From Botryllus schlosseri (lineage: Eukaryota), in NCBI GenBank assembly GCA_051294905.1, contig CM119372.1, positions 19,098,001-19,162,000 on the forward strand: 64,000 bases of DNA, written 5' to 3'. A program made the position numbers and the translations under genes. This document shows positions 1 through 64,000 of this stretch, piece by piece. Each line of letters begins with the position of its first letter. The stretch's first letter is position 1. The notes beneath the pieces were generated by a model, which saw only the letters and a program-made list of their open reading frames with translations, had not been told where the DNA came from and made no database searches.

Positions 1-3000
1 TTGAAATCCACTGGAAACACCATGAAAGTTGTATTTCGCACTGATGCTTCTATTGGAAATGGCGGATTTTTCGCTACGTACACCACGCCTGAAGAGAGGG
101 GTACGATATTGTTAGGAGTTCCGTCTCAATTACTGCAACGAGTTCGAATTTTTCTTTTTCAGTCTGCGGAGGTTTGTTGGATAGCGCAGACGGCGGCGTG
201 TTCGCCACGCCAAATTATCCTTCGAATTATGGAAACAATCAAGAATGTTTATGGACCATGACGGCGCCTCGGCCTACCAACGTCACAACGATGATAACGT
301 TTGAAAATTTCGCGCTTGAAAATCATGTCGAATGCTACTACGACAAGTTCATAATCAAAGCAGGTGACTTCAGTCTGTCTCCGATATTTCTATAGTGTAT
401 GCAATGACGAGAGAGAGAAAAAGAAATTGCTATGTCTCGAGGTTGAAAATTTTCGCCAACCAGTCTGTGAACAACCCGGTATGTGCCACGTTCATTGTGT
501 TTTCCAAGGCAGATCTGCCTTCCAGTTATATGTGCTGGACTAAATAACCTATATTTATGTCAACTGACGGAGTGTCTGGCATTCTTAAAATACTGAATAA
601 ATGTATATTTTCAAGTGTTTGTGCGTTTCTGTGCACTGTATAACTCGATCCTCGTGCTTCTTATTTACTACGGATATCGTATAGTTCCCGGTAAAGCTAA
701 CTTTGCCTGTTGGTATTTATCAAACTTACATTGGTATGTGCACAGGTGCAGTATTGTTACTTAATTACAAGTAGAAATAGCGATTTCAAATATTTCAAAT
801 ATGACAGCGTGTGAAAATACCCGAAACGCAATCATTTCCTTGCAGGACCTGACAATAACGGATACTATGTCGGAACCTATTGCGGCAGGTCGAATCCAGG
901 GCCTATCGGGCTGGCCTTGCAAGATAACTTTATGCAGTTCGTGTCGGATTATTCGGTTCCAGACAAAGGATTTCAGGCTGCTTACACATTTAAACGTATG
1001 TCATAGATAGATTGTTTGTGATTGTCATTTTGAAAGAATTATTACGATACGACTTCATTGTTTCTTTGCAGCCTGCGGTGGCTTGGTGGCAGGCACTACA
1101 AGTGGTGAAATTTCTAGCCCGAATTTTCCTGAACAGTACAATGACAATGATTTTTGCTTGTGGACCATCGCGGTTGAATCTGGACAAAGCGTGAAAGTAA
1201 CGCTATTTCATAAATCGATATCTTCTAGACATAATTCAGATATGCTTCTCGCATTTAGCTTCACTGGACCGCTTTTCACGTGGAGGCCGGTACTAATTGC
1301 GGATTTGATTTCGTGAAAATATTCAACGGACCTACCACCAGTTCACCGCTTGTGGGGACTTACTGCAATAATAATGCTCCCGGTGACTTCACCGCTGAAT
1401 CGAACACCATTACGATACTGTTTAGAAGCGATTACTCTGTACCTCATGACGGATTTCATGTTCAATGGGAAGCAGATACTTCAGGTTTGATGCTGTTTTT
1501 GAATTGGTAACGGAAGAATATTTACTGCAATTTCTTGATGTCGTTGTAATTTTGAGGTGGTTTTGAAACTATCCGATGGTAGTCAATAGCAGCTTGCCCA
1601 ATTTTAATTTGATAAGTAGTTTTGTTGTCAAATTATGTGGAATGTGAAGGATTTTGAATGTGTGTGAGTGGGCAATTATGGAACTTGGCAAGTTATCTTG
1701 CAAGACATTTAAACTGAGCCAAATATTGAATTGCTATGAATAAACCAAATGTGATGAAGCTGATCCATCTTGAATACAGCTTCCTCCGTGCTCTTCTCAG
1801 AGCGTCTCATGTTGGGCGACTCCTGTTTACTACTTGATCATCCATTGTAGTAATATTTTTCCTCACTGCCTGCCATGAAATGAATTCATTATTCAGGATC
1901 GATGAGTCATATGGGCCAAATAGCGATTGTCATAATAGCAAGGCTATTAAATAGCGAATATCCCAACAGAAAATTTGATATTAATGAGGAATTCAAAACT
2001 GAGTGTCAAAATAGTGAGTCAGTCAAAATGATAAGATTCATAATATTGGACGCAAATTGTTCACTGATAACCCCAAGAAAACCGTGTGCATTTCTCTTCC
2101 ACCAGGCTGTGGAAATTTTGTCATTCACAAACAATCCGGCTCTATCACGTCGCCGAATTACCCGCAGAACTATCCGGCCAACTCGGATTGCTATTGGGAT
2201 GTCATCATGGACCCTGCTTACCACGTGGCCGTTACTTTTGAAAACGATTTTGACATTGAGTACGAATCAGACTGTGCATACGATTATTTGAAGGTGGGTG
2301 CAACCGTTTGCACGCATCCGAGGTATGCCATATGAGATGTGACAAGTAGGCTATTCTAAAATGGAAGAGACTTGGGTTTTTCCAGAGACCGTTTAATATC
2401 ATTGCGTTTACAATTTTGTTCGCCTTTAACAAGTGATTACCAAATATAAAAGTACTTACATCACTGAACACGGTAAGATTGCCATAAGAACAGCGAAAGT
2501 GGTGATGAAATTATGTGATATCAACTCATCATTGATGTTTTTCTAGTAGAAGTGATGTCCGAAATTGCTACTGTAAGTACAAGTAGAAGTATCAATTTTC
2601 AAGACATGTCGAACTGCTTCTAGCGGAAGTAAAAATGAAGGTCTTAAAGGTACTTGAGTAAGTAGTTTCTGAAAGTAGATTTGGTCTGGTTTTACATACT
2701 TTTAGCTGTTAATCGAAAATGAATAGTTAAAGGGGCACTGCGCTCTAAAAATGATATGGTCTACACTAGAAGCACATATCGAAAAAATATTTCGCCGCAG
2801 CCATTTTCTTCAGAAAGCCACAATAATGGAGCTGCAATTAACGGGATTTTGGATAAGGACCGTTCCACTCAAGCTGCCGCGGCTGCGCGTCATCGTTGTC
2901 GCAGAGAACGAGCTTTAGATAGTTGTCAGCCAATACTATGAAGGAATTATGTCTTACACACCTAGACGGTTTTGTTACGTTAAGTAGGCGTACGGTAACG

Positions 3001-6000
3001 GCGCTCAACGGACGATGTTCAGTCAGGAGGATTTTTGTCTGAAGCTTGTTGAAGAATGTGACCTAGTGTATTTCTCTAAATGACGGAAATAAATCATGTC
3101 GTATTCTTATATATAAAACTTGACCATCAGCATCACGTAATTCCTTCATAATATCGGCTGACAACTATTATCTAAAGTTCGTTCTCTGTGTGACTGCCTA
3201 ATCGCGTCGAGCAAGTGCGATGGTGAAGACATCGTGCCAGAAATTTCGCAACGGGTTGAGCAGGGATATCCCTGGGGTTAAGCAACGTTGACCGCAGCCG
3301 TGGCAGCTGGAGTGGAATGGGGCCTATCAAAAATCCAGTTATTTGCAGCTCCATTACTGTGGCTTTCTGAAGAAAGTAGCTGCGGCTAAAACAAAAATTC
3401 GATCTGAGCTTCAATACGAGACCACTTCTCAATTCACTAATTGTTGCTGACTATTACCCCTGACGAGTGTTGGCCGAAAATATTCAAGTTTGTTTCAATA
3501 TAAATGCTTCAAAATTCTGTACACAAGTTCTAGGTTAAATTTCATGTGCTGCATCGTCTTTGCTATCGACACAACTCTTTATCCTGAAACTGATTGTGTT
3601 ATAAGTTATCAATAATCTTATGTTCAGCTATCAGACGGGATATATCCGTCAGCGCCCGACTTGGGCCAGTTCTGCGGTGTTTATGGCACGGAGACTGCTC
3701 CCAACGACGCGACGGTTATTGAAAGCTCGCTGGGAGCAATCAGGTTACGATTTCGGTCAGATTTTGCTGGGGCTAGAAATGGTAAGTCTGTTGATGAAAT
3801 TATGAAATAAGAAATATTAAACCAAGATTGGTTTGACCCGAATCACGAAACCTGCACCCGCATCTGCACATTAGATGTAACGAGACAGACACACTTATGT
3901 ATTCGAAACAATATGAATACCAAAACAGCAGCTACAACTACAACAATACACACTGAAGATGTTTGGTGACATGAAGTTACTTGAGATAGAAAAAATTTGA
4001 GATGAGTTGATACATTTCGAGTGACTTTGAAAAGTGGAGTGACTTAACTAGGAAAACTTTTAAAAGACTTGACTTGATTTCCAATGCCTCGAGGTGACTT
4101 GCGACCCGAAGGTGTAGCAACCTGATCTGGTACATGACAGGCTACTCCAAAGATGTTAGAATAGAAAGGGAATAGGACGTATATGTATTTTTGTCCTGAT
4201 GTTTTTGGCATATGCACGGTCACCTGCTCTAGCCTGGCAACACATGATATACATATACTCGATGTGTCTTTCCTTTCAAACTACCAAAGTATCAAAACAA
4301 ATACAGGTTGCTCGCTATTTTTCACGAAGCTGAATGTTCTTGATCCTAATGTTCAGGATTCAAAGCCAATTTTGAAGGCGTCTGTGGACTTTCGTTAACT
4401 GCGCCGTCTGGCTCCTTCCAAACACCAAATTATCCGGCTGCTTACAATACCAACGAAGATTGCCGCTACGTTATTCAATACCCAAACCCGTCTACGTTCA
4501 TAAAGCTGACGTGAGACCAGATTTGACGCAGTGATACGAGTCAGGATTTACAGATTTCGTCTGACTTTCAGATTCAACAACTTCAATATTGAATCTGGCA
4601 CGCAAACGGAGTGTGCTTACGATTATGTTTCCGTATCAACGGGCGATAACGAGCTCGGTAGATTTTGTGGAAATTTCCCACCCAGCGGCCCCATCAGTGC
4701 GGAGGTAAGTGCCGCAGTCAATATCCCTGCTCAAGTAGAAGTAGTCCCAAGACATGCCTGAAGTCTTCAAGTAGAAGTAGAAAATAGAAGGTATCATAAA
4801 TATCTACATTCGTGGTTTTGAAAAGTAGATTGGATCACGGTTTCTCATACATTTAATGAATCGGAAAAGGGTTACTATCAAAATTTCAGGACAACTCAAA
4901 ATGGCTGACGAGTTCATTAACAGAGCAATTTCTGAAAATATATTCCGCAAACATAATACAGTACAATAAGTTGATAATGTAAGTAGGTTCTGCCGAAAAC
5001 TGTAAGTTGATAATGTTGTAGAAGTGGAATTAGTTTCAAGACATGACCACACAGCACCACCATGCTTATGGTTATGGTTATAATCAAATTGGAACCTAAG
5101 TCTTGTACTCTTAAATCTGACACGATAAAAGAGAGACTGAAATTTACAGTCTTGAGTGTGTGAGGCAAATCTGTTCCAGTGAAGGCAGAGTTTCTTGAAC
5201 CTTTGTCTAGCGTGGACGTCTGATTTTTGGGGTGGTTGCCTGGACCCCTGATTGTAAAACTTGGGAAGCTGATTACCAAATAGAAAAGGTCATCACTGGG
5301 CGTTTATTTTACCTAAAAGCGGAAGATTTTGACCTATAATATCAAAATTTCAGCATGTTTTGATGTAAATTAGGTGTTTTCGCACATAATGTTAGAATTG
5401 TATTACTTATCTTCATTTCCAATTGGAACTGTCTGTCCTTACAGACTAGTTTGGCCTGAAAATACTTTGGGCTTAAAAACTGGCAAATTTTTACATGAAA
5501 AAACTTTATTTTAACGAAATCTGGAGCTATGAAGAATTCAAGTAATTATATCACGCATTATGGTAGAAATAATTAAAATTTGTTGTAGTACAACGCAAGA
5601 TAATTTCTTTCATTCTCGGGTGGCAAGTGTCTATCCTTACTAAGTAGCTTGCCAAGAATGGAGAAAGAACGTACAACAGCAGCAGGAAATAAGACAAAAT
5701 GAAGGGGTAAAATAAGGACACTGTAGTCTCACAGCTCTATAGTCAACATTGGCTTTTCACTGACTCCTTAACATGAGTACGGGGACCCCAAACTGGTCCA
5801 AGGACCACAGGTTAAGGACTCCGTAGTGAAGGGTTGAATAAAGCACCTATTATCAGAGAGTACGGAGAATGCAAGACGGTTGATTGTTGACAGAACAATG
5901 CGGCGGCCAAAATGTTAAATTAACTGATTCATCAACTCCAATGCAGTATTGTATCCGACACAGTAATGTTTGATGTATTATCCAACTCAGGGCAATATCA

Positions 6001-9000
6001 CTGTAGTTCTCCATTCCGACGTCAATAACGTGGGATACGGATTCCATGCCACCTACGAAAGTGCAAACTGCGGCGGAATGATCACAGACCCCGCAGGTAT
6101 CGTGCCTGGAAACCCGATGTGACAAGACGTTATCGAAATTGCCGCCTCGATTTTTCAGGAACAATCAGCGCCTTCACACATAGCGAAATTCATCATAACC
6201 GAAACTGCACTTGGATTATCGAAGCCGACAAAGTGAAAGTGGTAGAAATTGAGTTTATAAACTTTGATGTTGAACTCCATTCGAGTTGCAGCTACGACTA
6301 CGTCAAGGTGAGATGAGCATTCCTATAAACTGTTGAATACCAAATTTTTTTGAAATCTCTACTAGTTGCTGACGATTACCCCTGACGAGTGTCGGCCGAA
6401 AATATCTGGGTTCATTTCAACATGAATATCGCTCTGACACATTGATTTTTCCTTAGGTTTATGACGGAGAGTCAACAATGAGTCCACTGATTGGTGCATT
6501 TTGCGGGACATACGTGCCAAAATTTATCATCAGCACCTTCAACACGATAACAATCGAATTCGTCACAGATGCAGCTCTAAACGGTATAACACACTTGGAT
6601 ATCATTCATTGTGATAATATCTGCATGCTGCGAGGTAGCCAGTATAGCGAAGTTCAATTGGACAAAAATTAGCAAAATTTGGTGTCGCGTACTCGAATAT
6701 ATGGCGCCACGATGACACGAACATTTGAAAATTTGGGGGTGCAAGAGCACTCGAAAATTTGGGGGTGCAAGAGCACATTTTGGTTACCTAACTGTATGCA
6801 TGTCATTTACTGATAATGAGAATGATATGTAATCTGTGGTAGGTAACAGATATTTGCGCATTAAGATTTAAGGAGGAATTTTGCAGGGTTGTAATAACTC
6901 GAGTATGACTCGAGTCGTGATTTTTTGGTGACTTGACTTGACTCGAGTCATTTTCTTGAAAATGAAAAATGACTCGACTCGTGTCAATTTGTGTATTGAC
7001 TCGACTTGTACTCGAGTCATTGCGCATGACTCGGACCAAGTCATATGACTCGAGGCTGGGTCTTTTAAGACAGCCATTTCATTGTAATTTCGAAGAATAG
7101 TAAAGTCATCAGACTATTGTTATGTCGTCTATCAGTACTGATACATGAAAATGCTACCAAAAACTGTTAAAAGGAAGAAAATTAGTATATTATGACTGAG
7201 AATTTATCGATATCACCGAGCAGAGTCGTAAAAAGTTGGTTTCACATGACATCATCTCAGAACTGATCAGTCAACACAATGACTTGGACTCGCACTCGAG
7301 TCAAAACACTACGACTTGGACTTGACTCGATGGTGAATTGAAAATGTCTCGACTTGACTCGAGTCAAAACTGTAAAAGTGTGATTGACTTGTGACTCGGA
7401 ACCTCGTGACTTGGTTACAACACAGGAATTTTGGGCGATCACAATCATATTTGAGAAAATTTTCTCTATTGCCACGTCATTGTGTGCCGTCTTCTACTCT
7501 AGCTGAGGGATTTTCGCTGATGTATCGAGAAGCGGTGGGACCTCTGGAAGGTTGCGGGGGAACACTAACGAATAGCAGCGGGTCGTTTTCCTCTGTTGAT
7601 CTGGATGGAAACGGTTGGCAAAGGTTGTTCATGTTTATGCCGCTGTATAGACCAAGTACCTTCTTTCAGGTCAATACGATGCTGGTCTGAATTGTCTTTG
7701 GCTTATCGAGGCTGAACCGAATCAAATCATCACTTTGTCATTTGAAAGTTTTGCCTTGGAGAATGCTACGTTGTCTGGATGTACGTACGACAAAGTGGAG
7801 GTAAGATATGTAAATTGTATGGATACATATGCACATGCATATTTTAGTGTTTTGTCCCTTCGCTTCGTCCAGTTGAGAGTAGTTGAAACTTACCAGGCCA
7901 GATATGTTGAAAAAACATTTCGTTGGTAGTACACAATTCAAAACTGGCACTTCCTCGCTGGCCGCAAAATTTTTTTCTGCCATTCGCAAGTTGCAACCCT
8001 GTACTAGAGTTCTGATATTCAGACCTGACTGTCTGGTATTGTTGCAGCAATGCACAAATGGTGCTCTGTAAATAACGTAGGAAATAGGAAGCCTTATAAT
8101 GCCGCTATTAGTTGTGATTTTGAAATTCCTTTAAAACTAGTCCATACACAACATCACTTAATAAGGCTTGTTAAGACTAAGCGCACTATCACATAGGTTA
8201 AGTGGAAGTACTGTGACAATGCGATCTGTGCTTGTAACAACTTCATGGTGCTGTTAATATCAATCAAGTTCCACAACTTATGTTTTCATCGAGTCTGTAC
8301 ATTTCTACTTTGATTGTATACAATTGAATAGTATATTCATATTGAAATGAACTTGAATATTTTCGGCTGACACTCGTCAGGGGTAATCGTCACCAACTAG
8401 TAGAGAATTCAAAAGAACATTGCATATCAACAATCGTAGCACAAAATATGACACCACAAGCATGAAATGTCGAATACGAGAGCGTTCAATGTACTATTTT
8501 TAGATGATACACCAACTCTTTTTGTTGACACAGCCTTGGCTGGTGTATTTTGATAAAAGTCGACTCCAAGGCACACAAATGAAAGTGTGAACGACCCTTT
8601 CCGAGTATGCGAAATCTGTCGTCTCTATAATTTTTCGAACAGGCGTATTCGACATTTCATGCTGGTGACGTCATATTTTGTGCTACAATTGTTGATATGC
8701 GATGTTCTTTTGAATTCTCGACTACTTGCTGACGATTAGCCCTGACGGGTGTCAGCCGAAAATATTCGGGTTCATTTCAATATGAATATACTATTCAGTT
8801 GTATGTTGAAGTTCTGTACCTCCAAGACGCTGTTCAGATACTTTGATTGTAGTTCAACCCATTTGAGTTGAAAAGTGTAATTCCGGACTACACTTTCATA
8901 CCCTACGCTACAACACTGTTTCTAGTAACACACGGCTTCAATATATAATGATCCATGTAAAAATCTACAAGAATATATATGCAAATATTCAGTTACTTGG

Positions 9001-12000
9001 ATATATTCGCTAGATACATGATGGACAAAGTGACCTGGACCCATTGACAGCGACGCTGTGCGGTATCATCTTGCCTGCATCGTTTACTTCTTCCGGAAAT
9101 TTGTTATCGGTTCGCTTCATTAGTGATCCCTACGTTAACGATAAAGGTCAGCAATTATCCTTTACGTACTTTCGCACCAGACCGTATGACGCAATGTCGG
9201 AATGCTTATGTTTTGTAGGTTTCGTGGCACGGTATAGCACACAGGAAAGAACGTGTGGAGGTTCTCACATGGTGACAGACAATTCTCAAACTCTCCAGTA
9301 CCCGCCGGCCTCTATCGCGGTGCTTGATAAGAATATTAACTGCAGGTTTGCCACCAATTTGTTTCTGGACTTCGATCGATTGTTATGCAGTATGTTACGT
9401 TTTGCGGTGGTGTGATGCCTGGAACAAAGCCAGTCATGCGTCGTTAAGTGATGTGACCAAGCAGTTGAAATCACCTGTGCTTATTTCACCACCAATGACT
9501 TTGGCCATTCCCTGCAATATGCCGCCCGACTTCTATCTATCACACACTTACACTTATCCTCTTTTTGTTGGAGAGAGAATTCATCATCACGAAAATTCAA
9601 ACATTTAATTCAATTTTACACGAAACAACAAGATTGTCTTGATGCAGTGCAGTGCAGCTCATGATAGAATGGAGTTTGGAAATGAATATTGATATATATA
9701 TATATGATTGTAGTTACAGATAAAGTTAATAAATATAGTTACGAGATATAGCTGCAGCGAAGTGTTCTGGTGATCATCGAGGCTGTTGCAGCTTTCTGGA
9801 GTAATTGGATCTAAAGCTATAACAGTGAACAGTGAATGTGACATAACACAGTTCTGTTACCACAACTGCAATAGTAGTGGTACTTCCCAAGCCTTTCTTT
9901 TCTCATTGTACTCGAGTGGCGCTCAAAAGGACTGTACCAATCTGTTTCTCGTACAGGTGGACATTGGATGCCGGTACTGACCCGGCGCATTATATCATGA
10001 TCAGCTTTGAGCAGATACATATAAAATCGCCTGCCAATACCGGGACAGACTGCAATTCTGCTTACTTGGAAGTTCGCGATTACCCACCAGGTGCGTGAAA
10101 TAGGGAATTGCTCGGCTCAGAACTATCGACTCGGCACTTGGCAGTGCGACCACAACTGCTTGTATCTTATTCTTTGAGCAAGGCATGACTTAGCTTTCGA
10201 ATTTTCGCCTCTGTGTGCTTTAGGTCGATTTATTTCCCTCACATCTGCCCACTTTGTATGCACATTTTACCATCCTGGTAATTTGATAGGACTATTGCCA
10301 CTGCAAATAGATACAGTCGTTGAAAATAGATGCAGTCACTGCTATACAAGGTCTATTTCACGTGACTCCTATGCAAAGTTCCTTCTAAGCTGCGCACGTG
10401 GGCAAATGCGCAGTGCTGACACGGTCTCTGCGCACAGAAAATCTAAGTTGCGCACAAAAAATCCGAATTGATGACCTTTTTCATAGTCGTTGCGCACTGT
10501 TGTCCAAAGGTCTGCGCAGTGAGTTGGTGAGTGTGTGCAGACTCGTCAAAAATTAGAGGGAACATTGCTCCTATGGCAATTTAACTCCTGGAAGTGATGG
10601 AAACTTATCGAAAAACTACTTTCTACTTTTCAAAATCTAAATCGTAAAGTGTAGGTAGTTTAGCCTAAAAACTGCTCAAGTAGGAAGTGGAAGTAATCTA
10701 CAGTTGAGCAAGTAAGCGAAACCTACTTGAGTACTCTAAAAAAAAAGTTGAAGTAATTTGTTACTGACATCCTTTGGTAATAACGTGCCATATGAACCTG
10801 CTGATAGACATTTGCAATTTTGGGATCTAAACCTTTGATAGATAGATATATTTTAATAGATATGCATTACATCAGCGGCAGGATTAAATAGGATCCGGTC
10901 CGTATGTTTCCCTTTAGAGGGAAAGAAGATATATAAGAACAAATAAAATAGTTGTAACACCTTGTTTTCTAAATACATGGAAGGTGAAACGGTACAGATC
11001 GTTCGATACTGCACAAACAGTCACGACGCGGCGGACTTCCACAGTTTGAAACAGACGGTGCAGGTTCGTGTGAATAGTCCGGCTGTCGACAGTGGGATAT
11101 TTGACTCGCGTCCAAAATTTAGATCAACCTCAAAACGGACTCAGACACGTCGGGCAACGGATTTATAATACATTACAAAAGGATGAATTGCACCAAGACT
11201 CTGACGCAACCTTTCGGCCAGATTTTCAGGTGATAAGTTTAAGATGTATTTTATATTTTTCTCGCCATGTCAAGTTATGCTGTCAACGGATAGCTTCGCC
11301 GCAATTGGTTATTGTATTCAAGACTAATAAACAGTACCAGCCTATTAGATTATGTGACATCTGTCTAAATATGTACGTACACCAGACATGGGGTGATTAC
11401 TTCATGAATGTAATCGATTGCGATTACGATTACTTCCAAATGACGCGATTACGATTACAGCAAAATCAGGAAGTAGTCGATTACGATTACATTGGAAAAG
11501 TAATCACGATTACTTACGATTACATTTATTTTGCATTTTAGAAGTTATATTGGAAGGCAATATGTGGATTGCGCTGAAAAGGCCTGATGAGATAACAAAC
11601 TTCCTTTAAAAAAAGATGCGTCATTTGCCTGCTACGTTATAATGTACCCATTGCCCATTTTTAAAGAGGACGATTTATCGAACCAAAGGAATTGCATTCT
11701 TGCCAGGTCCATGACTGCCTCACCCCAAATTTCCCAATAGGGCGGAGAGCAAGCTCGGAGGGGACTCAAAGAGTATTTCGTAAACCAATATAAATTATAG
11801 TGTATTCTCGGGAGATTTATAATTAACTTGAAAATTCTCTCTCTACATAACCTTGATTTTGGAATGCATACGTCCAACCTTCAACAAAAAATCATACATA
11901 ATTTACAGTAGGCTTGCATTTAAAACAAATGGTTGTTTAAAACACATTGTTTGAAACATGTTTTAAACAGTATTTAAACCAAACGCTTAAAAAAACTAAA

Positions 12001-15000
12001 TAGTGTTTTTTAAGTTGTAAAATTATGCCATAATTCCACAATTACCACCCGATTTGACCGACATACATCGATGTGGAATGGTTGGAACCCCTCAAAATAG
12101 TTGGTTCAATAGTTATAGTACAGAAATTTCGTCAAAGGAGCTATATTTACCCTATATTTTCAATTGTCAATGTCAATCCACATTCGTGACGTTAAGGCTT
12201 AAAAAACAACAACAACAAAAAGAATAAAAAACATGTTTTAAATAAGGGCCTTGTTGCAAACATGCTCGCTTTAAATTTAGTTTTGTTTTAAATACAACCC
12301 TAATTCATAGCAATAGGCATTTAGGTTCCAGTCAATACCGTGCCACGACACACCAAAATACATTTGCAATTTCAACCAACACGCAACTTCACGAAGTGTG
12401 CTACTAAAGAAAGACCTTGGTCGAATCTTAGGGTATGTGTCCAATAGCCGCACTGGGTGGCCGTGACTAATAGTCCGGTCCTTCCAATCCGAACCCACAA
12501 TGCAAATGCCACCCGGACACCCGCAGAGCATTAAAGACATGACAATTTGTGTGTGCGTCTCACGAAGGTTTTTCTTGTAGTCTGCTACGTTAGGGATACA
12601 GCAATGTCTTTTGATTATATAACATACCGGAAGTCACGAATTACCAACATACACTAAAATAATTGACAGGATAACAGACGGTATAATTGTGAATTACGTG
12701 CCCCAAGCTCTACAGGTAAATCTGACCATTGGGGGCAGAGAGAGAGAACACTACAAATTAATATTAATGTAATGCGATTACCAATATTATTGACGAAATT
12801 CAGTCTTCAACTTGAAATTACCACCCTATGGGGCCCAAAGACTAACGTTTGGACTGGAGGTCGAATAGCTGTTTTGGTCCTGATTCTAGCTACAACCCAC
12901 GCTAACATGATATATAAGCCCATGGCTATGGCGGCAGGTCCCAATGTTGAGTAGAGAATTATGAAATAACGATTAGCGCATGTTTCAACTAGAGTCATAT
13001 GAGAATAAGCTGAAGAGAACATAAAATTCTGCCTTCAACTTAATACAGATAATGTACTGCAAGCTGCCGCTAAAAGAAACGGCAAAAACGGCTCGGTTGT
13101 GATATATATCAGCAAGACAGCAACTGTTGATTTTTATCGCTTCGTTGTGGAAACCATAATGTTTTATTTGACGAGTACAAAATTTCAAATCTCTGTCCGG
13201 TGTACGTACGTACTACATAGGCTAGGCTTACCATATTTTGGAAACGTAAAAAGAGGACACTTATTCAGAAATTTCAGACATGCAAAACTGGAGAAGAATT
13301 CTCAAAAACCGGTAAATTTTTCCCACTTCGTGATCGGTTGACTAAAAAAAAAAAAAGGTCGTCTTTTCGCTCAGAGCTAAAATCACCGCTTTTCCCTCCG
13401 TTATGCGCTAATTTGTGGCATATCACTCGCAATTTCCTCTAAATCTGACCTAAATTTTCAAAAAAGAGGACAAAATCTCAAAAAAGAGGACAAAAGGGCG
13501 TCCTCCGAGGACACTTTCAAAAAAGTCAAAAAAGAGGACAAATCCTCTTAAAAGAGGACGTATGGTAAGCCTAACATAGGCCTACTGCTCACCAAGCAGC
13601 AACGGTCAAACCAGGGTTGTAACCAAGTCACAAGGCTCCGAGTCACAAGTCAATCTCACTTTTATATTTTAGACTCGAGTCAAGTCGAGTCGTTTTCAAT
13701 TCCCACCGAGTCAAGTCCGAGTCCAAGTCAGCGAACAGAGGATCGAGTCCGAGTCATGGTATTATGACTCGAGTCCGAGTCCATGACTGCTCAGTTTCCA
13801 GTTAAAGTCTTCCTAAACCCACTTTTTTAACTCTGTTTGGTGATATTGAATGGTTCGAATTTATAATATATCAATTTTCCTCACTTTTAGCAGTTTCTGG
13901 TCGCATTTTCAAGCACCAGTACCAACAAACGAAATCCCAATAGTGTGTTGGCTTCGAAATTACAATGAAATGCCGGTCTTGGACGTCTGAATCTCGAGTC
14001 AATGACTTGCTTCGAGTCATGCGCAATGACTCGAGTCCAAGTCGAGTCAATACACAGATTGACTCGAGTCGAGTCGAGTCATTTTCGTATTTTGAGAAAA
14101 TGACTCGAGTCGAGTCGAGTCATCCGAAAATCGTGACTCGAGTCGGACTCGAGTCGAGTCTTGACTCGAGTCATTACAACCCTGGGTCAAACTACCTTTG
14201 CATACCCAAACATCAATACACAAGTTACTACGTAGAGTGGTGATTAATTATCGTGCTGCGGGGTACTGGCGTGTGGAACGTGTTGATAACATGATATACA
14301 GCACGGCGGGTGTTTTTACAATCACACGAATGTACGTGACGTACATCGAATATCTATTTACTGTGGATACTTCTTACACAATGACTATCAAATCTAATAG
14401 GCTACTTGAGCAATGGCATTTAAAAATCAGACGTTTGTGCTATCATGAACCTGGTATAATACATCTTCCTTGTTCATGGATGTTCAGTTTATGTCATAGT
14501 CCTTGTACAACTAAAAAGTAATCGTTCTTTCACAAAGAAGTCGATTAGATATGGGAAGTAGTCGATTACGATTACGATTATTTCGGAATTTTTTCGAATG
14601 TAATCGATTGCGATTACGATTACTTGAAAATGCTGTAATCGTCGTAATCGATTACGATTACTAATCGCGATTACCCCATGTCTGACGTACACTCTTACAG
14701 TCGTTGTCATATGCAGCAAGGCTTCCAACACTTTTTTGTTTGAAGATATCGTTTCAACTTGACGGAAGCAAGACTGTAACTTGCAACTCTCTTGTGCCGA
14801 AATCAAATGAAGTACCCCATGTTCGCTCTTTTGCAATCAAACTTCCATAGTTTGGGTGGCCCTGGTATCAATCAATGAACAGTAACATATTTGATATAAC
14901 GTCTTGTGGCCAATGAATTGTGCTTGCTGAAGAGCAAAAGCACTCAAAATCAGTGGTGACGGAGACGAAGTTCTGCCTTTTCGAAGTGCCTGCTTGCAAC

Positions 15001-18000
15001 ACTTACTCGAGGGGTTAAGTTTTTGGACTAGTTTCAATTATGCCATACAATTCTGAAGCCAAAACTACTTACTTCCTGCACTTTCAATTTTGTGTACAGT
15101 AAAGAGTATTTTTTCGGTATGTTTGCATCCCCTTTATGAGAGAAATTGTCAGTTGTTTCAGCAAAGTTACCTCCTTTTACAATTTTGATTGTAAAAAGTA
15201 GAAAGCAGTTCTGAGATTAGTTTTCGTCACTTACGTGGGGGATTACACATATCTGTAGTGTCATAAGTCGTTTTGCGTTTGTCACAAAGATACATATTTC
15301 AGTTTACCTGCTAAAACATGCGACCCCTCGATTTTTTGAAATTACTTATGTGAATACTCGTCAGCCCTACAATTTTATACTTCATTTGAATTAGTTTTGA
15401 CATGTCATGGAAATCTCTGCTGCTACTTGTAGTTGAGTTGTAATCCCTTCTACTTGAGTGGGAACGCTGACTACTTGGACCACCTATGCTTGCATAGATG
15501 TTGGATTTAACTGTACTATAAATCATTAATAGTGATTGACAATTTTCTGGCATCTGTTTCTATAATGCAATGTGCCATTGGACTAATGTTTGTCTACATT
15601 TGATGGCGTTTTGAAAGCATAATTCATACTCGGCCGTAACATACACTCCTGGTGTTTTTCAGTCCCGGATGGCCAGCTCAATACCCGCACGATACCTTGT
15701 GTATAACAATAATCACTGTGGCAGAGGGGGACCAAATACAAATGTTCTTTAATTCATTCGTTGTTGTGGGTAGCGGCAATTCGTCAAGCGACTATCTGGA
15801 AATAAGGTACGTTTTCATTTGTGCATCAACCTAAATAGCTGATCAAGTGTAGCGTGTAGTTTCAGCTCTATGACGCCACTAGCACGTGCTTTGTGCGAAC
15901 TGTTACTTGTCATATTGGAGTTGAATTATACTAGATTTACAATCGCGTCAATACAGTCACTATCAAACCCTTTTATGAGTATGATTTGTGGTTGCAAAAT
16001 TTATACGGTGGTTGGTCTGATTGGTTGGTCTATCTTTTCACTGTATCGCAGTCTTGCTGTGTCTTGAAATAATGAAATTAATAATAAACCGATACTGATA
16101 CTTTGAGACCATGGGGCCGTGTCTCTGTGTATGCACTAGCCCCAGGATAGGACCACGCAGCTGTGGATCATTGGAACGATGCTACAATTATACTTCAACC
16201 TCTAAATTTTACTTTAAGTTTTACATCTGATTATCGGGTTGCAACCAAGTCACAAAGTTACGAGTCACAAGTCAATCTTACCTTTGTAGTGTTGACTCGA
16301 GTCAAGTCGAGTCGTTTTCAATTCATCACCGAGTCAAGTCTGAGTCAAAGTCAGCTAGCAGACCGTCGAGTCTGGGTCCAAGTCGTTGTGTTCACTGTTC
16401 AGTTTTCAGTTCAACGCAGTTCAACCCACTTTTTCAACTCTGCTCGAGCGATATAGGATGGCTCGCATTCATAGTATTGTAATTTTTCTCAGTCCTAACA
16501 GTTTCTTGGTCCTATTTTCCAAGTATCAGGACTGATAGACGAAATACCAATAACGTCCTAGTCTCAAGTCATGCACAAGGACTCCAGTACAAGTCGAGTC
16601 AATACAAAAATTGACTCCAGTCGAGTCATTTTACGCATTTAAAAAAAATGACTCTAGTCAAGTCGAGTCACCAAAAAATCGCGACTCGAGTTGAGTCATG
16701 ACTCCAGTCATTAACACCCCGCATCTGAATGTGTCTAGACGCATTCTACAATCTAGATTAGATTCTCATGAATTCGAGAAACGATAGTAATCGCACACGT
16801 TCGCAATATTTACAGAGTCACTGAATCGTGAATAGGTCTGGACAAAATCGAATATCGAGTGATTCGATTCCAAATCGAGTATTAGACTTTCAGTCGAATA
16901 TCCCTCATTAAAACGTCATGACAATATGAAAGATGTGCTACCATAAAGAATTGCCAGCTCGACATCATATTAAACAGGGTTATAACCAAGTCAAAAGGTT
17001 TCGAGTCACAAGTCAATCTCACTTTTATAGTTTTGACTCGAGTCAACTCGAGTCATCTTCAATTCACCACCGAGTCAAGTCCGTGTCGTGTGTTATGACT
17101 CGAGTCCGAGTCCAAGTCATTTTGTTCAAGGAAAGGAAAGGACTTTATGTATTTTGTCATTGATGGTTTTTTTTGCGGAATATACACCGACTCATGATAT
17201 ACATTATTCACAGTTACACACGATCTGTGCAATGTTCAGTTTTGAGTTAAATTCGGTTCAATCCACTTTTTTCAACTCTGCACCGATATAGAGTGGCTCG
17301 TATTCCTTTTATCGTGATTCTCCTCAGTCTTAACAGTTTCTGGCCCTATTTCCCAAGTATCAGGACTGGTAGACGAGTACCAGTAATGTGGTGACTTTAC
17401 TATTTTTCGAAGTAACAATGAAATGTCTGTCTTGGCCGTCGTAGTCTCACGTCATATGACTTGGTTCGATTAATGCACAACGACTCGAGTACAAGTCGAG
17501 TCAATACACAAATTGACTCGAGTTGAGTCTTTTTATGCATTTGAAAAATGACTCGAGTCAAGGCGAATCACCAGAATATCGGTATTTGGTATTTGTTCGA
17601 CCGTGCCTAGTTCATTGCACTTTGTGACAATGCTGTAGTCTGATCGCGACAAATATGTCATTTCAACTAACGTGTGGAGATTTGTTCTACACGTTTCGTA
17701 TGCTGCGAAACAACTAATCGAGGTATCAAGGCTTCCACAGTGGAAAATAGTATCAAAACTATCATTTTCCATGATAAATCAACTCTTAGTGGCTAGGAGC
17801 TTATAATTGCAGTACCCGAATTAATAATCTCTCATTAGAATTATCATTGTGCCCAGCTCTAATAGTGACCCACGATATTTAACAGAGACGGCCCAGACAG
17901 TACCTCTCCGCTGATTCAAAATCTGGTCGGCGCCACATTACCGAACCCGATATTCCCAACGTCAAACTCTGTTTTCATGCAATTTCATACCGACGAGAGT

Positions 18001-20619
18001 TATCACGCATCAGGGTAAGTGGCTCAAACCTCGTGAAATACGCGTAAATTGATAATCGTTTTCTCTCCCATTTTCAATAGATATGACATCACATACACGT
18101 CTTCTCAACAATGCGGCGGCACTGTAACGGGAGACCATGGGACTATAACGAGTTTGGACTTTCCACAGGTATGCCGCGAACTGTTTTTATCTGAAATTTT
18201 TTCTCGCATCTATTTCAAGGTACGGCTCTAGTAGATGTAAATATAACTCATCTATTTGTACTCAAGTGCAAGTAGACGTAGCGATTACCAAGATATGTTG
18301 AAATTACTGCACACGAAAACAGGACCTAACTCTGAATTATATCGCGGTCTTAAATCCTACGTGCATACGTTATTTGGATTAAAATGTCGCACTCGATTTA
18401 TACCGCGGTATAAGTCTGAGGTACGAAATTTCATGCTGGTGACGTCATATTTTGTGATGCGAATATTGATATACGAGGTTCTTTCCAAATGTCTACTAGT
18501 TACTGACGATTACCCCTGACGAGTGTTGGCCGAAAATATTCGGGCTCATTTCAACATGAATATACTATTGAATTGTATATTGAAGTTCTGTTCCTCCAAG
18601 AAGCTCTTCAAATACTCACACCCGTATATCAGGGGTGGGAGTGCGCCGTCTTTTCGCTAAGTGTGTACTTTTAACAGTTAATCAGAGGTGCGGACTTCCG
18701 AAAGTTCAAATTTCAAATAGATAGTTAGTTACCGTGACACAGGGGTCATTTCACACGGTTTTATGACAATTTCGCTCGTGAAAGTGACGAAAACTTATCT
18801 CAAAACTACTTTCTACTTTACAAAATCCGTAAGTAGTTTGCATTGAGAACTGTTAAGTTGTAGAAGTGGAAGTAGTCTTAAAACAAGACCGTTTGAGTAA
18901 CTAGTACAGTTCTCAGACAAGAAAAAAAAATTGCATAGTATATTCAATAATTCCTATTGAAATGAAACCCCAATTTTTTTAGGCTGACACTCGTCAGGGG
19001 TAATCGTCAGCAACTAGTAGAGAATGAGAAAGAACCAGAGGTGGTCAAAGTAGTCACCCTCGTTACTCAAGTAGAAGTAGAAGTAACGTCGGAATTTCTA
19101 CTCAAGTAGAAGTAGGAGTGGTGGTTCACAAGTAAGTAAGTAGATATTCTGTGCTTATTTTTGCCTACAAAACTGAAATCTGTCAAGTAGAAGTAGAAGT
19201 AGTCAAAATCATAACTACTTAAAAAGTAGTTCGAGTAGGCAAAATCTACTTCAAGTACTTCAAAAAGTAGAAGTACTTCGTTACTGACCACCTCTGGAAA
19301 GAACATTGTATATCAACAATCGTATCACAAAATATGACGTCACCAGCATGAAACCTTGAATGAGAGAGCGTTCATCCGAAATTTCATGCTGGTGACGTCA
19401 TATTTTGTGATGCGATTGTTGATATACAATGTTCTTTCCAATTCTCTACTAGTTGCTGACGATTACCCCTGACGAGTGTCAGCCGAAAATATTCGGGTTC
19501 ATTTCAATATGAATATACTATTCAATTGTATATTGAAGTTCTGTACCTCCAAGAAGCTCTTCAAAAAAATAGAAATGCTTCATTAATGACCCGCTCTGTT
19601 CGTTTTTCATACAATTTAGGCGTACGCTCCGAACACGCTGTGCGAGTTCTCAATCAGAACGCCCTCCGGAAGACCAGTCACGGTCCACGTACCGTTTTTC
19701 GACCTTTACTACGAGGTATTGTTCGTTTTGCGTGCGCGCGTTTCCGCCATCGACAGCATGCGATCTTATATTCAGTGCAGCAACGGCTGTCGCTGTGCGG
19801 GCGACACCGTTTGGATTTACGGCGGTCCGACCGGTAGCAGCCCTGCTTTGAGGGGATTCTGCGGATATGGCAGTATGAGCAACGTTAAGTCGGCGGTCAA
19901 TTCGGCGTTTATTCGGTAAGCTTATAGGCCCATCAGTACCCATATTATCGGTGGCTATGCGATATGACAGAAGACAGCAATCAAAATAATCAAAGTCTGG
20001 AATGAAGAATATGTATGCTATGTTTACTGTGCGATAATTAGGTAAGACAGACAGATTCTTTATTTCGTACAATGCGAGCAGGCACAAATTTTCAAAAGAC
20101 TGGAATTGTACTCCCCTTTCCGCCTGTGTTACATTATTATCAATGAGAATTATAGTTTCGATACTTTTTTTCCCAACGTGAAATCCTTTAAATCTCAACT
20201 ATGCTCTTACCACAGCATCAGAACCACGTAGCAAAAAAACGATAGCGTAAATGTAATATGTGTGTCAATCAACACACTGCATTGTAACAAAGCGCAGTGA
20301 GATAGGTATGGTCAAAAAATAGACCGCTAAATATGACGCAGAACTTGAATTATTGCCTTTGTGGTCGCATAAAGCTTTTAAAACTTTCCCCGGTCATCCA
20401 TGCTCTCACGGCGTCATAATGAATGATTATGTACGAGAGCTAGTCACCCGAAATGAATGTCAACCCCTAATGGTCTTTACTGATCCCTCTCGATTTACCA
20501 GGCGTTACCGGTTTGCAATTCATGCTATCTTTACAACCTACACTTCCAGGTTCAGGACATCCAACTTTACTGTCGGCAGTCGTTCCAACACTGGCTTCCG
20601 TATTCGCTTCGAAAGCTAA
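1..20619 (+). CDS. CUBN: Cubilin-like protein, C-terminal ~1100 aa (tail of one CUB domain plus nine complete CUB domains, likely CUB19-27); 5' part lies upstream of the window
   Basis: Hand-spliced GT-AG exons with consistent phase: 1-100, 163-363, 846-995, 1072-1196, 1259-1484, 2106-2293, 3628-3781, 4357-4510, 4572-4704, 5991-6096, 6159-6307, 6457-6583, 7503-7613, 7670-7800, 9014-9146, 9219-9345, 9957-10090, 10984-11063, 11123-11229, 15663-15806, 17886-18014, 18081-18168, 19620-19715, 19776-19915, 20550-20619 (TAA); total 3303 nt. CUB motifs recur (CGG..SPNYP..Y..N..C.W, C.YDY, G.YCG, F.SD....GF). VGPLEGCGG...SVDLDGNGQYD.GLNCLW and SPGWP...TLPNPIF...GYDITYTSS..CGGTVTGD.G resemble, from memory, vertebrate cubilin CUB24/26/27. 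The protein stops right after the last CUB with no transmembrane segment, as cubilin does. Confidence 0.9.
6884..7425. mobile_element. hAT-type MITE, family A (GACTCGAGTC subterminal repeats)
   Basis: Imperfect TIR CAGGGTTGTAA / TTACAACACAG; 8-bp TSD GAATTTTG at 6876-6883 and 7426-7433. Confidence 0.85.
8300..8840. repeat. Long-inverted-repeat element, family H (core GCTGACGATTACCCCTGACGAGTGT.GGCCGAAAATATT)
   Basis: Reverse arm ~8320-8470 and forward arm ~8650-8840; single arms at ~3420-3520, ~6340-6430, ~18425-18615. Confidence 0.7.
11909..12302. mobile_element. MITE nested in family B copy 1
   Basis: TIR TAGGCTTGCATTTAAAACAAA / TTTGTTTTAAATACAACCCTA; degenerate TSD ATTTACAG/ATTCATAG; related copy at ~58670-59252. 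Confidence 0.7.
13223..13573. mobile_element. hAT-type MITE, family C (AAAGAGGAC repeats), nested in family B copy 1
   Basis: TIR TAGGCTTACCATA / TATGGTAAGCCTA; 8-bp TSD ACATAGGC; empty site visible in family B copy 2 near 45565. Confidence 0.9.
13612..14184. mobile_element. hAT-type MITE, family A, nested in family B copy 1
   Basis: TIR CAGGGTTGTAA / TTACAACCCTG; 8-bp TSD GGTCAAAC; empty site in family B copy 2 near 45594-45601. Confidence 0.9.
16232..17580. mobile_element. Two degenerate family A MITE copies (~16232-16721 and ~16975-17580)
   Basis: Both start with GGGTT..AACCAAGTCA and carry GACTCGAGTC arrays homologous to 13612-14184; ends approximate. Confidence 0.75.
18935..19562. repeat. 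Family H palindromic element interrupted by a family G MITE
   Basis: Left arm (18935-19350, excluding the insert) is the reverse complement of the right arm (19383-19520). Confidence 0.75.
19036..19296. mobile_element. hAT-type MITE, family G (AAGTAG repeats)
   Basis: TIR CAGAGGTGGTCA / TGACCACCTCTG; 8-bp TSD GAAAGAAC. Confidence 0.9.
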
Positions 20620-20758
20620 TACAGTCCGGCACGACGGCCTTTGAGGTCCAGTTTGAATTGGATCATATTCTTCAACACTGACTTTTGTGTTCTGTAATCG
20701 TGTGCCTCATGTATCATTGTTGATTACTTTCTTCATATCCATCGTGTTGCGAATTTTG

Positions 20759-20764
20759 AATAAA
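20759..20764 (+). terminator. Polyadenylation signal of the cubilin-like gene
   Basis: AATAAA ~140 nt after the TAA stop at 20617-20619. Confidence 0.6.
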
Positions 20765-20820
20765 ATTTACAGATCAAGTAGTGAAGACGTGGCCAGCCTT
20801 CCGAAATTAAGATTCTATAT

Positions 20821-21022
20821 CAGTGGTTCTCAAGCTGGGGGGCGTGAAAGCGTGTCATATTTTTGAATTCTCTCATCAACAGTCATAACCTTCCATGCCA
20901 TCAAACAATCTGTTGGGGTTGCTAGCATCCCGGTGGGATTTTGCGATGTGACGATAATGGGGGCGCGAAATTTGTCACTATCATAACGGGGGGCGTGTCT
21001 CGAAAAAGGTTGAGAACCACTG
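20821..21022. mobile_element. hAT (Charlie-like) MITE
   Basis: TIR CAGTGGTTCTCAA / TTGAGAACCACTG; 8-bp TSD TTCTATAT. Confidence 0.9.
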
Positions 21023-21374
21023 TTCTATATGATTCCCACTTCGGACATTTGGTAAACATAGACTGCGGTTATTCCAGTGAACGGCGGAGTGGTTATTTAA
21101 TGATGCGGTTTCAGAATTAGAGATTTTCATCGCAGACTGACACTATCTAATAAGCGGGCCGTGTTATTTTTAGCATTTCAGGAGCCAGATGCCGAAATTG
21201 CAAAAAATAAAAATTTGAAACTGCCAAAAATAACACGGCCTGCCAAATAGTGTATTTCGTTCACGGTGTTGTGTTAACAGGACCGCGTTACAAGCGAGAA
21301 GAGCGTTATTGAAAGGCAGGTTTCTTAATCTGGGTCCAGCCCACCCATTAGGGGTGAAAGCATGGTGTCCTAAA

Positions 21375-22996
21375 CAGAGTTGGATCAATTGTAATTTGTA
21401 ATTGAGCTGAATGTAATTAATTACATTTTTTCATGTAATTGTAATTGAAGCATTTCTATTTTGTGTAATTGTAATTTGATCAAAATTTTGCTCAATTACA
21501 TTTTCATGGAAACCTGACAATCACAACATAAAATAATCATTTATTCGTCGCACCAGTGAAAATCCGATACGAACCAGGATGACGACGAGGGGCCGTAAAG
21601 CCTTGATGAACTATCACCACATGTAATAATTTGCCGATTTACATCGGTGTTCTATGCGTGCTGCGTTATAACTAGATAATTCAGTCACGCTAAACTGTTT
21701 GCCATACTTCAGTAGCAACAGAAAACTTTGTGAATTACAATATAGGCCAAACCAGTGGTTCTCAAACTGGGGGCGTGCCCCCTTGGGCGGTGTGGAAGCA
21801 TCTGAACGGGACGCGACGCTCCAGTGAACTGAAATCTTTTCCGCGCTTGGCCCGATTCACCCCCGTTTTATGGTTATTGCTCGGTGTATAGTCTGAATTT
21901 TGTATTGGAGAATTCTCTCATCAACAGTCATAACCTTCCATACCATCAAACTATATGTAAGAATTGCTAAGTTTCTGGTTTTATTGTGTGCTACGACGAT
22001 AAGGGGGGGGGGGTCACGAAATATTCACTGTCATAAATGGGGGCGTGTCTAAAAAAAGTTAGAGAACCAGTGGGCTAAACTAAATCTTAATATTTCAAAA
22101 ATGGATGAGCAGCAAATAAACTCTTCTGAAACCAGTGCTGAACCATTTCCTACACCACGGTCAAAGTTTTTTTTAATCTCTGACCAGTACCGATCGAGGC
22201 TTTTTGCAACAATAGCAAAAAAAAAATTCCAGTTTCTAACTAAGGCTTCATCAAACTTGATTACGCATTTGTAGAGATGATATTCCAATCTCACCCCAAT
22301 CTTGGCCAAATGTACTGGGGCCAGAAACTTTTCGCACCCTAATGTTCATCAAATGCAATCTAACAGTTTCCGAGCAAGTGAAAATGTAAATGCGAACCAA
22401 AATATTGTAATTCTTAGTTATCAGGAGGTTCTTTCCTTTTGCATTTATTTTAATTTTACGCACCTTATCGGTATCATCCTTATCGCTGACGCCTTACCAA
22501 TTAGGCTACATTTCATTATCCTCACTCAGCTCTGAGTAGCCTAATCGTTTGATTACATTTCATTGATTGTCATGTAGCCTATTTGCTGTTGGTCGCTCAA
22601 ACCTTTGGTTCTTAACAGTCGCTTGAAACATTTTTCTGTGCTTTTAGTTTTCATTACTCATGATTAGGAATAGTTCGAATACGTTCGAGTTTTTTTTAAT
22701 TAAAAGGGTATTCTACATATCAGGAATGAAACATGAATAGCTTGAGATTGTCGCTAATTACGTCGCTACGGTTGTCAAAGAACACCTCTTTACTGAATCA
22801 ATTACCTGTTTAAAAGTAATTGTAATTGTAATTATAATTGTAATTAATTACATGTTTAACAGTAATTGTAATTGTAATTGTAATTTGATATTTTTAGCAT
22901 TGAGTAATTGTAATTGTAATGTAATTGAAACATGCAAGGAAGTAATTGTAATTGTAATTGTAATTGAATTTGAATATTGTAATTGATCCAACTCTG
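21375..22996. mobile_element. hAT-type element, family F (GTAATT subterminal repeats), nested in family E
   Basis: TIR CAGAGTTGGATCAATT / AATTGATCCAACTCTG; 8-bp TSD GTCCTAAA. Confidence 0.9.
21753..22072. mobile_element. Charlie-like MITE nested in family F (third nesting level)
   Basis: TIR CAGTGGTTCTC / GAGAACCAGTG; TSD GGCCAAAC/GGCTAAAC; homologous to 20821-21022. Confidence 0.8.
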
Positions 22997-23346
22997 GTCC
23001 TAAAATGATGTGGGCACAGCGTGATTGAACGGCTGACTGCATTTGGTATACGTCATACTGTCCATTTGCCCAAAGGCAATTTTACGACCATTTTTGACCG
23101 GCTTGTCGAGCACTAAATTTGATAAAACGGGTATCAATGAGAAGCTGCCGCAGTACTGATTATTAAAATATAAATTATATTCTGCTCATGGAGCTGGAAC
23201 CCCCAAAATCAACCACAATTTTTGGATTGTGATCGAGTTGAACATTGTGACGGAACAACCTGTCTGGCTATTTCTGAGCTGCATAGTCTCGTTTTGCCAG
23301 ACAGTCTTGTTGCGTCAATGTTCTCAAACAAGCTAACCTTCCCAGG

Positions 23347-23766
23347 ACTCTTCCATGCGCGTTGGTAATATTAAAGCCACCTGAAGTGACAAAAGTCCTC
23401 CGAAAATATATCGATAGACTGAAGGAGAAATGATAGTCGGGCTACTAAATAGAATGTGTTGAGAGACAACACAGGAAACTCCTGGAAAAGGATCGAGAAG
23501 AAAATTCTTTCCGCGATGAGATCGATGGCACTGGCGAAGTGATCTCTTTTCATGATGCATGGAAGCCGGTTCGGCCCTCCAAAGATTTTGAAGCTTTGAA
23601 AACCTTTTGTGGATGACTGGCAACATTCTTTCCCTCAACGGCTACTGTTGAAGCCGATATTTCCCAGATTCGCTGGGCGAGAAATGAATTTAGGAGAAAC
23701 TTAGCTGACCTGAGTTTGGAAGCACTGTTACAGTGCAAACGATTTAAGTATATTCAACAGCTGTAA
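23347..23766 (+). pseudogene. hAT transposase C-terminal (dimerization-domain region) remnant
   Basis: Frame reads TLPCALVILKPPEVTKVLRKYIDRLKEK**..ERQHRKLL..SFHDAW..FEALKTFCG*LATFFPSTATVEADISQIRWARNEFRRNLADLSLEALLQCKRF with in-frame stops; P.T.A.VE..FS...R..L...LE is the hAT C-terminal motif; lies inside TIR/TSD-bounded family E. Confidence 0.8.
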
Positions 23767-24993
23767 CAATCAGCTGTTGAGCGTGTTTGTCAGGCTTTTC
23801 TTCTTCTTTTTTGCTTATTGGCACCGAGTCGGATGGATACTGGACATTTTGTGGTTTCGTTTGATATTATTAACCTATGAAATCGTTAGGTTTTTTCTTC
23901 TTATTGTTTGTTGGCGCTGATTATACGTGGATGCTGCACATTTTGTGGTGTCTTTTGACAAACTAGCCCAAATAAAGCGTTTTGTGACTAATTCGAGGCT
24001 GAAACTATCTATTTAGAGGACGATGCCAAAACTGCCAAAAATAAAAATCGAAAAATGCCAAAAATAAGTTATTTTTGGCAGTTTTGGCATATGCCAAAAA
24101 TAACACGGCCTGCTAATAAGTATAGAAAAATGGAAGTTGCTGGTAAGTGGGAACATCTTCATTGGGCTGTCAGTGGTCCGTTTCCAAGGCAGAATTCCCG
24201 CTGGTCGAGGTGACATGCGCGGGGGGGGGGGGGGGTACATTGTGCAACTGCGATCTATTGAACATGCAGCTCGGATTATCTTCCAAAAATCAGTAACTTT
24301 CACTGACATATGTGGCGTCGTCCATGTCCCTGTCCTTCAGTGTGAACAAACGTTATAGGGCAAATTCCAGAGAGCAGCGAAGGATCAAAGAAAGATAAAG
24401 GACATTATCACACTATAAACTGTTTAGTAGAATAATCGCACACCAAGCATGCTTCAGGACTCCTGTCATTCATGTGAGCCTTCTTCCCGGCAGTCTACAC
24501 GTCTCCCTCTAATAACAAAATATAAGGATCATAGCAACAGCGCCGTTGTCTATGATCGGATTTGAGACCTGATGATCCAATGACGTTCCCAGCTGATTAG
24601 TATATTTTAGAAGCCATAATTTCCAACTTCTCACTCGAAAGGTCCGATAATTTGGATGTAAACGCGTCGCTATTGTCTGGCGTTGAATTGGCTGCATCCT
24701 CACTGTCCGCAACGGACGTGCTTCTCCTAATTAAAGCGCTCTGGTACGAAGTAAATTCCGATACAAGAGTCATATAACACTGGCTTACGCATCATAATCA
24801 GCAATTGACCCAAATTTGCAATATTGATTGGATGATTAAGTCTACACGTCAAACATTTCTCAATGAACGAGATTTCCAGCAATTATGTCACAAAAATTAT
24901 CGCACACTATTGACGCGACATTAATTATCACAGGTAAAAGGAATCGAATTCTCGGAAATTCATCCGTCAAAACAATAAATGACATGATTATTG

Positions 24994-25028
24994 TATAAAA
25001 GGCAGTGTCGTAAAGACGTGATCACTTT
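24994..25028 (+). promoter_or_regulatory. TATA box plus initiator (core promoter) of the EGF-repeat gene
   Basis: TATAAAA at 24994-25000; Inr-like TCACTTT at 25022-25028 (+1 about 30 nt from TATA); ATG in GCCATG context at 25074. Confidence 0.65.
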
Positions 25029-25073
25029 TTTCTCGCATTCTTGTCAGGGCCAAAGTGAACCAAGTGATACGCC

Positions 25074-28000
25074 ATGAGTGCATTGCGCTTATGTTTTTTA
25101 TTTTTTATAATTCTTCAGCTATTACAAGGTGAGTAAGCTTTTCTGGTGACTTTACTGTTATAGCTCAAACGCATTACTTCGATATCATAAATTTGGTCAT
25201 TAGATGCGTCTGTTGCAATGCACTATGACTGCGCATAGAAATGATGCAATCTCCATCTACATGTAATATACGCGCTTTGTATAGAGAAAGAGAATTCATA
25301 TTTATTTTCGCCTGCACCATTGAGATACTGTGACGATGGAGATGCGGTACGACCTTTAAGAGACGTCATCTAGTCTGCACCACCGTATTTTTCTTCTTCG
25401 TGCTATCCGTAAATGCTGAGCGCCTAGCAGGATAGTCGCGGATACCAGTTTTCGAGTCTTTGGTCTTCCGGCCGGGGATTGAACCCACGACCAAGAAGCC
25501 GAACGCATCGCTATTACACTATCTCGCTCGGACTCCTCCTGTTTGGCGCATTTGGCATAGATAGACAGCAAAGTTCGTTCATTCATACAACAAATCGATT
25601 TAAGTCGAACCATTCCATCACCCTACGCCCCATCATTTCAACAGTAGACATCTAATATCTTTTGTACATTATCGGTAAACAATTTGTGATATCCCCACCT
25701 TCAGGTCAACGACATAGCACGCGGTACCATCCGCCAACGTTTTTTTCTGCTTTTCATTTGGCGCGTGGTGAAAAATAGTTGCCCATCCCCTGGTCCATCG
25801 TTTATATATTACCAACTTACGGAGTTAAGTAATCTATAATCAGTCACTCACTAATAATATATACTGGTGGTCAAAGTAGCAGAGATCGAAGTGCTAGCAA
25901 AATATAATAAACTTTGAGTAGGGTTCCTCATAGAATCACTTCGGAAAAAATTATTCAAGGTGATTGTACGATGTACGCCCATGCCACGTTCTATAGTAGA
26001 TACAATCGTACATTTAAATGGGCCGCTTTCCTGCCGACTGTGAGTCGCGCCACTCGAGATAATATGTGTCGATTAGCGCAATACCTTGAGAACACGTAGT
26101 CCTGTCCGTAATTACTAATTAGCGGTAATAGGCGTCACGCTTAAATATCCGTGTTAGCATCCGACTGATGGTATACCTCGATGATGCTAAAATCATCCTC
26201 AATTTATATGATATATCAATATCAATCAAGTAACAGGACAATTTTGGATGTGATACGAAGAAAAGTCAAGTATGAGCTCTGACCTCTTCCCTACTCATTT
26301 ACATATTTATTTAGAAATATGTTGAGTTGGCTTACCGAAAGCCCTATTGTCGGAAAATTCGGAAGCGTAATTTTTTACTTCCGTTGTAATAGTGATATTC
26401 GACGCATATGCACTCTACAGATATGTGAAATAGAGCTACTACGCACATTGTACTCAGGAATTAAATATCATTGTGGCATATTTCAGAAATAAGGGCGAAA
26501 TGTCCACACAATGAAATTTATCACCCTTACCAGCACCGTTGCTACTGCATACGCGGTTATACAAGACTTCACGGAAAACAATGCCTACGTAAGTAAAACT
26601 AAGCATGTCTTTTACAGGGCCTACGTGTAGCCCAAGAAAGTGTCATCCTGTCGAAAGTTTGTGTCATCTGCTAACCCGATCATTCACATGTGAATTGCAT
26701 TGAAGCCAATCACGCGTAGGTTATGTACTATCGTTCAAATGCTGACCAGTTGAAAATCACTGTATTGGAACGGATAGGCATGACAATTCGCGGAACCCGG
26801 CTATATAGGGTTACGAAGCAGACGCATTTAGAAGTTTTATGTATCATTGGTACTAAAAAGTCATTCTGGATTTCAAGTATAATGGCGGGGCAGCATATAA
26901 ATATGTAGCTAGGCCTATGAGTCTCAGTGTTACCTAACAGCAGTGTTGGGATCAAGTCACTACCTTCGAGTCACGAGTCATTGCACATTTTGACTCGAGT
27001 CAAGTCAAGTCACTCGATTTTTGGAGGTGACTCGAGTCAAGTCGAGTCAAGTCAAGTTAAGTCACGAGTCAAGTCACAATTCAAATCAAGTTGCCTTTTC
27101 GAATTATTAGGCTTAATTACGTCATTGCATTATGCTAGCTATGTCTGAAATGCAGATTGAGTGTTCATTGATTTTGAACCGATGAACAAATATGAAGTTA
27201 AATATATACACGCGAGAAGGTGCTGCATCGCTAAACTACGTAAGAATAATTGCATAGCCTCAGTTTATAGTTGCCAGCCAAAATAGAGAATAGAGAAACG
27301 AATATATAAGATGCAATACATTACTCATTAGGGCTCTTCAAAAATGACTTTTTTGTCAAATCGTACTGGCTACTTGATAAAATTGTTAGGTTACCTAATT
27401 TAAGCCTACACACAAAATTTGGTTCAATTCCAGCCAGTAACCGCTTTGCTACAGGAGAAGAAGGTTTCTATTTATTATATAAATATAAATAATAAAAAAT
27501 TTGAAAATTTTCTGTTCACCCCATGAAAGTGTTAGGCTCTCTATAGAAACGACGCTCACCAAATTTGTTTCAATTCCAACCAGTGGAAGCGGAGTTATTG
27601 CCGTCGAAAAATTTAGATTTGAATAAAATAGTATTTACGGTGACCGATTCTTTGTTTATTTATTATAATTGTGCTCACCGTAAATACTATTTTATTCAAA
27701 TCAAAATTTTTCGACGGCAATAACTCCGCTTCCACTGGTTGCAATTGAACAAATTTGGTGAGCATCGTTTCTATAGACAGCCTAACACTTTCATGGGGTG
27801 AACAGAAAATTTTCAAATTTTTTATTATTTATATTTATATAATAAATAGAAACCTTCTTCTCCTGTAGCAAAGCGGTTACTGGCTGGAATTGAACCAAAT
27901 TTTGTGTGTAGGCTTAAATTAGGTAACCTAATAATTTTATCAAGTAGCCAGTACGATTTGAGAAAAAAGTCATTTTTGAAGAGCCCTATTACCAGGCCTG

Positions 28001-31000
28001 TTTATTTTTGGATTTCTCCAAAAATAACTAAAATAGCTTAGTTTTGGATGTTTTCAAATTTTATTTTTGGAGAATCTCCAAAAATAAGAAATGAAGGTAT
28101 TTTTAGCCCAAATACTACATAGAAAACTTCACCGAAAGTATGTTATTATCATGTATTCATGTTCTTCTACACATCGACATCATCAGTGATCTTGATCTAA
28201 CTTTCTAATATTCGTCACAAAGTCTTTGGCCTGGAGAATGCCCTCCAAATAAAAATCAGTTGGTGACGCCCGGTAGAGACCTTTCTCCCAGTTGATTTTC
28301 GAGAAGTCGGCTTCGACCGTCGCAGTTGTGGGAAACATCGAGCCATGTGGGTCCAAAGAACTGTCGCTCGTCAATAATGCACCTGAAAGTGACGTCCATT
28401 TTGTATCAGACAGACATGGATTGGAATTGGTCTTCGATATTCTGTATCTACTCAGGTGTCCACTTGTTCGACAGCCCACCCCGGTGTTTGTCGATCAATT
28501 CACTGAGCTGCAAATAAAGCAGCTTACATATATGTATCACTGTTGTTTATATTATTAGAATCTAAAAGAGCAAGAAGTGTTTGTTCTGTCCTGCCTACGA
28601 GGTTGCACCACTTGATGTGGTAGACAGGGCAGAACCCTTTCATTGTCGGCAACTTCAATTTTCTTTATGCCGTCGATGAGCCCTGCTATAAAGGCTCCTG
28701 GCTGCCTCGAACGTGGACTGCTTCTCTTCTTCGTCGATATTCTCGAGAAGGTCGAGGACTGCACAGTGCGCACTCTGATCCTCCACGAAATTGCGTGACT
28801 CAGTGAACTTGATAGTCCAGCACCCTTTGACCAGAGGACCTTCCTTGCCGCGGGTGTCATTGTCCCAGTCCTCAGCGGGCACCGAGCTCGAAGGCGTTCG
28901 ACCAGGCGATGGAGCTCATCCTGATGCTCCACGATCAGATGACCAAGTCCCTGAATCTTTGTGACGGTAGTGCTCAGCTCTGTGGCCATGCGCTCGAGGA
29001 TGATTAGTTGGATCCACCACTGCAGCGGAGGTGCACAGGCCGGATTTTTATCGTTTATAACCCCGAGGAGTTTGGTACGTTGTCTAGTCAACCAAGTGGT
29101 CATCTTCTTAATTGACAACCAACATGTGTCTACAAACTTTAGGCACATACTTTTCTTTTCCTGGATCAAGTCCTGTTGCCGTTGGAGGTAGCCATTCAGT
29201 CCCATCATCGTGTGGACGAAGTTATTGTTGTAGAGGTGGCGGTATTCGGCCTACGTCACAAGGTCGCGCCCGCCCCACACTAGCACGATTTCATACCATG
29301 CCGCCTCTTCAACCCTTGTCGTGTCGCCTCTAATCCTTCCAGTAAGTGGAAGTACTTTTAGCGTTTCGGAGACCCCCTCCCGCTCACACATGCTGATTTT
29401 GTGTGTGTTTGTGAGTTTCCTGGTTGTTTTAACAGTATTTACACTGCTCTGACTCGTACATTTCACTAAAAAACTTGAAAAAACATCATCCAAAAAAAGC
29501 TTATTTTTGGATGTTTTCAAATCTTATTTTTGGAGAATCTCCAAAAATAAAACCAAATATCCAAAAATAAACAGGCCTGCCTATTACCCATTTACAAATT
29601 GATATGATACAAATTGAGCCTGCGACAATGGTTGAGGACTATATAAACTATATTCTAATTCAATCTCAATAGAACAAGAGGTTTGGCTACGGTAAGAACA
29701 GAGAACAGAAAATACATTTTGCTATTAAATGACTTTACTATACTAGTTTACGACAACGTAGGCAAGCTTCGATCACTTCGTTTGCGGTCAATTTATTTGT
29801 GAGAGAACAAAGGAGGCTCAGTAAAACGCACGATCATTGAATGGTTGGTCGCTCTCACGGGTTACACCAGCGTTTCGCGAACAATACGAACATATGCAAG
29901 TTACTGTGATTTTTATCGACCCCGATTACTTGCTGGTGACTTGAAATTGACTCGTGAAATTTGCTCCGAGTCACGAGTCAATCCACATTTCTGATACGCC
30001 GAGTCAAGTCAAGTCAAGTCATTTTAGCAAAGTGACTCGAATCAAGTCAAGTCATACGAAAAAGTTGATTCGAGTCAGACTCGAGTCATCCCAACACTGC
30101 CTAACAGGGGTTCTATTCAAATGTGTTGTAGCAGGAATCAGGCTGTAAAGTCGTTTACCTAAACGTTGTTCCACTTCAGCTCGACGACTTTGCTCCGGGA
30201 AGAGATGTCCCATACATAGCCACTGCGAGCACGGTGTGTGCGTTTGCGATGCTGGCTGCCAGAGGACTGATGGTGTATGTAGGCCTACAGGTAAGGGAAT
30301 CACATCGCAAATTAGCCTATAGCTAACATTTAATGATTCCAATCCAATTCTGTACATTTCGCATAGTCGCCTTTCTAATTAGGCATGTTCGTAGCAGCCA
30401 TGGGGGGATTACATCATCAATGTAACCGAAACTGCAAAATTTCGATGAAGTCGATTAAGATTGCGATTGTTCGGAAAACAATCTCTATTACTCATCATTG
30501 CATATATTTTGCTTGACTCGAGCCTTGATTACACCGAAAAACAATATACTACGATTGTGATGAGAATGCCGATGAGAACTATTTTCGTTTTAGACGTTCA
30601 AAAATCATGAAGGTGCCCACCACCTACAAACTAGAAAGCACTTGATAGCGGACTTCTTGAACCAAGTACTCCCATTTTTAAGCCTGAAATGCAATAGTAA
30701 TTCAACGATAATATGCCCTTATTTGGCGGTTATTACTAGTCTGAATTTATCTAGGTAAACCACGACCAAGTGGTAGTAAATAGATCATAGAAGCTCATCG
30801 AAGTATAGTCATAAATAGTTCACGATATGGTTTCAACTGTGAACTCCGAAATTCATACGGAAATGTTTTGCACGGGAGTTGTTGATTGTTTGACATTTAG
30901 CATACTGTAGTGTAGTAGAAATGTCACCAACACACAAGATATAAATAGATGAACAATCAGAACGTCTGCTGTGGAATTCGGTGACCACATTCACGGCTAA

Positions 31001-34000
31001 TTCGGATATCCTTGAATTTACAGCGAAGCTTTCTTGTGCCAACCATCATTGCGGTCAATTCAGTCATTGTGTAATGAAGGGAAATGCTCCAAGGTGCGAA
31101 TGTGATGAAGGCTGTGACATGATTGCAGATGGGACATGCAGACGTAGGGTGCCAGCAGTCGAATCGACCCCGTCGCCAGTGAGTTGTGTAGTGATGCTGA
31201 ATTTACGTTTTAGCGACTGACCCTTGCCGAAGTGTGCATTGCCCCAGCAATACTCAATGCGTGCGGCATTTGGATGTAGCACTATGTCGTTGCATGGAGG
31301 GATTTACGATGACGAAAACTGGTTGTAAAGGTACGATTTTATATTTCTTAATCACATTATACAGTGACGATTGAACAGGGAAGAACTGCAAGCAGTTGAA
31401 AAGCATTTCTTCATCAAAATTATTAATACCCAGTACCAACCAATACTTGTCTTTATTATGTAGTAAGATTGTAAAATGTACGTCATAGCTACATTGAAAT
31501 ATGCAAAACGCATCTAAGCTTCATCACGTATAAGTCGTAGATAAACTAAAATAATTCGAACACTTTATTTTTCACAAAATTTCTGTACGAGCCCAAATCA
31601 CAAAATATTATATGAGAATATTTCGCTCTGAAATATTTCTGGGCGTTTTGTTTTCAAAATCAATGCGGCCAAGCTAAATGTGGTCGCCAGCTTTCAATTA
31701 GGGTGATCACTGGTCACGGTCAGTGTGGTGTCTTGCCCGATTGGCTCAAAAATAAAAGCGTTGCGCATGATCTGAACACTTTCAAGTAGGGATGGTGTGA
31801 ACGTGAGGTTCACGTTCGCGTTCTGTGTGTGAACCTCAGAAATTTAGAGGTTCACGTTCACAAACGAACCTTGGTAGGTTCTGCTCTGTGAACCTTTTAC
31901 ATATATTACAATTTCCCCTTCATTATAACATCTTTGGTGGAAATTTATTGCATTTCAACTGCGGGCCACTTTGAGCACAGTGCCATAAAAAACAATCAAC
32001 ACTAAACGAGCATGCATCTTGACAATCTCAAAATTTTTACTTGCTTAGTTACAAAAGTTTGCTCGAAATATCTAGCTTTCCTTTCATGAATATTTAGTGA
32101 CTATCAGCTGTGAGTTTGACCCGCAATCACACAACACCAAGAGCGAAATACACTGCGTGTAGGTAGTCTCCTAATGATGCTTATTGTGCCAATCAATGAA
32201 ATTGATATCGTTGTCTGATGTAAAAAATCGAACTAGCGTATGGGTTCAATCTTGATTTGATATGTTTATTGTATCATAAAAAAACAAAAACAAATTCATG
32301 CGATTGGGGTGTTGGCTAATGCTGTGTAACCTGATAATTGGGTAATATCGGTCGCAAGTATAGAAACCCGTTTTACACTCTGCTCAATATCAGCGTAGCA
32401 ATACTCAGACGCCAAATACATTGTCCGGTCTGGCCTAGACCGTTAAGGCGTTATTTTATATTCCCTTGCAAGTCCTCGTCGAAGGTGTTCGCAAAGTGAA
32501 GGATGTTGGAAATATGCGGCGCAAGTCTGCGCTAGGTATCAAGTACTGAATACTGATGTACATTAGGCTATCACTACACTGAAATACAGGGTTGAAATTA
32601 GCAATATGACGTCACGTGACGTCACGAGGTTCTCGTTCGCGCTCACACCGAACCTTTCAATAAGGTTCGTGTTCACACGATCCTGAACCTTTCAGAGGTT
32701 CACACCATCCCTACTTTTAAGCACCAGAGTAAGGGTTAATTGAACCACTTACTCCCATGTTTAAGCCTGAAAAACCTAGCAGTGCTTCACGCGATCGGCG
32801 CTATAAAGCGTGGAACAGTTTGTATTTTGCAATGCCAACCTTGACTATGAGAAAGTAGGTCAAATCACGGACACGTAAAGAAGTACAGCCATGAATTGCC
32901 CAAGACTCCTCGAGAAGCCTCCATATTATAGACTTTCAGAATCGATGTGCAATTCATACCGAAATGTTTGGTAGGAGAGTTGTTGATATTTTGACATTTG
33001 ACTCACTGCTTAGGAAGGGTTGCAGACAGATAACGTACTTGTAGAACAAGGGCGTGCAACTTCTTCAGTCGGCGGCGGGCCGGACATGAAAAAATGAAGT
33101 ACTTGGCGGGCCTGATTCCTGCGTATTTATCCACCTATACAAGGATTAATCGTATTCAATGCACACTTCAAATTTGAAGAATATACCCAAGCAGTACCTG
33201 TGGCCGATCATATTGTGTACCTGTACAGGTTCTTTGAACTCCGGCTGCATGTCGGACACAAAGAAAATAAAGTACTTATTTGTGTCTGAATAAAAAGGAG
33301 GAAAAACCTAGAGTCACTATAATTTGACGTTATTATTATTATTATTGTGGAAAATTGCGGAAGACCGTGACCGCCGGCCATATTATCATTGAAGAACGAA
33401 AACTGTCTGGGGCCGCTCAAAATCACGCCGCGGGCCGTATGTTGCCCGTCCCCGAATGTAGATGAACAATTGAACATAGAGAAAATCAAATTCCGTGATC
33501 AGAGCTTCGGCCGTGGACTTCAAGTAACCACATTCAGGGATATGCTTGAATTTACAGCGAAACGTTCGTGCGCCAACTATCACTGCGGTCAATTCAGTCA
33601 TTGTGTAATGAAGGGAAATGCTCCAAGGTGCGAATGCGATGAAGGCTGTGACATGATTGCGGATGGGACGTGCCGACGTACGGTGCCAGTGCATTCGACC
33701 CCGTCGTCAATGTGTAGTGACGTTCAGTTTGCGTTTCAGCGAGAGATCCTTGCCAAAAATTACGTTGCCCCAGAAATAGTCAGTGCGTTCGACATTTGGA
33801 TGTTGCACTATGTCGTTGCCTGGAAGGGTTTTCGATGACGAAAACCGGCTGTGAAGGTACGTTGACGCGTTTATTTTACAGTTATACTTGGTTTTAGTTA
33901 GTCACGTTATGCAATAATGATCTGTGGAACACGAAAAGAAGTGCAGGTATAGTTGCAAAGCATATCTGCACAATGAATTACTTATCTCCAGGCCGTGTCA

Positions 34001-37000
34001 TTTTTGGCATCCAAAATTACCAAAAATAGCTTATTTTTGGCATTTTTCAGATTTTATTTTCGGGTTGTTTGAGAATGCAGCCTGAAGCGGGCGGTAAACT
34101 CCATCTAAGACTGAATACGGTCGCGAGACCGATAGCGAACAAGTACTGACATTATTGACATCGCCGGAAATTCGTACTTGTATACTCGAATTAACGATGT
34201 CAAACAATGTATTCTTTAATCTTTCATATCAAAAGTAAGTCACAAAACGTGCAATATCCACTTTGTGTCATCAAGCAGCGAGAGTGAAGACCGAATTGAG
34301 AACGGTGTTGGAGAGTCAATTCACCAAATACAAAACCGACCGACTGCTTCTGCAATATCTAATCCGAATAGTCGATTTGATATGCGTGCATAATTACTTG
34401 CATTCACACAATACCACTTATGATAACAATTCAAAATCGTTGCTGACACGTTTGAATCATCGCCCTTCACTCTCGAACCAATGGTAAGATATCACGAGTG
34501 GCTTCAAAATTTAATATAATATGAAAAAATATCCAACGGGCAAACAAAAAAGCAGTAAATGACTGAACGTTTGCAAGCCTGTGTATGGTACGCATTGATA
34601 GGCGTTGCGTCTTTGCGACTGAGGCATTTTGCACTGTGAAGTGTCTATGTTCAATTGTTCATTGATGAAACTATATCCCTGTTCTCCAACGGGACACATT
34701 CGATCAGTGATTGCACCATATGCTGACATTTTCATTAACAAGTTGAAGGTAAATGGAAGTATATATACGCATTGGCCTAATGCAGCATGGGTCGCGCGTG
34801 CCAGCTACATTGAGGTAACAAAATGCACGAGCGGCGACAATGAAAATGCCTAGTCATCGAGTTACATCCCTAATTATTGGATATAATTTACCACCCGGGT
34901 TGATCAATCCACAGTATATCTTAAATCCAGATTTCAGTACTAAACTTTTTGGCCTCGACCCTAAGATATTCATTTGCATTGCATGTTATCTCCAATACAA
35001 ACCGATACGTGTCTTTATTACGTACAGCACATGAAAGATTAGATATATTGAAATACGCACAGGAGTATATTAGCTTCATTGCAGAAAAGAACGAAAATTA
35101 TTTGGCCGCTGTAGTTTTCGCGAAATTTCGGTAGGAGCCAACATCGTAAAATACTAAATGATCTCGCTTCGCCATGACGTTTTTCCGGAAGCTAATCTTG
35201 AAAACAGCTTACCATTATATCTATAGACTTGTGAATGGACGTGATATTAAAAAGGTCCGATGCATTATGCATTTCTTCTCTGCAGTAATTCAGATTATGG
35301 AGTCACTTCTATGTTATTGTGAGTTTTGTTATTTTTGAGCCGTATTTTTAAATTCACGGAACCACCGTACCATGTTGGGCCGGATTTCCGGCTGGACTTT
35401 TTCATTTTTGGCCGAAGCCGGATCGGCCGAGCCTGATACGGCCGGAGCCGGATTGGAGCCGGACCAGAGAATTGGCGAACCGGATCGGAGCCGGACCAGA
35501 GAATTTGTCGATCCGCTCCACATTATTAGATATGCCCTCAGATCACAGACTCTGTGACATCAAATTTGTCACTAGCAATGTATAATTGTACGACGTACGT
35601 TGATAATATAAGAATTCATTATAACAAGCGATAGTCAAAACTCAAAACAATGGTTTTCTGTTGAGTGTAACTACGTCACTACACATGCACTTTACCTGCA
35701 CCGGACTGCAGGTTGCCAGTTTGCTTAACAGCATTTACGCATTTAGCTCAAGACCCGTGTGCGAATAAGATATGTCAAAAATACAGCCACTGCCAAGCTC
35801 GCGGTCAGCGAGGGATATGTGTCTGCGACGAAGGATGTGACATGACCTCGGATGGAACTTGTCAACGTATGAAAAATTGGGCTATCACGTAATTCATTCA
35901 CGCGTTGATAGTGATATTACATCTACAGCGGTGAATGCGTGTTATGGAGTGACCTGTCCATCAAATTCGATTTGCAAAGTTAGAGACGATATTCCGACTT
36001 GTTTTTGTCATTCTGGATACCACATGACGCACGAAGGAGTTTGCGATAGTAAGTTGAGATTATAGTGTCTTCTTTGCTGTCAGTTATACCGTTATGTTTG
36101 TTCGCAGAAGCTAATCCTTGCGCCAAACATCGTTGTCCTGCACTCAGCCACTGTAAACTTATATCGGGAAAGCCGTCGTGCGTGTGCGACGACGGTTGTT
36201 CAAGGGGCCCTAAAGGGACCTGTAAACGTAAACGGAATACTTTATATCCAATTGCTATATGGTGAGGAATTTAATTTAACTTGTAGGAGATCCAGTCGAT
36301 CCATGCACAGTGAAAGAGTGCGAGGCCAACGAATTATGCGCCGTTTACAACGGAAACGCCTATTGCGTCTGTAAGGCGGGATATGTGAAAGACAATTTCA
36401 AGAAATGCACCAGTAAGTGCCGAGGTCCTGATAATATAACAGAGGCGGTCAGTAACAAAGTACTTCTACTTAATCAATGTACCCTAGTATAGGGTTACCA
36501 TACGCCCCCTTTTAAGAGGATTTGTCCTCTTTTTTTAAAGTGTCCTCGGAGGACGCCCTTTTGTCCTCTTTTTTGAGAATGTTGGTCATATTTATAGCAA
36601 AATTCGACTGAGATGCCGTAAATCAGCACCGAAGTGACGCTCCGGCGGGTATTTCGGGAGCTGAGTGGAAAGTTGACCTCTTTTTAGTCAACCGATCACA
36701 AAGTGGGAAAATTTACCATTTTTTGAGAATTCTCCTCTGGTTTTGCAAGTCTGAAAATTCTGAAAAAGTGTCCTCTTTTCAGATTTCCAAAATATGGTAA
36801 CCCTACCCTAGTAGGCTTGGTGTACTTGCAAGTATGTATATTTTGAGACTACTACCACTGCTTGAACATTTGTTTAGGCAGATCTACTTACTTTCCACAC
36901 TTCGGATTCTGAGAAGTTGAATGTATAGTTTTGAGATACGGTTGCATGCCTCTTATGTTAACCTCTTGCAATAGGCATTGCACCAACTGTCGAATATATC

Positions 37001-40000
37001 TTGTGGAAGCGTGCACCTATGTGTTAGGATCATTATTGATTTTGCGTTGGTCGAGAAGATACATCTAGTAATTTCGAAAGTATCAACCTCCAGAAAGTAT
37101 GTGAACCCTTGACCAAATATGTTTTGAAGCTACCTGCTTAATTACTACTGAACCCTTTCATTTTATACGTCCACGTGTAGTAGTTTTAAAATATCTTGGA
37201 ACTATATCTCTATATACTATACTACATGAGCAGCAACACTGCTTTGACCACTCCTGTAATGTGACCAGAAATCATGTAGCGAGACAAACAAACAATTATG
37301 AAATCGCACTTTGTCATATCTTTCAGAGAAAAACCCATGTGATCATCATAGCTGTCCCAAATTTAGTCATTGCATCGTGCAACACGGACAACCATCCTGT
37401 CGGTGCCATCGGGGATTCACTCTTACGGGAGAGGGAAAATGCATACGTAAATGACTGTGAATATATCATTGCGTAGGTGATTGAGGTTTTATTGCATTTT
37501 TGCTTTTAGGTGCTTATAGAGATTCGTGCGCAACAAAACAGTGCCATACAGACGAACTGTGCATCGTGAAAGGCTTGCGACCACACTGCATATGCAAAGT
37601 GGGGTATGGTCGTGGGAAAATGGGGCGATGCGAAGGTGTGTGTTTGTGGTGGTGATTGATATATACGAAACACGAAATACACCTTACATAATCACTGTCG
37701 GATCAGAAGTCTATACACCGACCAGGGAAGTTGAGTCGGAAAAGGACCTTTATTTTAGTCAACAAAATTCAAATTAATGAAGGCTATTTCATCATTTGTG
37801 ACTTGTAGGAAGTTTCCTCTTTTTGGGTTCAAATAACATATGCTGACCCTAATTTACATCAGATTGTAGATATCCCTGACTCCATGTATATTCGCACGTT
37901 CTTCTTGGCCAATATGAAACTGTTTCGGTGAGCCCCTTTGTTCCTATAAACCATGTGGACTCTCAAAACGGGTCGCGGCTCACTTTTCAAATTTTGTAGA
38001 GGCCGCGTGCCGCAAGAATATAACATCGAGACAAAATAGGTCACACAATTAAACAACTATACGTTTTTAAAACTTTACGTCAGTACAACGCTGTATTATT
38101 TAACATGAACGATTGGCATAGTTATCACAAAAGAAGTAATATGTTAATAAAGAAGTACGAACGCAATAAGACATACCCCGATCATCAACTTCATCTTATT
38201 TTGAATTGTGAACTGCGCACGATACCTGATAACGCTTTTTAGCGGCTAAGGAATCGATATTGGGGATTGCCAGACACGTTAGTAGCTGAAAGACCATCTC
38301 CACTTAAAGATTGATCTTTTAGAGAAGCCCTAAGCCGTTTTCCAAGCGCCTAGGTCTTGTCAGTGTCTGGGTTATTGCACGTCAAGTCAATATGCTTACT
38401 GCTTAGTCATGACTGATCCTCCCTCGATGGAATGCTGTTGCCATTGCCGAAGCCTTTCAACTAGCGCGGAATAGTGATGTTGGGCACAGGCGACTAGCTT
38501 ATTTCGAAACAACAACAACAACAATATTTTGAAAATGAAATCAATTTCAGCATTTCAAAATGTTTTACTTAGATTCTCAAATCAGTTCGTGGACCGCCTG
38601 TTGGTGATGGTGACCCTTGCTATAAACGAAGAGACATTTGATGGTATCCAGAGGTGATCAAAGTAGTCACCGTCGCTACTGAAGTAGAAATAGAAGTAAC
38701 GCCGGAATTTCTACCCAAGTAGAAGTAGTATTGGCGGTTCACAAGTAAGTAAGTAAGTAAGTAAGTAGGTATTCTATGCCTATTTTTGCCTAAAATACTG
38801 AAAACTGTCAAGTAGAAGTAGAAGTAGTCTAAAATAGCAACTACTTAAAAAGTAGTGCGAGGTGGCAAAATCTACTTTAAGTACTTCTCAAAGTAGAAGT
38901 ACTTCGTTACTGACCACCTCTGATGGTATCTGACCGTATTCTATGAATAAATTTGTCAAAGAGGGTGGTTGAAAGGGGAGGGACCGTGATTAATATTCCA
39001 CACATTTAGCGATACATCTGACATAGGAATATCGATCGTATTCGACCATATATTTTGCACATTCTGTTTTCTCGGGGATATCGCAAGTGAGAAGTTAAAA
39101 TATAACTGCTATTTTAGCAAAGAAAAGCCCTTGTGACGTCATCAGGTGTCCCAAGAACAGCGTGTGTAAGGCTACAACCGGTGCTGGCGTTTGCGAATGC
39201 ACCGATGGATTCGTTATGACTCCAGAGGGAAATTGCAAAAGCAAAGGTATATATTGTTTCGGCATGCATCATGTATGTACCAATGTACCATCGTTTATCA
39301 ATTTATATATGATTATACATCTTCCAATTCATCTCCATGTTATCTTTCTCACAAGGTGTCAATGCATGTCATAAGAAAATGTGCCCATTCGCGAGCGTCT
39401 GTATTGAAGGAAAATGCGTGTGCAAGCATGGGCATTCTATTTCAATGTCGGGAAAATGTATAGGTGAGGGCAGCAAGCCAGTAACTGCATAGCCTTTCAA
39501 ATATTCAATTGCGCTTGTACTTTCAATCTGAATGTAATATACTGTTACACTGTTACAGATCAATGTCGGCACGTGAGATGTCACATGCCGAACACACGAT
39601 GCCAGGATGGGAAATGTGTATGTAAGGATGGATATCAAAGGACTCCGCATGGACATTGTTATGGTGTGTTGATCACGTGTGCCCGCAAACATTTGATATT
39701 GTATCGTCGTCTTCAGGCTGGCAGCGCGATAATATAACCTGAAATTAGTCTTACTGTTCGATGTTTCTCTGGAGATACATTCGGCGCCCCATTTTCTGTG
39801 TGCACCACCGACTCTGCTCCTTTTTCGAGTCGGTTACAGTCAGTATCGCTGATACTCGAACACTTGGGAATAAAGCTATAGAGTTCTTCTGAAATGCAAG
39901 CACAGGTAGCGTTCTAGATGCCAAAACTATTTCAATTCGAAGAGATTGAGCAGTCCCGAAATAATAATAGGCTACTTGTAAAGGGAGCTGTGTTCAAAAT

Positions 40001-43000
40001 GGAAATGCATTTAAAACGCAGATATGCAAAATATTTGTTATACTGCTTTTTGTTGTTGTTTATTTTAGTCTTGAGCACAGATATATTAAAATACCATCTA
40101 CAATTACAATATCCGGATCATTTACATGCCTGCGCACGACATAGAATGACCCAAAATCTTACTATTTGTATATTCGGGAAATATTTACACGCGTCATTAG
40201 TTTGAGTAATACGTTGAAGTTTGATATCGCATATTACCGCTACTTTTAGCGCTGGATCAAGCTACATCGTCTTCCGAAAATAGTTATGGCCAGGCTATTA
40301 TGAAGTATTATTTTTAAACGGGGCTTTTACTGACAACAGGGGTGTTTAAAAACATGACGTATTTTAAATACAACCCTGGTTGCAAAAGTAATTTGGTAAA
40401 ACAGCCTTCGGACTTTCACTTGTCGATAAATCAGAACAATTTGGTGAATTGTGATACGAATCCACACGACCAACGCCTATTGACTATTCGTGCTATGGAT
40501 GAATATAGGTCCGACCACATAGACATATAGTTGATGTAACGATTTCAGTGATAGAGTTAATCGAAAAATTACTAGAAAATATTTTAAGTCGTTTTGCGGT
40601 GGTACTGAAAGTCGTGTATTACCGAAAAACAACTTGATAAAGCAGTTTGAGAGAATAGTAGAGGTTTTCTATTCAGAATTTGACCACTGCAAAAACGGAA
40701 GACGATGCTCCGACAACAGTTATTGCAACAAAGACAAACATTGCTTCTGCAAGGAGGAATATCACCGTGACCAGCACGGTCACTGCGTTCGTGAGATGAT
40801 GATTAGTGACGCAAATGAAGAGATGCCTATGTGAAACGATATTTTGTTGTACAGCGAATGATCCATGCCGGAACGTAAAATGCCATTTCAATCAGCGCTG
40901 CTACGCCCCACCACACGCCATGATCGGGATATGCAAGTGTCCGTTCGGAACTATTTATTTTCCCGTTTTGAAGACTTGCATCCCACTTCCTTTACTACGT
41001 AAGTACGGATTCTGATCTTGTGTATCGTAAAGACAGCCGGATCACGGCACGATCTTATTTATATTTGATAACCTTGTCACTAAACTTATCGTCGCGTGCT
41101 ATCAGGACACGGTCGACTATTGATAACTAACCTACGTTGGTTAGCTATCTATAGCTATTCGGACGTGGCCGGTCTGACGTTTTAGCATTAGAATATGTGA
41201 TCCCAACTGCGAATCAAAAAATTGATCTAACAAGCGTAGCCTGTACTGTCAGACGTGATCCAGTTTGCAATTAAGAAGTCATGCATGTTTAAAAGATGTA
41301 TTTTACTTTTTTTCGTTTGGTACTAGTCATGACGTCAACAATCTTCAATCGTGACATCACAGTGGATTGGCATTGACAATTTAAATTATAGGTTACATAT
41401 GACTCCTTTGACGAAAAGGTTGCCGATCCGTCTTAAACGGACCAAATTATACCTTGTACCAGAACTATACATCGTTTAGCAGTTGTCATCAGCATCAGAA
41501 CTTCCATTCCGTACCAATGATGTATAACTTTAAGTCTAGCTATAGCTGTTGAATCGACGGCGATTTTGAGGATTCCAACCATTCGATATCGTATATGTCT
41601 AATATATCGGGTGCAAACATCCGTATAGGCTCATACTACATATTTTTCGAAAGTATTTACACAATTGTGGCAAAATTATGCAACTTTTGAAACCCCATTT
41701 GTTTTAAATGCAACTCTACGTGTTTCACTTGGGATTGGTGTTTGAATCACCGTGGTATAGCCAGGGGCGAATAGTGTATCATGATATTAAAATATGTTGT
41801 TCACATTCTTTACAGTGAAAAAGGGTAAATGCAAAAGACAGAAATGCCCGGAACACAGTCGCTGTGAAAAGGAGCAATGCATATGCAACACGGGATACAA
41901 GAAAGTTGGGAATAAATGCATTCGTATGTTCTATAGTATACCCATCAGATTTAGTCCGACGTCTGAAAGTTGATTCTGGTTTATGTACACCACAGAAAAA
42001 GATCCGTGCGTCCCTAGCCCGTGTCGGAACAACGGAGTATGTATAGCAAAGGGATATAAATACGAATGCAAATGCCCCGAAGGATATTTTGGGAAAACGT
42101 GCCTGTCATGTAAGTCAGATTTGTCTTCACGGTTAATGGCTTGCAATGACAACCGTTAAAAAATTGCTCTTTATTCCAGCCAACTCGCCTTGTCATCCGA
42201 ATTCCAATCCCTGTAAAAATAGAGCCGATTGCATCAATCTAAACGGAATGGCTATTTGCAAATGCAAGTACGGTTATAAAGGGAAGACATGTGAAGGTGG
42301 GTCCGTTGATGGATTTAGCTCGGTTAGCGTCACACAAACTCTTACTTGAGTATGAGTATCGACTGATATCACCAGCAAGTCTTTTAACTGATTTATATAT
42401 TTACTAGTGTGCAGTCTTTAGAAACCTAGTACAGGGTACATTATAACAATTATTTCAATATTATGAATGCATGCCCTTGGTGACACTTGTAACTCAACGC
42501 CCAAACTATTTGACACTACTACTACTACATTGCCTGTCCGTTTTTGGATAATACTGCAGGCTAATTCTCATTGACTTATGTGCTGTGCAACTGTGTATTG
42601 TGCGTCTCAAGTGTCAACACGTTCTTTCGTTTTTATTATGTTTTTGGACCGATCTGGGTGTTTAATAGGTTGACTTCACCGAATCTTTTCGACTGCTTTC
42701 TCTATTTTCACTGTATCGCAATCTGGCGGTGTTTTGAATAGATAAAAAATGATATCAAATTCATATAAAAGAAAAGAAAACGTACGTTGTACATATGTAC
42801 GTTTTCAGCAGGCCTACGATGTATACAATCCAGTGTATACACGATTGTAACTTGAGTACTCTCTCGCACTTTGGAAGACACCGCATACAATTCCTTGATT
42901 CTGACGAGATTATATTACCTACTCTATAGTATTTAAGCCAGCTTATACTTAGTTATCTAGAAACGTTTTTGTTAGATCGATGTTTCATGCGGTTTCAAAT

Positions 43001-46000
43001 TCACAGAAATGCCGATTCGATGCTCGGAGTCATCCTGTCTTAATGGAGGACTCTGTTTCATGGAAACTTGGAAATCCGTCGGATGTAAATGTCCCAAGAA
43101 TTATCACGGAAATACATGTGAAGGTATAATTTTTGAATACTCTTTACATCGCCGACACGATAAATTCATTGTGGGTATTGAAGGAGTCGGCGGGAGACTG
43201 TGTAACCCTTCTGTCATACTTAAAAAGGCACATGCCGTTGCTACTTAATTGAAAGAAGAAATAGGGTAGCGGGATATCGCGTAGTGGTATGATCAACAGC
43301 TGCAACACCAATAGGTCTACTGAGGTCGACTCCAGAATCCCTTCCCAAGTGTTGGAGGTTTATCTAGGCTCCTTCTCGCCATCTAATCCACGTAATCGGT
43401 GTCTTAAAAAAGTATAGAAGTTGGCTGTGCTACAAGTCGGCAGCTACGGAATAAAAATGAAGAATATCGGTCTGGTATATATGACCATTTCGGTCGAAAA
43501 GCATCATGAATACCACAAACCACAAAAGTACAAGCATTGCCGTAAATTCCAACTCAATTATTAGGAGCAGGTCATGGTATGGTACAGACATGGGGTGATT
43601 ACTTCATGAATGTAATCGATTGCGATTACGATTACTTCTGAATGACGCGATTACGATTACGATTACGATTACAGCAAAATCAAGAAGTAGTCGATTACGA
43701 TTACGATTACATTGGAAAAGTAATCACGATTACTCACGATTACATTTATTTTGCTTCTTAGAAGCTATGTTGAAAGACAATATATGGATTGCGCTGAAAA
43801 GGCCTAATGAGATAGCAAACTCCCTTTAAAAAGATGCGTCATCTGTTTGTTACGTCATAATGTATCCATTGCCCATTTTCATAGAGGTCAATTTATCGCG
43901 CCCAACGATTTGCATTCTTACCAGGGCTATAACTGCCGCACCCCAAATTTCCCAATAGGGTGGAGAGCGAGCTCGAAGGGGACTCAAAAAGTATTTCGTA
44001 AACCAACATAAGTTATAGAGTATTTTCAAGATATCTAATTAACTTGATAATCCTCTCTAGATCAATGATTGCCAACCGCGGATCCGAGAGCCGCATGTGG
44101 CTCTCAGCTAACCAACTTCCGGCTCCCCTTGACGTTGGAAAATCCAACAAAAATAATAAAAAATCAATCTATAACAAAAAATTGATATTCAAAATTTCAC
44201 TTGCTTTGCTTGGAATCTGGAGTTTATAATTTAGGGTGAAGACCAATTCCTTTGGTGTCGAGTAGCGATTCTCTACTCAGCAACGATTTCGTTACTCGAC
44301 TCACGTCAAAAAGTATGCTCACACACAAATGCGTCTGGATCGTCACTCAAATTTAAGTCTGCTCATCACCAGACTTAATTAAGTGCAGGGGGTGTTACAA
44401 CACGTTTTATAGCGCTATCTGACCAGCAAACCAATGGATTATTTGACTTGATTGTTAAGCTCAACGGCCGCATTGAATGAATGCTTTTCAACCATGATGA
44501 AAATGTTTTCAAGTCCTATTATAGTTAATGTGGCCACTGACCCTATAGTAATTTACAACTTGAGTTGCTAGACATGCAGTCAGATATAAAGACATGACAA
44601 TTTGTTTATGCGTCTCACGAAAGTTTTTCTTTTAGTCTGCTACGTTTGAGCCACTACAATATCTTTTGATGATATAACAAACCGGAGTTCACGAATTAAG
44701 AACATATACTAAAGTAATTATAACAAGAAACCAGAGGTCATAATTATGAATTACGTTGCCCCAGCTCTACAGGTAGGTAATTGTGTGGCGAGATAGCGCA
44801 GTGGTATAATCCACGGCTGCAACACCAATGGGTTGCGGGTTCGAGTCTGAACGAGGTCGACTTCGGAATTCCGACCTAAGTGTTGGGGGTTTATCTAGGC
44901 TCCTCCTCGCCGCCTCATCCACGTAAGCGGTGTCCTAAAAAAAGCTTAGAAGTGGGCCGTGCTAGGTGCTACAAGTCGGCAGCTACGGAATCGAAAATGC
45001 ATAAAATCGGCCTGGTGAAAATGTCTGAGGTAGTCGACAAACATCATGATTACCTCAAACAAATAAACTCTACGGGTATATCTAACCATCGCGGGCTGAG
45101 AGAGGATTAAAAATTAATAGTAATATATTGCAATTACTAAATTTCTTGACGAAATTCAGTCTTCAATTTGAGATTACCACCCTATGGGGGCCAAAGACCA
45201 ACGTTTAGACTGGGGGACGAATTGCTGTTTTTGTCCTGGTTCCAGCTACAACCCACGCTATCATGATATATAAGGCCACGGCCATGGCGGCAGGTCCCAA
45301 TGTTGAATAAAGAATTATGAAATAACGATAGGCGCCCCTTTCAAGTAGAGTCATATGAGAATAAGACGATGCGAACATAAAATTCTGCCTTCAACTTAAT
45401 ACAGATATTGTACTGCAAGCTGCCGTTACGAGAAATGGCAAAACGGCTCGCCTATGATGTATATATCACCAGCTGTTGATTTTTACTGCTTGGTGGTGGA
45501 AACTGCAATGTTTTATTTGACGAGTACAAAATTTCAAATCTTTGTCCGGTGTACGTACGTACTGGATAGGCCTACTGCTCGCCAAGCAGCAACGGTCAAA
45601 CTGCGTTTAACTAAGCATAAGCATAACCATAACCAAACATCAACACACAAGGTACTATTTTAAACTATAGGCAGAGCGGAGATAAATTATACTGCTGCGA
45701 GGTAGTGGCGTGTGGAACGCGTTGATAACCTGATATACAGCATGGCGGGTGTTCTTACAATCAGACTAATGGACGACGTAGGTACATCGAATATCTATTT
45801 ACTGTGGATACTTCTTACACAATGACGCGCAAAGCTAATAGGCTGCTTCTGACGTAATAATGAGCAGTGGCGTTTGAAAATCAGACGTTTGTGCTGTCAC
45901 GAACCTGGTATAACGAACCTGGTATAACATCTTTTCCTTGTTCACGAATGTTCAGTTTATGTCATAGTCCTTGTACAAATAAAAAGTAATCGTTCTTTCA

Positions 46001-49000
46001 CAGAGAAATCGATTAGATATGGGGAGTAGTCGATTACGATTACGATTACTTCGGAATTTTTTCGAATGTAATCGATTGCGATTACGATTACTTGAAAATG
46101 CTGTAATCGTCGTAATCGATTACGATTACTAATCACGATTACCCCATGTCTGGTATGGTATGGAACGGTAAATGTCCATACTCCATACCCGCCTTAATCG
46201 TTCCATACCATACTTCCTTGCATACTTTCATACATTGCATACCGTACTTTAAAATTTCGATACCATACCCTACCATGCCCTGACTAGAGGTAGCAATTCC
46301 CAAGACATATCAAAACTATACTTCAACCCAAAGTAGAATATATAGGCATAAAAACACCCAAGTATACAGTCTAAGAAAGTAGATTTGCCCAAGGGATCGA
46401 ATAATTTCAATGGTTATCGGATATGGCTATTTTCAAAATTACGAGATGTATCTTCACGATTAACGCAAATGACTAATGACGCTATAATACACTCCTAGCA
46501 GAAGAGTGCGTATTCACACCCAAAGGGCTGAAAAGGGCGGTACGCGAAAACAGAACCTAAGTCAGAATTATATATCCTATACACCTTTTACCTTCCTACG
46601 TCCTTACGTATAAGCATCAGTGGGATAAATATGTTGTGTTTGATTTATACCGTGTTGTTAGTCTGAGGTAGGTTCTGGTTTCGTTTACCACGGGTGTATA
46701 TTCACACTCTTATCTCACGGGGGTATACAGGTGTAAATACACCCCTTTTCCGATGAGAGGTAGGTGAATATGTTGAGTCGATATGACACAGACACTATTT
46801 TGCGCGATTCTTATGATAATTTCACCCATTACCTCATCAGTATTACATTCACGGTTTGACTTATTGTAGGTGCGCGTTTTGCACTTCTACAATAAACAAG
46901 AACTATATTCGATAGAGTACAGAGATCCTTGCGTCGGATATCGCTGCGACAGAGGAAAATGCAATGTTGTTCGCGGTGATCCTATATGCGACTGCCATCC
47001 CTTCTACTCCGGGAAGCATTGCAGCGGTAAATATATGCTCTTAATTATTATTATTATCAACTTGTGCAATCCGATATCAACATCATATCTTGTCAGTTTA
47101 CAATGACCCGTGTGGATCTTATCGCTGCGTAAATGGGGATTGCCATTTAGACGCATTTCAACCGACCTGCAAATGCCATCGCCTATATTCCGGAGCGCAT
47201 TGTGACGGTAAGACGTTGATAAATCACGAATAAATTGGCGACAACGTTGACACGCAGTAAAATTACAGTGTATGAAGATCCGTGCAAGGACTATTCATGC
47301 AATACCGGTGCATGCGTACTGGAGAATTATTCACCGGTCTGCAGATGTAACGCAGATTACAGCGGGCCTCATTGTGAAAGTAAGCGAATCTTGTATTGCG
47401 CGAAATTACCCACAGCAAAAGTTGAAGTTTGTATCTTGTTAATGAAAACAATATGGAATTGAAAGAGACTCATAGTAAATTGCTCAATTTTCTTCATACT
47501 GCTTATAACATTGAATGGCTTTGTTCAGCGTTCAATGATCCTTGCTTTGACGTGTACTGCCAGCACGGGGTGTGCCACAACAAGGGTGGATTCGCGGTCT
47601 GCGATTGTTTCCCAAACTATTCTGGGAGATATTGCACAGGCAAGTTTGGTCGTCGATTTTTCCCATTTGTGAGATCTCAAATAGTCGATTTCATTGCGAC
47701 TATCATTCATGCAATTCTGACCCTTCTTTATCCAAACGTCTTTTGATGAGGCTTATAATATATTTTTGTTCAGATTACATCGATCCGTGCAGAGATTATA
47801 ACTGCGTAAATGGATACTGTGATGCCGGTGATGGTGCTGCTACTTGTGTATGCGATGCTTCGTACTTTGGTCAATACTGTGAAAGTAAGCTGTTAGTGAT
47901 TGGATTTGTGATATTGCCATCAAATCACAATGTTAAATTGATTATGGTGCTGTTGCTTTGGTGATCCTAAATTCCTATTCCTAAATATGATAGTGGGGTT
48001 ATGCAATAATACAATGTCTAATGATGAATCGAGAGCCTGTAAACGGCAGCGCGGTGGTGACGTCTGTAGACAAAAGCTAATTGGTACTTTGACGTCACAA
48101 GGAGACCTTGGTGCTGTAATTGCCTGATATCAGACTTTGTCAAACTACTGGATTTTCAAAATTAGTAGCAACTTATACCAGAACTAGAGCTGCTCGCTTT
48201 TAAAACTAAAAACTAGAAGTAGAGCTACTTATGTGTAATCCACATATGCTGGTCAGATTTTTGTTTACTCCATAAGACACGACATTGAACGGCGAAGTGA
48301 AACTTGAAATGCCGATTAATTATTACGTACTATACGAAACAATCGACAAGGCTACAACGACGATACTATCCAAAGAGCCGTACATCGCAGCAGCTGTGGG
48401 TTCTGCCTGCAACAAAAACAACCATTACAGCTACCATAGTACTAGATCAGATTATAAGGATTCATCATTTATTTCAAAAATATTTCAGAGTATGACGACC
48501 GGTGTGACACGTACGGCTGCCAAAATGGGTTGTGCATGATAGTTCACGACTCCCCTAAATGCGATTGCTATGGTTCATACACTGGAAAATACTGTGAAGG
48601 TAAGTAGGCCATAGAGCTCATCATCATGCATTAAACAGTTGCAACCCGGTTCCACTTTCGTCAGTTTATGAAGATCCGTGCGAATCTTTGACATGCCAAA
48701 ACGGGCACTGTCAGACAATATCCGGAACCGCTAGCTGCATGTGTGATCTTTTCTATTCTGGGGAACATTGCGAAGGTAAGATGCTCATAAAAGCAAACGT
48801 AGGGATGCCCTGTCACAAGTTTTGTTTATTTTAAGTGTACGATGACCCGTGCTTGAATGCGCCGTGTCAGCACGGACGTTGTGAAATCATATCAGGATTT
48901 CCTGGCTGCGAGTGTGATCCTAATTACACTGGAGAATTTTGTGATCGTAAGTCTATCCGGCTATTAGCTAGTCTTCTCTGCACCAATGATTGAAGCGCTT

Positions 49001-49454
49001 GAGAAGTATACCGCATAATCTGCCGTGCTCTATATTGACTAATAAGCCTAAAGCGCACACTCAGGCGCACTCAGTTTTAAAAGAATGTTATGATCCATCA
49101 CTAACGGCCACGACGCATAGGCCTACGCCATGAAATCAAGGAGGAGACAATATGAATAATGATTCGGGTATGCTAGTGCGAGGGAACTGAGTGCACATTA
49201 CACTGATTACGGTGTTCGCTTTGCTAATTACCTACTTGGTAATTGAACTTTGGCGTTAGGTTATTGACCGAATCCTGCGATTTGATCTCATTACCGAGCA
49301 GATTACGCTTAGCTAAGCGCCCCAGCTACGGTAAATTTCACCGATCACAATTATAATTCCCGGACGACCTTTCATTGCTGGAGACGCCACCAGATAAAAA
49401 TCGTGTTTTGAAATGCGGTTGGAGTAAGTTATTTTCCTTACAGAACCGGTTTGA
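25074..49454 (+). CDS. Secreted multi-EGF-repeat protein (~1142 aa): signal peptide, 4-Cys half repeat, 28 EGF-like repeats; no transmembrane or other domain
   Basis: Exons: 25074-25128 (MSALRLCFLFFIILQLLQ, signal peptide), 26487-26588, 30180-30290, 31024-31143, 31214-31330, 33558-33677, 33740-33856, 35747-35866, 35929-36048, 36108-36227, 36287-36412, 37327-37446, 37510-37635, 39118-39246, 39356-39463, 39559-39663, 40677-40790, 40855-40998, 41816-41923, 41996-42109, 42180-42296, 43007-43123, 46916-47026, 47097-47207, 47269-47379, 47529-47639, 47774-47884, 48489-48599, 48665-48775, 48836-48946, 49444-49454 (Q-P-V-stop). Every internal exon is phase 1-1, a multiple of 3, stop-free and encodes one Cys-rich repeat. 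The terminal exon is the least certain part. Confidence 0.85.
25358..25533 (-). mobile_element. tRNA-derived SINE, possibly with a Meta-type central domain, in intron 1 of the EGF gene
   Basis: Minus strand has A-box-like TAGTGTAATAG and B box GGTTCAATCCC, followed by ACCAAAGACTCGAAAACTGGTATCCGCGACTATCCTGCTAGGCGCTCAGCATT. Confidence 0.65.
27329..27988. mobile_element. Foldback / long-TIR element with ~315-bp near-perfect inverted arms and a ~31-nt spacer
   Basis: 27329-27643 is the reverse complement of 27675-27988; TSD TTACTCAT / TTAC[family E insert]CCAT. Confidence 0.9.
27993..29579 (-). mobile_element. Internally deleted hAT transposon, family E relative, with transposase remnants
   Basis: TIR CAGGCCTGTTTATTTTTGGA / TCCAAAAATAAACAGGCCTG; 8-bp TSD CCTATTAC. 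Confidence 0.9.
28183..29208 (-). pseudogene. hAT transposase fragments (frameshifted and interrupted)
   Basis: GYLQRQQDLIQEKKSMCLKFVDTCWLS...NPACAPPLQWW...KIQG...LPHQVV (28555-29208) and SMFPTTATVEADFSKINWEKGLYRASPTDFYLEGILQAKDF (28183-28345), paralogous to 23347-23766. Confidence 0.8.
30637..33988 (+). repeat. Intragenic tandem duplication of a two-exon EGF cassette with flanking intron sequence
   Basis: ~30637-31435 aligns to ~32719-33988; exon 31024-31143 vs 33558-33677 is 38/40 aa identical. Confidence 0.85.
31787..32713. mobile_element. hAT-type element, family D (GTGAACC/GGTTCAC subterminal repeats), copy 1
   Basis: TIR TAGGGATGGTGTGAAC / GTTCACACCATCCCTA; TSD CTTTCAAG/CTTTTAAG. Confidence 0.88.
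33989..34060. mobile_element. Solo terminus of a family E hAT element
   Basis: CAGGCCGTGTCATTTTTGGCAT plus CCAAAAATAGCTTATTTTTGG subterminal repeat, matching the ends of 21155-24112. Confidence 0.75.
34060..34146 (+). pseudogene. 28S (LSU) rRNA fragment from the conserved 5' core; not a functional rRNA gene
   Basis: TCGGGTTGTTTGAGAATGCAGCCTGAAGCGGGCGGTAAACTCCATCTAAGACTGAATACGGTCGCGAGACCGATAGCGAACAAGTAC matches the conserved eukaryotic LSU segment between D1 and D2; flanks are not rDNA. Confidence 0.88.
36490..36805. mobile_element. Family C MITE
   Basis: TIR TAGGGTTACCATA / TATGGTAACCCTA; 8-bp TSD CCCTAGTA. Confidence 0.9.
38649..38922. mobile_element. Family G MITE
   Basis: TIR CAGAGGTGATCA / TGACCACCTCTG; 8-bp TSD ATGGTATC; homologous to 19036-19296. 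Confidence 0.9.
43268..43525 (+). mobile_element. Degenerate copy of the tRNA-derived SINE seen at 44776-45067
   Basis: Shares GCTGCAACACCAAT, GTTTATCTAGGCTCC, GCTACAAGTCGGCAGCTACGGAAT and CATCATGA; B box deleted. Confidence 0.7.
43585..46152. mobile_element. Family B element, copy 2, inserted in a small ATGGT-repeat MITE (~43568-46282)
   Basis: TIR CAGACATGGGGT / ACCCCATGTCTG; 8-bp TSD GTATGGTA. Confidence 0.9.
44776..45067 (+). mobile_element. tRNA(Cys)-like SINE inserted in family B copy 2
   Basis: A box TAGCGCAGTGG, anticodon-loop-like CTGCAAC, B box GGTTCGAGTC, A-rich tail; 11-bp TSD CTCTACAGGTA/CTCTACGGGTA; empty site in copy 1 near 12708-12718. Confidence 0.85.
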
Positions 49455-49759
49455 CAATCGATTGCCTACCAGACTGCTGCCAAAACGAAAAAGGAAAAGC
49501 CGTTAGCGAGAGAGCTCCTGCTGCCATTGTTAACAAATTGACCTGGATCTATCATTTCGATTATCGGCTATAGCGCGTATAACTTTCTTTGTTGTTCTTC
49601 CTTTGCCGAAGTAGCATCAGATCGAAATTTTAATACAGTGGAAATAATGTGGTTCAAGTATTCTTTTATAGTATGCTGCTGATGGGTGTCTGATATGTAT
49701 CAATCAGTTTCGCGCGAAACGCTTTTCAGGCCAATGAGAATTCTAGGATTCGAGTAGGC

Positions 49760-50927
49760 CAGGGGTCGGCAAACCCCGGCACGCGTGCCATTTGTGGCAC
49801 GCGAGATGATTTTTCATGGCACGCCAAATGATTTGATGAACACGACATATTATAACCATGTTTTGTTGCACAATATTTCACATAAGCTTTCAAAATGGAA
49901 AAAAGCTAAAATTATTAGATAAATCATCATAATACAGAGCCTTTTGGGGGTAGATTTTAGTTATCCTGAACATTTGTTCGCGCTCCGCGCGATCTACCAT
50001 GACCTAATTTCTTGATTTTTGAAAATCCACAAGATATATATAAAATACGGCAACCTAATATCGTATGAAGCCGTTTGGATGTGCAGCCTGTGGGACCGTG
50101 AATATTTTATATGAACCAGCATTTTGGCGCTGGGCATTTTCACCCTAAGAGACACACTTTTCGGCACCATGCGAATCCGTAGGCTGTGTGCGTGGTCAAA
50201 ATGATTTGGGGCGATAAAGCATTTAATAACCACCGCTTGTTGGCCAAAACGTCTAAGTGCTGAAATGACCGGCACGAATAGTCCAGCTCCCGCTGCTTGA
50301 GCCGGACGTCTCAAAAGAGACCCATACAGGAAAATAATGAGTCCAGTGTCGAAACGCGAATTTGGAATTGTGTTCGTCTCATGAAAGGATATATTGTTTT
50401 AGTTTGGTCTGAAGCTACGACAATAACCTTCACCGCTATACTGCGATTTTTGGAGCTTTGTAGACAAATCTAATGCCACACCAACTTGTTATGATATCAA
50501 ACCGACTCGCATGATACAGGGGTTGTCACATTTTTATCATCAGACCATCTCATCATAACATCTTTGATGGGCCTGCAACTTATTGGCTATATGGTACCGA
50601 ACACAGTAGACTTGGTAACGATCAAGGCAACCACAGGAGATCGATTATTACCTGACTAAATATAGGCCTACGTGATGCGCATATTTTTTGGCCTATATTA
50701 GGTGGCAGGTCTAGTGCGGCAGCGACGAAAATTTATACTCTTTGCGACCAATACTGTAAGAATCACTGACGTAACCGACGCCTTTGCCGGCTGCAGATGG
50801 GTAGTTGGTGTGATTCCTCGCTTTAAACGCTAAATACCAAAACTAAATATGGTTGGCACGCCAGTTGGTAATATTTTACAATTTTTGATATATTGGTACG
50901 CTGCATACGAAAGGTTGCCGGCCCCTG
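49760..50927. mobile_element. hAT (Charlie-like) non-autonomous element
   Basis: TIR CAGGGGTCGGCAA / TTGCCGGCCCCTG; 8-bp TSD GAGTAGGC. Confidence 0.88.
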
Positions 50928-52047
50928 GAGTAGGCCTATTCTATTTTCACTGATTATGACGTTGTACCAGTATAGAGAAAGTTTGGGAAGTTCAAATACC
51001 TACCTTATTCGGCCATACGCAAAGAATAATGCCATGAAATGATACACCACATTAAAGATAATTTGGTATTTTAGGCCATACCTATATCATTGCGATTTGG
51101 AGCGATGCTGCGGTTTCTCTATTTCACAGAAATCTCGACGTGCATAGCTTCGGGTTGCCATACGTCTGGAATTTCCCGGACATGTCCGAGATTTCACTGT
51201 TGAAACTGCGTCTGGGAGGAATTTCTAAAATATGTTTAAAAGTTCGGAATTTTGAAGGCTTGAAGTAATAAGCTCATGATTTTTTCGTAAATCAGTATAA
51301 ATAATATTTTGGGGGGCAGATCTATGCTACAGGAATTTTTTTCGCGCTGCTCGATGATTTAGTATCACACATATAGGTTTTAATATGGGGACTACCACCC
51401 TCGCAAAAACTGCTATCAAAAATAAATAGAAATGACATTCATTTCTTGTCTAATTGTAATCGCAATTACAAGATAACGGTAGTTTCACGGAGTCGGTGTA
51501 GGCCGTTTGGATGCTTTATTCAAAGATAGTGGTTCTAAACCCGGGGTAGTTTGCCTCTATTCTGTGGTTCGCGAAGATGTTGAACGTAATCAGCTTCCAA
51601 AATAGGCCGTGAGTAAGTCTGGGCAAATATGCCGACCTTTAATTAGTAATCAACTCATCAAATTTTAAGCTGAGCCACAGAACATTTTCAAATTGGAAAT
51701 GAAGTCGCGACCATAAAAGGTTGGAAACCACCGGATGTGCGGTGTTTATATAGGTCAGTGGTGCAGTGCGCACCTGCATTAGACTGATAAATGATCTTAT
51801 CGGTGTGACATGAACATGACTTAACGATGTACCTGTGCAATTACGCTCCTTGTATTTTCGAAGTCATTCCCCTCCACCAGCTCTGCTGCTAACCACTAAC
51901 CAGAGGCGTAGCAGCATCGGCTGCCGCCCATGGCTTTCTTTGAAAATGCCGCCCAAATTTTGAAATTGTTTCGATCGATGCAATTATAGTTGCTGGAAAT
52001 CTTGTTCTGTTTACTCAAAAAAGGTCATCACCTCATAGGTCATGTCA

Positions 52048-52455
52048 TAGGGTTACCATATTTTGGAAATCTGAAAAGAGGACACTTTTTCAGAATTTTC
52101 AGACTTGCAAAACCGGAGGAGAATTCTCAAAAAATGGTAAATTTTTCCCACTGTGAGGAAAAAAGGTCAACTTTTCGCACAGCGCCCAAAATACAGTTTT
52201 TTCCTTCACATTGTCAGGTGGTTGACTAAAGAAAAAAGGTTGACTTTCCGCTCCGCTCCCGAAATACCCGCCGGAGCGTCACATCGGTGCTAATTTACGG
52301 CACCTCAGTCGAATATTGCTATAAATATGACCAAAACTCTCAAAAAAGAGGACAAAATCTCAAAAAAGAGAACAAAAGGGCGTCCTCCGAGGACACTTTC
52401 AAAAAAGTAAAAAAGGAGGACAAACCCTCTTAAAAGAGGACGTATGGTAACCCTA
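52048..52455. mobile_element. Family C MITE
   Basis: TIR TAGGGTTACCATA / TATGGTAACCCTA; TSD TCATGTCA/TCATATCA. Confidence 0.88.
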
Positions 52456-52996
52456 TCATATCAGTTAATTTAAAATGTGGATTGCGTACGTGTTTCAGGT
52501 GCGGAGATTGAGATCGCACAGTCGCCCTAAACATACTTCCATCACACTGGATGAGCGCTTTCTCAGCAAAATTTTTCGAACTCGGTATAGTGATCCTGTA
52601 GGACAGTGATCGGGAACCTATGGCTCGCGGGCCATATATGGCTCTTTTGGATAAGATATGGCTCTTGACCAATTTTTTAATTTTGTAATAAATTTATCAA
52701 TATTGCAGCAATTTGTAGGTAAATTTTCATTACGCCCAGAAGAATTATATTCTCGTGGCAGCTGGCAGCCTAACCAAGTCTTTGAGAGGACAAGACAGTG
52801 GGGTAACCATAGGGTTAGGGCAGTGGTGGCCAACCTTTTTGCTATTCACGGCCGCGTTTCGATTACTTACGTAGCCTACGGCCGCATTCCAGGGCATAGT
52901 CGTAATGAACTAACTGTACGCCAAATACCCATGTTAAAATGTCCATTTTCGGTGAGCTCCGGACTGATTTTTCATTCAAATCGGCTTACTATAGGT

Positions 52997-54332
52997 CAGT
53001 GGTTCTCAACCTTTTTTGACACATGCCCCCCTTGGAGATGGTCAAAAAACTCGCGCCCCCTGACCCCCCTTGTATTTATCGTCATGTCAAAAAGAGCACA
53101 TCATCTAATACTGAGGTGGGCAACGTTTTTGATAATCATGACCGCATTTCGATTGGCCGCATTCCAGGGCATAGCCGCAATGAACGATCTGGACGGAAAA
53201 TTCCTACGTTAAACTGTCCATATGCATTCCCGGTGAACTCCGGACTATTCTACTTTTCACAATGGCCTATTGTACGCACCGAAATCGCGAGTGGCAATGT
53301 TATGAATAGTTACCGGGAGGTGCATATTGTCGCGCGGAGCGCGAAAATTTTTCAGGGCCGCGAACGAATTGCTATTTCTTGCCAATTCCCTATCTGCTCA
53401 GATTAAGAAGGGCGCTACTGCATTAAAATCGAAAAATGAAGTCTTGTTGAATTGCGCGGAGGGCGAAGAAAATTTCAAGATTAATTACAATCTCTCGAAA
53501 ATGCGGCAGTGAATTCGTAATTGCAATTTGCATGTCTACGGCCGCAAACACATACTAATTGAATTGGGCGTCGACGGCCGCTCAAATTCCCTTCTGCGGC
53601 TGCAGGCTGCCCACCCCTTATCTAATAGTATACATAAGGTATATCTTACGCCAATTTCAAATCTGCATTCCAGTTGTTGAGTCTTTCACATTGCTGACAA
53701 CTTTCTTCAAACTTGTTTGAAAATAACAAAAAAACATTGAACAAGATATCCATTAATTAATTTCAAGGTAGGTCACCCTGAGACTAATCCTGATGCTGGT
53801 AGTGAGTACAGAGAGCAAGGCGTCGTTCTGTCCTGCCAGGCTAAATTTGATCAGTTTTCGAAATGAATTAATTGTGTTGATTTATAGCCTAATTGAGGGC
53901 GAAACCGGGCAACCTATGTTGCATCTAAGTCTATCTTAGGTAGTGCAGTTCGCAAGCTACTAACAAGAGCTGCCCAGCGCTACTGTCAAAGCTATGAAGC
54001 AATGAATGACTTACACGTGGGAACTGCTCTCTATATCTCCAAAGAATTTCAAAAATTTGCTCAAATGAAGTTGAAATCAGACTATACTCAGTTGAGCGCT
54101 GTTGCTAGAGTTTGTATTTTGCAAGCTTTCTTGAATATGGAATAAATTTCATCTTCATTAATCGTCTTCTCATAATGGATGTGAAACACATGTTCAGACA
54201 CGGACAATTTATACTGACTTTGTCAATTTCTCGCGCCCCCCCTATACTGACTTCGTCTATTTCTCGCGCCCCCCCCCTGAGAGCCTCCCGCGCCCCCCAA
54301 GGGGGGCGCGCCCCCCAGGTTGAGAACCCCTG
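52997..54332. mobile_element. hAT (Charlie-like) element with a probable nested MITE (~53113-53618)
   Basis: TIR CAGTGGTTCTCAACC / GGTTGAGAACCCCTG; 8-bp TSD CTATAGGT; CGCGCCCCCC subterminal repeats. Confidence 0.85.
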
Positions 54333-54844
54333 CTATAGGTGGTCATGTTTTGGTGGTCATGGCGCGAGTGGTCATGTTTTGAATAGGTTATGAAATTCGC
54401 TAAGATCGCGCTGTTCGCGAAAAATTTTCAAATTCACAAATGTATGCAAATTAGGTGTTTTCCTTAATAATGTTAGAATTGTACTACTATCTTCATTTCT
54501 GGTTCGAACTGTCTGTCCTTACGAAGCAGTTCGACCAGAAAAAAAAACTTTTTTGCCTCATAAACTGACAAATGTTTCATGAAAAATCTTGATTTTAACG
54601 AAATCTGGCCTTATGAAGATTTCCAGTAGTTACATCACGTATAGTATGGTAGAAATAATTAAAATCTGCAGTAGTACAACGAAATATACTTTCCTACATT
54701 CTAGGGTAGAAAGTGTCTGTCCTTACTAAGCAGCTTGCCAAGAACGGAGAAAGAACGTTCATAGCAGTTGTTGGCTGACAAGTGACAACACTGAAGTGCT
54801 GCTGGTGACACATCGTGTTGCTTCATTCTGACAATGGTGTCTAC

Positions 54845-55833
54845 TAGGGATGGTGTGAACTTGAGGTTCACGTTCGCGTTCTGTGTGTGAACCTCGGAAA
54901 TTTAGAGGTTCGCGTTCACAACAGAACCTTGGTAGGTTCTGCACTGTGAACCTTTCTCATATATTACAATTATAACATTATAACACCTTTGGTTCAATTT
55001 TATTGCATTTCAACTGCGGGCCACTCTATGCATGGCGCTGGCAGCATTAAAAATCAACACTAAACGAGCATGCACCTTGACAATCTCAAAAGTTTTACTT
55101 GCTTTGATACAAGAGTTTGCTCGAAATATCCAGCTTTCCGTTTGTGAATATTTAGTGACTCTCTGCTGTGAGCTTGACCCGCAATCACAAAACATCACGA
55201 GCGAAATACGTAGTCAGCGAATGATGCTTATTCAACCAATCAATAAGATTGATATCGTTTTCTGATGTAAAAATTCGAGAAGGCATACGGGGTCAATCAT
55301 GACTCAATATCTTTACTACATCATTAAAACCAAATCCGTGCGATTGAGGGGTTGACTACTGCAGTGTAACTTCTTAATGGGGTGATATTGGTAGCAAGTA
55401 TAGAAACCCATTATACACTCTGCTCAATATCAATGTAATAGCAATACCCAGACGCCGAATACATTGTCCGGTCTGGCCTAGACCGTTAAGGGGTAAGTGT
55501 ATATTCCCTGATAAGTCCTTGTCGAAATTGTTGGCAAAGCGACGGAAGATATTGATTTTATGGGAGTATTATATCAATTGATTGCCCCAGTTGATACATT
55601 TAGCGACGTTTAAAACGCATCAGCATTGTAGCATTATGTGACCCGAGTCATCGCTAGGTATCCTGTACAACTGTACATTAATATAGGCTATCACTTCATT
55701 GAAAGAGAGGGTTGGAATTAGCAATATGACGTCACGTGACGTCATGAGGTTCACGTTCGCGTTCACACAGAACCTTTCAAAAAGGTTCACGTTCACACGA
55801 ACCTGAACCTTTTAGAGGTTCACACCATCCCTA
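54845..55833. mobile_element. Family D element, copy 2
   Basis: TIR TAGGGATGGTGTGAAC / GTTCACACCATCCCTA; colinear with 31787-32713; flanks share GTCTAC. Confidence 0.88.
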
Positions 55834-55992
55834 GGTCTACTGTCGACATCACAATTTTGCAATTCCCACGCATATAGTGTTGCTCAGTTGGGATTTTGCG
55901 GTACGTTGAGCATAACACTGTTGAATTTTTATGATTCACAATGGGCCGTCTATAACTGTAGTGTAGGCCTATAGAGTAGGCTGCATACTTTA

Positions 55993-56715
55993 CAGGGCCG
56001 GCCAACCCGTTGCCCGCGGGCCACATGTGGCCCGCGAGAAGGTTTTGAGTGGCCCGCGAGATAATTTCCGAAATTTCTAATATCATCAAAAATGGATTGC
56101 ACAGATTGTGAACTTGCAAGCGAACCAGAAATTTGATTAGTCTGGCCGCGACACTTGAGATGTGATGACTAAAATATCAGTTCCGACGCATTGACAGATC
56201 CATCAGCCATTCACATATTGGTATATCTTCGTACACTACAATAAAGCAGAATAATTTGCGATAGATTCATAAAATGTAAAAATTTTCTACAAGCTTGGTG
56301 CAACATGTTGTCACTTGATTTCTTGTTTTTAATATTGTTGCCCTTTTGTGAAAATGGAAGAATACCTAATGTATCAGATTGAGTCTAACTATATTCTCGA
56401 TTACGAGACAAAGCGTCGTTCAACATATGCGATATTGCGTTTGCGCTCCCAGTGAGGCCGTCGACCATGAAACCTAGGCACGAAATGATTGACGCATGTT
56501 GGTCGCAGCTTTCGATATCGATATGTTCATGCGCCGAATAGCTCAGTCCTCGCAAACTGAGCCCAGCGATAGACAACAGGCCCGCAATATAGTCAAGTGA
56601 CAATATTATTGACCTATGAAACTTGAAAAAAATTCGCGCTTCGCGCGGCTAGTGGACGGCGCAATAGTTCGTCAGTCGAATGTGGCCCTTTGGCTGCAAA
56701 GGTTGGCCAGCCCTG
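55993..56715. mobile_element. hAT-like MITE (TGGCCCGCG repeats)
   Basis: TIR CAGGGCCGGCCAACC / GGTTGGCCAGCCCTG; TSD not clean. Confidence 0.7.
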
Positions 56716-57140
56716 CTTTAAAATGTCAAATGAAAGGTTCCCCGACAGTGCAAAATCTACGACATTGAAGTACATTCGGTTAATATATTCACTAAATACT
56801 GTTTTGGTCTCTATGCTTCAACTTTGAAGTTTACATTGAATACGATGTGAATAAATACGCGATTAATCTATAGATTTTGTAACCCGGCCCCGAAGTAGCC
56901 TACTTCATTTTCTAATCTCTCATGCCCGCCGACCGGAGAAGTTGTCCGACTCCGCTATAGGCCTATTGTTTCTACCTGTCCTACATCTGCATTGTCAAAA
57001 CGTCGGCTTGGCGTTGCGTGCCATAAAAAGGTCCTTGACAACGCTGCAGAATGTGCCGACAGATCTTATATTACCAGTATATATATAGTCGCAGTAGAAC
57101 CCAGCAACGAAAATCAAACATGGAAGACTTGACAAAAAGG

Positions 57141-57146
57141 TTTATT
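57141..57146 (-). terminator. Polyadenylation signal of the BTB-BACK gene
   Basis: TTTATT on + strand (AATAAA on -) ~75 nt downstream of the stop. Confidence 0.55.
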
Positions 57147-57220
57147 TGAAGGACACGTGAAAGGCCATGTACCGTACAACGAGTGCTGCGCATACGCGTA
57201 TCGACTATCCTGAAGGTGGC

Positions 57221-58522
57221 CTACTTTTTTTGACGTGTGAACGCAGCATTACGGGGAAAGGTCCTGCCCCCTTTACTTTCGTTTCTCTTCGCACGGATGC
57301 ACATCGCTTCTATTATTATATCCTTGCACGCATTGGACAACTGTACGTCGCGATTCGGCAACACTTCGCGTTGAATGTAGCTTATTGGAAGTTTCGACAA
57401 TTCAACCTCTTTGAACAACGTCGAGAAACCATCGATGGGTCTTATTTGATCGCTGGACCATCTCACGATGATTGTCCAACGAGTCTCCGGTGGTAGACGG
57501 CTCACTTGTTCGGACTTCAATAGGCACAGCACGTCATCCATGGCGCAGTGTAAAAAATAAGGGCAATCATATATGTCTACGATGTTTGCTGCTACGAAGG
57601 AAAATATAACGGCATTGAAACCTTCCATATCGAAATCATCAGCATCACAATATCTGTCAATGATGCCCTTGATTAGAAGACAATTAGCCGTGTTTAAACG
57701 AGACTTCAGGTACTTCAAATCCCTCGCAGCAAGGGTAACCGATCGAGCTAAGAAAGGCGTACATTCGTCACTAGAGAGCACGTAACTGCATGTTATCAGT
57801 TGATCGAAAAGGCAGCCAAGATCAGACTCGTTTACTAGAGCCAATAAACTCGAAGTATAACGGGATCGTGCTCCATCATGGTCTATCCAGCGGGTGACTG
57901 CTGTCCACAATGTAGCTGAATTGGAATTCGCTGTGTTACACAACATGACCGAATCCAAATCTTCTTTGTCCATTTTGGTGAACGCATTCGTAAGGCCGAA
58001 TATCGATATATTGGACGAGATGTACTTTATCACTTCTTTCGAAGCTCTTTCGTACATGAACTGTTTCGACAGTGCAAGAATATCCAGACAATTGTCCGCT
58101 GTCATTTCACCAATGCAATACTCAAAACATATGGACTTGACCTCCTCGAGCTGCATGAGATTAGAGGCGTTAAGGAGATCATGGATGGTATCAAGCTCCA
58201 CTTCAATCTCCCCAGTGTACAGGAACCGCACACAGCTCATCACCGCTTTCTCGTCGATGTTTCTCATTTCCACGTACCCCTGCGCAGCTTCGATCATATC
58301 GGTGCGAAGCATTGTCCTGAAATACCCCGATGATATTTGCAGCACGAAACGATGTGCGGGGAAAACCTCAGAGCCTGCGCGAATCTCGAAGTCGCAAAGT
58401 TCCCCCTTTTCTCGTAGACTTCGAACTGCGTCGAGCATCGCCTCGCTTCTCCTGGACTTTACTGAGATGACTGTTTTGCCAGTACCTCGTGCTGTTGCGC
58501 TGGTCTTCGTTGTACAGGCCAT
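57221..58522 (-). CDS. Intronless BTB/POZ-BACK protein (Kelch-like family N-terminus) with a second BACK-like domain and no Kelch repeats, 433 aa
   Basis: BTB signature LREKGELCDFEIRAGSEVFPAHRFVLQISSGYFRTML...FLYTGEI...DLLNASNLMQLEEVKSIC. BACK1 runs MTADNCLDI...LWTAVTRWIDHD; BACK2 runs LNTANCLLI...YFLHCAMDDVLCLLKSE...RWTIIVRW...LFKEVELSKL. Single uninterrupted ORF. Confidence 0.88.
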   Translation of the reverse strand: MACTTKTSATARGTGKTVISVKSRRSEAMLDAVRSLREKGELCDFEIRAGSEVFPAHRFVLQISSGYFRTMLRTDMIEAAQGYVEMRNIDEKAVMSCVRFLYTGEIEVELDTIHDLLNASNLMQLEEVKSICFEYCIGEMTADNCLDILALSKQFMYERASKEVIKYISSNISIFGLTNAFTKMDKEDLDSVMLCNTANSNSATLWTAVTRWIDHDGARSRYTSSLLALVNESDLGCLFDQLITCSYVLSSDECTPFLARSVTLAARDLKYLKSRLNTANCLLIKGIIDRYCDADDFDMEGFNAVIFSFVAANIVDIYDCPYFLHCAMDDVLCLLKSEQVSRLPPETRWTIIVRWSSDQIRPIDGFSTLFKEVELSKLPISYIQREVLPNRDVQLSNACKDIIIEAMCIRAKRNESKGGRTFPRNAAFTRQKK

Positions 58523-61131
58523 GGTTCCACCGTTCCTTCCTATTCAACGTCCCTTCATTCAACTGATGAACTCTTTCTTACCTGCGACTCAAGAGATAAT
58601 GCACGTGGCGTGTTGATTGTAATAATTGCAATGCGTGGTTGAATTGAAGTCTATACTATAGATCTACACTTGGTTGCATTTAAAACAAACGGTGTTTTAA
58701 AAAACTTTGTTTAAAACAAACAGTTACGACATGCATGTGATTATAATAAAGCATTCATTTCATGTCGCAATAACTATGCAATCTCCGTTCATGGCAATAT
58801 ACTATGCAAATATGTTTTAAACAGTGTTATAAACAAATGCCTTTTAGAATTTTTGTTTTAACGTTGTCTAATTATGCCATAATTGTGTAAATACTTCCGA
58901 AAAACCATGTAGTATGAGCCTACGCAAGTTTTGCACTCAAAATAGTCGACGTATACGATGCGGGGTGGCTAGTACCCTCGTGGTGGTCGTCGGTTCAACA
59001 GTTTTTGCACATAGATATAGATCATTGGTACGGAATGGGTGTTCTGATGCTAATGACCGCCGACCGTAAAACGCTGCATAGCGATGTAGTCCTGGTTAAG
59101 ATATGTTTGATCTGTTTATGACAGTGATCGGAATCCCTTTTCGTCGAATGAGCCATATTTACCTTACATTTTCAATTGTCAATGCCAATCCACTGTGACG
59201 TCATAATTAAACATGTTTGTTTTAAAGGATTTTTGTTTTAAATGCAACCCTATCTACTAGACTAGAAGTCTATAACTGGAATTTAAGAATATACTAGCTA
59301 GACTCTTCGTTGCCTCCAATGTTGAACAATCACATCGAAGCAGTCTATAATAAAGCGATCATGGTCGTTCTTACAGAAATATACTTGTATGTAGGATTGC
59401 ATTTAAATCAAAAATGAATTTAAAACAAACGTGTTTATAACATGAACCTTGTGTAAAACATGCTTTTCATTGTTGTTTTTAAGCCATGACGTCATGAATC
59501 ATTAATTGTGATGTCACAGTCGTTTGATATTGACAATTGAAATTATAATATAACAAATATGTATGAAGCCAGAACAGATATGATTCTGATTTCGATTTTT
59601 TGCTAGAGTAGTGACCAGTAGGAGACTTCTATGATTAGCGTATGTCCTGCCCAGAGACACAGGACGATTAGAAAAAATTATGGACATTTTGAAAACTGAA
59701 AACTTTAATTTTGTTTCTTTGTTTCATTTTTTTCATAGAAGATACGCCTGTATTACCAATCTATTCAACCCCAGCATTAGTATGCTGGATTATGATTGAG
59801 CGCCAACAGCAATCATACCAAATTCGAATTTCTTGACTATTTTTCACCTTGAGACGTAGGCTAATCATGAGAAGTGAATAGACTGATGGCAGTTCCTCAT
59901 TACATAACGGACACCAATCACAGATATAAATTAACCAAACGAACCTTGTTAGGTTCTGAGTGCACTGTGAGCCTTTTTCATATATTACAATTCTCACTTC
60001 ATTGTAGCATCGTTGGTTGAAATTTATTGCATTTCAACTGCGGGCCCGGTATATGCATGGCACTGGCAGCATGAAAATCAACACTAAACGAGCATGCACG
60101 TCGACAGTCTCAAACATTTTACTTGCTTTGTTACAATTGTTTGCTCGAAAAATCCAGCTTTCTGTTTGCGAATATTTAATGACTCATCTGTGCTGTGAGC
60201 GTGACCCGCAATCACACAGCATCAAGAGCGAAACACTACATGTAGGTAGTCAGCGAATGACTCTTATCAAACCAATTAATGAAATTAATATCGTTGTCTG
60301 ATGTAAAAAATCTAGCAGGCGTACGGGGTCAATCTCGATTTCATATGTTTATTGTATCATAAAAACCAACTACGTGGATTGGGATGTTGGCTACTGCTGT
60401 ATAACTTGTTAAAGGGGTAATATCGGTACCAAGTAGGGAAACCCGTTTTACACTCTGCTCACTATCAACTTAGCAATAATCGGGACGCCGAATACATATT
60501 CCAATCTGACCTTGACCGTGAAGGCGTAAGCTTATATTTCCTTGCAAGTTCTCGTCGAAATTGTGGCAAAGCGACGCAAGATATTGATTTTCTGGGATGA
60601 TTATATCAATTGATTAACCCAGTTGATACATCTGTAGACGTTTAAAACATCAATAGGTATTTCAGCATTGTGGCATTATGTGGCCCGAATCGTCGCTAGG
60701 TATTGCAAGGCTATCACTTCACTGAAATGTAGGGTTGGAATTAGCAATATGACGTCACGTGACGTCACGAGGTTCGCGTTCACACGAACCCGAACCTTTC
60801 AGAGGTTCAGGTCGCCAAGTGTATCAACCGGGGCAATCAAATGATATAATAATCCCATAAAATGAATATCTTCCGTCGCTTTGCCAACAATTTCGACGAG
60901 GACTTGCAAGGGATACGCCTTAACGGTCTAGGCCAGACTGGACAATGTATTAGCTACGTTGATATTGAGCAGAGCGTAAAACGGGTTTCTATACTTGCTA
61001 CCGATATTACCCCATTAACAAGCTATACCGCAGTAGCCAACACCCCAATCCCACGTATTTCGTTTTTATGATACAATAAAAATATGAAGTCAAGATTGAC
61101 CCCGTACGCCGGCTATATATAGTGTATTTAT

Positions 61132-63219
61132 CAGACATGGGGTAATCGTGATTAGTAATCGTAATCGATTACGACGATTACAGCATTTCCAAGTAATCGT
61201 AATCGCAATCGATTACACTTGAAAAAAATCCGAAGTAATCGTAATCGACTACTTCACATATCTAATCGATTTCTTTGTGAAAGAACGATTACTTTTCATT
61301 TGTGCGATGCCCATGACATAAACTGAACATTTGTGAACCTGAACAACGAAGAGTGTGATTTAAAACAGGTTTTAGATAGCAGAAATGTCTTATTTTTAAA
61401 CGCCTCTGCTCATTATTGCGTAACAAGTATTGGCTTGGTTCTTGATTGCGTAACGAATTATCCGCACGTAATAGATAGATATTCGATGTACATGTAGTAC
61501 TGTGATTGTAAGAACACCCGCTATGCATTATGTCAGGTTATCAATACACTGCAGACGCCACTACCTCGCAGCAGGATTATAATCACCACTCTGCCTAGTT
61601 TGGAATAGTAACGTATGTACTATGTACTGATGTTTTGATGTTTTATGTTTACGTGTATAGGCTACACCGGACAAAGATTTGAAATTTTGTACTCGTCAAA
61701 TCAAACATGACAATTTCAACATCGAAGCATTAAAAACCAACGACTGCTGATAAAAAATCATAACCGAGCGGCTATTTTCCGTTACTCGTATAACGGCAGC
61801 TCGGAATATCTTTATAAGTGGATTGTAGGCAGAAGTTTATGTTTACCTTATCATAGGCTTACCATATTTTGGAAATCTAAAAAGAGGACACTTTTCCAGA
61901 AATTGAAGAATTCTCAAAAACCGGTGAATTTCTCCCACTTTGTGATCGGTTGACTAAAAAAAAAAAAAAAAAAGTCATCTATCCTGCTCTGAGCTAAGTC
62001 ACCGTTTTTCACTCCGAAATACCCGTCGGAGCTTCACTTCTGTGCTAATTTGCGGCATATCACTCGCAATTTGCTATAAATCTGACCTAAATTTTCAAAA
62101 AAGAGGACAAAATCTCAAAAAAGAGGACAAAAGGGCGTCCTCTGAGGACACTTTCAAAAAAGTCAAAAAAGAGGACAAATCCTCTTAAAAGAGGACGTAT
62201 GGTAAGCCTACCTTATCATATTCACACACGGCCCTACTTGAAACGGGCAACAACTGCTATATCGCAATCTTATACTCAGCATTTGAATCTGCCACTATAG
62301 CCATCCGCTTACACACCATGTTAGCTTGGATTGCAGCTAGAATCAGTACCGAAACAGCATTTCGCCACACCATTCTCACAAATGTTTTCTTGCCCCCCCA
62401 TAAGACGATCAATAAAGCTTGTGGCGGGCAAAGTCCCTCAGACCCCCTTTAACGACCGGGCTTTTCACAAGAACTGGAAACACGATTTGATGCGATATGG
62501 ATTCGCTGTGTATTTACTGTCAAGTCGCGCCAAGCGCGAATATTTAGGCACGTAACTTTCAACTATAAATGTATTGTATGTTGTTAATTCGTGACCTCCT
62601 GTCTACTATATGTCAAAAGATATTGGAGTCGCCCAAACGTAGCAGACGAAAAGAAAACTAAACGAAAAACTTTCGTGAGACGCACCCAGAAATTGTCATT
62701 TATACTTGCGGTTCATCATTTTCCTCAGTGGGTGCCCCCGGTGGCATTTGTATTGAGGGGCAGAGATTGAGAAGACTATTCTTCGCAACCATCCAGCGCG
62801 GCTATGGACAAATACACAATGTTTCGGTCAATGTAGCATGTCTTGGTGTGTTGCGGCGCGGTATTAGCCGGCGGTGTGTTGCGGCGCGGTATTGGCCGGC
62901 ACCGAAATGCCTATTTCTGCGTAAATCATGCAATTGTATATTATGTCATATACAGGAAATGACGTCATGATGTCTCATTTAAAAAGAAAGACCTTCTCTC
63001 ATGAGGCCTTTTCATCGCATTGTTGTCTTCCAATGATAGCTTCTCAGAAGCAAAATAAATGTAATCGTGAGTAATCGTGATTACTTTTCCAAAGTAATCG
63101 TAATCGTAATCGACTACTTGCGGATTTTGCTGTAATCGTAATCGTAATCGTAATCGCGTGATTCAGAAGTAATCGTAATCGCAATCGATTACATTCATGA
63201 AGTAATCACCCCATGTCTG
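61132..63219. mobile_element. Family B element, copy 3 (reverse orientation)
   Basis: TIR CAGACATGGGGT / ACCCCATGTCTG; 8-bp TSD GTATTTAT. Confidence 0.9.
61854..62210. mobile_element. Family C MITE nested in family B copy 3
   Basis: TIR TAGGCTTACCATA / TATGGTAAGCCTA; 8-bp TSD CCTTATCA. Confidence 0.9.
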
Positions 63220-63956
63220 GTATTTATATCTTGATGTTGTGTGAAGGCGGGTCAAGCTCACAGCGGAGAGTGACTACATATTCACAAGCGGAAAGGTGGA
63301 TATTTCTAGCAAACTTTTTCATCAAAGCAAATAAAAAATTTTAGATTGTCAAGGTGCATGCTCGTTTAGTATTGATTTTTGTATGCTGCCAGCGTCATGC
63401 ATGGAGTGGCCCGCAGTTGAAATGCAATAAATTTCAACCAAAGATGGATGTTGTAATGACGTGAAAATTGAGATATATGAAAAAGGTTCACAGTGCAGAA
63501 CATACCAAGGTTCGTGTGTGAACGTGAACCTCTAAATTTCTGAGGTTCACACACAGAACGCGAACGTGAACCTCACGTTCACATCATCCCTACTAATAAT
63601 CTATATCATCTCTGAATCACTTGTAAGCGTTCTATTGACTCGATGTTGGCCGCGTGCAATCGCTAAGCTCAGTTCCCCTATCGCCCGGATACTAGGATGG
63701 GGTTCGTACCTTTGGCCGTCTTGCATCAGTTCGTTCAAATCATGGATCGTAGAGTTGAATACATAGATCGTCTAGCGCAGCCTTGGATTTGATGATGAGT
63801 GGGTTTGGTTCGGTTTATTTAACACATACAACAGTGGTGTTTATCGCCTATTAAGGTCATGTACACCACGACAATGATATCAGTAATGTTCAGGTTCTTT
63901 GCTTTTCCGTATTCTTTCCGGACGACTTCCACACTCGCGCGCTCCCAACTTCAGTG

Positions 63957-63978
63957 TCTCTCTCTCTCTCTCTCTCTC
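63957..63978. repeat. (TC)n microsatellite
   Basis: About 11 TC units. Confidence 0.8.
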
Positions 63979-64000
63979 TTTCATGCATCCTGACTTGTTC

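Follow-up and report, generated by a model that had tools for sequence, protein, structure and literature searches.

In a 64,000-nucleotide stretch of the Botryllus schlosseri genome (GCA_051294905.1, contig CM119372.1, positions 19,098,001 to 19,162,000; hereafter the window), a spliced gene encodes 28 EGF-like repeats preceded by a putative signal peptide and a module with four cysteines, with a gradient of charge along the chain and an odd number of cysteines (177 after the signal peptide). We hold, with about even confidence, that the product is a secreted, EGF-only rod that contributes cohesion or scaffolding to an extracellular layer, and that the gene is best explained as built, in ascidian fashion, by duplication of one-repeat phase-1 exons. 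The tunic, a mucous sheet, an attachment matrix and an egg or embryo coat are jointly the most likely layers. A preliminary description had assembled this gene from fragmentary open reading frames, and an independent rebuild returned its putative signal peptide, 28 repeats and stop, with 31 exons on the + strand from the ATG at 25074 to the TGA at 49454 (Table 1). The coding sequence of 3429 nt contains one stop and specifies 1142 aa, giving a protein of about 127 kDa with an overall pI of 8.2. All 29 internal exons are of phase 1/1 with AG acceptors, and 29 of the 30 donors are GT, the remaining one (after 47639) being GC. Six-cysteine patterns occurred 28 times on the + strand, but not on the − strand or in 200 base shuffles. 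Linkers between the modules have 3 to 11 residues, mostly 5 to 7, and four residues follow the final Cys in the 31-exon model. Exons 4-5 are a duplicate of exons 6-7 (81% DNA identity, dN/dS 0.13), while a tree of the repeats was mostly unresolved, with 2 of 25 branches starred. Candidates for an extra EGF exon at 51130 or near 50164 were rejected, having no six-Cys pattern and a profile score of 7.7 bits or none. A putative decayed exon lies at 26618.

Table 1. Gene features in window coordinates
Feature	Position	Strand	Remarks
TATA-like element TATAAAA	24994..25000	+	80 nt upstream of ATG; putative promoter element
Exon 1, putative signal peptide, 18 codons	25074..25128	+	hydropathy peaks in windows beginning at residues 1-6
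Exon 2, four-cysteine module C-x12-C-x-C-x11-C, His/Tyr/Arg-rich	26487..26588	+	
Exon 3, long-loop EGF-like repeat	30180..30290	+	seventh Cys codon 30257
Exon 4	31024-31143	+	seventh Cys at 31113
Exon 5	31214-31330	+	
Exon 6	33558-33677	+	seventh Cys at 33647
Exon 7	33740-33856	+	
Exon 8	35747-35866	+	seventh Cys at 35836
Exon 9	35929-36048	+	
Exon 10	36108-36227	+	seventh Cys at 36197
Exon 11	36287-36412	+	
Exons 12, 13, long-loop basic	37327-37446, 37510-37635	+	
Exons 14, 15, 16, long-loop basic	39118-39246, 39356-39463, 39559-39663	+	
Exons 17, 18, 19, long-loop basic	40677-40790, 40855-40998, 41816-41923	+	
Exons 20, 21, 22, canonical EGF, still basic	41996-42109, 42180-42296, 43007-43123	+	
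Exons 23, 24, 25, canonical EGF, Tyr-rich	46916-47026, 47097-47207, 47269-47379	+	111 nt each
Exons 26, 27, canonical EGF, Tyr-rich	47529-47639, 47774-47884	+	111 nt each
Exons 28, 29, 30, canonical EGF, Tyr-rich	48489-48599, 48665-48775, 48836-48946	+	111 nt each
Exon 31, coding part, Gln-Pro-Val-stop	49444..49454	+	best-scoring acceptor among 734 downstream AG sites
Probable 3' UTR, end not fixed	49455..50074	+	bin depth near transcript contigs

The 28 repeats are EGF-like, judged by six cysteines in EGF spacing and by the modelled fold. The curated cut-off of Pfam EGF-type models was reached by 8 of them, with weaker matches for most others, and all three of exons 20-22 scored above that of Pfam EGF. 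Structure prediction gave an EGF-like model for the exon 8 repeat (pLDDT 89.5), a second modelled repeat reached pLDDT 80.5, and exons 23-30 were predicted to fold EGF-like; the top PDB rows were EGF modules, none with E ≤ 0.001, and the ESM Atlas returned generic EGF/EB/DPY leads only. The exon 2 module resembles EGF/EB weakly. With six or seven Cys each, the repeats differ from the four-Cys, two-disulfide module of CREMP/DPY proteins, and the O-fucose, O-glucose and calcium-type hydroxylation patterns of Notch-type EGFs were found in none of the 28. Pfam scans of the + strand matched no family in any of 78 downstream or 75 intronic segments, and no other domain appeared in the introns or in 15 kb downstream. 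Given the inferred last joint, the window revealed no exon encoding a TM, ZP or lectin domain, in keeping with the earlier claim that the protein lacks TM, ZP, C-lectin and protease domains.

Expression and splicing, on which the preliminary proposal depended, were evident in two contig sets from two studies (X1 and X3), taken as RNA from their exon-only coverage: in the repeat-free bins tested, exon bases were covered and introns skipped. The comparison covers exons 6 onward, with exons 6, 8 and 10 not individually resolved and RNA depth in the bin of exons 6-7 swamped by an rRNA fragment; splicing was seen for the 3' two thirds of the gene. At exon 9 the X1 contig depth of 10.4 equaled that at exons 12 and 13, the length and bin depths of X3 record 8 fit exons 13-22, and bin depths over exons 23-30 agree with exon bases. 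By contig depth and length, the N-terminal and C-terminal blocks are joined in one transcript. The splice joint across intron 26 is present in X1, X3 and the raw-read run X21, and one joint is backed by six strand-specific raw reads. Exon depth in X21 was low, reaching 1.38 at most and falling to 0 in two bins that contain exons, and in the single-cell run X19 it was near zero, a pattern unlike that expected if the samples held a bulk structural protein.

At the 3' end, contigs run 81 and 142 nt beyond exon 30, outside intron 30, and read-through of this intron was excluded by bin depth. The bin of the probable 3' UTR had depths of 25.9 (X1) and 10.8 (X3) against 23.8 and 10.4 for the transcript contigs. 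A short inverted-repeat element, copies of which may add reads to these values, overlaps the probable 3' UTR from about 49760. We infer the last joint, 48946 to 49444, which was not among the joints listed, and an in-phase hydrophobic stretch lies at 49192-49260; both points would suit a transcript that runs past 49454 and acquires, outside the examined stretch, a membrane anchor or an assembly domain. This we consider distinctly improbable, since 49444 is the best acceptor among the 734, none of the 78 downstream segments matched Pfam, and depth immediately past 49444 agrees with that of the transcript contigs. The hydrophobic tail is the sole in-phase one near exon 30, its acceptor is poor (−4.1) and it is uncovered in X1 or X3; its bin depths (5.22 and 2.29) match those expected if it is spliced out (5.21 and 2.28) rather than used (8.1 and 4.49).

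The repeats are of two kinds. The C5-C6 loop has 10 to 12 residues in exons 3-19 and 8 in exons 20-30, and the switch to canonical C-x-C-x8-C falls at 41996, where the preliminary description had placed it. That description had also called the first 17 repeats Lys/Arg/His-rich; exons 3-19 are basic as a whole (net +41, pI 8.72), but five of them (exons 4, 6, 8, 9 and 11) have a net charge of 0 or below. The charge switch does not coincide with the loop switch: exons 20-23 remain basic, the best charge split comes after exon 23, and the chain is acidic from exon 24. The last eight repeats are Tyr-rich and largely acidic as described (27 Tyr in 296 aa, net −25, pI 4.56 over exons 23-30), except that exon 23 is basic. 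Such a split is not unique, with a value of 12.8 in Styela P0001 against 13.35 here and a change of sign in P0032, and its permutation p overstates independence because the C-block repeats are paralogues. His makes up 5.8% of the basic repeats, compared with a median of 2.0% across the 109 long-loop arrays that were fetched.

The tyrosines raise the question of a DOPA-type adhesive like mussel foot protein-2, in which Tyr of the last eight repeats would be hydroxylated and cross-link larval or adult glue. Tyr in the C-block (9.4%) exceeds the 0-8.3% found in canonical repeats of 14 fetched proteins, ascidian adhesives include the EGF-repeat protein APAP-1, and tunic phenol oxidases occur in tunicates (PMC9395347). 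We nevertheless regard this reading as decidedly unlikely: four columns of the alignment account for 23 of the 27 Tyr, 8 of which occupy the site where EGF repeats ordinarily carry an aromatic residue, the acidity of the block contrasts with the basic mefp-2 (pI 9.14; 11 repeats, about 45 kDa), and EGF-mediated adhesion is reported to be largely DOPA-independent (PMC11697411). The earlier picture of a secreted, EGF-only, charge-patterned rod is kept, but its adhesive, DOPA-based part found no direct support. We also considered and rejected, for the acidic Tyr block, a role resembling that of thyroglobulin; the Styela precursor is made of Tg1 domains.

A feature that the preliminary description had passed over is a seventh Cys in the repeats of exons 3, 4, 6, 8 and 10. 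It occupies the aromatic position of the G-[FY] site, is kept in both copies of the exon 4-5/6-7 duplication, itself under purifying selection, and was found in none of 183 fetched proteins. NOTCH3 EGF repeats with an odd number of cysteines are reported to form more multimers (PMC8991201), and the extra cysteines are a more concrete cross-linking route than Tyr. In the scaffold reading, small disulfide-bonded modules with short linkers would give an elongated rod, and the five spare cysteines of exons 3-10 could form intermolecular disulfides that join rods; lacking the assembly domains that comparable fibres carry at their ends, the protein probably joins in this way. Further help would come from charge, with the first, basic three quarters attracting the acidic last seven repeats or, alternatively, binding a polyanionic polysaccharide. 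The spare cysteines could instead pair within the chain (four of the five) or become capped. An extension of this reading, a polar self-assembling fibre of tunic, glue or coat in which rods align head-to-tail by charge and are locked covalently by the retained spare Cys, we rate as unlikely.

With a rather low probability, the protein could be soluble and serve signalling, recognition or defence, either as an EGF array that binds glycans or microbes at many sites or as a precursor from which EGF units are cleaved. Hemps and Ci-meta1 are precedents for this class, although the calcium-binding EGFs of Ci-meta1 are absent here. The low read depth in X21 and X19 is compatible with such a role, anionic surfaces are possible ligands of the basic His-rich repeats, GlcNAc polymers are bound by EGF arrays, and the gut membranes of Ciona contain chitin. 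Against it stand the short linkers, and the accessible part of the report on the Ciona gut-membrane proteome names MACPF, VCBP and mucin, with no EGF-only protein.

It appears very improbable that the protein serves in an egg coat or in gamete recognition in the manner of HrVC120/VC70, with disulfides in place of a ZP module holding it to the coat. Ascidian vitelline coats do use EGF arrays, and an EGF of an egg-coat filament headed the fold matches of a C-block repeat (E 0.064, not significant). One X3 contig differed from exon 18 at 7 of 144 bases, which would fit this reading, but the eight exon differences seen (4 synonymous and 4 nonsynonymous) are too few to indicate diversifying selection, and no ZP or TM domain was found.

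No full-length ortholog was found, and no ortholog in the Notch, fibropellin, tenascin or VC70 families, to any of which a clear relationship would have spoken against the preliminary proposal, appeared in the searches run. A C-block profile matched 15 generic EGF proteins (SNED1-like, Notch-like, Slit) without an ortholog; no mussel protein was among the matches that carried names, most of the 150 matches of one search carrying none. A word search with exon 18 gave no candidate, which is weak evidence. The literature searched, mostly open texts with supplements excluded, held no description of the protein. These families share tandem EGF-like repeats with it, but have further features that were not found here: ZP and TM domains in HrVC120/VC70 (within the window and given the inferred last joint), C1s-like (CUB) and avidin-like domains in fibropellin, TM, LNR, ankyrin or DSL domains and calcium-binding EGFs in Notch and its ligands, and FN3 and fibrinogen domains in tenascin. 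Three predicted Styela clava proteins, XP_039262363 (P0001), XP_077966975 (P0155) and XP_039271453 (P0023), have signal-peptide-like N-termini, long-loop EGF/EB-like repeats and no TM; P0155 and P0023 are basic and Tyr-rich, and P0001 has a charge gradient. Unlike the protein here, they contain DOMON (P0001, P0023) or TIL (P0155), have neither the seventh Cys nor a canonical block, and their repeats do not match in collinear order (P0001 is 26% identical); the repeat type alone is shared. P0001, the top match of the N-block, was rejected as the window's own protein, there being no tblastn match at ≥70% identity. Over exons 14-16, P0022 shows 85-88% identity.

In octopus threads, mussel plaque, scallop byssus and Ciona papillae, tandem-EGF proteins provide cohesion or bear load, and on our best reading the present protein would work in the manner of octovafibrin, mfp-2 or APAP-1, though lacking assembly domains at its ends. 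Octovafibrin of Octopus bimaculoides egg threads, compared by description, is likewise a secreted structural fibre protein of about 135 kDa with 29 tandem non-calcium EGF repeats (PMC10336842) and the same 4-5-8 spacing of the first four Cys; its assembly is driven by a C-type lectin domain at each end and its C5-C6 loops all have 8 residues, whereas the protein here lacks end domains, has loops of two types and adds five further Cys as well as a gradient of charge. Mfp-2 is also secreted and nearly EGF-only with a Lys-rich part, but has 11 repeats, about 45 kDa, a pI of about 9 and about 5 mol% DOPA, against 28 repeats, 127 kDa and an acidic Tyr-rich block here. Ciona APAP-1 (ascidian papilla adhesive protein-1), again compared by description, likewise contains several EGF-like domains and contributes cohesion (47 kDa as recombinant product).

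The well-studied marine tandem-EGF glues and fibres assemble via terminal lectin, avidin or ZP domains, or DOPA, and little has been described of ascidian attachment proteins beyond Ciona. If the scaffold reading is correct, the protein would offer a simple test case for polymerisation of EGF arrays, being of the same size but having no terminal domains, a one-way charge gradient and spare Cys at one conserved position, and would indicate that selection can maintain EGF repeats with an odd number of cysteines, which are harmful in NOTCH3. In the case of the polar fibre, the assembly code would lie in the EGF repeats themselves, with no dedicated assembly domain. Should assembly not be demonstrated, the protein would simply add to the secreted EGF proteins that are specific to one lineage. 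Elsewhere in the window, a neighbouring BTB protein gave two distant matches only, and an upstream CUB gene appears to stop at 20617-20619, with an AATAAA near 20760.

In a six-frame translation the Cys-rich pieces appeared on the + strand only, from 26.5 to 49 kb, and an exon model was built by setting phase-1 splice sites around them. The resulting EGF-repeat gene is real: it runs from 25074 to 49454 (+) in 31 exons, with a 3429-nt coding sequence holding one stop and encoding 1142 aa, every internal exon having a length divisible by three and one intron using a GC donor. Six-cysteine patterns numbered 28 on the + strand of the gene region against 0 on its - strand, and none occurred in any of 200 base shuffles. 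Literature searches returned no description of the protein, and the gene is apparently new to the literature. A decayed EGF-like exon (26618-26750, +) was also seen, starting 29 nt 3' of exon 2; it has a good acceptor (score 8.4) and a first four cysteines with EGF spacing, followed by a stop; it is perhaps a pseudo-exon, perhaps an alternative end of short length.

The rebuilt model reproduced the 17 long-loop repeats of the preliminary description, with 10 to 12 residues between C5 and C6, the switch at 41996, where this gap drops to 8 residues, and the 27 Tyr in 296 aa, which belong to exons 23 to 30 and of which 23 fall in four alignment columns. The proposed two-block architecture held for the loop switch, but the charge boundary lies elsewhere: per-repeat net charge was mostly positive at the start and went down to -6, with the best split falling between exons 23 and 24 (permutation p 5e-5, an inflated figure given that the last eight repeats are paralogues). 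The two boundaries are thus distinct, and the protein has three blocks: long-loop (exons 3 to 19), canonical basic (exons 20 to 22) and a Tyr-rich C-block (exons 23 to 30) that is acidic from exon 24. Linkers between repeats measure 3 to 11 residues, mostly 5 to 7, and four residues follow the final Cys. AlphaFold models of exons 8 and 23 were confident (pLDDT 89.5 and 80.5), and their top PDB rows were EGF modules, none with E <= 0.001. O-fucose, O-glucose and calcium-type hydroxylation patterns were found in 0 of the 28 repeats.

RNA mapping had been named as the check on the 31-exon model, and the gene proved spliced and expressed where covered, that is, within 33400-53399, exons 1 to 5 lying outside. 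This comparison used contigs from two studies (X1 and X3, RNA origin presumed) and about 6% and 3%, respectively, of the raw reads of an RNA run (X21) and a single-cell run (X19). X1 and X3 contain the intron 26 joint (from 47636 to 47771, ambiguous by three bases), as do six X21 reads, whose first mates all lie on the - strand, which fits a + strand transcript. The remaining splice support is arithmetic, setting bin depth times length against model exon bases times contig depth; it matched the model in 5 of 7 exon-bearing bins for each of X1 and X3, and in either set the two remaining bins were deeper than the model predicts. X1 record 6 (1447 nt at depth 23.8) carries 811 nt upstream of exon 26, equal to exons 19 to 25 plus 22 nt, exon 22 is covered by an X1 contig of the same depth, and the length of X3 record 8 matches exons 13 to 22 plus 77 nt. 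From these lengths and matching depths, all three blocks very probably share one transcript across the 3.8-kb intron. Separately, an X3 contig beginning at 47044 within intron 23, preceded by 171 unmatched letters and in a bin of excessive depth, could reflect low-complexity matching or a different allele, and an X1 contig showed reciprocal differences in exon 9, Asp-to-His and His-to-Asp, at 35985 and 36009.

Past exon 30, the X1 contig continues for 81 nt and the X3 contig for 142 nt. Depths in the bin concerned were 5.22 and 2.29, compared to 5.21 and 2.28 expected with intron 30 spliced out and 8.1 and 4.49 otherwise; the extra bases are therefore not intron 30, and the depth rules out both read-through of this intron and the one in-phase hydrophobic tail, at 49192-49260 (acceptor score -4.1). 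The acceptor at 49444 had the top score among 734 downstream AG sites, and the bin after it reached depths of 25.9 (X1) and 10.8 (X3), although the same bin contains a short mobile element. Given the acceptor and the bin depth, tempered by that element, we infer that the 3' end is likely to be reached via 49444, with the stop at 49454. In line with the claim that the protein has no TM, ZP, C-lectin or protease domain, a Pfam family was detected neither among 78 segments downstream on the + strand (at least 42 aa each) nor among 75 intronic ones (at least 45 aa).

In five repeats (exons 3, 4, 6, 8 and 10), Cys substitutes at the post-Gly position, mostly Tyr or Phe in the others. The Cys total after the signal peptide is 177, an odd number, so at least one thiol must lack an intrachain partner. 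Exons 4-5 and 6-7 form a duplicated pair (dN/dS 0.13), with the extra Cys retained in each copy, and a seven-Cys repeat was found in 0 of 183 fetched proteins.

Searching 1.84 billion representatives with a profile built from the 17 long-loop repeats gave 1212 matches, with 150 listed and 22 of these identified. The top match among those listed was a Styela clava DOMON-containing protein; the repeat type is common to two further Styela proteins, none collinear. These matches point to an ascidian source for the gene. Several secreted, unstudied Styela clava proteins, these three among them (P0001, XP_039262363; P0023, XP_039271453; P0155, XP_077966975) carry long-loop EGF repeats with DOMON or TIL domains, under the automatic names fibropellin-like, tenascin-X-like or ced-1-like. 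Another matched protein, P0022, is a gene call running through introns whose 85-88% identity to exons 14 to 16 would make it a paralog, a divergent allele or a close relative. Searching with a profile of the C-block gave 15 generic EGF proteins. Among 49 fetched proteins with at least 10 repeats, one changes charge sign, P0001 has a gradient of similar size, and some spider and other proteins also mix both loop types.

The protein would be an extracellular rod, to judge from its short linkers, its predicted secretion and the absence of signalling marks. Charge pairing between copies is possible, and would be weakened by the salt of seawater. Octovafibrin, an Octopus bimaculoides egg-thread protein, and fibropellin assemble via end domains, whereas the EGF-repeat protein is without them; its spare thiols could substitute in assembly. 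Published work describes structural roles for the tandem-EGF octovafibrin (PMC10336842), for mussel foot protein-2 (mfp-2), Sbp9 and the Ciona papilla adhesive protein APAP-1 (PMC12817120) and for bcbp-1/2 (PMC11697411), and more abundant multimers for NOTCH3 fragments with an odd Cys count (PMC8991201). Exon depth, low in X21 and close to zero in X19, speaks against a bulk structural role. By analogy, the working likeness of the putative rod would be greatest to octovafibrin or mfp-2, yet on the domains testable here it belongs to neither family. The same domains placed it outside Notch, fibropellin, tenascin and VC70, families to which clear orthology had been named as a refuting outcome. 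Further comparison drew on PMC5911496, PMC4523013, PMC3390340, PMC6109156, PMC12992692, PMC9395347, bioRxiv 2025.09.16.676614 and PMC6428715 (not informative).

Neighbouring genes and elements in the window
Feature	Position	Strand	Remarks
CUB-repeat gene, multi-exon, cubilin-like	1-20619	+	Pfam CUB in 5/7 segments tested
TATA-like element	24994	+	upstream of EGF-repeat gene
Long palindromic element in intron 2	27329-28095		
Open frame, 231 codons	28555-29250	-	3' of palindromic element; Pfam search: no match
28S rRNA fragment in intron 7	34008-34153	+	Rfam RF02543
SINE-like element, two copies	44779-45060, 43260-43520		
BTB-BACK protein, intronless, 440 aa	57221-58543	-	no Kelch repeats

The CUB gene ends at an apparent stop (20617-20619), with AATAAA near 20760, and the BTB-BACK protein has two homologs only, both distant (21-34% identity). 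Reads at both ends of the 28S fragment run on into rRNA sequence. The boxes of both SINE-like copies we take to be tRNA-type. Loose ends of 59 X21 reads lie at 44785, and their consensus, which resembles a template-switch adaptor, suggests that transcription of this family begins at its 5' end.
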